In this document: positions 1 to 64,000 of the stretch, one piece after another
Position numbering within the stretch: the stretch's first letter is position 1
Layout: every line of letters begins with the position of its first letter
Origin: Malacoraja senta
Taxonomy: Eukaryota
DNA length: 64,000 bases
Assembly: GCA_038087875.1 (NCBI GenBank)
Contig: JAXLNO010001453.1
Location: 1-64,000, forward strand
Reading direction: 5' to 3'
The notes under the pieces: model-generated
Databases searched by the model: none
What the model was told of the DNA's origin: nothing
Seen by the model: the letters and a program-made list of their open reading frames with translations, nothing else
Position numbers and translations under genes: made by a program

Positions 1-676
1 TTGACAAGCAATGCAACACCCCCACCTCTTGCCCCTCCAATTCTGTCACTCCTGAAGCAACGAAATCCTGGAATATTTAGTTTCCAATCACAGCCCTCCT
101 GCAACCATGTTTCACTGATCGCCACAACATCATACTTCCAGGTGTCAATCCAGGCTCTAAGCTCATCCACCTTTCTTACAATGCTCCTAGCATTAAAATA
201 TACACATTTAAGAAACCCATCACCACTTATTCTCTGTTTATTATCTTTTTCTTCTTTCTCCCCTACATTTTGGGTCCGAGTGCTTCCCTTCTCTGCCTCC
301 TGCCTCCCACATTTTCCACTAGCTCTATTTGAGTCCCTCCCCCCAACCGTTCTAGTTTAAAGTCTCCCCAGTAGCCTTTGCAAATCTGCCCGCCAGGATA
401 TTGGTCCCCCTCGGGTTCAAGTGCAACCCGTCCTTTCTGTACAGGTCACACCTTCCCCAAAAGAGGTCCCAATGATCCAGAAATTTGAATCCCTGCCCGC
501 TGCACCAGTTCCTCAGCCACGCATTTATCCCCCGCCTCATTCCATTCCTACTCTCACCGTCGCGTGGCACAGGTAGTAATCCTGAGATTGTTACCTTTGC
601 GGTCCTTCTCCTTAACTCTCCTCCTAACTCCCTAAATTCTCCTTTCAGGACCTCTTCTCTTTTTCTACCTATGTCG
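1..676 (-). mobile_element. CR1 LINE, 5' part (ORF1 SGNH-esterase-like C-terminus and start of ORF2 endonuclease); continues off-window
   Basis: ORF 352-702 ISGLLPVPR...INAWLRNWCSGQGFKFLDHWDLFWGR..DGLHLN is the esterase-type CR1 ORF1. It duplicates 49359-50034. Confidence 0.88.
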
Positions 677-1149
677 TAACATATGTTATCACTAATTCTC
701 ACTGATTAAGGTATGTTCATTAGAAAGTCGTGTATCCAATCGCAAGCTGGAGTGCTGATCGCTAGGCTCGGGAGTTTATCAATGTGTTTGGAAGGGAGTA
801 GTGTAGACGGCAAGTGCTCCAGCGGAGAAATGGGAATCTAACGTTCGACTCCTTCCTGCCTGGCTGTTGGAGAGACGGGTTTAGGTCCAGGACGATGGCG
901 TCTGATGCGGAACTGCTGCTGCAATATGCAGTCTGCGGTTCATCAAAGGCGGCTGGGGAGGGCTCACGCTACCTGCGTATACCGCTGATAGCTAATGCGC
1001 ACATCTCCTTAGCACGCACTGAGGGATTGCAAGTAGCGCAGTCGTTTTCGACCAAATAAACAAAGCGTACCAAAAATTTACCCCCACCCCAAATTAGCAT
1101 CGCGTTTCCCTTTCATGTAACGAGAGTTTCCTCTTTTCTACTCCCCCAG

Positions 1150-2038
1150 TGAACTTGTTGGCGATTGTGATCCTGTCCCGCAGAAATTGTGGTCTCTCAA
1201 AATGCACCACTCGTTACCTGGTGGCCATGGCGGCGGTGGACCTCTCAGTGATTGGCTGCGAAGTGATATTACATCGGATTGCCGACGTTTACTGGTGGCG
1301 CACATTCTTATTCCACAATACTGTGTGCAGGTGCATTATGTTCCTCGCTCCCGCCGCCGTTGCCTGTTCGGTTTGGCTCACGGTCGCTTTCACATTTGAT
1401 CGCTTTGTGGCCATTTCCACTCAGAATCTGAGAACCAGATACTGCACCGAAAGAACCGCGGTGGTGGTTATAGTGACCCTAACTGCGTTGTTCTGTTTAC
1501 AGAACGCTCCCTGGCCGTTTGCGTACACTTATTATCTCAGAGATCAGCAGGGTATACAGTGGGGTTGCCGAATACCATATCACTTTTATGTCCTGCCCTA
1601 TCAACAGCTGCTAATCCCAGTCATTCCATTTTGTTTGATTATGCTGATGAACGTGCTCACAGTCAGACGCATTTTAGTGGCCAGTCGTGTCCGCAGAAAA
1701 CTCCGCGATCTCAGTAGTGAGGACCCCGAGATCCCAAACCGCAGACGGTCCGTAATTTTACTCCTTGCAATTTCCAGCTGTTTTATGCTGCTCTGGGGCA
1801 CAAATGTGGCATTTTTCGTTTTCTATCGATGTACGCATTTTGGTTCAGGGGGTTGAAGAACCGATTTGCAACATTTGAACAAACTGGAATTATGCTACAA
1901 CTGTTGAACACCTGCACAAACACGCTCATTTCCACCGTGACCCAGAGGAGGTTCAGAGAGCAGCTGCTCCAGGTACTCAAATGCCCCTTCACCCTAACTG
2001 TAAGCTTATTAAAATCGAGAAAACATGGCGTAAAATAA
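1150..2038 (+). pseudogene. GPR139/142-like class A GPCR pseudogene (exon 2 only)
   Basis: Acceptor ...ctcccccag at 1149. Paralogous to 23033-23946 but with a net 21-bp deletion (PSWIAFSWTQQ to PYQQ), a 4-bp frameshift deletion near 1835 and NTLIY to NTLIS. The intron upstream of 684 is replaced by CR1. Confidence 0.92.
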
Positions 2039-3164
2039 AATTACAATACTAATCCCTTCCAGAGTGCAAAAACTAGGTAATGAAGCAGTTTCCTCTAAAA
2101 TCTTTCCTCATCAATTTTCATAAAAATAGCTGGGAAATACAATCTGAACCCGTCCCCTGCACTGCAATGCATATTTGGCCATCTATTTAACATGCGAAAC
2201 GGGCGCGTTGTTCAAAATGTCCAGTGGGGAGGGCGGCCCTGTGGAACCGAGTGCTATGTTGTACTGGAGCAGACCTCCAATGATTCCGGAATTGAGCCTC
2301 GCCGTTAACTGTTTTCACCTTCCTTTGAATCCAGCGGCAACGTCTCCAGCACGCAATGAAAACAGACATAGAGTTATGGTCCTAAACAGTGCATGCTCCA
2401 TTGCTCTACAATTCTTTAAGACGTTCCATGGTTACGTATGTAAGTGCCCAGTGTACAAATGTATTTAATAAAACTCTTGCTGCAACATTTACGTTAATGA
2501 GAGTTCGATTTTATTTTTGCTTCTCGCACTGAATGTAACGCCTCATTGCTTCTTACAGAGGCTTTCGGTTTTCATTACAATTATTAACTCTGCACCAGAT
2601 GCACCAAAGGTAGTGGGTGCTATTCATACAAGTTGGCATTACTAATAATATTTTTAATTCAAGCAGAGTGTAACAAGCGAGTGTCCAGTAGAGGGCGGTA
2701 AAGTGAGTACGTTCACCTGTGTGGTAAAGAGATTCTGAATCGATTTGCATTAATGTCCCACCTCCATTGAAGCTGCGCCGACGCTGGAGATCTGCCAATT
2801 TGAGATTCGAGGGAGTGCTCAGAGAGTAGGATTTAACTCCGCCTGCAGGGCAAGGAAATGTGAGAAATCCATTAATTTATTTCCTCCACCGATGGCGGCT
2901 GAGATTTTGTATAGCTCTAAATTTGGGTTGAGTACTCTCTCCCCACATCCTCCGCTCCCGACGCGGTAACGATTACATTTTTACATATTCTGATTGACAT
3001 TTTCCCCTCGAGGCCGAAAACACCTTCACTGAACATTTTATGCTTTATTTCTTGACTTATTAACGATTAAAGGTAAGTAAGAAGTTTAAAAACATCAAAA
3101 GGCTTTGAATTTAAAACGACCAGCTGCAACTGATGACGTCACAATGGCTCGGCTAGCAGTGGTC

Positions 3165-3935
3165 AGCTTCACTTACTGTTGTGGGACGTATCACTGATGG
3201 GGACGACAGAGTATAGAAGAGAGATCGAACGACTGTCCATATGGTGCCAACACAATAACCTGGCCCTCAACGCCAGCAAAACCAAGGAACTGATTGTGGA
3301 ATTTGGAAAGATTAGGATGGGGACCCACAATCCCGTTAATGTCAACGGGTCGATAGTTGAAAGGGTCAAGAGCTTCAAATTCCTGGGTGTGCTCATCTCT
3401 GAAGACCTTTCCTGGTCCGAGAACACTGATGCAATTAATAATAAAGCACATCAGCGCCTCTACTTCCTGAGAAGATTACGGGCAGTCAGTTTGTCAAGGA
3501 GGACTCTCCCTTACTAATACAGGTGAACAGTAGGGAGCATGCTGACCGGTTGCATCGTGGCTTGGTTCGGCAACTTGAGCGTACTGGAGAGGAAAAGAGT
3601 ACAAAACGTAGTAAATACTGCCCAGTCCATCATCGGCTCCCTTCCATCGAGGGGATCCATCGCAGTCGCTGCCGCAAAAAGGCTGGCAGCATCATCAAGG
3701 ACCCACACTATCCGGGCCACACACTCATCTCCCCGCTACCTTCAGGTAGAAGGTACAGGAGCCTGAAGACTGCAACAACCAGGTTCAGCAAAAGCTACTT
3801 CCGCACAGCCATCAGGCTATTAAACTCGGCTCGGACAAAACTCTGAACATTAATAGCCCATTACCTGTTTATTTGCACTTTATCAGTTTACTTATTCATG
3901 TGTGTATACATTTATATAATGCTATATGGACACAC
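3165..3935 (+). mobile_element. Rex1/Babar-like LINE, 3' fragment
   Basis: WCQHNNLALNASKTKELIV..VERVKSFKFLGV..KAHQRLYFLRRLR followed by PLPSGRRYRSLKT.TTRFSKSYF; contains frameshifts. Confidence 0.82.
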
Positions 3936-5819
3936 TGATAGACATAGTAATATAGAAACATAGAAAATAGGTGGAGGAGGAGGCCATTCGGCCCTTCGAG
4001 CCATCACCGCCATTCGTTGTGTTCATGGCTGATCGTCCCCTATCAATAACCCGTGCCTGCCTTCTCCCCATATCCCTTGACTCCATTAGCCCCTAGAGCT
4101 CTATCCAACTCTCTATTAAATCCATCCAGTGATTTGGCCTCCACTGCCCTCTGTGGCAGGGAATTCAATAAATTCACAACTCTCTGGGTGAAAACGGTTT
4201 TTCTCACCTCAGTCTTAAATGACCTCCCCTTTATTCTGAGACTGTGGCCCCTGGTTCTGGACTCGCCCAACATTGGTAATATTTTTCCTGCATCTAGCTT
4301 GTCCAGTCCTTTCATAATTTTACATGTTTCTATAGGATGCCGCCTCATCCTTCGAAACTCCAGTGAATACAAGCCTAGTCTTTTCAATCTTTCCTCATAT
4401 AACAGTCCCGCCATCCCAGGGATCAATCTGGTGAACCTACGCTGCACTGCCTCAATCACAAGGATGTCCTTCCTCAAATTTGGAGACCAAAACTGTGCAC
4501 AATACTCCAGATGTGGTCTCACCAGACCCTATACAACTGCAGAAGAACCTCTTTACTCCTATACAGAAATCCTCTTGTTATGAATGCCAACATTCCATTA
4601 GCTTTCTTCACTGCCTGCTGTACCTGCACGTCAACTTTCAGTGACCGGTGCACAAGGACGCCCAGGTCTTGCTGTACCACCCTCTTACCTAACCTAACCC
4701 CATTGAGATGATAATCTGCCTCCTTGTTTTTGCCGCCAAAGTGGATAACATCACATTTATCTATATTATACTGCATCTGCCACGCCTCTGCCCACTCACT
4801 CAACCTGTCCATGTCACCCTGCATCCTCCTAACATCCTCTTTATAGTTCACACTGCCAACCAGCTTTGTGTCATCCGCAAACTTACTACGTTGCTCCTAA
4901 TTCCGTCTTCCAAATCATTAATATATATGGTAAACAGTTGCGGCCCCAACACCGAGTCTTGCCGCACTCCACTCGCCACTGCCTGCCATTATGAAAAGGA
5001 CCCGGTCACTCCTACTCTTTGCTTCCGGTCTGCCAACCAATTTTCTATCCATGTCAACACCCTACCCCCAAACCATGTGCTCTAATCTTAGTCACCAGTC
5101 TCCCATGCGGGGCCGTATCAAAGGCTTTCTGAAAGTCTAGATACACTACATCCAGTTGGATCCCTTCATCCATTTTACTTGCCACATCCTCAAAAAATTC
5201 CAGAAGATTAGTCAAGCATGATTTCCCTTTCATAAATCTATTTTCACTAGGACTAATCCTTTTACTGCTATCCAAATGCCCCATTATTACCTCTTTAATA
5301 ATTGACTCCAGCATCTTTCCCACCACCGAAGTCAGGCTAACTGGTCTGTAATTCCCCGTATTCTCTCTCGCTCTTTTCTTGAAAAGTGGGATAACATTAG
5401 CTATCCTCCAATCCACAGGAACTGATCCTGAATCTATTGATCATTGGAAAATGATCACCAATGCGTCCACTATTTCTAGAGCCACCTCCCTGAGGACCCT
5501 GGGAAGCAGACCATCAGGCCCAGGGGATTTATCTTCCTTCAGTCCCATTAGCCAACCCAATACTATTTCACGCCTAATGAATATTTCTTTCAGTTGCTCT
5601 ACCCCCTTAGATCCTCTGTCCTCCAGTACATCTGGGAGATTGTTTCTGTCTTCCTTAGTAAAGACAAATCCAAAGTACCTGTTCAACTCTTCTTCCATTT
5701 CCTTGTGCCCATAATAATTTCACCCGTGTCTGCCTTCAAGGGACCCACATTTGACTTTGCTACTATTTTCCCCTTAACATATCTTAAGAAGCTTTTTTTA
5801 CTGTCCTTCTGTATATTCC

Positions 5820-6545
5820 TTTTTTTTTTGATTAATATTTTTATTAGAAGCAAACATCTTATAAAGTATAGTAACATATTATAATAGAAAATAAACTTTT
5901 CATATACATCAATCATACATTATTAAAATTGTCAATTGTCGATTAATTCTGCTTCTAGTGTTTTTTTTATATAGATAGAAAAAGAGAGGTAGAAAGAAAA
6001 AAGCATTACAAATATCGAAAAAAAAGAGGTGGAATAAGTTACTTATAATACGTCATTGGAGATAAGTTCGTAGTTATGAACTATAATTTTACATCTAATC
6101 CTGAGTTCAAGCTTCTGTTGGGTTTTCGTGCTGGGCCCATCTATCCCTTCAAATAGTTAATGAATGGAGCCCATATTTTAACAAAAAGTTCTTGTTTGTC
6201 CATTAAGACAAGTCTAATTCTTTCTAGATGTAGGGTCTCCGACATTTCCACAATCCACATTTTAATTGTGGGGGTTATAGGACCTTTCCAAAATTTTAAT
6301 ATGAATTTTCTCCCAGTTATTATACTGTAGTCAAGGAAGTTTCTTTGGCTTGTTGTGAGTGTTAAACTTTGTTCTGATATCCCAAGTATTATTAATTTTG
6401 AGTCTGGATCCAATTTAGTATTAACAATTTCAGAAATTATTTCAAAAACATCAATCCAGAAATTTTTGATTTTTATACAATTTGCAAAAGTATGTGTTAA
6501 ATTGGCCTCTAGATGTAGGCATTTATCCTATATAATGATAAATAC
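5820..6545 (-). mobile_element. L1-clade LINE, 3' fragment with poly(A), nested in CR1
   Basis: Poly-T at 5820-5829. ORF 6141-6413 (GRKFILKFWKGPITPTIKMW..ETLHLERIR) is homologous to the C-terminus of the 1263-aa ORF2 at 37967 (GKKLILKFWKNAPTPTIKMW..ETLHLEEMR). Confidence 0.88.
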
Positions 6546-7715
6546 CTTCCGGCTACTCTTTGCTGTGTTATACATCTTTTCTTTTAGTTATATTCTATCT
6601 CTAACTTCTTTTGTCAACCACGGTTGCCTCCTAACCCCCTTAGAATCTTTCTGCCTTTATGGAATGAAATGATCCTGCGTCTTCCGGATTATGCCCAGAA
6701 ATTCCTACCATTGCTGTTCCACCGTCATTCCTGCTAGGATCCCCATCCTGTCTACTTTGGTCAGCTCTCCTCTCATGCCTTCATAGTCCCCTTTGTTCAA
6801 CTGCATCACTGCCACTTCCGATTTTACGTTCTCCTTCTCAAATTGCAGATTAAAACTAATCATATTATGATCACTACCACCAAGCGGTTCCTTTACCTCG
6901 AGTTCTCTTATCATAACTGGTTCACTGGACAGCACTAAATCCAGAATTGCCTTTTCTCTGGTGGGCTCCATTACAAGCTGCTCTAAGAATCCATCTCGGA
7001 GGCATTCTACAAACATCTATTTCTTGGGGTCCTGAACCAACCTGATTTTACCAGTCTACCTGCATATTGAAATCCCCCATCACCACAGTGGAATTACCTT
7101 TGTTACATGCCAGTTTTAACTCCTGCTGCAACTTACACCCTGCATCTGGGCTACTATTTGGGGATCTGTAAATAACACCAATTCGTGTCTTCTTGCCTTT
7201 GCAATTCATCAACTCAATCCACAGTGACTCTACCTCGTCAGTCTATATGTGTTCCCTCGCAAGGGTCTGAATTCCCTCCCTCACCAGCAAAGCTACCCCC
7301 CTCCTCTGCCCACCTGCTACCCCCCACCTCTGCCCACCTGCCTGTCCTTTCTATAGGATGTATAACCCTGAATATTAAGTTCCCAGGCCCTATCCTCCTG
7401 CAGCCATGTCTCAATAATCCCCACAATGTCATATCTACCAACCCCTAACTGAGCCTCAAGCTCATCTACTGTACTTCTTATACTTCGCGCATTCATATAC
7501 AATACTTTTAATTCCTTACGCATCTCACCTTTCACATCGATCCCTATTACAATTGGCCATACTCTCCTATCCCTTTGTGAGCTTACCTTCCCGTTAATTC
7601 TGGGGTCATTAACCATCCCTTTACTCTCTTTCCCTTTAACTCCATCCTCGACTATCCCATTTGACACCCCACCCACCTTATTCAGTTTAAAACCACCCGT
7701 GTAGCAGTGGCAAAC

Positions 7716-9465
7716 TGCTTTCAACAGATTTGACTGCCCCACACCACCCCAGTCTCCCCCACCTGGTCTGCTGACCATTGCTGCTTCCTCTCCACCTCCC
7801 CTCCCTCTCTCCATCGTCTCCATCACTCCTGAGATGTCACCTGTGCGGAATCCCCTCTTTCCACCTCCCATTCCACCAGCAGCCCCACCTATGACTCTTC
7901 ATACTGCTCAGGTCAAGATGATGCTGGACAGACTGAAGCCAGGGAAAGCAGTGGGGCCTGATGACACCAGCCGAAGGCTACTGAAGACCTGCTCTTCAGA
8001 GCTGTGTGGTATTGTAACACACCTGTCCAACCTGAGCTTGCGTCTACAGAAGGTTCCAAGGCTGTGGAAAACATCTTGCCTGGTACCTGTCCCAAAGAAG
8101 ACCCATCCCACTCACCACAATGACTACAGACCAGTAGCGCTCACTTCACGTATTATGAAGACATTTGAGAGATTTGTCCTTTCCTACATCAGGACTAGTG
8201 TGTCAAATCAAATGGATCCTTTACAGTTTGCATATCAGCCTAACAACAGTGTCGATGATGCCCTCATTTACATGCTGCAGAGGGTGTACACACATTTGGA
8301 CACTACTGATGCATCTGTAAGGATTAAGTTTTTTGACTTCTCAAGCGCCTTCAACACAATTCATCCCCGACTGCTAGTGGAGAAGATGGAGAAGATGAAA
8401 GTGGATCCATCACTGGTACTGTGGTGTTTGGATTACCTTTCCCTCAGACCACAGTACGTGCGCCTACAGAACAACAATGTCTCAAGCACCATCTTGAGCA
8501 GCACAGGGGCTCCACAAGGAACTGTGCTGGTTCCATTCCTGTTTACCATCTACACAGCGGATCTCCGATATAATACCAACAGCTGCTTTTTGCAGAAATT
8601 TTCGGATGACACAGCTGTTGTCGGCCTCATTAAAGGGGGCAATGAGGAGGAGTATAGAGACATGATAAGTAACTTTGTGGAGTGGAGTGCACCCAATTAC
8701 CTCCTTCTTAACACCACAAAAACCAAGGAGATAGTTGTGGACTTCAGGAGGGGGAGGAGAAGGACTCAAGCAACACCAATCACCATTAAGGTGGAGGTGG
8801 TCGCTAACCACAGGTACCTTGGTGTGCAGCTTGACAGTGAGCTGGACTGGAAGTGTAATATGGAGGCGGTGTACAGGAAGGGACAAAGCCGACTGCATTT
8901 TTTAAGGAGGCTGAGGGCATTTAACATCTGCCAACCCCTACTGTGCAGTGTCTACCATTCAGTGGTGGCCAGTGCTCTGTTTTTTGCGGTGGCCTGTTGG
9001 GGAGATGGCGCCCGCATAGCGGACAAAAACAGGCTGGACAAGCTGATCAGGAAGGCCGGCTCAGTGGTCGGGGCTGAGCAACGAACGGTCCAGCAGGTGG
9101 CAGAGGCCAGAACTCTCAACAAACTGGGTTCTATAATGACCAACCCCACTCACCCACTCCATGCCCTGAAGGTGATCAAGAGCAGCATCTTCAGTCAGAG
9201 ACTGATTGCACCAATGTGCAAAACTGACAGACATAGGAAGTCCTGTTTACCAGCTGCTATAAGGTTATATAATGCGCATAAATAACTGCACTTTTTTATT
9301 CTTTAATTGTATTTTAACTTGTATGTTAACTTGCATTTTAACTTGTTAAGTATGGCAGCTATTTGAGGAAATGTGTGGTGTTATGTCTGTCTTGAAGCTG
9401 TCGTGGCACTGTAATTTCCTGCAAAGGATTATTAAAGGTATAATCAATCAATCAATCAATCAATC
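7716..9465 (+). mobile_element. Rex1/Babar-like LINE, 5'-truncated, with an open RT frame (7834-9285), nested in CR1
   Basis: DPLQFAYQ..VDDAL..FFDFSSAFNTI..GAPQGTVLVPFLF..FSDDTAVVGLI; (TCAA)n tail at 9441-9465. Host CR1 sequence gtggcaaac/ctgcctgccag is rejoinable across the insertion. Confidence 0.9.
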
Positions 9466-11261
9466 GAACCTGCCTGCCAGAATGCGGATCCCTCACCTGT
9501 TAAGATGCAATCCGTTCCTTTTGTACAGCCCCCCTTACTCCAAAACAGATCCCAGTGATCTAAGAATCTAAATCCCTGCCCCCTGCACCAGTTCCTCAGC
9601 CACACATTCAGGTCCCGTACCTCCCTGTTTCTGCTCTCGCCAGCACGAGGAAGTGGAAGCAAACCGGAGATAACAACTCTGGATGTCCTGCTTTTCAGCA
9701 TTTTTCCGAGCTCTCTAAAGTGACGCTGCAGAATATTCATCCCCTTCTTTCCGAGGTCGTTTGTGCTGACATGCACTACCACTTCCGGCTGTTCACCTTC
9801 GCCCTTGAGGATTTTCTGCACTCTGTCCGTGACATCCTGCATCCTGGCACCAGGAAGGCAGCACACCATCCTCGAATCCCGTCTATTGCCGCAGAAACCC
9901 CTGTCCGTACCTCTCACAATGGAGTCTCCAACTACAATGGCGTTGTCTGACGTTGGCCTCTTTGGATTTGGCTCAACAGCCCTTTTTGCTTCGCAAGCCA
10001 GCGCGCCGCTCAGTGTGATAACGTATTCTGTCCCGACAGCTTTTAAGTGGGTGAACCTGTTCACAAGATGTACAACACCCGGGGACGTTTGCATTCCATG
10101 TTTCCCTCCCTTTCTCACCGTCACCCACCTTCTCTCTTCCAGTACCTTACATGTAACAATCGTACTGTAGGAAAAGGAACGACTCAGTTTCTCGGACGAA
10201 CCTGAGGTCATCCACTTGCTTCTCCAGTTCCCCAACACTGTCCTTCACGAGCTGTACCTGGATGTACTTCTCACATTTGTAGCAGCGGTGTCCTTGACCT
10301 CCCACATACTGAAAGCATCACACTGAATCAGCTTACCTGATGTGTCCTTATTTCGTCTCTCCCTCTCCAGCGTTTTGCGTAGCCTCCTCTCCTCAGCCTG
10401 CTCGCCGAAGACTCTCGAGGCAAAGACTCACACATTTCTCACAGGGCACTTCACTCACAAGGCCGCTCACTCACTGCCGCTCCCTAAGAGCCGTCTTGCT
10501 TATATTGACTGATAAATTATCTTTGTTGCAGTTGCTTCAAAATCCACGGGAGCTCTGAGTAAAGTCTGCCTGTGCTTTGCCTCTCCTTTTCAACTCTTTT
10601 CCCCTCTGACTCACTTCTACCTCTCCTCCCACTCGGGCTAGAGCCAATCAGTGTTTTCTCCTGATCTGTTCTGTAGTCATGTCTACTATGTTCTGATGTG
10701 CTGAAGAAAAGCAAGAATGTCATTGTCCTATCAGGGACACATGACAATAAATTCTCTTGAATGTTGAATCTTGAATGATCACATTGAATGGCGGTGTTGG
10801 CTCGAAGGGCCGAATGGCCTACTCCTTCGCCGATTGACTATTGAAAAGGAGCTAATCAGCCACTCTCCAACTCCGTCTTATATGCAGGACCTTCTCTCTC
10901 TGCTTCCAGACCCATAAACTAATTTACTGCACAAACACATGTGTTACTTTTTAAGCTAGGGGGCTAGACTGTTGCAAGTAAATTAACAGGCACAATCCTC
11001 GGCAACGTGCAGGCTCAGCTATCGTTTCGTTGAACACCTCCGCTCAATTCGCCTAAAATTGCTTGATCTCCCGCTTACTAAACACTTTAACTCCCCCTTC
11101 CATTCCACACTGACCTCTCTGTGCTGGGTCTCCTGCATTGTTGGAGGAGTCAAAATTGTCCCCTCTTACTTTTTGCTCGAATCTGCTTGACAACGTACCC
11201 TGCTTCTGCAAAGTATTTTACACTTCAACCGCGTGGAGAGTTTACGAATAGCCACGGCGTT

Positions 11262-11694
11262 TTTAAAACCCTTGCCTCCCGGTTCCTCCTCATTCTGTTG
11301 CTCAAACTGCAGACGGTCACACAAACCCTGGCGGTCAGTTAAGCCCGCGGGAGACTGCGGGGTGAGAACAATGGAGCAAACAGTGAGCTAGCAATGAAGA
11401 ACAGAGGAATGTACTGGTGGCAATCTAGTGAAGCTGTATCCTGTTGCGTTCGCCTTACCTTGTAAATGTTATTGTTGTAAAAGTTACAAGCATTAGCTGT
11501 GCTAGCCGGTTTAATGCCACTGGTCCAATGTTTATCCTCCAAGAAAGTGGATGCATGCTGGTGCTTCTGAACTCCTGCACCAACTCGTGCATTTATGAAG
11601 GGCGCAGACCAAATTCCGAGAGTAGTTGAAGAATACGGCTAAATACCCGCTGGGTCTATTTAGTCGAATGTTTACATATTGTGAACGTCTCTAA
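11262..11694 (+). pseudogene. Ancient GPR139-like GPCR relic (TM5 to helix 8), a divergent paralogue
   Basis: FLLILLLKLQTVTQTLAVS*ARGRLRG (TM5/ICL3), ESGCMLVLLNSCTNSCIY and the KYPL tail match TGIMLQLLNTCTNTLIYTVTQRRFREQL..FPF of the intact gene. Contains stops and indels. Confidence 0.75.
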
Positions 11695-12876
11695 AGTAAG
11701 CGGGTAATTTACATTTTATTTTCACTATCACAGTTAATGCGAGTGAACTCATAAGGGAGGGTGTTATATGGTGATATGGTTATGTCATTGGGGCAGTCAA
11801 GAAGACCTGTAGAATATTGCGAGCTAAATTTCCATCAAAGTTTACCTATATATCCTGTTCACTCTTTTAAGCGAATGTTGACGATATAGGGCAGAAATAA
11901 TTTGTTTGGGGGCACAAATAGGTAGTGAATATAATAGGATGCTGTGTTGCTTCAGTGGGGAAGGAGGGAGCTAGTTGCAGTTCTATACGTGACCGCGCGA
12001 GGGCGCGTTCCTTTTAGAACTGGTACTTCACAGTTGCATCCGATGAAATCAGTGCTTCGTTGTATTGTCTTCGAGTAACACATCTAGTACCTGTTCTTTT
12101 ACACAAAGACCCCCTATAGAAATTTAAATCTCTGGTAAAATAAAATTTTAATGGCATAAATCAAGGCCACTAAGCAAGTCATTCTGCTGTCTATTAAATT
12201 GGACGTAGAGATTCCTGTTTTATACCAATGTCATTAGAATCGACGTCTGAGATTTTCTTCATTTTACTCCATGTTACATTGTGCAGCTTACACTGAGTGA
12301 TGCAATGAAGCCCGGGTAACTGATCGTATAGATGTAGACCCTATTTTCTTAGAAGAACGCTGTCCACGTGCTGGTCGTACATTGTTGGAACAAACTCATC
12401 TCGTTTGTGGTTGCAAATAAAATGTGACGGCCCAGATATTTAACTTTCTATTAATTTAATTGGGACAATTGAATGAGGCAGGAATATACAGTGGACTGCG
12501 CCTTGTTTCACACCACGCCGTGAGCTTTTCTGGTATTTCTGTTCCAGGCACTCCCAGTACTATGTCCCATAATACACTGTCAGGACTGGTCACATGTGAA
12601 GCCAGGCTCCCTCTGTGCAGCCTCATCAAAAACATTCCCATTCAATTCCCCCATGGATCACATTCAGCGACTTTGTTTCAAGTCATAAAATGATATAGCA
12701 CGTAAACAGACCCTTCGGTCGAACGTCCATGCCGATCAAAGTGTCCCATTCCAGGTAATCCCATTTGCCCGCGGTCCCCGCTAAATCAATCCTATCCATT
12801 TGCCCGCTCAAATGTATTTCAAATAGTATTATACATCCTGTCTCCACTAACTCCTCTGGCAGTTAGTTTCTTGTAG

Positions 12877-13600
12877 ACAATAGACCAAAGACAATAGACA
12901 ATAGGTGCAGGAGGAGGACATTCGGTTATTTGAGCCAGCACCGCCATTCACTGTGATCACGGCTGATCATCCACATTCATTGCCCCGTTCCTGCCTTCTC
13001 ACCATATCCGCTGACCCCGCTATCTTTAAGAGCTCCATCTAACTATCTCTTGAAAACATCCAGAGAATTGGCCTCCACTGCTTTCTCAGGCAGCGAATTC
13101 CACAGATTCACAACACTCTGAGTGAAAATGTTTTCTCTCATCTACGTTCGAAATAGCCTACACATTCTTAACCTGTGGCCCCTAGTTCTGGACTCTCTCA
13201 ACATCGGGAACATGGTTCCTACCTCCAGCGTGTCCAATCCCTTAATAATATTTTATGTTTCAATAAGATCCCCTCTCATCTTACTAAATTCCAGCGTACA
13301 CAAGCCCATCCGCTCGATTGTATCCACATATGACAGTCCCGCCATCTCTGGAACTAACCTCGTGAACGTACGGTGCACTCCTTCAAAAGCAAGAATGCCG
13401 TTCCTCAAATCTGGAGACCAAAACTGCACACATTACTCCAGGTGTGGTCTCATTAGGGCTCTGAACAACTGCAGAAGGACCTCTTGCTCCTATACTTACT
13501 TCCTCTTGTTATGATGGCCAACGTGCAATTAGCTTTCTGCACTGCTCCTGTACCTGCATGCTTACTTTCAGTGAGTGATGAACAAGAATCCCCAGGTGAT
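12877..13600 (-). mobile_element. CR1 3' fragment
   Basis: (GACAATA)n tail at ~12877-12905; antisense translation is similar to RPHLEYCVQFWSP. Confidence 0.8.
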
Positions 13601-13780
13601 ACCCATCACCTTCTCAAGTGCAAAGGTTTCCCTCCCGTTCCTGTTAAATATTTCCCCTCTCACCTTTAACCTAATTCCTCTGGTTCTTTATTCTCCAACT
13701 CTGGGTAAAGGACAGTGTGCATTCACGTTCTCCAATCCGCTAATGATTTCATACACTCAGCCTCCAGCGCTCAAGATATC

Positions 13781-14070
13781 AGAGATCCGCCGTGGAAACA
13801 GGCCCTTCGTCCCACAGAATCCGCGCTTACCAACGATCACCAACAGTAGCACTATCCTGCAAGCTAGAGACAAGTTACAATTTGCAGACGTTAAGAATAA
13901 ACTATATTTCTGTACGTATTTCTAGTCTGGGAGGTAATCGGAACACCCGGAGAAAACCTAGGCAGTCATCGGGAGAACTTGCAAAATCGCTACTGACAGC
14001 ACCATACTCAGGTTCTAATCCGGGTGTCTGACACTGCAAGGGAGCAACTCTACCGCTACGACACGATGCC
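13781..14070 (-). mobile_element. tRNA-derived SINE (HE1-like)
   Basis: Reverse complement of the ggcaccgtggcg..gaccc..cctga head and the gaagggcctgtttcc 3' end seen at 28395-28690. Confidence 0.75.
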
Positions 14071-14992
14071 GCCTAATTTAGTCCTACCCAGCTCAACCGA
14101 TCCTTTTTGCGTAGTCGCTCGAGGGAGTATAGTAGAGCTGTGATCTGGAACACCCTTCTAGTGAAGGGGTTGTCATGTTGCTGTTGTGGGGGAATAATCA
14201 GACTATAGCGATGCAGAGAAGTAATTCAGTACCGCCTCATTGAGCAAAAACAGTAATTACTGCTTTAAGGTATTTGCATATTTGTGCAGTCGCCCATTGG
14301 GAAAGGCACCAGGCGTATTTAGAGTGTTTAATTTTACTGCCCTCACGTGACTATCCATCAAGGGATTTACTTTAGCAGTTGCTGTAGCTACGCATCTGGT
14401 GTCCAGTGATATATCCAGCGACTCAGATCTGGATCACTCAGCAGGGCCCAATGGTGAACCACCCATCTATATTACTGGTAATCCGCCATATGCGGTAGTA
14501 TATTTTGGTTTATAGACTTCCTATTCTTCCCGAGTCCCGGACGATTTTGCTGCTATTAGTAAAGGTCAATCACTACCTGAAATTAGAAAGTCTGTCAGGG
14601 TGTCGGTAAAGTGTAATTGGTTAACGTAATTCTGACAATTCCGGGCCAGCCCATCCTCCATCCAGTGACACCCACGGTTCTATAATTAAAACAGATAATT
14701 CTGCAGTTATTAAACAGGTTATCCAGGACCGAGAGAAAGTGAAACAGAACAAACGTTTCAGATCTCTGGTCACATTTCCTATCCCGCTGCCAAGTGTCGT
14801 AAGAGCTCTTGTAATTCTCTGCAGCTATTGGCTAATGATATGGAAACGGATTCCGGAGAAGCAGCTCGCAGTTGGAAACAATCAAACCACCAGGACACCT
14901 GCACAGAATGAAAGCAAACCGACAACTGAGAGAGAACATTAAGGCAGGCACATCCAACCGCATCAGCGGAGCAGAGAGCAAGACAAAGGCGA

Positions 14993-15030
14993 TGTTTTTG
15001 TAAGGGTCTTAACTTGTTTCCATCACTGTG
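14993..15030 (-). other. V(D)J recombination signal sequence (23-type, 22-bp spacer)
   Basis: On the minus strand: heptamer CACAGTG (15024-15030), 22-bp spacer (15002-15023), nonamer ACAAAAACA (14993-15001), directly after TAT TAC TGC GCA CTG AGG CG. Confidence 0.95.
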
Positions 15031-15496
15031 CGCCTCAGTGCGCAGTAATAGACTGCAGAGTCGCTGAGATCCAGCCCTGAGATACTCAAACTGGTGAACT
15101 TAGTCGCTGTATTGAGCTCAATAGAGAAACGAGTATCAGCGTATTGGGCCTTATCTTCATTGTCGTTGGTGTCTCTCCACATAGTAAACTCGGGCTGCAT
15201 GCCTGGATATTGTCGGTACCATAATAAAGTATATCCACTCCATGTGGTATCATAGTTACAGGTTAAAGTCACCGCTTCTCCTTTTGTCTTCTTCGCCGTG
15301 TGCAGTGGCTGTGTGACAGATTCTCCGTGAATCATGACTGTAAAATAAATATATTGAGATAGTAACAGACACCGGAGTCTCATGAGATTGCACTTCTCAA
15401 AACCTGAATGAGAAAGGCGAGGGGAACTGAAAAATTTGATCCCGAATTACCTGTCAGAAACGCTCCCCACCCAACACAGATGCCGAGGAAACGCAT
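15031..15496 (-). CDS. TRAV/TRDV: T-cell receptor alpha/delta-type variable gene segment (leader exon 15451-15496, 113-bp intron, V exon 15031-15337), open frame
   Basis: Spliced product: MRFLGICVGWGAFLTVMIHG-ESVTQPLHTAKKTKGEAVTLTCNYDTTWSGYTLLWYRQYPGMQPEF...RFSIELNTATKFTSLSISGLDLSDSAVYYCALR. Phase-1 GT..AG intron, Cys23, Trp41, YYC104, and an RSS. Alpha versus delta cannot be told apart from the V alone. Confidence 0.93.
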
Positions 15497-15889
15497 TTTA
15501 CCCGTTCACTCTGTACTAGCAGCGTTCCAAACTTGAAGCGACACAAACTGGTGCGTTTTCTCAGTCAAAGAGCGGCTCCTGGTCACCGGATGTTCGCTGT
15601 CACTGCCCTGTGCCCCCAGTGATGGAGTCGGAGATGTGGGTGGGCAGCGGGGTCTCAGCCAATTGAAATACACGTAGCCGGAATCCAGCTTTGCCCCCGA
15701 GAGTAGCCGCATCCGCTTGAACAAACCGTGGTTGAGGAAGACATATTTGTTCTTGTAACCGGTAGTGAAGGTGCGAAGCCTGAGATTGTTAAACGGAACA
15801 ATAATAATGTGCATATTCACAAATGGAATAGATCGGGTAAACTCACAGAGTCTCTTGGCCAGATTAGGGTGATAGAGAAACAGAGAAAA

Positions 15890-16170
15890 TAGATTTAAGG
15901 TCAGTGGCGAGGAAGATTTAATAGAGACCAGAAGGGTAACTTTTTAATACAAAGGGGGCTTATGGAACGAGCTGCCGGAGGTAGTAGTTAAGGCAGGCAC
16001 AATCGCAAAGTTTAAGAAGAACGTTGACATGTGCATGGATAGAACATATGTTGAGGGATAGGGGCGAAACACATGCAGGTAGTACTAGTGTAGATGGAAC
16101 ATGTTGGCCGGTGTGGGCAAGTTGGGTCGAAAGGTGTGTTTGCGCGCTGTAAGACCCTATGATGCCTTGA
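15890..16170 (+). mobile_element. CR1 3'-end fragment
   Basis: tggaacgagctgccggag..aggcaggcacaatcgcaaagtttaagaaga..gacatgtgcatggataga, a typical CR1 3' end. Confidence 0.65.
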
Positions 16171-16589
16171 TTCTAAAAAACACAACAGTATTAACGGCAT
16201 CCGTCCAAAGGCGACAGTTGTACAGTCGTTTCGGCAGTGTCGAGAAAACAACAGTGTTAACGGCATCGTCCAAAGGCGACAGTTGTACAGTCGCTTCGGC
16301 AGTGTCGAGAAAAGGGGAGTTATTACGATGTTTTGATGTTTTAATTGAGAAATGCACGTGATTTCGATATGAAGTATATTACAAGCAAAGCCAGAAGGAT
16401 GTACAAGGAGACATTTTCAATCAATGTTTCCAGTTCCACTCTCCCTTCATCTGCCATGTTTTGGCATATGAAATTCATTCCTGAGGACCTCATCTCACCG
16501 AGTCCACGCCGACCACCGATGATCAGATCACTTTCGTTCCATGTTATTTCACTTTTCCATCTATTCCTTTCACACTTGGTGTATGCTTA

Positions 16590-16757
16590 CAGAGGCCAAT
16601 TAACACCTATTTGGGATACGGGAGGAAATCAGAGCACCTGGACGATACCGACACGGGCACAGCGAGACGGGAAAACTCCACTCAGACATCACCCGAGTAC
16701 AGGATTGATCCCGGGTTACTGAAGCTTTGAGTCAGCAGCTGCGCCACTGTGCCGACA
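16590..16757 (-). mobile_element. HE1-like SINE, partial
   Basis: aggccaattaac..ggaggaaatcagagcacc..ctgcgccactgtgccg is the reverse complement of the SINE head and body. Confidence 0.65.
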
Positions 16758-18269
16758 AAATATGTGAATTGTTTTTATAAAGCGTGCAGCTGGGTGATTG
16801 TTGAACTTTAACCACAGCTAGCCGGCAAAATAGGTTTGGAATTTCCATGAGTTGCAGCAGTATATCGCGTGGTTTGGTGATCTGCATTCTGCACACAGAC
16901 CACTGCTGCCTGGATTCGGTTCGTGGTCAGGGAGTATGGCGGGTTGTTTTCTGTCTCCAGTGGAAACACCATTAGACCGCGCAACGTTCACTCTGTGTAG
17001 TATCAGCGTCGCCGCCAGCACGTGAACAGTCAGCAGCTCACTAACATTTAAAATGATATACTTATGCAAAATACACAAACGTTATTGCGATTATTACCAT
17101 AATCGCGACAGGTTCAGGCGGCCAGGGGTTTCAGAGTCAAATTAATATTGAGATTCACATTCAAAATATATCTCCAAAATCAAAGAAAATATAAACTAAC
17201 AAGGGCCCACAAATCATCTTTTCCAATATGCTAACTATACAACGTGTTGTCCGTCATGTAAACAAACCACTGGATATTGGAAGATAATTCAAATGCACTC
17301 TCGCTCACTTGCTCGCGGAGTGGCGTGGATATCAGGGCAGTTGGGGAGGAGCAGCCATAAATTGAGATATAGCAACATTTGAGTGGGTCTTTACATGGAA
17401 ATGGTTCCGCCTTCACAGAACCCGACTATGGCAAAAACAAGTGCAATTGTTGTGAATTGTGGAACCAATCATAGTACGTCAAGTTTTTGTATTTCAAAAT
17501 ATATACTTTATTCGAGAAATAAATATATACAATACATGATCCTTACAAAACCCCATCCGACTTTCTCGGAGGCTAAACATACATTCAATACTGTTTACAC
17601 AAATTACACAATTTTACCTCCCACCTTAGGGGTCACAAGTAACATTAGAACATTTGCAGATGACACAAAGCTGGATGGCAGTGTGAACAGTGAGGAGGAT
17701 GCTGTGAGAATGACTTCGACAGGTTGGGTGAGTGGGCAGCTGCATGGCAGAAGCAATTTAATGTGGGTAAATGTGAGGTTAGCCACATAATTAATGTGAG
17801 GTTAGCCAAGTAATTCCACATCAATGTATTATCAATGCATTCCGATGATTTCGCCCTAATATCTGGAATAACGTCACATGCGGTCCCCCTGTCTGTTTTA
17901 TTAATAAAAACATCGCTCAAAATATAACTATTTGATCAAGGACATTCCTTGCTGATATTTATTTCTGGTCATTTGGCACGTTATACGTTAAATTTTCTTA
18001 TGATTTTCTTCCTGAAGTGCCAACAGGTGAAAGATATTAATGCCGCTGCTGTATCCAATTGTATTCACTCCCACCTAGACAGGTCCATGTGATTTACATC
18101 ATTTAGACCGCTGCACAGGAACCACTCTCGTTTGTTTTGAAGAGGAGCTCCAAGCGAAACCCAGGAAAATATTATTACTGGGTACATGTCAAGTGAATTC
18201 AACAGTGTCTGGTAAGAGCAGTAGAAAGGTAGAAAATACAATATTACATCGCAGCATGTGTTGATAAGT

Positions 18270-19160
18270 GATCACAAGCTCATAAGTGATAGGTGCAGAA
18301 TTAGGCCACTAGGCTCATCAAGCCTACTCCGCCATTGAATCATGGATGATCCATCTCTCCCCCCCCAACCCCATCTTCCTGCCTTCTCCCCATAACCGCT
18401 GACACTCGTACTAATCAATAATCCATCTATCTCTGCCTTAAATATATAAATTGACGGCTTCCACAGCCTGGTGTGGCAAAGAACTCCACAGATTCACCAC
18501 CCTTTAATTAAATAAATTCTTCCTCCTTCTTCCCAAAGGAACGCCATTCCATTTTGAGGCTATGGCCTATGGTCGAAGACTCTCCCTCTAGTGGAATCAT
18601 CCTCTCCACGTCCACTCTATGCAAACCTTTCACTATTCGATAAGTTTCAATGTGGACCCCCATGATGCTTCCAAACTCCCGCGAATGTCGTCAAACGCTC
18701 GTCATATTTTAACCGACTCATTTGCTGGGATCGTTGTTGTAAACGTACTCTGCACCCTATCATGAACTAGCAATTCCTTCCTCAGATATGGTACCCACAA
18801 TTGCTCACGATACTCCAAAAGCGACCTGACCAGTGCCTGATAGTGCCTCAGTATTGCATACCTGTTTTTTGTATTCTTGCCCTATTGAAATAAATGCTAG
18901 CATTCTGTTTGCCTTCCTTACTACCAGTCCGATTTACAAATTACCTGGTTTAGGAATCCTGCACTATCACTCTCAAGTCCCTTTGCACCTTCGATTTCTG
19001 GATTCTCTCTCCATTTTGGAAATGGTCTACGCTTTTATTCCTACTACGAAAATGCATGACTCCACACTTTGCTACTCAATATTCCATCTCCCACTTCTCT
19101 GCCCACACTCCCAAACTATCCAAGTCCTTATGTAAAGTTCCAGCTTTCTCTGCACTACCT
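18270..19160 (-). mobile_element. CR1 3' fragment(s)
   Basis: cataagtgatagg..ttaggccac tail region followed by antisense RT C-terminal sequence. Confidence 0.7.
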
Positions 19161-19181
19161 GTGTATGGAGCATGCTGCCAG

Positions 19182-20330
19182 AGACAATAGACAATAGACA
19201 ATAGGTAAAGGAGTAGGCCATTCGGCCCTTCGAGCCATTCAATGTGATCATGGCTGATCGTCTCAAATCAGTACCCCGTTCCTCCCTTCTCCCCATACCA
19301 CCTGATTCCGCTATCTTTAAGAGCCCTATCTAGCTCTCTCTTGAAAGTATCCAGAGAACCGGCCTCTATCGCCTTCTAAGGAAGATAATTCCACAGACTC
19401 ACAACTCTCTGTGAGAAAAATTGTTTCCTCGTCTCCGTTCTAAATGGCTTACCCCTTATTCTTAAACGGTGCCCCCTGGTTCGGGACTCCTCCAACATCG
19501 GGAACATGTTTCCTGCCTCTAGCGCGTCCAAAACCTTAATACTCTTGTATGTTTCAATAAGACCCCCTCTAATCCTTCTAAACTACAGAGTATACAAGCC
19601 CAGCCGCTCCGTTCTCTCAGCATATGATAGTCCCTCCATCCCGGGTATTAACGGTGCACTCCCTCAATAGCAAAAATGGCATTCCTCAAATTAGGGGACC
19701 AAAACTGCACAATACTCCAGATGTGGTCTCACTGGCACCCTGTACAAATGCAGAAGGACCCTTTGCTCCTATACTCGACTCCTCTTGTTATAAAGGCCAA
19801 CATGCCATTCCCTTTCTTCACTGCCTGCTGTACCTACATGCTTACTTTCATAGAATGATGAACAAGGACCCCCAGATCCCGTTGTACTTCCCCTTTTCCC
19901 AACTTGACGCCATTTAGATAGTAATATGCTTTCCTGTTTGTGATACCGAAGTGGATAACTTCACATTTATTCCCATTAAACTTCAACTGCCATGCATTTG
20001 CCCACTCCCCCAACCTGTCCAATTCATCCTGCATTCGCATAGCATCCTCGTCACAGTTCACACTGCCACCCAGCTTTGCGTCATCTGCAAATTTGCTAAT
20101 GTCACTTTGAATCCCTTCATCCAAATCATTTATATATATTGTAAATAGCTGCGGTCCCACCACAGAGTATAGTTGTACCCGACTTGTCACTGCCTGCCAT
20201 TCTGAAAGGGACCCGTTAATCCCTACTCTTTGTTTCCTATCTGCCAACCAATTTTCCATCCATGTCAGCGCTCTACCCCCAATACCATGTGCCATAATGT
20301 TGCCCATTAATCTCCTACGTGGGACCTTAT
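19182..20330 (-). mobile_element. CR1 3' portion
   Basis: (GACAATA)n tail; ORF 19834-20307 [41 protein letters not shown]. Confidence 0.85.
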
Positions 20331-22011
20331 CAAATGCGTAGGCAGGTGGGGTGTGCAGCCAGTCTTGATTATATTGCCTCTCGTGATAACGTTCAAAACT
20401 TGAAATGTCAACTCACAACATCGTTCGCTGCAGAGAAATAAAATATCCTGACCTATACAGTCTCTCTCGGAATTGAACGTCTCCAGTCCTGGCAAAATCT
20501 TTGTCATTAATAACCTGCCACTCGCCAGATTAATGGTATCATTGCTAACATATTGCAATCTGGACAACATTGCACGTGCGGTCTCGCCAACGTCCTATAC
20601 CAGATGGTTAAACTCCACTTATACCCAACTGCGTGCGACTCCGGAAGTGAAATAAACCCACACCTTAAGATGGCTGAGGGAATCAATATCCTTCAATCCC
20701 CATACAAATTGACTCGCATCGCTTGCAAGCCGATTGCTCATGAACAAAATGGAGAAAAGGCCCTGTTTCCGTGCTGTATAACATGCAACTACCACTTACA
20801 GTGAGAGTTGGTTGAATATACCTGCCTCTCCCGTGAGGAAGAGTTGGCGCTGCGTCCCCTTTAAATATTTACCGACTCATTTTAGACTCCTGCCCTCTTT
20901 TAGAGACCTATATCAGAGGAACAAAATAAAATACCTCCACTGATCATCACCTTGTCTTATTTTAACACTCTATAACTCCTCGAGGTCTTGTGCGCGAGGA
21001 ACCTCTGCATTATCAAGTCCATCTCACAATTTACAGCGTCCAATATGAGTATCATTCTTGTGAATAGAGTTGCATACTCCCTTGTTAAAATGGATTCTTA
21101 ATGAATTATTTCGAAAAATAATATCCCTCCTCCTGTGCTGTACTGCTCTGTGAAGGTTTTTCCTGTGAATTGCTTAGTTTGAGTGCACAAAACATGACAC
21201 TTCTTTCTTAGGTCATGACTTTCTTCAAAATGATCTATCCCCAAACATGTACCGCCGGTCAGATTCTCCTTAACCGATTCAGTCGGCTCTATCATCTTGC
21301 ATATCAACATTCTTGACATCTCCAACGGATCAATGCATTGAGATTATTTCGCCCTAATATCTGGAATAACATCAAAATCTATTCACCTCTCGTTTTATGA
21401 ATTAACACATTTCTTTCAAGATAACCTGTAGATCAAGAACATTTCTTGTCGATATTTATTTCTGGTCAGTTTCCACGTTACACATAATATTTGCACATCC
21501 TTTACTTCATGAAGTGCCAACAGTTGAAAGATAGTAATGCTGCTGTTGTAGCTGAATTGTATGAGATGTCGTCTAGAAGGTTCCTGTGACTTACATCATT
21601 TGGAACGCTGCCCAAGAATGATTCCCTTTTCTTTTGAAAAGGAGCTGCATGAGGAATCCAGGATCAAACTATTAATGGGTGCATGTTAATGAATGGAACA
21701 GTGTCTGAAAAATGCATTACAAATGCTACAAATAAAACACTATATTATATCGCAGATTGTGTTGATAAATGCTATATGACATGTATTTTGCTGCATCTTC
21801 GTGTCACACCTTTAAATTTAAAAATAGAATGTGCAGTCGTATCTTACATTTCCCTTGTGCGGTTGGTACTCAGCTGGTGCCTGAGTAGCAAACGATCGCA
21901 TAATGAGTTTGATCGCTTTGTATCACCAGGGAGCAACCTATTTGTTGAACGGTCCAAAACGGATGTCCGCGGGGAGGTGAACGCACGCTGTCCTTCACTT
22001 TTTTCTAGGAA

Positions 22012-22019
22012 TATAAATA
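22012..22019 (+). promoter_or_regulatory. Candidate TATA box of the GPCR gene
   Basis: TATAAATA about 75 bp upstream of the ATG at 22093, which sits in a strong Kozak context (gaaATGG). Confidence 0.4.
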
Positions 22020-22092
22020 TAGCGCGGTTTGACTTCTCACTTTGACTTCTGTAAGTTTTGAACGGCATAACTGGGTACGGCTTGACGGAGAA

Positions 22093-23946
22093 ATGGGTTG
22101 GAAGTGGAATTTGACAGCTGAATATTATTATTATCCAATTCTAGCAGCAATCGCAGTACCTGGTAGGTCAATGGAACGTGTATGCGGGACTGACTTGTGG
22201 GACGATGTGTTGATAAAGGCAATGTTAAAGGTAAAGTGCAAATAGTGTGCGAAACACGGGAATGCTGGACTGCATCCGTCGTCTATGGATTATCCTTGGT
22301 GATATTAACTCCGAGGAACTTGAAGTCCTCAACCACTTCCACTTCAGGAGCGTTGATGGTGACCGGTGATCCTTCGCTTTTCCTGAAATAGATAACTTGC
22401 TCCTTCGTCTGGTTGATACTGACGTTGAGATTGTTATTATCTAGAAAGTTGTGGGAGCAGTTACAGCCGAATTTGGCCGCGGGTCGTAAGTGTTTAGGGT
22501 GAAGTGTCGGGGACGGAGCAAACATCTTTATGGGGCACCGTTGTTGAGAATTATTGTGGATGGGGTGTTATCACTGATTATCACTGATTAAGGTATGTTC
22601 ATTAGAAAGTCGAGTATCCACTCGCAAGCTGGAGTGCTGATCGCGAGGCTCGGGAGTTTATCAATGTGTTCGGATGGGTGTAGTGTTGAAGGCAAGTGTT
22701 CCAGCGGAGAAATGGGAATCTAACGTTCGCCTCCTTCCTGCCTGGCTGTTACAGAGAAGGGTTTAGGTCCAGGACGATGGCGTCTGATGCTGAACTGCTG
22801 CTGCAATATGCAGTCTGCGGTTCATCAAAGGCGGCTGGGAGAGGGCTCACGCTACCTGCGTATACCGCTGATAGCTAATGCGCACATCTCCTTAGCACGC
22901 ACTGAGGGATTGCAAGCGGAGCAATCGTTTTCGACCAAATAAACAAAGCGTACCAAAAATTTACGCCCACCCCAAATTAGCATCGCGTTTCCCTTCCATG
23001 TAACGACAGTTTCCTCTTTTCCTCTCCCCCAGTGAACTTGTTGGCGATTGTGATCCTGTCGCGCAGAAATTGTGGTCTCTCAAAATGCACCACTCGTTAC
23101 CTGGTGGCCATGGCGGCGGTGGACCTCTCAGTGATTGTCTGCGAAGTGATATTACATCGGATTGCCGACGTTTACTGGTGGGACACATTCCTCTTCCACA
23201 ATACTGTGTGCAGGTGCATTATGTTCCTCGCTCCCGCCGCCGTTGCCTGTTCGGTTTGGCTCACGGTCGCTTTCACATTTGATCGCTTTGTGGCCATTTC
23301 CACTCAGAATCTGAGAACCAGATACTGCACCGAAAGAACCGCGGTGGTGGTTATAGTGACCCTAATTGCGTTGTTCTGTTTACAGAACGCTCCCTGGCCG
23401 TTTGCGTACACTTATTATCTCAGGGATCAGCAGGGTATACAGTGGGGTTGCCAAATACCATATCACTTTTATGTCCTGCCCTCGTGGATAGCATTTTCCT
23501 GGACTCAACAGCTGCTAATCCCAGTCATTCCATTTTGTTTGATTATGCTTATGAACATGCTCACTGTCAGACGCATTTTAGTGGCCAGTCGTGTCCGTAG
23601 AAAACTCCGCGATCTCAGTAGTGAGGACCCCGAAATCGCAAACCGCAGACGGTCCGTAATTTTACTCCTAGCAATTTCCAGCAGTTTTATGCTGCTCTGG
23701 AGCACAACTGTAGCATATTTTGTTTTCTATCGATGTACGAACGCATTTAGGTTCAGAGGGTTGAAGAACCCATTTGCAACATTTGAACAAACTGGAATTA
23801 TGCTACAACTGTTGAACACCTGCACAAACACGCTTATTTACACCGTGACCCAGAGGAGGTTCAGAGAGCAGCTGCTCCAGGTACTCATTTTCCCCTTCAC
23901 CCTAACTGTAAGTTTAATAAAACTGAGAAAACCTGGTGTAAAATAA
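22093..23946 (+). CDS. Intact two-exon class A GPCR, GPR139/GPR142-like (exon 1 22093-22162, exon 2 23033-23946; 327 aa)
   Basis: Exon 1 MGWKWNLTAEYYYYPILAAIAVP ends CCT G|gtaggt. Acceptor ctcccccag|TG gives V-NLLAIVILS. Seven hydrophobic segments, AVDL in TM2, TFDRFVAI (DRY), Cys at the top of TM3 and in ECL2, NTCTNTLIY in TM7, helix 8 FREQL, N-glycosylation site NLT. Confidence 0.9.
22255..22550 (-). mobile_element. Rex1/L2-like LINE fragment in the GPCR intron
   Basis: NNLNVSINQTKEQVIYFRKS..PVTIN..VEVVEDFKFLGVNIT. Confidence 0.7.
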
Positions 23947-25072
23947 CATTACAATAATAATCCCTTCGTGAGTGAGTGCAAAAACTATGTAATGAAGGAG
24001 TTTTCTCTGAAATCTTTCCGCATCAATTTTCAAAAAAATAGCTGAGAAATACAATCTGAACGCGTTCCCTGCATTGGAATGCACATTTGTCCATCTATTC
24101 AACATGCGACACAATAACTTGGGACAAAATTACTTTTCCTTCAGTCGTTTGTGCCAGTTTTGATATCCATTGGGATCAGTGTCCATTTGTGACGTGGCGC
24201 CACCTTCCACAGCAATCTTTTCTGAATCTGATTTACCAACAAACCCTCCATCCGTAGAATCCAGCCGCCACGCCTCCAAATGAATGGCAATAGCTCTACT
24301 ATTCCGGTCCTCGATTCTTCCCCATCATCACATTGCTCATGTAAGTACTCATTGATATAATGAGATTACAATGTACATTAAAGATTCACTCTTCACCAGT
24401 TGCATCCAACGGTAGCGGATGGTGTTTATTCAAGCAAGGGAATCTAATAATATTTTAAGGAAGCAGAGTCTAGTAGTCGGGGCGGTAAAGGGAGAAGGTT
24501 CGCTTTTCTGATTGGTCATAGTTACAAATTGGTCTGGCATGTATCTCCCACGCCACTACCACAGCGCAGACGCTGCAGTTCTGCAGAGGCTAAGAGAGTA
24601 GAATAAAAACAAGAGGAAAACGCTCGAAAGGAAGCTTCTCAGAATCGAGTGCACCTCAGGTAGGACTCCGCAGTTGGGCAGACATTGAGAAAAATGGAGA
24701 AGGCTTCCAATTAAAATGTAACTGATTACGAAGAATAAGGAATCTTTCAGCTGTTTGTGCCAGCTAAGATATTCACGAGGATCAGGGTTGAATGGTGACT
24801 TTTGTCTTGGCGGCAACGTCTGCACAAATCTTTCCATAACATAATTTACATTCCTTCATACTTTGAATGCAAGAGCAAGCCTTCAGCTCTCAATGGCAAT
24901 AGGTCCACAATTCCGTTCCTCAACCGTTCCATGCCCATCACACTTTTCTTTTTGTGGCCATCTATGATTTTCTATGTAAGTGCCCAGACCACAATTCTTG
25001 ATAACCTTCTTGGAGACTGCTTCTCCCACATTCGTGCAATAATATGTCTATACACACACATATATTCCATTT

Positions 25073-25378
25073 GGGGATACAGCGCGGAAACAGGCTCCTC
25101 GACACAGCGAGTCCGCGTTGATCAGCGATTTCTGCACATTAACACCATCCTACACATTGCGGATAATTTAACATTTTTACCGAAACCAATTAACCTACAA
25201 ACCGATACGTCTTTGGAGTATTCGAGGAAACCGGAGCACCCGGATAAAAGCCTACGGGGAGAACGGACAACGGGTCACGCGGATAACGGACAAACTCCGT
25301 GCAGGCAACTACAGTGGTCAGGATCAAATCCGGATCTCTGACGGTTTAGGACAGCATCACTGCCTCTGCGGCACCCCT
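25073..25378 (-). mobile_element. HE1-like SINE
   Basis: gatacagcgcggaaacagg..accaattaacctacaaacc..ggaaaccggagcacccgg, the reverse complement of the SINE. Confidence 0.75.
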
Positions 25379-25454
25379 GCGGGTTTGATAGTAAACAATG
25401 TTATGGAAAGATTTTTGCGGAAGGTGATGCCAAGTGACAAGTCATAAATCAACC

Positions 25455-25690
25455 TTGATCATACATAGTAATATATATAGTAATATATATAAATATAAAT
25501 ATTTTAAAAATATGTTAATACATATAAAAATAATTGTTATAATAATATATACAAATATAATAATATATACAAATAATATTAGGGAATACTATTTATTGTC
25601 AAACAAAACAGATATGGTTCGTACGAAATGTATAATTGTATATATTATTATTATATTTATTTTAATATATTTATATATATATTTAAATGG
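25455..25690. repeat. AT-rich low-complexity tract
   Basis: Degenerate TA/AAT-rich runs such as aatatatataaatataaat and ataatatatacaaat. Confidence 0.8.
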
Positions 25691-26269
25691 ATGGATGGAG
25701 ATATGAACAGAGGACATCGCATCAGGCGTTAAACAGATTAAATGCGTTTGGCGGAATGTCACAATTCTAGAATCGTTTTGGCATTACGAGAACGCACAGA
25801 AGGAAGAGCAGTTCTCAGCAAAGTGTGTGGAGGCTTCTCTGAACTGCTGACAAGAGTTCACTTCAAATGCTTCCAACTGACTCAGTAGATGTTTTTCTCA
25901 CATAGAAGACGGAATGTTGCACGAAAGCAAATATCTAATTTGCTCTGTGGGTATTACTTCCCCGATTTAATCAAATCCCTGCTTGCTTTTGTTTGCAATT
26001 GCAAAACAACACACTTCCCACATTATCTTCCGTGGCCCATGGACCGACCCTTTACCCAACCGTCCATTTACTGTTCTCTCTTGAGTCCTCCCTTCATCTT
26101 TGCAATCTCTGAGTATCGGCCATAACGCTGTTCCTACAATGTACGCTCTATTCGCTAACAAAATCAACCAAAGACTTAATTTTAAAGAAAAGAATCACAT
26201 GAGATAAGCGTTAGTGGGAATAGTAAGTTATCAGCAATGGTCTCTCCAACGTGCATCACTTTCCAATGA

Positions 26270-26935
26270 GGACAATAGAAACATAGAAACATAAAAAATA
26301 GAAGCAGGAGGAGGCCGTTCGGCCCTTCGAGCCAGCATCGCCATTCACTGTGATCATGGCTGATCGTCCGCAATCAATAACCCGTGCCTGCCTTCTCCCC
26401 ATATCCCTTGATTCCACTAGCCCCTAGAGCTGTATCTAACTCACTCTTAAATCCATCCAGTGACTTGGCCTCCACTACCCTCTGGGGTAGGAAATTCCAC
26501 AAATTCACAACTCTCTGGCTGAAAAAGTTTTTTCTCACCTCAGTCTTAAATGGCTTCCCCCTTTATTCTAAGACGGCGGCCCTTGCTTCTGGACTCGCCC
26601 AACATTGGGGCCATTTTTCCTGCATCTAGCTTATCCAGTCCTATTAGGATTTTATATGTTTCTTTAAGGTCCCCCCTCATGCGTCTAAACTCCAGTGAAT
26701 ACAAGCCTAGTCTTTTCAATCTTTCCTCATATGACAGTCCCTCCATCGCAGGGATCAATCTCGTGAACCTACGCTGCACTGCCTCCATCAGAAGGAAGTC
26801 GTTCCTCAAATTAGGAGACCAAAACTGTACACAATACTCCAGATGTGGTCTCACCAGAGCCCTATACGACTGCAGAAGAAACTCTTTACTCCCAGACTGA
26901 AATCCTCTTGTTATGAAGGCCAACATTCCATTATC
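26270..26935 (-). mobile_element. CR1 3' fragment
   Basis: (ATAGAAAC)n tail; ORF 26546-26959 RALVRPHLEYCVQFWSPNLR. Confidence 0.85.
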
Positions 26936-27214
26936 TTTCTTGTAATTGTAAACCAGCATTTTCGGTTCCTTGCTGCTGCAGATGCAACAGCTGATTTTAC
27001 ACCTGCTCTATTCCCACAATTCATGCCAATTGAAATCTATGGGGAACCATACGAGGTTGGGGGCGATGAACGGGCGAGGAGAACGTCCATACATTTAATA
27101 TTTCAGGTAAAGGATTTAGGGTAGTTGATGTTGGGAGAATGGTTTCACAGTGGAGAGAAACCAGGGAGGGATTGGGATGAGGTGTGGCGGGCGGGAGTTA
27201 CATGGAAACAGTCC

Positions 27215-27475
27215 CGTCGAGTCAACACCGCCACCGATTACCCGTCCACAACCATTTCCATGTTATCTCAGTTTCGCACGACTCTCCCCATACGAGGGGG
27301 AATTTTCAGAGGGCTGATCAACCTACAAACCCGCATGCCTTTAGGACGTGAGCTCAAACCGGGACACCCGGACTTAACACACGCGTTCTCATGGAGATTG
27401 CCCAGCAGCACCCGAGTTCAGGATCACACACGTCTATCTGGAGCTGTCAGGTAGCAGCTCTACCAGCCGCGCCAC
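27215..27475 (-). mobile_element. HE1-like SINE, degenerate
   Basis: aacctacaaacccgcatg..accgggacacccgg..cagctctaccagccgcgccactgtg. Confidence 0.6.
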
Positions 27476-28394
27476 TGTGTATTCCGCTAATAGTGGGCGA
27501 TTTCCTTCGGCTGCTCCAGTGTCCTCCCACGAAGGATGGCGATAATCTATCTGCCATTGCCGCGTGGAAAGTAGTATCATCGGTTGGAGTTGATTGGCAG
27601 ATGAAATTGAGAGATTTGCAATAGTAAGTAACAAGAATGAGATTCGAGGGATTGCTCAGAGCCGGCTTTAATTCCTCCTGCAGGGAGGGCAAGGAAAAGA
27701 TGTGAAATCCCCAAAATTTATTTTCTCCGCCGATGACGGCTGAGATTTGTATAGCTTCAAATTTGAGTTGGGTACTCTCTCCCCAAATCCTCTTCGCTCC
27801 AGACTCTAGTATCCCGATTACACCATACGGCAAACACATCCTGTCATTTGGGTCTTGGGTCCTGATATTTAGTTGACAGCGATGTACATGTTGTTCAATT
27901 TGAGGAATTCGCTGGGGCTGCTGGTTTGCGCTCAAAGGTAATTTCACGGTTGTTCACAGCTCATTCTGATTTATTGGCCCCCACATCCTGCTGTACGTTC
28001 GGCTCCTCTCTCTTTCTCTCGCTCTTTCCACCTCCGTCGACCCACCCACGGCCCCTCGGTCCAAACTGCAAACAATCTTTTTTATGTTGGATTCCAGTGG
28101 ATATCACACTCTCAGAAAGGAAGCGGCAAATAAATCTCGTGGCCTTCGTTCAAGCAGTCCGATGGAACGGTCTCCCTGGACATCGACATCCCAAATGTCC
28201 CATTGGCGGACAATGGACGATAGTGATACGCCAAAGCGCCAATCTGACCATTTCAATGAAGGCGCTTATCTAAAATGGTCCCATATGGCTGTACTTGGCG
28301 CATGTTCTTCTAAATCTTTTCTAACCATTAATTAGCCCAAATGCATCTTAAGTGTTGTAACGTTGCCGACTACGACCACTTCCTTACACATATC

Positions 28395-28690
28395 GGCACC
28401 GTGGCGTAGTGGTAAAGCTACTGCCTTGGAACGCCAGAGACCCGGGATCGATCCTGACTACGGCTACTTGTCTGTACTGAGTTTGTCCATTCTACCCGTG
28501 ACCTGCGTGTGTTTTCTTCGAGATCTTCGATTTCACCCAACACGCCAAAAAAGTCGAGTATGTAGGTTACAGGTTAATTGGCTTGGTGTAAATATAAACA
28601 TTGTCACTAGGGCAGTTTTAAGTGATCACTGGTGGGTGCGGACTCGATTAGGCGAAGGGCCAGCATCCGCGTGGTATCTCCACATTAAAT
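28395..28690 (+). mobile_element. tRNA-derived SINE (HE1-like), full length
   Basis: ggcaccgtggcgtagtggt (A-box-like), gggatcgatcct (B-box-like), gttaattggc core and ggcgaagggcc..gtatctc 3' end. Confidence 0.8.
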
Positions 28691-30259
28691 ATCCACCGTG
28701 AGGGAACAAATGCGCTTCACGACGTGTTTGAATGTTTCTCCTCCCTCCTTCGGCTTATGCACTCGTTTGGAGAACCGTGCCAAATATGAAACTCTTTATC
28801 TATTCTACTCGTGATACTATAAACCATGAAAGTTCACCTCACGAACCCGTACAGTGAAGGGATGAAGTTCTCAGATCAATCCAGTTTCGTTCTGAATGGA
28901 ATCCTTCGGGTCCCGGCAACATCCCAGTAAATCTTTTCTGGACGCACTCGAAGTTAACGTCATCCTTCCTGAAGTATTGACAGAACTGCATTCGAGAATG
29001 ATATTCCAAGTGCAGAAAGAAGGAACTGCAAAAGCTACTTTAAAAAAAGATACATAACATTATGTAGACATTATTGGGTCAAACAACATCTCCGGAGAAA
29101 ATGCACACGATGTTACACATTTAATGCTGCAAACCTGTAAATAAAAGTCGAACCTTACACTCCTTTCACCTCCAAAACATTATCGGGAAATCCATCGAGC
29201 AACAGGGATATTTTCACCTCTGTGGTCCTGGCGCTTTTCAGTAATCGCGACCAGATGTGAAGTCTGGTGACTTCACTTATAGCATGGATTTATATACCAA
29301 GAATGCCATTCTTCTGCCGTAACCAACAGATAATAGTTGGCTATCATTTTGGAACTAGCCATTCTTCTTAGTGCTGAAAATGCATGCCATTTATTAATAT
29401 CATCCACCGAGCTAGCCTCAAATGTCTCTGAAATAGAGACGTTTACCTTTTCTCCATGCTAGGTGTTCTTGTTGCCGTGATTCAGAGGCCACGTGATTTC
29501 GTGGCAATTGTAAGTGAGCCCGAATATGTTTCCAAGCATCTAGAAGCGAACCTGCTTGCTTGACATGTGGTGCTGTTAGTAGACGACTCCGTCTTAACTG
29601 AAAACGTGTATACTCCTTTCATTATAGAACTCACCATCGTCGTACACACATGTTCGTGTCCCATAGTGTCAACCACTGCTTACATTTTCTGTACATTATC
29701 AGCTCACCGGACTAAATGCGAACTTACAGGTGGAATGGTCTAAAGCAAGCACACATCTGAAGACGAGTGGTCGAGACATAGGATGGCATGTCCATGCGCG
29801 TCGATTGGCTCTGTCTGCAAACATTGTTAAGCATGGGCAAGGTAAGGGTAAGGGCTTGCCTCCGTAATTTATAACTCAATAAGCAAAGATTAGAGTTCTG
29901 CTGGAAATTAATTCAAACCACGCAGCCACGTTCTGCACGCTCTATATCTGTTGTCCCTCAGAACTCTGTCATACCATGCCCAGCTGTTGAGCAGAACAAA
30001 TATGCGACATCTTGCTCGCATTGCGTTGTGCGTGACATTCGTTATTGGTAACAACGTTTATATTTTAATGTTGTCATGTCCTTCAAGAGAGAATTGCAAA
30101 TCTGTAGATTGATGACGCATGTGAACCAATCACACTTAGCCAGCATCACTAACTCCACCCCACTATAACACGTATACTAAGGCCTATTCCCAGCACCGTC
30201 AGTCTGAGCAGCTAGGATGAACTGACTACACCTTGTCTTTAAATGCTGCCAAGTTACAG

Positions 30260-30934
30260 TGCTGATTATATATGTGTTTAAATCATATACTCTCAGTTGT
30301 CTGTCTACATGGTGTCAGAAGTGGCATTAATCCCAAAGAACTGAACACTGCCATTAAGCGCCCACACCATCCCACGAAGACAGTAGAGAATGTCGCGGCA
30401 AAGATCGGAACGGTCACCCTATTTTCTGTCCGAGATGCAAGGAAACGGTCATACGACAGATCCAGCAGACCTCTCCAGCCTCTACTGCCGGGCCAGGTCG
30501 TCCGTCTATGAACTTCAACTGGACATTCTCGTCTGGGCACTGTTGTACGCCCGAGTGATGAGCCGCGATCGTACCTTGTGGACTGTGAGGGAGCGGTATA
30601 CCGGAGAAGTCGACAACACCTGCTTGCTGTGAAGGAGCCCCGACCACCGCCTGCTGATCCCTATGCTCCGCCGCTCCAGCTCCAGCCGCCTTTCGCAATG
30701 TCTCACGCCCGTGGCCGCATGCCTTGCACGCCCCCCTCCCACGTCCCTCGGTCTCCACTAACCACGGGGTTACACATACAGCATGTTTCCCCTCTCGGTC
30801 ACCACAAGCCTCTCCCGTGCGATTTTCACCTTCAGCCTCTCCGCCTAATCCTTCAGTGGAGGGAGGGGATGGTTGGGTCTGATGCTGACTAAAGATGTGT
30901 TTAAATTATATACTGTCTCAGGTGTCTGTCTACA
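30260..30934 (+). mobile_element. Internally deleted Ty3/Gypsy LTR retrotransposon
   Basis: LTR-like ends tgtctgtctaca at 30309 and 30934; PBS tggtgtcagaagtgg at 30310-30324; RT fragment PKELNTAIKRPHHP; integrase C-terminus EPRSYLV..YRRSRQHLL; PPT ggagggagggga at 30858-30869. The true start of the 5' LTR is uncertain. Confidence 0.8.
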
Positions 30935-30954
30935 AAATCGAAGCGGTCGGGTTA

Positions 30955-31130
30955 AACATAGAAACATAGAAACATAGAAAATATGTGCAGGAATAGGCCA
31001 TTCTGCCCTTCGAGCCTGAAACGCTATTCAATATGATCATGGCTGATCATCCAACTCAGTATCCTGTACCTGCTTTCTCTCCATACCCCCTGATCCCATT
31101 AGCCACAAGGGCCACATCTAAATCCCTCTA
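30955..31130 (-). mobile_element. CR1 extreme 3' end
   Basis: (AAACATAG)n tail followed by the gcaggaataggccatt..ttcgagcc 3' UTR. Confidence 0.75.
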
Positions 31131-31754
31131 ACTAAATGTTGTGGCCTAGCATAACGGGTCCACAAATCAAGGAGGCACAAGGGAAGATACAAAACAAATT
31201 ACACAAGGTATGCGTAGTCCTTGCCATCAGTAAATGTCGTTTGGAATGTAAATGGCCATCGGGATGTTCCCATTTTCAGTATTAGAGATACAGCACAGAA
31301 ACAGGCCCTTCGGCCCACCAATTTCACGTTGCCCAGCGATTTCCGTACACTAACACTATGCTACACATTGGACACTTTAGTTTCATTCTTGGAACACAGA
31401 TTCTTGGATTCATGGAACACATCGCAGAACAGCGTATATTGACGTCGCAACAGGTCTCATGCTTCCAGAAACCCACCGCACCGACGAGGTCCTCTCTCCA
31501 GCAGCCGGTCTCCTTACCGGCCCTATGTCGGCCTCCTCCCATTGTGGGCGGGCGAACCGGGACGTCCGGCTGAGTTCCCGCGCGCGGCGCTTGTTCTCCG
31601 TCCTCGGTCTGCGGCGGGCGAAGCATGCATACCGGGCTGGTCCTCAGTTATTGGCGATTGAGGTCTGGCCTAGCCAGCGATACTCTGTCCGCGTTGAGCT
31701 GCCTACTGCTGGGTGTGGCCGCGGCTAGATCACATCTGGCCGCGCTTTGGCCAC

Positions 31755-31897
31755 ATTCGAGACACATGCAGGTTTGCCGTTTAATTGGTCTCTATAATTG
31801 TTCCTGTGTGCAGGAGAGAGGCTGTGTGCGGGTACTTGCTGGTCGGCGTGGACGTGATGGAGCGAAGGGACTGTTTTCACTCTGTAAACTAAACTAA
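31755..31897 (+). mobile_element. SINE 3' half
   Basis: gcaggtttg..ttaattgg core ending in gaagggactgtttt..taaactaaactaaa. Confidence 0.6.
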
Positions 31898-33331
31898 AGA
31901 AAACACAAGCAATGTCTTATAGTTCACTCTATAATTCGCTCTCTTCAGAAACGGCACGAAGTTAGATTGTTTTCCTTTCAATGCTACATTATCGTGTAAC
32001 TGAAATGTAACTAGCAGATGAAAGTGTTTTCACCGGAAGTAAAGATAATGAAATGTTTCTGGCTTCTTCTTCGCATTTCTTTATTCTTCCAAGTACTTTT
32101 TAGATAGAGAGAACAAAAGATGAAAAACTCTTTTGTTATTAACATAAATCCTATTAAATCGTAGACAGAAATATCAGCGAAATTGATTCGAATTGATCGG
32201 AGAGCACCTTGGTTCGCATTGAATAATTACAATTGTCGAAACAGAATCTCTTGTTTGTTTCATATTGCTCATGTTGACAGTTGTTCAAAGAAGAAGAAAG
32301 ATTCACTTGGTTAACTTGGTCAACACATTCCTATGTATTCATAATTTGAATGTTTAGTAATAAATTGATCTTTGGCTAAATCGACTAAACCTGTTGTTTT
32401 TATTCCTGTGTTGAAAGAAGTTGCGCAACTTCTGGGGGCAGATAAATCTTCGGTAACCCGTCATGGTCAATGTGTATCTGCAACATCAGAGGTGCAGCTG
32501 TAGAAACGCTGCAGAATATGACAGTGCCCCAATGCCTTAATTCATCGAATCTGCTTTTTAACATTAGGACCGAACTCTCTCTTGAGTACATCAATTTTAT
32601 TTTATTGCTAATATTATGCAATCTCCGGTCAGTCACCAATCAAATACACTCTACTGATTGCACCTGGGGAATTCTATTTTGAAGAAAAATAAACAGCCTT
32701 TATCATTAACCTTCTTTTTCGCCTTCTAACTGCTGCTTTTCCGCTGGAGATTTCTTTTATTTTCTGTGCAATTGTACATGTTCAGTATCTGCGGTATTTT
32801 GTATTTTATTAAACTACGCCATATTGCAGCTGGTCCAAATTGGGCGCATCTTCTGCTGCATATGCCATACATGCAGGGTACAGCCATTGCCTGAAAATTA
32901 AAAAAAAACTTCGTTTAACAGCAGGCACAATCACTGTTCACAATCACTGCACCTCTTCGGACTTCCTGTGGCCATTGCGAAAATAATACCAAACTTCCTA
33001 AACCTGGACCAGACTCTGTCTGTTTTGGAACTTTGAAAAGATTTTGTTGCGTGCTATCCAGTCAGCAGAAAGACAATACTTGTTGTAATGGAGCCATTTG
33101 TAGTATTATAGATACATGATAATGGAACAACGTTTATTGCAAGGTGAAGCCAGCATAGCTCAATCAAACATAGTGCTAGGGTCAGCATTTAGGTAGATCA
33201 GTTGAGGAACAGATGTTTAGTTCACAATGTCGGTGTCGACCCGATACCAAGAGCAGCTCCGATCTACCTGCGCGTTACTGATATCCCTCCATTCCCTGCA
33301 GATTCATATCTCCATCCAAAACTATTTTAAA

Positions 33332-36300
33332 TTCCACTATCGTATCCGCCTTAACCATCAGCCCTGGCAGCGCCTTACATGCACTCGCCGCACTTTGTGT
33401 AAAACATTGCGCCGCACATGTTCGTTACATTTTGCCCTTCGTACCATAAAGCTGTGACCTCTTGTATATAATGTTTTACATTCTGGGAAAATCAAAGTTC
33501 CGCCAGTCTACCGGGTCTCATAAGTTTACATAACTCGACCAGGTCTCCCCACAATCTCCGACGTTCCAGAGGGATAAAAATCCAAATATGACAATCTCTC
33601 CCAGTACCTAATTCCCGTTAATCCAGCCACCATGCGCAACTGGGCAACTGCGGCTGTAAAACACGCTGCTCTTATTACGTTTCTCCATCTTGCTGAATTG
33701 GCAAAGTCATTCACTAATGGCTTTGCTGCCGGTCACCAGTTTGTGCAGCGTGCTAGTTTAGTTAGTTTACATTCGTTTGGTTTAGTTAAAGTGATCTAAA
33801 CAAATACAAGTATAAATATAAAAGTTTCTTTAGGTATGTGATGAGAAAAAAAATAGTTAAGACCAAAGTTGGACCCTTGAAGACTGAAAAGGGTCAATTT
33901 ATTATGGGGTACAAGGAAATGGCAGATGAGTTGGACAGGTACTTTGGATCCGTCCTCACTAAGGAGGACAGAAACAATCTTCCAGATGTACTATCCAGAT
34001 GATCTGGGGTGACGGAGTAAATGAAGGAATTCCACAATTGGCACGAAATGGTGTTGGGTAGACTGATGGGATTGAAGGCTGATAAATCCGCAGGGCCTTA
34101 TGATCTGCATCCCAGGGTAGTTAAGGAAGTGATTCTAGATAGCTTGGATGCATTGGTGATCATTTTCCAATGTTCTATAGAGTCAGGATCAGTTCCTGTG
34201 GATTGGAGTGTAGCTGATGTTATCCCACTTTTTAAGATAGCAAATTTGCTCATGTTACTTTGAATTGCTTCATCCAAATCATTTATGTATATTGTAAATA
34301 GCTGCGGTCCCAGCACCGAGCCTTGCGGTACCCACATTTTCATTGCCTGCCATTCCGAATGTGACCCGTTAATCCCTACTCTTTGTTTCCTGTCTGCAAA
34401 CCAATTTTCCGTCAATGTCAGCGCTCCACCACCAATACCATGTGCCCTAATTTTGCCCACTAATCTCCTATGTGGGAGCTTATCAAATGTATTCTGAATG
34501 GCCAGGACACTTCATTCACTGGCTCTCCCTTGTCCATTTTCCTACTTCCATTCTTAAATAAAATTCCAGAAGATTAGTCAAGTATGATTTCCCCTTCGTA
34601 AATCCATGCTGACTCGGACCGATCCTGTTACTGCTATCCAAATGTGCCGCTATTCATCTTCCACTATCGTATCCGCCTTAACCATCAGCCCTCGCAGCGC
34701 GTTCCATGCACTCGCCACACTTTGTGTAAAACATTGCGCCGCACATTTTCTTTAAATTTTGCCATTCGTAGCATAAAGCTGTGCCTTCTTGTATATAATG
34801 TTTTCCATTCTGGGAAAATCAAAGTTCTGACAATCGACCTGGTCTCATAAGTTTACATAACTCAACCAGGTCTCCCCGCAATCTCCGACGTTTCAGAGGG
34901 ATAAAAATCCAAATATGACCATCTCTCCCTGTACATAATTCCCGTTAATCCAGCCACCATGCGCAACTGAGCAACTGCGGCTGTGAAACACGCTGTTCTT
35001 ATTACGATTCTCCATCTTGCTGAATTGACAAAGTCATTCACTAATGGCTTTGCTGCAGGTCACCAGTTTCTGCAGCGTGCTAGTTTAGTTAGTTTACATT
35101 AGTTTGGTGTAGTTAAAGTAAACTGAACAAATACAAGATTAAATGTAAAGGAGGATAGTAAAAGCTTCTTTAGGTATGTGATGAGGAAAAAATAGTTAAG
35201 ACCATAGTTGGACCCTTGAAGACTGAACAGGGTCAATTTATTACGGGGTACAAGGAAATGGCAAATGAGTTGGACAGGTACTTTGGATCCGTCTTCACTG
35301 AGGAGGACAGAAACAATCTTCCAGATGTACTAGCCAGATGATCTGGGGTGACGGAGTAACTGAAGGAAATCGACAAATGGCAGGAAATGGTGTTGGGTAG
35401 ACTGATGCGATTGACGGCTGATAAATCCCCAGCGCCTGATGATCTGGATCCCAGGGTAGTTAAGGAAGTGGCTCTAGAAATCGTGGACGCATTGGTGATC
35501 ATTTCCCAATGTTCTATAGATTCAGGATATGTTCCTGTGGATTGGAGTGTAGCTGACGTTATCCCACTTTTTAAGAAAGGCGGGAGAGAGAAAGTGAATT
35601 ATAGATCAGTTAGCTTGACATCGGTGGCAGGGAAGATGCTGGAGTCAACTATGTAAGATGAAATGGCGGTTCATATGGAGAGAAGCAACAGGATCGGTCC
35701 GAGTCAGCATGGATTTACGAAGGGGAAATCATGCTTGACTAATCTTCTGGAATTTTTTGAGGATTTAACTAGGAGAATGGACAAGGGAGAGCCAGAGGAT
35801 GAAGTGCACCTGGACATTCAGAAAGCATTTGATAAAGTCCCACATTGGAGATTAGTGGGCAAAATTAGGGCACATGGTATTGGGGGTAGAGTGCTGACAT
35901 GGATAGCTAATTTTCTCATGTTACTTTGATTCCCTTCATCCAAATCATTTATGTATATTGTAAATAGCTGCGGTCCCAGCACCGAGCCTTGCGGATACCC
36001 AACATTTCACTGCCTGCCATTCCGAATGGGACCCGTTAATCCCTACTCTTTGTATCCTGTCTGCCAAACAATTTTCCATCCATGTCAGCGCTCTACCACC
36101 AATACCACGTGGCCTAATTTTGCCCACTAATCTCCTGTGGGACCTTATCAAATGCTTTCTGAATGACCAGGACACTACATCCACTGGCTCTCCCTTGTCC
36201 ATTTTCCTACTTCCATCCTTAAAAAAATTCCAGAAGATTAGTCAAGCATGATTTCCCCTTCGTAATTCCATGCTGACTCGGACCGATCCTGTTACTGCTA

Positions 36301-36735
36301 ACCAAATGTGCCGCTATTCTTTTATAATTGATTCCAGCATCTACCCAACCACCGATGTCAGGCAAACTGGTCTATAATTCCCTTTTTTCTCTCTGCCGCA
36401 TTTCTTAGAAAGTGGGATAACATCCACAGGAACTGATCCTGAATCTAGAGAACATTGGAAAATTATCACCAATGCATCCACAATTTCTAAGCCACATCCT
36501 TAAGTGCCCTGGGATGCAGACTATCAGGCCTTGGGGATTTATCAGCCTTCAGTCCCATCAGTCTACAGAACACCATTTCATGCCTAATGTGGATTTTCTT
36601 CAGATCATTCGTCGCTCCAGATCCCCTGACCGCATCAAAAATATTGTTTGTGTCCTCCATGGTGAAGACGGATCCAAAGTACCTGTTCAACCCATCTGCC
36701 ATTTCCTTGTTCCCAATAATAATTTCAATCTTCAT
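33332..36735. repeat. Local tandem duplication (period ~1327 bp) containing convergent inverted CR1 fragments
   Basis: ttccactatcgtatccgccttaacc starts at both 33332 and 34659. Each copy has a plus-strand CR1 RT piece abutting a minus-strand piece. Confidence 0.85.
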
Positions 36736-36831
36736 GGTCCAATCTTGAAGGATGTAGTTTAGGCAGGTATTGTCGCAACGTTTAAGAAATATTGCGACAG
36801 GTACATAGATAAGATATGTTAAGAGGAATAT

Positions 36832-39800
36832 TTTTTATTTTTTATTTGACTTCAAGCAACAGATTCTTAGTGAGACGTGGCTAGACATTATTATCTTCGC
36901 TGGAACATTGTGCTATGTAATTCAAGGACACTACGTGCTCAAACGAGGAAAACCTGATAACACGAGACGAACTGCTGGGCTGAGAGTGAAAAACATCACA
37001 TGGCTTATATTGTTTATAAAAAACTGAAAAAACTGAGAACTAATAATAATTAACAATTAACAATACTAATATAGAAATAGCAATTGAAATAGATAAAAAA
37101 TGTGCAGTCTGCTCTGTTTAGCAGATAACAGCAAGTGCTATGCAGCTCGAGAGTGGAGGGAGGGGGAGACCGGGTACCTGGCATAACTCCAGGAGGCAGA
37201 CTCCCGTTAACCCTTCCAGCGAACAGCTCATTTTTAACAATATTAAAATCAATTTAAAATAGTTAAGAGATAATATACACTCGAGGTTGATATGAAAAAT
37301 ATATACGGCTTATATAGTTTTACAAAATGCTGAGAATTAATCATAATTAATAATTAACAATACTAATATAGAAATAATATTTGAAACTGATAAAACTGTG
37401 GTGCCTGCGTCATAACGCAGACAGCAGTTATCACCTATGTTCGCAGCTCGTGGAGAGGAGAGGAGATCAGGCACCTGGCACAATTCCAGGAACCTGACTC
37501 CGATTAATCCACTCAGTAAACCGCTCACTTTAACAATACTAAATTCATTTTAAAATAGTTAAGAGATAAAGAGTGAGTAGGATATGGAATCGAATACATT
37601 TGACACATATATAAATTGTAACTGGGTGAAATAGAACTGAATTGGAAACGGTAATGACCCCATAGATTTTGGGTAATAAATACAGCGGGGCTAACTTTAT
37701 ACCAACTACGCCGGAAGCGTTATGGATGTCGTACCCCACAGACGAGTGGGCCACTCACTACGGTGTTGAAATTTTAGACACCGTAAATTTATTTGATTTA
37801 TATATTTTTTTTTTAATCACAATATGTCACATCTGTGTGTTTTTTCTTCAAGGACAATCGCGCAGGAGAACTACCAAGGAAGTCTATAATAGAAATACTC
37901 CCAAAATAACCAGAGTCCGGAGGTATGAACGCACCACAATAATTAAGGTCATTAAAACTGGTAAAAATGCATGACGACAATCAAAAGAAAATAGGAGGAA
38001 TCACATTATGTAGTTGGAATATAAGGGGGATTAATGAACCTATTAAAAGGGGCAAGATACTAGCTCAGTTGAAATCATACAACACGGACATTGCGTTTCT
38101 ACAGGAAACACATCTTAAACAGCAAGATCAGACAAGACTGAGGGCGAACTGGATAGGCCAAACATTTCACTCTTCATTTACCTCCAAATCTAGAGGTACT
38201 GCAATTATTATTCGTAAAGGAATTCCATTTAAATCAAAGAACACTATTTTAGATAAGGAAGGGAGATATCTTATAGTAGCAGGGGAGATCAATAATATGC
38301 CAATTACGCTGGTAAACATATATGCGCCCAACTTTGATAACCCTCAATTTTTTAATAAAATTCTGAATATAATTGCAGAATCTAATTATCAAAATGTTAT
38401 AATCGGAGGAGATTTTAATTGTGTTTTAGATCCTTATTTAGATAAATCGATGCAAAAACAAAAAGGTCAGACGAAATCTAAAACCAGTGAACTCTTACAC
38501 ACATATATGGAAAACACAAATATAACAGATGTATGGAGGATTGCAAACCCGACGGGAAGGGATTACTCGTTTTATTCAATGGTGCATAAAACATATTCAC
38601 GGATAGACTATTTTCTTGTGGATACAAAATTAATTTCGCAATCTCTGAATCCTAAATATCATATTAATGCGATCTCAGATCATTCTCCGTTAACTTTTGT
38701 TCTAAAACTAGAAGGAATGTCTATGAATAAACCGTTCTGGAGGTTTAACTCACAAATTTTAAAAGACCCTCAAGGGAGTATCTATCTAAAAAAACAGATG
38801 GATCTATTTTTTGAGTTAAATGATACACCAGAGATATCCCCCACGTTATTATGGGAATCCTTCAAAGCATTTATAAGAGGAGTCATTATTTCATTTCAAG
38901 CTTATCAAAATAAAAAGAATAAGAATGAACAAAGACACTTAGAAGATCAAATAAAACAGTTAGATATAGATAATGCTAAAGACCCAACTATGGATAAACA
39001 TAATAAAATACTACTACTGAAATTTCAGTTAAATAAATTACTGTCAGAGAAAGTTATAACATTATTTCAAATCACAAAACAAGAACACTTCGAATTCGGG
39101 GACAAACCCCACAAACTTCTAGCACGACAACTTAAAAAACGGGAAAAAGAGAATGCAATATTAAAGATTAAATCAGATAGAGGGGAAGTATTAACACTAC
39201 CCAAGGATATTAATAAAAGATTTGCTCAATTTTACCAGAATCTATACACATCTAAAACGTCAATAGACAATAATAAAATCTCAGAATTTTTAGATAATTG
39301 TAATCTACCACAATTAGAACGCAGGGAACAAGAGGAACTGGGAGCACAAATTACTTCTAAGGAGATAGAAGACACAATAAAAACACTAAAAAATGGAAAA
39401 ACACCAGGACCAGACGGATTCAGTAATGAATTTTATAAATCTTTTTATGATATAGTTACTCCACGATTACAAAAAATGTATACATATGCTTATAAAGAGC
39501 AAAACCTACCTGAAACACTAGCGGAATCAACGATCATATTAATACTTAAAAAAGATAAAAATATAGAAGAACCAGGATCATATAGAGCTATTGCTTTGTT
39601 AAATACGGATCAGAAAATAATAGCAAAAACATTAGCCAACAGATTAAGCAAGTATGTTAGTAGACTAATACATGAGGATCAAACAGGATTTATACCTAAG
39701 AGACACTCATTTAATAATTTGAGACGTTTGCTTAACATAATGCATTCACATAAATCTGATGACCAAGAGTTAGCTATCATCTCACTGGACGCAGAAAAAG

Positions 39801-42169
39801 CGTTTGATCAAGTAGAATGGGACTATATGATCAAAGTATTGCAAAAATTCCAATTGGGAGAAAACTTTATTGCATGGATAAAACTACTATATAACAAACC
39901 TACGGCTAGAATACTAACTAATAATATATTATCTTCAAAATTCGAATTATCTAGGGGCAACAGACAAGGATGTTCACTATCACCGCTGTTATTTGCTTTG
40001 GTAATTGAACCCCTTGCTGAAAAAATAAGAACACACTCGAATATTCACGGTTATAACACAAAATACTCAAACAACAAACTATCCCTATATGCTGATGATG
40101 TACTACTGTACATCACAAAACCACAAATTAGTATACCAAATATATTAAACTTAATTGAGGACTTTGGATCCTTTTCAGGATATAGAATAAATTGGAACAA
40201 AAGTGAAATTATGTCGATTAAACCAAAAGACTCAACACATCTCAGGAAATTCCCTTTTAAAATAGCTATGGAAAAATTCAAATATTTAGGAATTGAGATT
40301 ACTAGAAATTACCATGATATGTTTAAAGCTAATTATAATCCCCTACTTAAGAAATTAAATAATCTGATTAAATTTTGGAAAACACTTCCGATGTCCTTAA
40401 TAGGTAGGATAAATGCTATAAAAATGATTTTCTTGCCACAAATCCTTTACCTATTTCAATCAATACCTATATATCTCCCAAAAAAGTTTTTCAAAAAACT
40501 GGACTCAGACATTACAAATTTTATATGGGATTACAAATCCCACAGAATACAAAGAACACACCTTAACAAACGAAAAGAGTTGGGGGGTCTAGCGCTCCCT
40601 AACTTTATGTATTATAACTGGGCAGTAAATATTAAAAATATGATTCACCTGCTGGACAATTCTGCCCAGCAGGTGGACTGGATTATAATGGAAAAAGGGG
40701 ATTGCTCCCCGAATAATATAGGAGCGATTATTCTCTCTCCAATAAATTTGAATAATAAAAATTATAATAAAAATCCAATTATATATAGCACTATTAGAAC
40801 ATGGAAGCAAATAAAACAGAATCTAAAATTAAGAAACCTATCTCTCTTAATACCAATAGTCAATAACCCATCGTTTAAACCTTCAATCATAGATAAAGCA
40901 TTTATACAATGGGAAAGAATGGGAATTAAAACGCTCGCAGATCTGTATGAATTAGAAAAATTACTATCATTCCAACAACTACAACTGAAATATAATTTGA
41001 AAAATAATCAATATTTTAAATATCTACAAATCTGTGACTATTTGAAAACACACACAAAAGATTATTATAATATGCCTTCCGACTTACTAGATGAAGCAAT
41101 GAAGACAAAGGCGGAATCAGTTAATTTAATATCATACTTATATAATATCATCTTAAATATAGAAATACCCACAACAGATGGAATTAGAAGAGATTGGGAA
41201 CAAGATCTAGGTATAAAAATTTCAAAAGAGAGTTGGGATAATCATTTATTACAGGTGCATAAATGCTCGATCAACGTACGACATACGCTTATCCAATTTA
41301 AAACATTACATAGATTATATTATTCAAAAACCAAACTAAATAAAATCTTTCCTAACGTCTCACCAATCTGTGATAAATGTATATGTCAAGAAGCTACCAT
41401 AGCACATTCTTTTGTTTTTTGTACAAAAATCCAAAAATTCTGGTTTGAAATATTTGATATTTTTTCAAAATTAATCAAAATAAAACTGGTACCAAAACCA
41501 GAATGGATTATTTTTGGAATATCGGAAGGTATTCCTGAATTAAACGTGTATCAGAAGAATTTACTCAATTATGGGCTAATAATGGGAAAAAAGCTTATAC
41601 TCAAATTCTGGAAAAATGCGCCCACACCAACAATAAAAATGTGGACATCAAATATGTTGGAAACATTACATCTGGAAGAGATGAGATTCCTCCTAGTAGG
41701 CAAAGTAGATCAATTTCAAAAGACGTGGTCTACGTTTTTGGACCTATTACAAGCATGAGGTGCAATAGTAATTTAGAAAAACAAATAAATAAATAAAAGG
41801 TATCTGGACCTGGTAATGGGAGGTAAAATAAAAACAGACTTGGTTGGTAGTTCCTTCTCTATGAAGTATGGTATAAGAATTATAATAGAGCGATTGTTCC
41901 TTCTTTCTTTCTCTTTTTTTTTCTAGGGTCTATTTTCTAACTTTACTTCCTTCTCTAACTTCTTTTCTAAGGGGCTTTCTTTTCCCAACACTCTTTTGCA
42001 CTTCACAACCTTTGTGCACTTTCTTCACTTTTCTTACTTCTTTCTTTTTCTTTCTTAAAGTTTAAAAAAGTGAAGCGGTACAAAAAATGTATTAATAAAT
42101 ACGTGTTGTACATTACTGTAATCTACCGTACTTCTAAAAAATAAAAAAATAAAAAAAAAAAAAAAAAAA
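36832..42169 (+). mobile_element. L1-clade LINE, ~5.3 kb, with poly(A) tail and 11-bp TSD
   Basis: TSD aagaggaatat at 36821-36831 and 42170-42180; TT|AA nick context; poly(A) at ~42136-42170. It splits a short CR1-type 3' repeat whose halves rejoin. Confidence 0.92.
37967..41758 (+). CDS. L1 ORF2 (APE endonuclease, reverse transcriptase, C-terminal Cys/His domain), 1263 aa, uninterrupted
   Basis: SWNIRGIN, FLQETHL, GGDFN, SRIDY, SDH (endonuclease); KTPGPDGF, SLDAEKAFD, RQGCSLSP, LYADD (RT); CDKC..H..C near the C-terminus. Confidence 0.95.
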   Translation: MHDDNQKKIGGITLCSWNIRGINEPIKRGKILAQLKSYNTDIAFLQETHLKQQDQTRLRANWIGQTFHSSFTSKSRGTAIIIRKGIPFKSKNTILDKEGRYLIVAGEINNMPITLVNIYAPNFDNPQFFNKILNIIAESNYQNVIIGGDFNCVLDPYLDKSMQKQKGQTKSKTSELLHTYMENTNITDVWRIANPTGRDYSFYSMVHKTYSRIDYFLVDTKLISQSLNPKYHINAISDHSPLTFVLKLEGMSMNKPFWRFNSQILKDPQGSIYLKKQMDLFFELNDTPEISPTLLWESFKAFIRGVIISFQAYQNKKNKNEQRHLEDQIKQLDIDNAKDPTMDKHNKILLLKFQLNKLLSEKVITLFQITKQEHFEFGDKPHKLLARQLKKREKENAILKIKSDRGEVLTLPKDINKRFAQFYQNLYTSKTSIDNNKISEFLDNCNLPQLERREQEELGAQITSKEIEDTIKTLKNGKTPGPDGFSNEFYKSFYDIVTPRLQKMYTYAYKEQNLPETLAESTIILILKKDKNIEEPGSYRAIALLNTDQKIIAKTLANRLSKYVSRLIHEDQTGFIPKRHSFNNLRRLLNIMHSHKSDDQELAIISLDAEKAFDQVEWDYMIKVLQKFQLGENFIAWIKLLYNKPTARILTNNILSSKFELSRGNRQGCSLSPLLFALVIEPLAEKIRTHSNIHGYNTKYSNNKLSLYADDVLLYITKPQISIPNILNLIEDFGSFSGYRINWNKSEIMSIKPKDSTHLRKFPFKIAMEKFKYLGIEITRNYHDMFKANYNPLLKKLNNLIKFWKTLPMSLIGRINAIKMIFLPQILYLFQSIPIYLPKKFFKKLDSDITNFIWDYKSHRIQRTHLNKRKELGGLALPNFMYYNWAVNIKNMIHLLDNSAQQVDWIIMEKGDCSPNNIGAIILSPINLNNKNYNKNPIIYSTIRTWKQIKQNLKLRNLSLLIPIVNNPSFKPSIIDKAFIQWERMGIKTLADLYELEKLLSFQQLQLKYNLKNNQYFKYLQICDYLKTHTKDYYNMPSDLLDEAMKTKAESVNLISYLYNIILNIEIPTTDGIRRDWEQDLGIKISKESWDNHLLQVHKCSINVRHTLIQFKTLHRLYYSKTKLNKIFPNVSPICDKCICQEATIAHSFVFCTKIQKFWFEIFDIFSKLIKIKLVPKPEWIIFGISEGIPELNVYQKNLLNYGLIMGKKLILKFWKNAPTPTIKMWTSNMLETLHLEEMRFLLVGKVDQFQKTWSTFLDLLQA

Positions 42170-43860
42170 AAGAGGAATATGGGCCATTCGTATGCAGGTG
42201 GGTGTGCAGATGGGGTACGTTGGTCATCGCGGGCAGTATGGGCCGGAGGACTATGTTTCACGCTGTATTACACTAGAAATCTATGCCAAGATCGAAGAAC
42301 AAATCACCTTCCGCTTGTGCAAGCCACACGTTTCTGGAGTTAACATCCGAGTCTTCAACGTTACTATATCTCTCTTCCTCCTCATTTGGAAGAAAATTCG
42401 GCATATCGACGACTGTCTTGATTATATTGCCTCTCGTGATAACGTTCAAAACTTGAAATGTCTACTCACAACATCGTTCGCTCCAGAGAAATAAAATATC
42501 CTGACCTATACATTCTCTCTCGGAATTGAACGTCTCCAGTCCTGGCAAAAACTTTTTCATTAATACTCTGCCACTCCCCACATTAATGGTATCAATGCTA
42601 ACATATTGCGATCTGAAGAACATCGCACGTGCTGTCTCGCCAACGTCCTATACCAGATGTTTGAACTCAACTTATACCCAACTGCGTGGGACTCCCGCAG
42701 TGAAATAAGGCCACACCTCATGCTGGCTGAGGGAAGAAAAAACCCTACCATCCACATTCAAATTTACTCGCATTGGTTGTAAGCAGATTGTTCATGAACA
42801 AGATGGAGAAATGGCCCTCTTTCCGTGCTGTGTAACATGCAACTACCACTTACAGTGAGAGTTCGTTCAATATACCTGCCCCGCCCGCGAGGAAGAGTTG
42901 ACGCTGCGTCCCTTTAAAAATTTACCGTCTGATTTGGTACTTTTGCCCTCTTTTAGAGACGTATATCCGAGGAACAAAATAATATACCTCCACTGATCAT
43001 CACCGTGTCTTATTTTAACCCTCCATAACTCCTCATTGTTTTGTTCGCTGCAGAGGGAAAACGCTTCTGCATTATCCTGTCCATCTTACAATTCACTCCG
43101 CCCAATATTAGTACCAGTATTGTGAATAGAGTTGTATACTCCATAGTTTAAATGGATCCTTAATGAATTATTTCGAAAAATAATATCCCTCCTCCTGTGC
43201 TGTACTGCTCTGTGAAGTTTTTTTTCCGTGAATTGCTTAGTTTGAGTGCACAAAACATGACACTTCTTTCTTAGGACAAGACATTCTTCAGAATGATCTA
43301 TTCCCAAACATGTACCGCCGGTCAGACTCCCCTTAACCGATTCAGTCGGCTCTATCATCTTGCACATCAACATTCTTGATATCTCCAACGGATCAATGCA
43401 TTGAGATTATTTCGCCCTAATATCTGAAACAACATCAAAATCAGTTCACCTCTCGTTTTATGAAATAACACATTTCTTTCAAGATAACCTGTAGATCAAG
43501 AACATTTCTTGTCGATATTTATTTCTGGTCAGTTTCCTCGTTACACATAATATTTGCATATTATTTACTTCAAGAAGTGCCAGCAGTTGAAAGATAGTAA
43601 TGCTGCTGTTGTAGCTGAATTGTATAAGATGTCGTCTAGAAGGTTGCTGTGATTGACATCATTTGGACCCTGCCCAAGAATGATTCCCTTTTCTTTTGAA
43701 AAGGAGCTGCACGGGGAATCCAGGATCAAATTATTAATGGGTGCATGTTAAGTGAATGGAACGGTCTCTGGAAAATGCATTACAAATGCTACAAATAAAA
43801 TACTGTATTATATAGCAGCATATGTGGATAAATGGTATATGAGATGTATTTTGGTGCATT

Positions 43861-46800
43861 AAAATTTTTAATTTTTTAATTTTTAATTTAATTTAAAAAT
43901 ATTAATTTTATTTTTAATTTACTTCCCCCTAGTCCTATCTACCTGCACTCATTCCTTTCCCTTCCATATACCCATCCAATCTATTTTTAAAGGATAACAT
44001 CGAACCTGCCTCCACCACTTCCACTGGAAGCTCATTCCAAACAGCTACCAATCTATGAGTAAAGAAGTTCCCCCTAATGTTACCCCTAAACTTCTGTCCC
44101 TTAATTCTCAAGTCATGTTCCCTTGTTTGAATCTGCTCTACTCTCAATGGGAAAAGCTTATCCACGTCCACTCTGTCTAACGCGCTCATAATTTTAAAGA
44201 CCTCTATCAAGTCCCCTCTTAACTTGTTCAACCTTTCTCTGTAACGTAGTTGCTGAAACCCAGGCAACATTCTAGTAAATCTCCTCTGTACTCTCTCTTT
44301 GTTGACATCCTTCCTATAATTAGGCGACCAAAATTGTACTCCATACACCAGAATTGGCCTCACCAATGCCTTGTACAATTTTAACATTACATCCCAACTT
44401 CTATATTCAATGCTCTGATTTATAAAGGCCAGCACACCACAAGCTTTCTTTACCACCCTATCTACGTGAGATTCCACCTTCAGGGAACTATAGCAAGATA
44501 GCAATTAATGATTATGATATAACAGATAGCAATTAATGATTATGATATAGTTGGGATCACGGAGACATGGCTCCAGGGTGACCAAGGCTGGGAGCTGAAC
44601 ATCCAGGGATATTCAATATTCTGGAGGGATAGAGAGAAAGGAAAAGGAGGTGGGGTAGCGTTGTTGGTTAGAGAGGAGATTAACGCAGTGGAAAGGAAGG
44701 ACATTAGCTTGGAGGATGTGGAATCGGTATGGGTAGAGCTACGAAATACTAAGGGGCAGAAAACGCTGGTGGGTGTTGTGTACAGGCCACCTAGCAGTAG
44801 TAGTGAAGTTGGGGATGGCATCAAACAGGAAATTAGAAATGCGTGCAACAAAGGCAAAACAGTTATAATGGGTGACTTCAATCTACATATAGATTGGGTG
44901 AATCAAATTGGCAGGGGTGCTGAGGAAGAGGATTTCTTGGAATGTATGAGGGATAGTTATCTAAACCAACATGTAGAGGAACCAACGAGAGAGCAGGCTA
45001 TTCTAGACTGGGTATTGAGTAATGAGGAAGGGTTAGTTAGCAGACTTGTTGTGCGTGCCCCCTTGGGCAAGAGTGACCATAATATGGTTGAGTTCTTCAT
45101 TAGGATGGAGAGTGACATTGTTAATTCAGAAACAACGGTTCTGAACTTAAAGAAAGGTAACTTTGAGGGTATGAGACGTGAATTGGCCAAGATTGACTGG
45201 CAATTAGTTCTAAAATGGTTGACGGTGGATATGCAATGGAAGGCATTTAAAGACTGCATGGATGAACTACAAAAATTGTTCATCCCAGTTTGGCAAAAGA
45301 ATAAATCAGGGAAGGTAGTGCATCCGTGGATAACAAGGGAAATCAGGGATAGTATCAAAGCAAAAGATGATGCGTACAAATTAGCCAGAAAAAGCAGCAT
45401 ACCAGAGGACTGGGAGAAATTCAGAGACCAGCAGAGGAGGACAAAGGGCTTAATTAGGAAAGGGAAAATAGATTATGAAAGGAAACTGGCAGGGAATATA
45501 AAAACTGACTGCAAATGTTTTTATAGATATGTGAAGAGAAAGAGATTAGTTAAAACAAATGTAGGTCCCTTGCAGTCAGAAACAGGTGAATTGATCATGG
45601 GGAACAAGGATATGGCGGACCAATTGAATAACTACTTTGGTTCCGTCTTCACTAAGGAAGACATAAATAATCTGCCGGAAATAGCAGGGGGCCGCGGGTC
45701 AAAGGAGATGGAGGAACTGAGTGAAATCCAGGTTAGTCGGGAAGTGGTGTTGGGTAAATTGAATGGATTAAAGGCCGATAAATCACCAGGGCCAGATAGG
45801 CTGCATCGCAGAGTACTTACGGAAGTAGCTCCAGAAATAGTGGATGCATTAGTGATAATTTTTCAAAATTCTTTAGATTCTGGAGTAGTTCCTGAGGATT
45901 GGAGGGTAGCAAACGTAACCCCACTTTTTAAGAAGGGAGGGAGAGAGAAAACGGGGAATTACAGACCAGTTAGTCTAACATCGGTAGTGGGGAAACTGCT
46001 AGAGTCAGTTATTAAAGATGGGATAGCAGCACATTTGGAAAGTGGTGAAATCATTGGACAAAGTCAGCATGGATTTACGAAAGGTAAATCGTGTCTGACG
46101 AATCTTATAGAATTTTTCGAGGATGTAACTAGTAGAGTGGATAGGGGAGAACCAGTGGATGTGTTGTATCTGGACTTTCAGAAGGCTTTCGACAAGGTAC
46201 CACATAAGAGATTAGGATACAAACTCAAATCACACGGTATTGGGGGTTCAGTATTGATGTGGATAGAGAACTGGCTGGCAAACAGGAAGCAAAGAGTAGG
46301 AGTAAACGGGTCCTTTTCACAATGGCAGGCAGTGACTAGTGGGGTACCGCAAGGCTCAGTGCTGGGACCCCAGCTATTTACAATTTATATTAATGATCTG
46401 GACGAGGGAATTGAAAGCAACATCTCCAAGTTTGCGGATGACACTAAGCTGGGGGGGGGGGGGGGGCAGTGTTAGCTGTGAGGAGGATGCTAGGAGACTG
46501 CAAGGTGACTTGGATAGGCTGGGTGAGTGGGCAAATGTTTGGCAGATGCAGTATAATGTGGATAAGTGTGAGGTTATCCACTTTGGTGGCAAAAACGGGA
46601 AGGCAGACTATTATCTAAATGGTGGCCGATTAGGAAATGGGGAGGTGCAGCGAGACCTGGGTGTCATGGTACACCAGTCATTGAAAGTAGGCATGCAGGT
46701 GCAGCAGGCAGTGAAGAAAGCGAATGGTATGTTGGCCTTCATAGCAAGAGGATTTGAGTATAGGAGCAGGGAGGTTCTACTGCAGTTGTACAGGGTCTTG

Positions 46801-49800
46801 GTGAGACCACACCTGGAGTATTGCGTACAGATTTGGTCTCCAAATCTGAGGAAGGACATTATAGCCATAGAGGGAGTGCAGAGAAGGTTCATCAGACTGA
46901 TTCCTGGGATGTCAGGACTTTCATATGAAGAAAGACTGGATAGACTTGGCTTATACTCGCTAGAATTTAGGAGATTGAGAGGGGATCTTATAGAAACGTA
47001 CAAAATTCTTATGGGGTTGGACAGGCTAGATGCAGGAAGATTGTTCCCGATGTTGGGGAAGTCCAGGACAAGGGGTCACAGCTTAAGGATAAGGGGGAAA
47101 TCCTTTAAGACCGAGATGAGGAAAAACTTTTTCACACAGAGAGTGGTGAATCTCTGGAACTCTCTGGCACAGAGGGTAGTTGACGCCAGTTCATTGGCTA
47201 TATTTAAGAGGGAGTTAGATGTGGCCCTTGTGGCTAAAGGGATCAGGAGGTATGGAGAGAAGGCAGGTACGGGATACTGAGTTGGATGATCAGCCATGAT
47301 CATATTGAATGGCGGTGCAGGCTCGAAGGGCCGAATGGCCTACTCCTGCACCTATTTTCTATGTTTCTATGTTTCTATGTTTCTATGCACAGTTATTCCT
47401 AGATCCCTCTGTTCAACTGCATTCCTCAATTCGCTACCATTTACCATGTACGTCCTATTTTGATTTGTCCTGCCGTGATGTAGCACCTCACATTTGTCAG
47501 CATTAAACTCCATCTGCCATCTTTCAGCCCAGTCTTCCAAATGGCCTAAATCTCTCTGTAGACTTTGAAAATCTACTTCATTATCCACAACACCACCTAT
47601 CTTAGTATCATCTGCATACTTACTAATCCAATTTTCCACACCATAGATGTACATGACAAACAACAGTGGACCCAACTCAGACCCCTGAGGCACCCCACTA
47701 GTCACCGGCCTCCAACCTGACAAACAGCCATCCACCATTACTCTCTGGCATCTCCCATTCAGCCACTGTTGAATCCATCTTGCTACTCCACCATTAATAC
47801 CCAACAATTGAATCTTCTTAACCAACCTTCCATGAGGAACCTTGCCAAAGGCCTTACTGAAGTCCATATAGACAACATCCACTGCTTTACCCTCATCAAT
47901 TTCCCTAGTAACCTCTTCGAAAAATTCAAGAAGATTAGTCAAGCATGACCTTCCAGGCACAAATCCATGTTGACTGTTCCTAATCAGACCCTGGTTATCC
48001 AGATGCTTATATATATTATCTTTAAGTATCCTTTCCATTAATTTGCCCACCACTGACGTCAAACTAACAGGTCTATAATTGCTACGTTTACTCTTCGAAC
48101 CCTTTTTAAACAACGGAACAACATGCGCAGTACGCCAATCCTCCGGCACTTTTCCCGTTTCTAATGACATTTGAAATATTTCTGTCATAGCCCCTGCTAT
48201 TTCTACACTAACTTCCCTCAATGTCCTAGGGAATATCCTGTCAGGACCTGGCGACGTATCCGTTTTCATATTTTTCAAAAGTGTCCGCACCTCCTCTTCT
48301 TTGAATCTCACAGTTTCCATTGATATTCTGCTTGTTTCCCTTACCTCACATAATTCCATATCCTTCTCCTTGGTGAATACCGAAGAAAAGAAATTGTTCA
48401 ATATCTCCCCCATCTCTTTTGGCTCTGCAGATAGCTGTCCACTCTGACTCTCTAATGGGCACATTTTATTCCTTATTATCCCTTTGCTATTAATATAGCT
48501 GTAGAAACCCTTTCGATTTACTTTCACCTTACTTGCCAAAGCAACCTCATATCTTCTTTTAGCTTTTCTTGTTTCTTTCTTAATATACTTTTACATTCTT
48601 TATACTACCCAAGCGCCTCATTTACTCCATTCTGCCTATAATTATTGTAGATCTCTCCCTTTTTCCGAACCAAGTGTCCAATTTCCCTTGAAAACCATGG
48701 ATCTTTCCAATTTTTACTATTTCCTTTCAACCGAACAGGTACATAAAGATTCTGTACTCTTAAAATTTCACCCTTAAATGTCCTCCATTTCTCTTCTACA
48801 TCCTTCCCATAAAACAACATGTCCCACTTCACTCCTTTTAAATCCTTTCGCATCTCCTCAAAGTTAGCCTTTCTCCAATCAAAAATCTCAATCCTAGGTC
48901 CAGTTCTGACCCTCTCCATAATTGTATTGAAACTAATGGTATTGTGATCACTGGACCGGAAGTGCTCCCCGACGCATACCTCCGCCACCTGCCCTGACTC
49001 ATTTCCTAACAGGAGGTCGAGCACTGCCCGTTCTCTAGTAGGTACCTCTATGTATTGATGCAAAAAAGTATCCTGCACACATTTTACAAACTCCAAACCA
49101 TCCAGCCCTTTTACAGAATGTGTTTCCCAGTCTATGTGTGGAAAATTGAAATCTCCCACAATCACTACCTTGTGCTTACTACTAATATCTGCCATCTCCT
49201 TACATATTTGCTCTTCCAATTCTCGCTCCCCATTTGGCGGTCTATAATACACCCCTATAAGTGTTGCTACACCTTTCCCATTTCTCAGTTCCACCCAAAT
49301 AGCCTCCCTAGACGAGCCCTCTAATCTATCCTGCCAAAGCACTGCTGTAATAACTTCCTTGACAAGCAATGCAACACCCCCACCTCTTGCCCCTCCAATT
49401 CTGTCACTCCTGAAGCAACGAAATCCTGGAATATTTAGTTTCCAATCACAGCCCTCCTGCAACCATGTTTCACTGATCGCCACAACATCATACTTCCAGG
49501 TGTCAATCCAGGCTCTAAGCTCATCCACCTTTCTTACAATGCTCCTAGCATTAAAATATACACATTTAAGAAACCCATCACCACTTATTCTCTGTTTATT
49601 ATCTTTTTCATTCTTTCTCCCCTACATTTTGGGTCCGAGTGCTTCCCTTCTCTGCCTCCTGCCTCCCACATTTTCCACTAGCTCTATTTGAGTCCCTCCC
49701 CCCAACCGTTCTAGTTTAAAGTCTCCCCAGTAGCCTTTGCAAATCTGCCCGCCAGGATATTGGTCCCCCTCGGGTTCAAGTGCAACCCGTCCTTTCTGTA

Positions 49801-50034
49801 CAGGTCACACCTTCCCCAAAAGAGGTCCCAATGATCCAGAAATTTGAATCCCTGCCCGCTGCACCACTTCCTCAGCCACGCATTTATCCCCCACCTCATT
49901 CCATTCCTACTCTCACCGTCGCGTGGCACAGGTAGTAATCCTGAGATTGTTACCTTTGCGGTCCTTCTCCTTAACTCTCCTCCTAACTCCCTAAATTCTC
50001 CTTTCAGGACCTCTTCTCTTTTTCTACCTATGTC
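43861..50034 (-). mobile_element. CR1 LINE (5'-truncated in ORF1) split by a second CR1
   Basis: ORF1 piece 49711-50034, endonuclease 48605-49528, RT 47387-48539 ending DLGITVH and resuming SSLKVESHVD at 44491 to 43935; AT-rich tail at 43861-43920. Confidence 0.9.
44492..47386 (+). mobile_element. Young CR1 LINE, 5'-truncated, ORF2 broken only at a G16 run
   Basis: Open frame from ~44523 to the G run at 46451-46466 and onward to 47280; (ATGTTTCT)n tail; CTAT at both junctions. Confidence 0.92.
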
Positions 50035-50508
50035 GTAACATATGTTATCACTAATTCTCACTGATTAAGGTATGTTCATTAGAAAGTCGTGTATCCAATC
50101 GCAAGCTGGAGTGCTGATCGCTAGGCTCGGGAGTTTATCAATGTGTTTGGAAGGGAGTAGTGTAGACGGCAAGTGCTCCAGCGGAGAAATGGGAATCTAA
50201 CGTTCGACTCCTTCCTGCCTGGCTGTTGGAGAGACGGGTTTAGGTCCAGGACGATGGCGTCTGATGCGGAACTGCTGCTGCAATATGCAGTCTGCGGTTC
50301 ATCAAAGGCGGCTGGGGTGGGCTCACGCTACCTGCGTAAACCGCTGATAGCTAATGCGCACATCTCCTTAGCACGCACTGAGGGATTGCAAGTAGCGCAG
50401 TCGTTTTCGACGAAATAAACAAAGCGTACCAAAAATTTACCCCCACCCCAAATTAGCATCGCGTTTCCCTTTCATGTAACGAGAGTTTCCTCTTTTCTAC
50501 TCCCCCAG

Positions 50509-51297
50509 TGAACTTGTTGGCGATTGTGATCCTGTCCCGCAGAAATTGTGGTCTCTCAAAATGCACCACTCGTTACCTGGTGGCCATGGCGGCGGTGGAC
50601 CTCTCAGTGATTGGCTGCGAAGTGATATTACATCGGATTGCCGACGTTTACTGGTGCGCACATTCTTATTCCACAATACTGTGTGCAGGTGCATTATGTT
50701 CCTCGCTCCCGCCGCCGTTACCTGTTCGGTTTGGCTCACGGTCGCTTTCACATTTGATCGCTTTGTGGCCATTTCCACTCAGAATCTGAGAACCAGATAC
50801 TGCACCGAAAGAACCGCGGTGGTGGTTATAGTGACCCTAACTGCGTTGTTCTGTTTACAGAACGCTCCCTGGCCGTTTGCGTACACTTATTATCTCAGAG
50901 ATCAGCAGGGTATACAGTGGGGTTGCCGAATACCATATCACTTTTATGTCCTGCCCTATCAACAGCTGCTAATCCCAGTCATTCCCGAGATCCCAAACCG
51001 CAGACGGTCCGTAATTTTACTCCTTGCAATTTCCAGCTGTTTTATGCTGCTCTGGGGCACAAATGTGGCATTTTTCGTTTTCTATCGATGTACGCATTTT
51101 GGTTCAGGGGGTTGAAGAACCGATTTGCAACATTTGAACAAACTGGAATTATGCTACAACTGTTGAACACCTGCACAAACACGCTCATTTCCACCGTGAC
51201 CCAGAGGAGGTTCAGAGAGCAGCTGCTCCAGGTACTCAAATGCCCCTTCACCCTAACTGTAAGCTTATTAAAATCGAGAAAACATGGCGTAAAATAA
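50509..51297 (+). pseudogene. GPR139/142-like GPCR pseudogene (duplicate of 1150-2038, further decayed)
   Basis: Carries the same lesions as 1150-2038 plus a 1-bp deletion (tactggtgcgcac) and a 99-bp deletion removing TM5/ICL3. Exon 1 is absent. Confidence 0.92.
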
Positions 51298-52424
51298 AAT
51301 TACAATACTAATCCCTTCCAGAGTGCAAAAACTAGGTAATGAAGCAGTTTCCTCTAAAATCTTTCCTCATCAATTTTCATAAAAATAGCTGGGAAATACA
51401 ATCTGAACCCGTCCCCTGCACTGCAATGCATATTTGGCCATCTATTTAACATGCGAAACGGGCGCGTTGTTCAAAATGTCCAGTGGGGAGGGCGGCCCTG
51501 TGGAACCGAGTGCTATGTTGTACTGGAGCAGACCTCCAATGATTCCGGAATTGAGCCTCGCCGTTAACTGTTTTCACCTTCCTTTGAATCCAGCGGCAAC
51601 GTCTCCAGCACGCAATGAAAACAGACATAGAGTTATGGTCCTAAACAGTGCATGCTCCATTGCTCTACAATTCTTTAAGACGTTCCATGGTTACGTATGT
51701 AAGTGCCCAGTGTACAAATGTATTTAATAAAACTCTTGCTGCAACATTTACGTTAATGAGAGTTCGATTTTATTTTTGCTTATCGCACTGAATGTAACGC
51801 CTCATTGCTTCTTACAGAGGCTTTCGGTTTTTCAATTACAATTATTAACTCTGCACCAGATGCACCAAAGGTAGTGGGTGCTATTCATACAAGTTGGCAT
51901 TACTAATAATATTTTTAATTCAAGCAGAGTGTAACAAGCGAGTGTCCAGTAGAGGGCGGTAAAGTGAGTACGTTCACCTGTGTGGTAAAGAGATTCTGAA
52001 TCGATTTGCATTAATGTCCCACCTCCATTGAAGCTGCGCCGTCGCTGGAGATCTGCCAATTTGAGATTCGAGGGAGTGCTCAGAGAGTAGGATTTAACTC
52101 CGCCTGCAGGGCAAGGAAATGTGAGAAATCCATTAATTTATTTCCTCCACCGATGGCGGCTGAGATTTTGTATAGCTCTAAATTTGGGTTGAGTACTCTC
52201 TCCCCACATCCTCCGCTCCCGACGCGGTAACGATTACATTTTTACATATTCTGATTGACATTTCCCTCGAGGCCGAAAACACCTTCACTGAACATTTTAT
52301 GCTTTATTTCTTGACTTATTAACGATTAAAGGTAAGTAAGAAGTTTAAAACATCAAAAGGCTTTGAATTTAAAACGACCAGCTGCAACTGATGACGTCAC
52401 AATGGCTCGGCTAGCAGTGGTCAG

Positions 52425-53195
52425 CTTCACTTACTGTTGTGGGACGTATCACTGATGGGGACGACAGAGTATAGAAGAGAGATCGAACGACTGTCCATAT
52501 GGTGCCAACACAATAAACCTGGCCCTCAACGCCAGCAAAACCAAGGAACTGATTGTGGAATTTGGAAAGATTAGGATGGGGACCCACAATCCCGTTAATG
52601 TCAACGGGTCGATAGTTGAAAGGGTCAAGAGCTTCAAATTCCTGGGTGTGCTCATCTCTGAAGACCTTTCCTGGTCCGAGAACACTGATGCAATTAATAA
52701 TAAAGCACATCAGCGCCTCTACTTCCTGAGAAGATTACGGGCAGTCAGTTTGTCAAGGAGGACTCTCCCTTACTACTACAGGTGAACAGTATGGAGCATG
52801 CTGACCGGTTGCATCGTGGCTTGGTTCGGCAACTTGAGCGTACTGGAGCGGAAAAGAGTACAAAACGTAGTAAATACTGCCCAGTCCATCATCGGCTCCC
52901 TTCCATCGAGGGGATCCATCGCAGTCGCTGCCGCAAAAAGGATGGCAGCATCATCAAGGACCCACACTATCCGGGCCACACACTCATCTCCCCGCTACCT
53001 TCAGGTAGAAGGTACAGGAGCCTGAAGACTGCAACAACCAGGTTCAGCAAAAGCTACTTCCGCACAGCCATCAGGCTATTAAACTCGGCTCGGACAAAAC
53101 TCTGAACATTAATAGCCCATTACCTGTTTATTTGCACTTTATCAGTTTACTTATTCATGTGTGTATACATTTATAGAATGCTATATGGACACACT
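52425..53195 (+). mobile_element. Rex1/Babar-like LINE, 3' fragment (duplicate of 3165-3935)
   Basis: Near-identical to copy A. Confidence 0.82.
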
Positions 53196-55076
53196 GATAG
53201 ACATAGTAATATAGAAACATAGAAAATAGGTGGAGGAGGAGGCCATTCGGCCCTTCGAGCCATCACCGCCATTCATTGTGTTCATGGCTGATCGTCCCCT
53301 ATCAATAACCCGTGCCTGCCTTCTCCCCATATCCCTTGACTCCATTAGCCCCTAGAGCTCTATCCAACTCTCTATTAAATCCATCCAGTGATTTGGCCTC
53401 CACTGCCCTCTGTGGCAGGGAATTCAATAAATTCACAACTCTCTGGGTGAAAACGGTTTTTCTCACCTCAGTCTTAAATGACCTCCCCTTTATTCTGAGA
53501 CTGTGGCCCCTGGTTCTGGACTCGCCCAACATTGGTAATATTTTTCCTGCATCTAGCTTGTCCAGTCCTTTCATAATTTTACATGTTTCTATAAGATGCC
53601 GCCTCATCCTTCGAAACTCCAGTGAATACAAGCCTAGTCTTTTCAATCTTTCCTCATATAACAGTCCCGCCATCCCAGGGATCAATCTGGTGAACCTACG
53701 CTGCACTGCCTCAATCACAAGGATGTCCTTCCTCAAATTTGGAGACCAAAACTGTGCACAATACTCCAGATGTGGTCTCACCAGACCCTATACAACTGCA
53801 GAAGAACCTCTTTACTCCTATACAGAAATCCTCTTGTTATGAATGCTAACATTCCATTAGCTTTCTTCACTGCCTGCTGTACCTGCACGTCAACTTTCAG
53901 TGACCGGTGCACAAGGACGCCCAGGTCTTGCTGTACCACCCTCTTACCTAACCTAACCCCATTGAGATGATAATCTGCCTCCTTGTTTTTGCCGCCAAAG
54001 TGGATAACATCACATTTATCTATATTATACTGCATCTGCCACGCCTCTGCCCACTCACTCAACCTGTCCATGTCACCCTGCATCCTCCTAACATCCTCTT
54101 TACAGTTCACACTGCCAACCAGCTTTGTGTCATCCGCAAACTTACTACGTTGCTCCTAATTCCGTCTTCCAAATCATTAATATATATGGTAAACAGTTGC
54201 GGCCCCAACACCGAGTCTTGCCGCACTCCACTCGCCACTGCCTGCCATTATGAAAAGGACCCGGTCACTCCTACTCTTTGCTTCCGGTCTGCCAACCAAT
54301 TTTCTATCCATGTCAACACCCTACCCCCAAACCATGTGCTCTAATCTTAGTCACCAGTCTCCCATGCGGGGCCGTATCAAAGGCTTTCTGAAAGTCTAGA
54401 TACACTACATCCAGTTGGATCCCTTCATCCATTTTACTTGCCACATCCTCAAAAAATTCCAGAAGATTAGTCAAGCATGATTTCCCTTTCATAAATCCAT
54501 GTTGACGGACTAATCCTTTTACTGCTCTCCAAATGCCCCATTATTACCTCTTTAATAATTGACTCCAGCATCTTTCCCACCACCGAAGTCAGGCTAACTG
54601 GTCTGTAATTCCCCGTATTCTCTCTCGCTCTTTTCTTGAAAAGTGGGATAACATTAGCTATCCTCCAATCCACAGGAACTGATCCTGAATCTATTGATCA
54701 TTGGAAAATGATCACCAATGCGTCCACTATTTCTAGAGCCACCTCCCTGAGGACCCTGGGAAGCAGACCATCAGGCCCAGGGGATTTATCTTCCTTCAGT
54801 CCCATTAGCCAACCCAATACTATTTCACGCCTAATGAATATTTCTTTCAGTTGCTCTACCCCCTTAGATCCTCTGTCCTCCAGTACATCTGGGAGATTGT
54901 TTCTGTCTTCCTTAGTAAAGACAAATCCAAAGTACCTGTTCAACTCTTCTTCCATTTCCTTGTGCCCATAATAATTTCACACGTGTCTGCCTTCAAGGGA
55001 CCCACATTTGACTTTGCTACTATTTTCCCCTTAACATATCTTAAGAAGCTTTTTTTACTGTCCTTCTGTATATTCC

Positions 55077-55803
55077 TTTTTTTTTTGATTAATATTTTTA
55101 TTAGAAGCAAACATCTTATAAAGTATAGTAACATATTATAATAGAAAATAAACTTTTCATATACATCAATCATACATTATTAAAATTGTCAATTGTCGAT
55201 TAATTCTGCTTCTAGTGTTTTTTTAATATAGATAGAAAAAGAGAGGTAGAAAGAGAAAAGCATTACAAATATCGAAAAGAAAGAGGTGGAATAAGTTACT
55301 TATAATACGTCATTGGAGATAAGTTCGTAGTTATGAACTATAATTTTACATCTAATCCTGAGTTCAAGCTTCTGTTGGGTTTTCGTGCTGGGCCCATCTA
55401 TCCCTTCAAATAGTTAATGAATGGAGCCCATATTTTAACAAAAAGTTCTTGTTTGTCCATTAAGACAAGTCTAATTCTTTCTAGATGTAGGGTCTCCGAC
55501 ATTTCCACAATCCACATTTTAATTGTGGGGGTTATAGGACCTTTCCAAAATTTTAATATTAATTTTCTCCCAGTTATTATACTGTAGTCAAGGAAGTTTC
55601 TTTGGCTTGTTGTGAGTGTTAAACTTTGTTCTGATATCCCAAGTATTATTAATTTTGAGTCTGGATCCAATTTAGTATTAACAATTTCAGAAATTATTTC
55701 AAAAACATCAATCCAGAAATTTTTGATTTTTATACAATTTGCAAAAGTATGTGTTAAATTGGCCTCTAGATGTAGGCATTTATCCTATATAATGATAAAT
55801 ACC
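55077..55803 (-). mobile_element. L1 3' fragment nested in CR1 (duplicate of 5820-6545)
   Basis: ORF 55398-55670 and poly-T at 55077. Confidence 0.88.
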
Positions 55804-56967
55804 TTCCGGCTACTCTTTGCTGTGTTATACATCGTTTCTTTTAGTTATATTCTATCTCTAACTTCTTTTGTCAACCACGGTTGCCTCCTAACCCCCTTAG
55901 AATCTTTCTGCCTTTATGGAATGAAATGATCCTGCGTCTTCCGGATTATGCCCAGAAATTCCTACCATTGCTGTTCCACCGTCATTTCTGCTAGGATCCC
56001 CATCCTGTCTACTTTGGTCAGCTCTCCTCTCATGCCTTCATAGTCCCCTTTGTTCAACTGCATCACTGCCACTTCCGATTTTACGTTCTCCTTCTCAAAT
56101 TGCAGATTAAAACTAATCATATTATGATCACTACCACCAAGCGGTTCCTTTACCTCGAGTTCTCTTATCATAACTGGTTCACTGGACAGCACTAAATCCA
56201 GAATTGCCTTTTCTCTGGTGGGCTCCATTACAAGCTGCTCTAAGAATCCATCTCGGAGGCATTCTACAAACATCTATTTCTTGGGGTCCTGAACCAACCT
56301 GATTTTACCAGCCTACCTGCATATTGAAATCCCCCATCACCACAGTGGAATTACCTTTGTTACATGCCAGTTTTAACTCCTGCTGCAACTTACACCCTGC
56401 ATCCGGGCTACTCTTTGGGGATCTGTAAATAACACCAATTCGTGTCTTCTTGCCTTTGCAATTCATCAACTCAATCCACAGTGACTCTACCTCGTCAGTC
56501 TATATGGGTCGCAAGGGTCTGAATTCCCTCCCTCACCAGCAAAGCTACCCCCCTCCTCTGCCCACCTGCTACCCCCCTCCTCTGCCCACCTGCCTGTCCT
56601 TTCTATAGGATGTATAACCCTGAATATTAAGTTCCCAGGCCCTATCCTCCTGCAGCCATGTCTCAATAATCCCCACAATGTCATATCTACCAACCCCTAA
56701 CTGAGCCTCAAGCTCATCTACTGTACTTCTTATACTTCGCGCATTCATATACAATACTTTTAATTCCTTACGCATCTCACCTTTCACATCGATCCCTATT
56801 ACAATTGGCCATACTCTCCTATCCCTTTGTGAGCTTTCCTTCCCGTTAATTCTGGGGTCATTAACCATCCCTTTACTCTCTTTCCCTTTAACTCCATCCT
56901 CGACTATCCCATTTGACACCCCACCCACCTTATTCAGTTTAAAACCACCCGTGTAGCAGTGGCAAAC

Positions 56968-58726
56968 TGCTTTCAACAGATTTGACTGCCCCACACCACC
57001 CCAGCCTCCCCCACCTGGTCTGCTGACCATTGCTGCTTCCTCTCCACCTCCCCTCCCTCTCTCCATCGTCTCCATCACTCCTGAGATGTCACCTGTGCGG
57101 AATCCCCTCTTTCCACCTCCCATTCCACCAGCAGCCCCACCTATGACTCTTCATACTGCTCAGGTCAAGATGATGCTGGACAGACTGAAGCCAGGGAAAG
57201 CAGTGGGGCCTGATGACACCAGCCGAAGGCTACTGAAGACCTGCTCTTCAGAGCTGTGTGGTATTGTAACACACCTGTTCAACCTGAGCTTGCGTCTACA
57301 GAAGGTTCCAAGGCTGTGGAAAACATCTTGCCTGGTACCTGTCCCAAAGAAGACCCATCCCACTCACCACAATGACTACAGACCAGTAGCGCTCACTTCA
57401 CGTATTATGAAGACATTTGAGAGATTTGTCCTTTCCTACATCAGGACTAGTGTGTCAAATCAAATGGATCCTTTACAGTTTGCATATCAGCCTAACAACA
57501 GTGTCGATGATGCCCTCATTTACATGCTGCAGAGGGTGTACACACATTTGGACACTACTGATGCATCTGTAAGGATTACGTTTTTTGACTTCTCAAGCGC
57601 CTTCAACACAATTCATCCCCGACTGCTAGTGGAGAAGATGGAGAAGATGAAAGTGGATCCATCACTGGTACTGTGGTGTTTGGATTACCTTTCCCTCAGA
57701 CCACAGTACGTGCGCCTACAGAACAACAATGTCTCAAGCACCATCTTGAGCAGCACAGGGGCTCCACAAGGAACTGTGCTGGTTCCATTCCTGTTTACCA
57801 TCTACACAGCGGATCTCCGATATAATACCAACAGCTGCTTTTTGCAGAAATTTTCGGATGACACAGCTGTTGTTGGCCTCATTAAAGGGGGCAATGAGGA
57901 GGAGTATAGAGACATGATAAGTAACTTTGTGGAGTGGAGTGCACCCAATTACCTCCTTCTTAACACCACAAAAACCAAGGAGATAGTTGTGGACTTCAGG
58001 AGGGGGAGGAGAAGGACTCAAGCAACACCAATCACCATTAAGGGCACTGAGGTGGAGGTGGTCGCTAACCACAGGTACCTTGGTGTGCAGCTTGACAGTG
58101 AGCTGGACTGGAAGTGTAATATGGAGGCGGTGTACAGGAAGGGACAAAGCCGACTGTATTTTTTAAGGAGGCTGAGGGCATTTAACATCTGCCAACCCCT
58201 ACTGTGCAGTGTCTACCATTCAGTGGTGGCCAGTGCTCTGTTTTTTGCGGTGGCCTGTTGGGGAGATGGCGCCCGCATAGCGGACAAAAACAGGCTGGAC
58301 AAGCTGATCAGGAAGGCCGGCTCAGTGGTCGGGGCTGAGCAACGAACGGTCCAGCAGGTGGCAGAGGCCAGAACTCTCAACAAACTGGGTTCTATAATGA
58401 CCAACCCCACTCACCCACTCCATGCCCTGAAGGTGATCAAGAGCAGCATCTTCAGTCAGAGACTGATTGCACCAATGTGCAAAACTGACAGACATAGGAA
58501 GTCCTGTTTACCAGCTGCTATAAGGTTATATAATGCGCATAAATAACTGCACTTTTTTATTCTTTAATTGTATTTTAACTTGTATGTTAACTTGCATTTT
58601 AACTTGTTAAGTATGGCAGCTATTTGAGGAAATGTGTGGTGTTATGTCTGTCTTGAAGCTGTCGTGGCACTGTAATTTCCTGCAAAGGATTATTAAAGGT
58701 ATAATCAATCAATCAATCAATCAATC
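56968..58726 (+). mobile_element. Rex1/Babar-like LINE (duplicate of 7716-9465), RT frame 57086-58546
   Basis: 486-aa RT ORF and (TCAA)n tail. Confidence 0.9.
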
Positions 58727-60523
58727 GAACCTGCCTGCCAGAATGCGGATCCCTCACCTGTTAAGATGCAATCCGTTCCTTTTGTACAGCCCCCCTTACT
58801 CCAAAACAGATCCCAGTGATCTAAGAATCTAAATCCCTGCCCCCTGCACCAGTTCCTCAGCCACACATTCAGGTCCCGTACCTCCCTGTTTCTGCTCTCG
58901 CCAGCACGAGGAAGTGGAAGCAAACCGGAGATAACAACTCTGGATGTCCTGCTGTTCAGCATTTTTCCGAGCTCTCTAAAGTGACGCTGCAGAATATTCA
59001 TCCCCTTCTTTCAGAGGTAGTTTGTGCTGACATGCACTACCACTTCCGACTGTTCACCTTCGCCCTTGAGGATTTTCTGCACTCTGTCCGTGACATCCTG
59101 CATCCTGGCACCAGGAAGGCAGCACACCATCCTCGAATCCCGTCTATTGCCGCAGAAACCCCTGTCCGTACCTCTCACAATGGAGTCTCCAACTACAATG
59201 GCGTTGTCTGACGTTGGCCTCTTTGGATTTGGCTCAACAGCCCTTTTTGCTTCGCAAGCCAGTGCGCCGCTCAGTGTGATAACGTATTCTGTCCCGACAG
59301 CTTCTAAGTGGGTGAACCTGTTCACAAGATGTACAACACCCGGGGACGTTTGCATTCCATGTTTCCCTCCCTTTCTCACCGTCACCCACCTTCTCTCTTC
59401 CAGTACCTTACATGTAACAATCGTACTGTAGGAAAAGGAACGACTCAGTTTCTCGGACGAACCTGAGGTCATCCACTTGCTTCTCCAGTTCCCCAACACT
59501 GTCCTTCACGAGCTGTACCTGGATGTACTTCTCACATTTGTAGCAGCGGTGTCCTTGACCTCCCACATACTGAAAGCATCACACTGAATCAGCTTACCTG
59601 ACGTGTCCTTATTTCGTCTCTCCCTCTCCAGCGTTTTGCGTAGCCTCCTCTCCTCAGCCTGCTCGCCGAAGACTCTCGAGGCAAAGACTCACACATTTCT
59701 CACAGGGCACTTCACTCACAAGGCCGCTCACTCACTGCCGCTCCCTAAGAGCCGTCTTGCTTATATTGACTGATAAATTATCTTTGTTGCAGTTGCTTCA
59801 AAATCCACGGGAGCTCTGAGTAAAGTCTGCCTGTGCTTTGCCTCTCCTTTTCAACTCTTTTCCCCCTCTGACTCACTTCTACCTCTCCTCCCACTCGGGC
59901 TAGAGCCAATCAGTGTTTTCTCCTGATCTGTTCTGTAGTCATGTCTACTATGTTCTGATGTGCTGAAGAAAAGCAAGAATGTCATTGTCCTATCAGGGAC
60001 ACATGACAATAAATTCTCTTGAATGTTGAATCTTGAATGATCACATTGAATGGCAGTGTTGGCTCGAAGCGCCGAATGGCCTAGTCCTTCGCCGATTGTC
60101 TATTGAAAAGGAGCTAATCAGCCACTCTCCAACTCCGTCTTATCTGCAGGACCTTCTTTCTCTGCTTCCAGACCCATAAACTAATTTACTGCACAAACAC
60201 ATGTGTTACTTTTTAAGCTAGGGGGCTCGACTGTTGCAAGTAAATTAACAGGCACAATCCTCGGCAACGTGCAGGCTCTGCGATCGTTTCGTTGAACACC
60301 TCAGCTCAATTCGCCTAAAACTGCTTGATCTCCCGCTTGCTAAACACTTTAACTCCCCCTTCCATTCCACACTGACCTCTCTGGGCTGGGTCTCCTGCAT
60401 TGTTGGAGGAGTCAAAATTGTCCCCTCTTACTTTTTACTCGAATCTGCTTGATAACGTACCCTGCTTCTGCAAAGTATTTTACACTTCAACCGCGTGGAG
60501 AGTTTACGAATGGCAACAGCGTT

Positions 60524-60963
60524 TTTAAACCCCTTGCCTACCGTTCCTCCTCATTCTGTTGCTCAAACTGCAGACGGTCAGACAAACCCTGGCGGTCAAT
60601 AGAGCCCGCGGGAGACCCCGGGCTGAGAATAATGGAGCAAACAGTGAGCTAGCAATGAAGAACAGAGGAATGTCCATCATCTTACTGATGGCAATCTAGT
60701 GAAGCTGTATTGTGTTGCGTTCGCCTTACCTTGTAAATGTTATATTTGTAAATGTTACAAGCATTAGCTGTGCTAGCCGGTTTAATGCCACTGATCCAAA
60801 GTTTAACCTCCAAGAAAGTGGATGCATTCTGGTGCTTCTGAACTCCACCAACTCGTGCATTTATGAAGGGACGCAGACCAAATTCCGAGAGTATTTGAAG
60901 AATACGGCTAAATACCCCCTGGGTCTATTTAGACGAATGTTTACATATTGTGAACGTCTCTAA
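60524..60963 (+). pseudogene. Ancient GPR139-like GPCR relic (duplicate of 11262-11694)
   Basis: One frame from 60601: RARGRPRAENNGANSELAMKNRGMSIILLMAI**SCIVLRSPYLVNVIF...QESGCILVLLNSTNSCIYEGTQTKFREYLKNTAKYPL*, covering ICL3, TM6, TM7 and helix 8. Confidence 0.8.
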
Positions 60964-61954
60964 AGTAAGCGGGTGATTTACATTTTTATTTTCACTAACA
61001 CAGTTAATGCGAGTGAACTCATAAGGGAGGGTGTTATATGGTGATATGGTTATGTCATTGGGGCAGTCAAGAAGACCTGTAGAATATTTCGAGCTAAATT
61101 TCCATGAAAGTTTACCTATATATCATGTTCACTCTTTTCAGCGAATGCCGACGGTATTGGGCAGAAAATAATTTGTTTGGGGCAATTATTTGTAGTGAAT
61201 CTAATAGGATGCGGTGTTGCTTCAGTGGGGAAGGAGGGAACTAGTTGCAGTTCTATACGTGACCGCGCGAGGGCGCGTTCCTCTTAGAACTGGTACTTCA
61301 CAGTTGCATCCGATGAAATCAGTGCTTCGTTGTATTGTCTTCGAGTAACACATCTAGTACCTGTTCTTTTACACAAAGACCCCCTATAGAAATTTAAATC
61401 TCTGGTAAAATAAAATTTTAATGGCACAAAGCAAGGCCACTAATCAAGTCATTCTGCTGTCTATTAAATTGGACTTAGATATTCCTGTTTTATACCAATG
61501 TCATTAGAATCGACGTCTGAGATTTTCTTCATTTTACTCCATGTTACATTGTGCAGCTTATTGTGATGCAATGAAGCCCGGGTAACTGATCGTATAGATG
61601 TAGACCCTATTTTCTTAGAAGCATGCTGTTCACATGCTGGAAGTACATTGTTGGAACAAACTCATCTCGTTTGTGATTGCAAATAAAATGTGACGGCCCA
61701 GATATTTAACTTTCTATTATTTTAATTGGGACAATGGAATGAGGCAGGAATATACAGTGGAAAGCCTTGTTTCACACCGGGCCATGAGCTTTTCTGGTAT
61801 TTCTGTTCCGGGCACTCCCAATTCTATGTCCCGTAATACACTGTCAGGACTCGTTACATGTGGACCCCGGCTCCCTCCGTCCAGCCTCATCAAAAACATT
61901 TCCATTCAATTCCCCCATGGATCACATTCAGCGACTTTGTTTCAAGTCATAAAA

Positions 61955-62490
61955 TGATAGAAATTGGCCTCCACTGCTTTCTCAGGCAGCGAATTCCACT
62001 CCGAGTGAAAAAGGTTTCCCTCATCTCCGTTCGAAATAGCCTACACCTTGTTCTTAAACTATGGCCCCTAGTTCTGGACTCTGTCAACATCGGGAACATG
62101 GTTCCTGCCTCCATCGTGTCCAATCCCTTAATAATATTTTATGTTTCAATAAGATCCCCTCTCATCTTACTAAATTCCAGCGTATACAAGCCCATCCGCT
62201 CGATTCTATCCACATATGACTGTCCCGCCATCCCGGGAATTAACATCGTGAACGTACGGTGCACTCCTTCAATATCTAGAGTGCCGTTCCTCAAATCTGG
62301 AGACAAAAACTGCACACAATACTCCAGGGGTGGTCTCTTTAGGGCTCTGAACAACTACAGAAGGACCTCTGGCTCCTTTACTCAATTCCTCTTGTTATGA
62401 TGGCCAACGTGCAATTAGCTTTCTGCACTACTCCTGTACCTGCATGCTTACTTTCAGTGAGTGATGAACAAGAACCCCCAGGTGATACCC
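61955..62490 (-). mobile_element. CR1 3' fragment (duplicate of 13066-13600; tail deleted)
   Basis: ORF 62139-62354 RPPLEYCVQFLSPDLR. About 370 bp present in copy A is missing at ~61955. Confidence 0.8.
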
Positions 62491-62666
62491 ATCACCTTCT
62501 CAAGTACAAAGGTTTCCCTCCCGTTCCTGTTAAATATTTCCCCTCACACCTTTAACCTAATTCCTCTGGTTCTTGATTCTCCAACTCTGGGTAAAGGACA
62601 ATGTGCATTCACGTTCTCCAATCCGCTAATGTTTTCATACACTCAGCCTCCAGCGCTCAAGAGATC

Positions 62667-62956
62667 AGAGATCCGCCGTGGAAACAGGCCATTCGTCCCA
62701 CAGAATCCGAGCTTACCAACGATCACCAACAGTAGCACTATCCTGCAAGCTAGAGACAAGGTACAATTTGCAGACGTTAAAAATAAACCATATTTCTGTA
62801 CATATTTCTAGTCTGGGAGGGAACCGGAACACCCGGAGAAAACCCAGGCAGTCATCAGGAGAACTTGCAAAATCGCTACTGACAGCACCGTACTCAGGTT
62901 CTAATCCGGGTGCCTGACACTGCAAGGGAGCAACTCTACCGCTACGACACGATGCC
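62667..62956 (-). mobile_element. HE1-like SINE (duplicate of 13781-14070)
   Basis: Colinear with copy A. Confidence 0.75.
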
Positions 62957-63878
62957 GCCTAATTTAGTCCTACCCAGCTCAACCGATCCTTTTTGCGTAG
63001 TCGCTCGAGGGAGTATAGTAGAGCTGTGATATGGAACACCCTTCTAGTGAAGGGGTTGTCATGTTGCTGTTGTGGGGGAATTCCCAGACTATAGCGATGC
63101 AGAGAAGTAATTCAGTACCGGCTCATTGAGCAAAAACAGTAATTACTGCTTTAAGGTATTTGCATATTTGTGCAGTCGCCCACTGGGAAAGGCACCAGGC
63201 GTATTTAAAGTGTTTAATTTTACTGCCCTCACGTGACTATCCATCAAGGGCTTTACTTTAGCAGTTGCTGTAGCTACGCATCTGGTGTCCAGTGATATAT
63301 CCAGCGACTCAGATCTGGATTACTCAGCAGGGCCCAATGGCGAACTACCCATCTATATTACTGGTAATCCGCCATTTGCGGTGGTATATTTTGGTTTATA
63401 GACTTCCTATTCTTCCCGAGTCCCGGACGATTTTGCTGCTATTAGTAAAGGCCAATCACTACCTGAAATTAGAAAGTCTGTCAGGGTGTCGGTAAAGTGG
63501 AATTGGTTAACGTAATTCTGACAATTCCGGGCCAGCCCATCCTCCATCCAGTGACACCCACGGTTCTATAATTAAAACAGATAATTCTGCAGTTATTAAA
63601 CAGGTTATCCAGGACCGAGAGAAAGTGAAACAGAACAAACGTTTCAGATCTCTGGTCACATTTCCTATCCCGCTGCCAAGTGTCGTAAGAGCTCTTGTAA
63701 TTCTCTGCAGCTATTGGCTAATGATATGGAAACGGATTCCGGAGAAGCAGCTCGCAGTTGGAAACAATCAAACCACCAGGACACCTGCACAGAATGAAAG
63801 CAAACCGACAACTGAGAGAGAAGAGTAAAGCAGGCACATCCAACCGCATCAGCGGAGCAGAGAACAAGACAACGGCGA

Positions 63879-63916
63879 TGTTTTTGTAAGGGGCTTAACT
63901 TGTTCCCATCACTGTG
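63879..63916 (-). other. V(D)J RSS, 22-bp spacer (second copy)
   Basis: cactgtg at 63910-63916 and tgtttttgt at 63879-63887; two spacer substitutions relative to copy A. Confidence 0.95.
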
Positions 63917-64000
63917 CGCCTCAGTGCGCAGTAATAGACTGCAGAGTCGCTGAGATCCAGCCCTGAGATACTCAAACTGGTGAACTTAGTCGCTGTATTG
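63917..64000 (-). CDS. TRAV/TRDV: TCR alpha/delta-type V segment, 3' end (FR3; the rest is beyond the window)
   Basis: NTATKFTSLSISGLDLSDSAVYYCALR; these 84 bp are identical to 15031-15114. Confidence 0.88.

Follow-up and report, generated by a model that had tools for sequence, protein, structure and literature searches.

Mammalian TRAV and IGHV arrays contain tandem segmental duplication blocks with gene conversion. At the 5′ end of the mammalian TRA/TRD locus, olfactory receptor (OR) genes lie among the TRAV1/TRAV2 segments, OR10G2 and OR4E2 in human and Olfr1507-1509 in mouse (PMC4574546). For elasmobranchs, a recent article describes a complex in which IgH, IgL, UrIg2 and NAR-TCR are linked to TCR alpha/delta, and in which V exons are numerous, NAR-TCR V are present and cassettes have been duplicated (Sci Adv 2025, PMC12227049); GPCR genes receive no mention in its main text. 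The window analysed here (the whole 64-kb stretch, Malacoraja senta contig JAXLNO010001453.1, positions 1-64,000, forward strand) contains TCR alpha/delta-type V sequence interleaved with a lineage-specific class A GPCR family. The initial annotation had proposed this interleaving and pointed to the mammalian OR precedent, and both points are borne out. The locus is probably the product of nested segmental duplication in a batoid TCR alpha/delta-type V array interleaved with an orphan GPCR family, the two being co-duplicated passively.

A young direct repeat occupies both ends of the window, with an offset of 48.9–49.4 kb between its copies. Self-BLAST aligns 14.6 kb in three colinear blocks, in direct orientation within one uninterrupted sequence: 1-1627 with 49359-50985 (99.5% identity), 1725-12695 with 50984-61959 (98.4%) and 13062-15114 with 61959-64000 (95.7%). 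Copy 2, visible for 14.6 kb only before the window ends, is missing two stretches of copy 1, one of 99 bp (at 50983) and one of 368 bp (at 61959). The MAFFT mismatch between the copies is 0.43% over 1-10790, ~5.5% over 10790-14000 and ~2% over 14000-15114. Divergence of the left part, 0.3–0.4%, lies inside the range of allelic differences. The mosaic of 0.4% and 2–5.5% divergence implies at least two events, a duplication followed by either gene conversion or unequal crossover. Little skate is at the same distance (9–12%) from each copy, which places both events within the Malacoraja senta lineage.

An older ~22-kb duplication lies inside the 49-kb unit, in which 684-2197 matches 22566-24109 at 93% identity; a second pair of blocks, upstream of the GPCR positions, is listed in the table. 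The upstream block of GPCR B also matches little skate (L002 6406-8306) at 85%. No second V belongs to this older duplication, the B unit being without one, and what remains of it per 49 kb is a single live GPCR with a single V. ORFs of LINE origin (RT, endonuclease, esterase) occur throughout the unit. The LINE-derived block common to both young copies is absent from the little skate unit, where L002 positions 12472 and 12508, matching window positions 3176 and 10852, are adjacent. The 49-kb unit is nested and mosaic; the ~49-kb tandem unit of the initial annotation stands as a direct repeat, but not as a simple one.

Coordinates of the features in the window
Feature	Position	Strand	Details
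Young direct repeat, copy 1	1-15114		left end cut by window; self-BLAST, MAFFT
GPCR pseudogene A1	1134-2035	+	exon-2 homologue only; tblastn 86% identity to P0001
LINE-derived insertion block	3176-10852		both young copies; RT and esterase ORFs
Old GPCR relic R1	~11190-11680	+	TM5-TM7 only; tblastn matches 11348-11673; homologue of R2
V1, TRAV/TRDV-like germline V gene segment	14993-15496	-	split leader, open V-exon, RSS
V1 nonamer	15001-14993	-	22-nt spacer to heptamer
V1 heptamer	15030-15024	-	
V1 V-exon	15337-15031	-	open, with Cys/Trp/YYC
V1 intron	15450-15338	-	113 nt, GT-AG
V1 L-part1	15496-15451	-	46 nt
GPCR B upstream block	20362-21796		older duplicate of 42415-43859; 90% identity, offset 22053
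GPCR B exon 1	22093-22162	+	23 codons + 1 nt, donor G/GTAGGT (slash: exon end)
GPCR B exon 2	23033-23946	+	acceptor AG 23031-23032
LINE ORF2	37967-41758	+	1263 aa, uninterrupted; endonuclease and reverse transcriptase
A2-unit upstream block	42415-43859		older duplicate of B upstream block; exon 1 missing after it
LINE fragments	44661-49528		RT/EN ORFs in both orientations; separate A2 from its upstream block
Young direct repeat, copy 2	49359-64000		right end cut by window; self-BLAST, MAFFT
GPCR pseudogene A2	50440-51294	+	lesions of A1, 1-bp deletion (50655), 99-bp deletion
Old GPCR relic R2	~60448-60939	+	three in-frame stops; 40% identity to P0004 residues 217-383
V2	63880-64000	-	RSS and last 28 V-exon codons; remainder beyond window end

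GPCR B is the live copy of the unit. Its spliced product of 327 aa is intact, with TM1 coming mostly from exon 1, which holds an EYYYYPILA motif common to P0003 and P0010. Exon 2 matches Pfam 7tm_1 (E 4.8e-16, profile positions 2-260), its AlphaFold model is helical and GPCR-like (pTM 0.73), and TM-scores to class A receptors are 0.65–0.76; profile and modelled fold together predict a class A (rhodopsin-like) receptor. A dN/dS of 0.50 against the little skate copy, and of 0.27–0.50 across five comparisons, indicates that GPCR B is under moderate purifying selection. Three of the four GPCR copy positions in one period are dead. A1 still matches 7tm_1 (E 2.9e-13), and the A copies remain 93–95% identical to B. 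A1 and A2 have in common a 21-bp in-frame deletion, a 4-bp frameshift (both relative to B) and the loss of exon 1, so A was dead before the young duplication. The old relic is reduced to TM5-TM7, with three stops and 35–40% identity to family members.

The period content described in the initial annotation holds in part. RSS-bearing V, recent GPCR pseudogene and old relic are present in both visible copies, on the opposite strands claimed, and the start codons of V1 (15496) and GPCR B (22093) are indeed head-to-head, 6.6 kb apart. An intact GPCR for each period is seen in one period only, since the window cuts copy 2 off after 14.6 kb, and V2 is partial. That both families expand together is correct insofar as the young duplication carries V and GPCR sequences together, but it is overstated, for the GPCR sequence visibly copied with the V is an already-dead copy and a relic.

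The V segments carry the two RSSs of the window, both on the minus strand (14994-15030 and 63880-63916: CACAGTG, 22-nt spacer, ACAAAAAC), against none in 100 shuffles of the sequence. The RSS directly follows the V-exon and is of the 23-bp spacer class, one base short (CACAGTG, 22 nt, ACAAAAACA). The 28 residues of V2 are identical to those of V1, and its RSS spacer differs at two positions. V1 matches the Pfam V-set (E 9.5e-14), and C26, W39 and C98 are invariant in an alignment with 25 relatives. Its structure model (pLDDT 88) finds TRAV14/DV4, TRAV38-1, TRAV38-2/DV8 and TRDV1 as the best four Swiss-Prot fold matches, and its nearest Atlas clusters are TCR alpha/delta V, with a small margin over Ig lambda/VpreB in both fold and sequence. 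V1 is TRAV/TRDV-like, closer to this group than to V segments of any other kind. The 64-kb window contains neither D nor J nor C elements, and the probable assignment of the array to the TRA/TRD locus rests on V similarity and on the neighbours in other species.

The comparison with other cartilaginous fishes supplies those neighbours. Little skate locus L002 is colinear with the window from A through V1 to B, in the order GPCR-V-GPCR, and is itself tandem with a period of 15.8 kb. A little skate V is 90% identical to V1 in amino acids, with the same RSS. The two upstream blocks of L002 are 89.8% identical, above the cross-species identity of 83–85%, as expected of arrays under concerted evolution. 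Independent duplications at the same site could also yield a within-species identity above the cross-species one. Five of the seven batoid loci retrieved (little skate, thorny skate, sawfish) have V exons no more than 10 kb from the GPCR gene, regularly on opposite strands and head-to-head at 6–8 kb. The V-linked GPCR genes all fall in one batoid clade (tree support 100/99), and the adjacency occurs in at least three GPCR sub-lineages. This synteny in three other batoids, observed as directly as the anatomy, common lesions and mosaic divergence of the window, means that the pairing is not a one-off juxtaposition. The term "cartilaginous fish" in the initial annotation is too wide, since two sevengill-shark GPCR loci of the sister clade have no V exon within 10–21 kb. 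L008, from another sub-family of the GPCR family, has no V nearby either. GPCR paralogues in thorny and little skate adjoin NAR-type V domains in double-V gene models; this is the layout of NAR-TCR (TCR delta), and it points to TCR delta.

The GPCR family is very large. A family search gives 1004 hits, of which the best 120 all come from cartilaginous fishes, with dozens per species; it comprises hundreds of members and is confined to cartilaginous fishes among these 120 best hits. NCBI automatic annotation labels the whole family "probable GPR139". The "GPR139-like" of the initial annotation is this database label, which sequence and fold searches do not bear out. Like human GPR139 and GPR142, the skate receptor is predicted to be class A, and GPR139 is among the few solved structures matched in a PDB sequence search (E 4.2e-5). 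Its best match there is the CCK-B receptor (1.2e-5), with galanin R2 further down (1.7e-4). The top 30 Swiss-Prot fold matches are ghrelin, CCK-B, orexin and galanin receptors at 13–21% identity, and neither GPR139 nor GPR142 is among them. With CCK-B scoring slightly higher, GPR139/GPR142 is not the nearest characterised receptor in these searches, and the family is at least as close to the CCK-B, ghrelin and galanin receptors as to GPR139. In place of canonical DRY and NPxxY, the family has D-R-F and N-T-x-I-Y throughout. Across 35 members D84, R85 and Y270 never vary and N266 and T267 hardly do, so that this is a conserved deviation rather than decay. Large lineage-specific tandem expansion with many pseudogenes, the pattern of chemosensory families, is found in this one as well; the chemoreceptor role that the initial annotation proposes is putative. 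To our knowledge, cartilaginous fishes have almost no canonical ORs. No description of this shark and ray receptor family, orphan and very large as it is, was found in the searchable literature, and sensory-organ transcriptomics in catshark report no such receptor family (PMC11979771).

Alternative readings concern the assembly and the identity of the V array. Copy 2 might be the uncollapsed other haplotype of copy 1, with one unit per chromosome. The left 10.8 kb would fit such an artefact, with few indels besides its small mismatch, and immune V arrays are often structurally heterozygous and difficult to assemble. This explanation is quite unlikely, as the remaining 4.3 kb differ by 2–5.5% and by the 368-bp indel, two deletions (1 bp and 99 bp) are peculiar to A2, and little skate independently has the same kind of tandem array. 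The window is also free of N runs and gaps, which puts the two copies on a single unbroken piece of contig, separated by 34 kb of unique sequence. The V array might also lie outside TRA/TRD proper, as a satellite cluster of V segments, an orphon cluster or the V region of a different antigen receptor within a GPCR array. The small margins over Ig lambda/VpreB, the missing D, J and C elements and the location of thorny skate V-linked GPCR genes on two chromosome records (CM021368.1 and CM021380.1) speak for this; but V1, with its split leader, open V-exon, canonical RSS and conservation in little skate, is unlike a decaying orphon, and the top Swiss-Prot matches and Atlas clusters (TRAV, TRAV/DV, TRDV) as well as the NAR-type double-V models stand against it. 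A location outside TRA/TRD is unlikely.

Functional coupling is a further possibility. The GPCRs might be kept in the V array through common regulation, for example the stochastic/monoallelic choice known from olfactory receptors or the opening of chromatin in the thymus, with selection on both families to duplicate together. The adjacency persists in skates and a sawfish across the GPCR sub-lineages, its head-to-head orientation is regular, GPCR B is still under purifying selection, and mammals keep ORs among TRAV1 segments (PMC4574546). Yet a slowly rearranging region would be expected to conserve the adjacency of neighbours anyway, and no shared regulatory element has been identified. The older duplication decoupled the families, so that a V now stands with no live GPCR and a GPCR with no V, and neither the L008 sub-family nor the two sister-clade shark loci have a V nearby. 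Coupling of this kind is very unlikely. A combined reading is likewise highly improbable, namely that the "GPR139"-named family represents undescribed chemosensory or environment-sensing receptors and also that its batoid branch is held in the V array by a common one-gene-per-cell stochastic chromatin choice; if true, chemoreceptors and antigen receptors would have become linked a second time, independently of OR-TRAV in mammals. No observation made here connects the function of the GPCR with the TCR; these look like two unrelated families sharing unstable ground, and the V-GPCR linkage alone is most likely a by-product of neighbourhood.

For nested segmental duplication with passive co-duplication, we infer the following order of events. 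The basic unit consists of a single GPCR gene and, after it on the opposite strand, a single V segment; in little skate this unit is already repeated in tandem at the 15.8-kb period. An older duplication may have given GPCR copies A and B, with the B unit lacking a V, after which A would have lost exon 1 and its reading frame. LINE insertions could then have swelled the A-B pair to ~49 kb, and the whole block would have been copied again. Later gene conversion or unequal crossover may have homogenised at least the first 10.8 kb of both copies. Both families would simply be carried along by the same non-allelic recombination, within a V array that is rich in TEs and prone to recombine.

The skate locus is caught amid block duplication, pseudogenisation and homogenisation. 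It offers a dated natural series for V-array growth (0.4%, ~5%, 7–10% and ~12% to little skate), and draws attention to the very large orphan GPCR family that sharks and rays possess. In the annotation of elasmobranch TCR loci, non-immune genes that are intact are to be expected among the V segments.

The known systems resemble this locus in different respects. As in the mammalian OR/TRAV arrangement, class A GPCRs without a TCR role stand between germline V segments, in an arrangement conserved across species. Mammals have a handful of ORs at one locus edge, whereas in the skate GPCR and V alternate from one unit to the next and block duplication copies them together; this interleaving involves a different and much larger lineage-specific receptor family. 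The skate GPCR matches Pfam 7tm_1 rather than the olfactory model, with peptide-type receptors as its nearest structures, and nothing indicates common descent of the two arrangements. The elasmobranch complex shares the genomic neighbourhood, NAR-type V domains also lying beside skate GPCR paralogues (PMC12227049). By analogy, the tens-of-kb multi-gene direct copies, pseudogenisation and patchy identity would liken the skate block to those of mammalian TRAV and IGHV arrays; unlike them, it contains an unrelated GPCR family in addition to the V.

The initial annotation had assigned to each period one RSS-bearing TCR alpha/delta-type V on the minus strand and, on the plus strand, one intact GPCR, one recent GPCR pseudogene and one old relic. 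RSS, tblastn and splicing evidence shows this inventory to be correct for the one complete period, as is the 6.6-kb head-to-head spacing of the V segment V1 and the intact receptor, GPCR B (15496 to 22093). The strict RSS pattern occurs at exactly two sites in the window, both on the minus strand (14994-15030 and 63880-63916), and at none in shuffled sequence. V1 is a textbook germline V; V2, its partner in the second period, runs off the end of the window; the 28 codons that can be seen match those of V1 exactly, and its RSS differs at two spacer positions. V1 matches Pfam V-set, and its type was assigned from fold and Atlas searches. The closest Atlas clusters bear the names TCR alpha/delta variable and TCR V alpha, and the four best Swiss-Prot fold matches of the structure model (pLDDT 88) are TRAV14/DV4, TRAV38-1, TRAV38-2/DV8 and TRDV1, with Ig lambda and VpreB-type domains close behind TRAV/TRDV. 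Classing by PDB sequence matches alone was dropped; two-domain scFv chains dominate these matches, so they are not discriminating.

Family members used as tblastn queries detect five GPCR pieces in the window, all on the plus strand. The long ORF of B begins immediately after a polypyrimidine tract and AG; exon 1 carries an N-terminal motif also present in relatives, and the spliced product is intact at 327 aa. The dead exon-2 copies A1 and A2 have a 21-bp deletion and a 4-bp frameshift in common, so A was already dead at the time of the young duplication. Private to A2 are a 1-bp and a 99-bp deletion, and an exon 1 for A1 or A2 was sought in the window and not found. The relic comprises TM5-TM7 only, with three stops and 35-40% identity to family members. 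In little skate, the colinear place lacks the 2-kb stretch containing the old relic, 11082-13151: positions 12730 and 12728 of locus L002 directly join its flanks. The relic would have been either deleted in little skate or retained only in this skate.

Features of the window and NAR-type V domains of the comparison loci
Feature	Position	Strand	Details
Copy-1 interval	1 to about 10790		mismatch between copies 0.43%
Copy-1 interval	about 10790 to 14000		mismatch between copies about 5.5%
Copy-1 interval adjoining V	14000 to 15114		mismatch between copies about 2%
GPCR A1	1134-2035	plus	tblastn
GPCR relic, first	about 11190-11680	plus	tblastn
GPCR B exon 1	22093-22162	plus	70 nt, GT donor; codes for missing N-terminus incl. 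EYYYYPILA motif
GPCR B piece	23017-23946	plus	tblastn
GPCR A2	50440-51294	plus	tblastn
GPCR relic, second	60448-60939	plus	tblastn
V1 L-part1	15496-15451	minus	46 nt
V1 intron	between L-part1 and V-exon	minus	113 nt, GT-AG
V1 V-exon	15337-15031	minus	open; conserved Cys, Trp, YYC
V1 RSS	directly after V-exon	minus	heptamer, 22-nt spacer, nonamer
NAR-type V domains, thorny skate L006 (CM021380.1)	7083-7340, 17405-17686, 22919-23176		beside GPCR paralogues
NAR-type V domain, little skate L007	1262-1519		beside GPCR paralogue

Pfam 7tm_1 and the fold of its predicted model place B among the class A receptors. B matches about 1000 relatives; the best 120 come without exception from sharks, rays and a chimaera, and automatic annotation names them 'probable GPR139'. 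This label, which the initial annotation had likewise used ('GPR139-like'), is weak: by sequence, B is about as far from GPR139 as from the CCK-B receptor and galanin R2, and its top 30 fold matches consist of ghrelin, CCK-B, orexin and galanin receptors and include neither GPR139 nor GPR142. A dN/dS of 0.50 against the little skate copy and of 0.27-0.40 against more distant copies points to moderate purifying selection on B. In a 35-member alignment of the family, D-R-F replaces DRY and N-T-x-I-Y replaces NPxxY throughout (B at 23033-23946). The family thus shows a conserved loss of the TM7 proline, which is unusual among class A receptors.

Self-comparison of the window finds 1-15114 repeated directly at 49359-64000, as three colinear blocks (identity 99.5, 98.4 and 95.7%; offsets 49358, 49259 and 48897, respectively). 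The repeat reaches both window ends, so its boundaries and copy number are not readable from the window. The proposed ~49-kb tandem unit thus holds as a repeat at offsets 48897-49358, but the window takes in just 14.6 kb of the second period, and the unit is nested and mosaic. The mosaic divergence of the copies requires at least two events: a duplication first, then a gene conversion or unequal crossover that would have homogenised the left part of the two copies. Both copies are equidistant (9-12%) from the orthologous little skate sequence in every interval, which places both events, the one behind the 5% divergence and the one behind the 0.4%, within this skate's lineage.

An older duplication lies inside the unit. 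Positions 684-2197 and 22566-24109 are 93% identical (exon 2 alone 95.5%), 20362-21796 and 42415-43859 are 90% identical, and both pairs are offset by about 22 kb; A and B are thus duplicates of each other, which makes the unit nested. No V relic was found in the B unit (24-49 kb, tblastn at E 10), so the older duplication never included V or V was later lost. After this event, one unit kept V and lost its GPCR; the other kept its GPCR and has no V.

Much of the remaining unit is LINE material, and little skate lacks a 7.7-kb TE insertion block present in the window (3176-10852). Near 10790, over about 100 bp, divergence between the young copies rises from 0.43% to about 5%, a step that all but coincides with the right edge of this block. 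Within the V-less B unit, a plus-strand LINE ORF2 (37967-41758) is uninterrupted over 1263 aa with endonuclease and reverse-transcriptase domains; the element was possibly active recently. A minus-strand GDSL-lipase/esterase ORF has 260 aa at 9456-10238 and is shortened to 162 aa in copy 2 (59011-59499); domains of this kind occur in ORF1 of some LINE families. In the segment 33332-36727, copies of one repeat family form a nest in both direct and inverted orientation (pieces 83-93% identical); they are related to LINE fragments in other parts of the window.

Little skate L002 is colinear with the A-V1-B part of the window and has a 15.8-kb period: a first GPCR, with its upstream block and both exons, is followed by the counterpart of the stretch downstream of A, then by a V, and then by a second GPCR, represented by its upstream block and exon 1. 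Its V is 90% identical to V1 and has the same RSS. The two upstream blocks within L002 are 89.8% identical, above the cross-species identity of 83-85%, which would fit concerted evolution of the array; independent duplication is the alternative. The cross-species synteny check proposed initially bears out V/GPCR pairs beyond this skate, a V exon lying within 10 kb of a GPCR gene in five of the seven fetched batoid loci (little skate, thorny skate and sawfish). Linkage across cartilaginous fishes, also proposed, is seen in these batoids, but no V is present within 10-21 kb at two sevengill-shark (Heptranchias) loci, which belong to the sister clade. The family tree groups B with all V-linked genes in a single clade restricted to batoids (support 100/99), and the sole gene of this clade lacking a V within 10 kb shares its chromosome with a V-linked member about 66 kb away. 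The V-linked thorny skate genes of this clade occupy two chromosome records, CM021368.1 at about 102.9 Mb (L001/L005) and CM021380.1 at 58.3 Mb (L006), which may reflect two V arrays, translocation of a piece or a problem of the assembly.

One paralogue pair, in thorny and little skate, is adjoined by NAR-type V domains in double-V gene models, and the best single-domain PDB matches of these domains are shark VNAR. To our knowledge, the double-V layout is specific to NAR-TCR, i.e. TCR delta. The interleaving therefore extends to NAR-TCR-type cassettes.

Passive co-duplication is the simplest account of the V-GPCR linkage: a repeat-rich, recombination-prone V array would carry the neighbouring GPCR family along, with the usual decay thereafter. 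A functional link between the GPCR and the TCR V is not supported by anything seen. Copy 2 might instead be an uncollapsed haplotype; this is unlikely, because the copies differ by 2-5.5% over one stretch and carry private deletions, the sequence is gap-free (N runs are absent across the 64-kb window), and little skate has a parallel array.

Literature on cartilaginous-fish GPR139/GPCR expansion, elasmobranch TCR loci and TCR-olfactory receptor linkage, with subscription journals thinly covered, yielded no description of the V-GPCR linkage. GPCRs go unmentioned in the main text of a 2025 paper describing the elasmobranch antigen-receptor complex (PMC12227049), and the olfactory families listed in a recent work on catshark sensory genomics are the four classic ones alone (PMC11979771). 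In mammals, olfactory receptors are documented among TRAV1/TRAV2 (PMC4574546).
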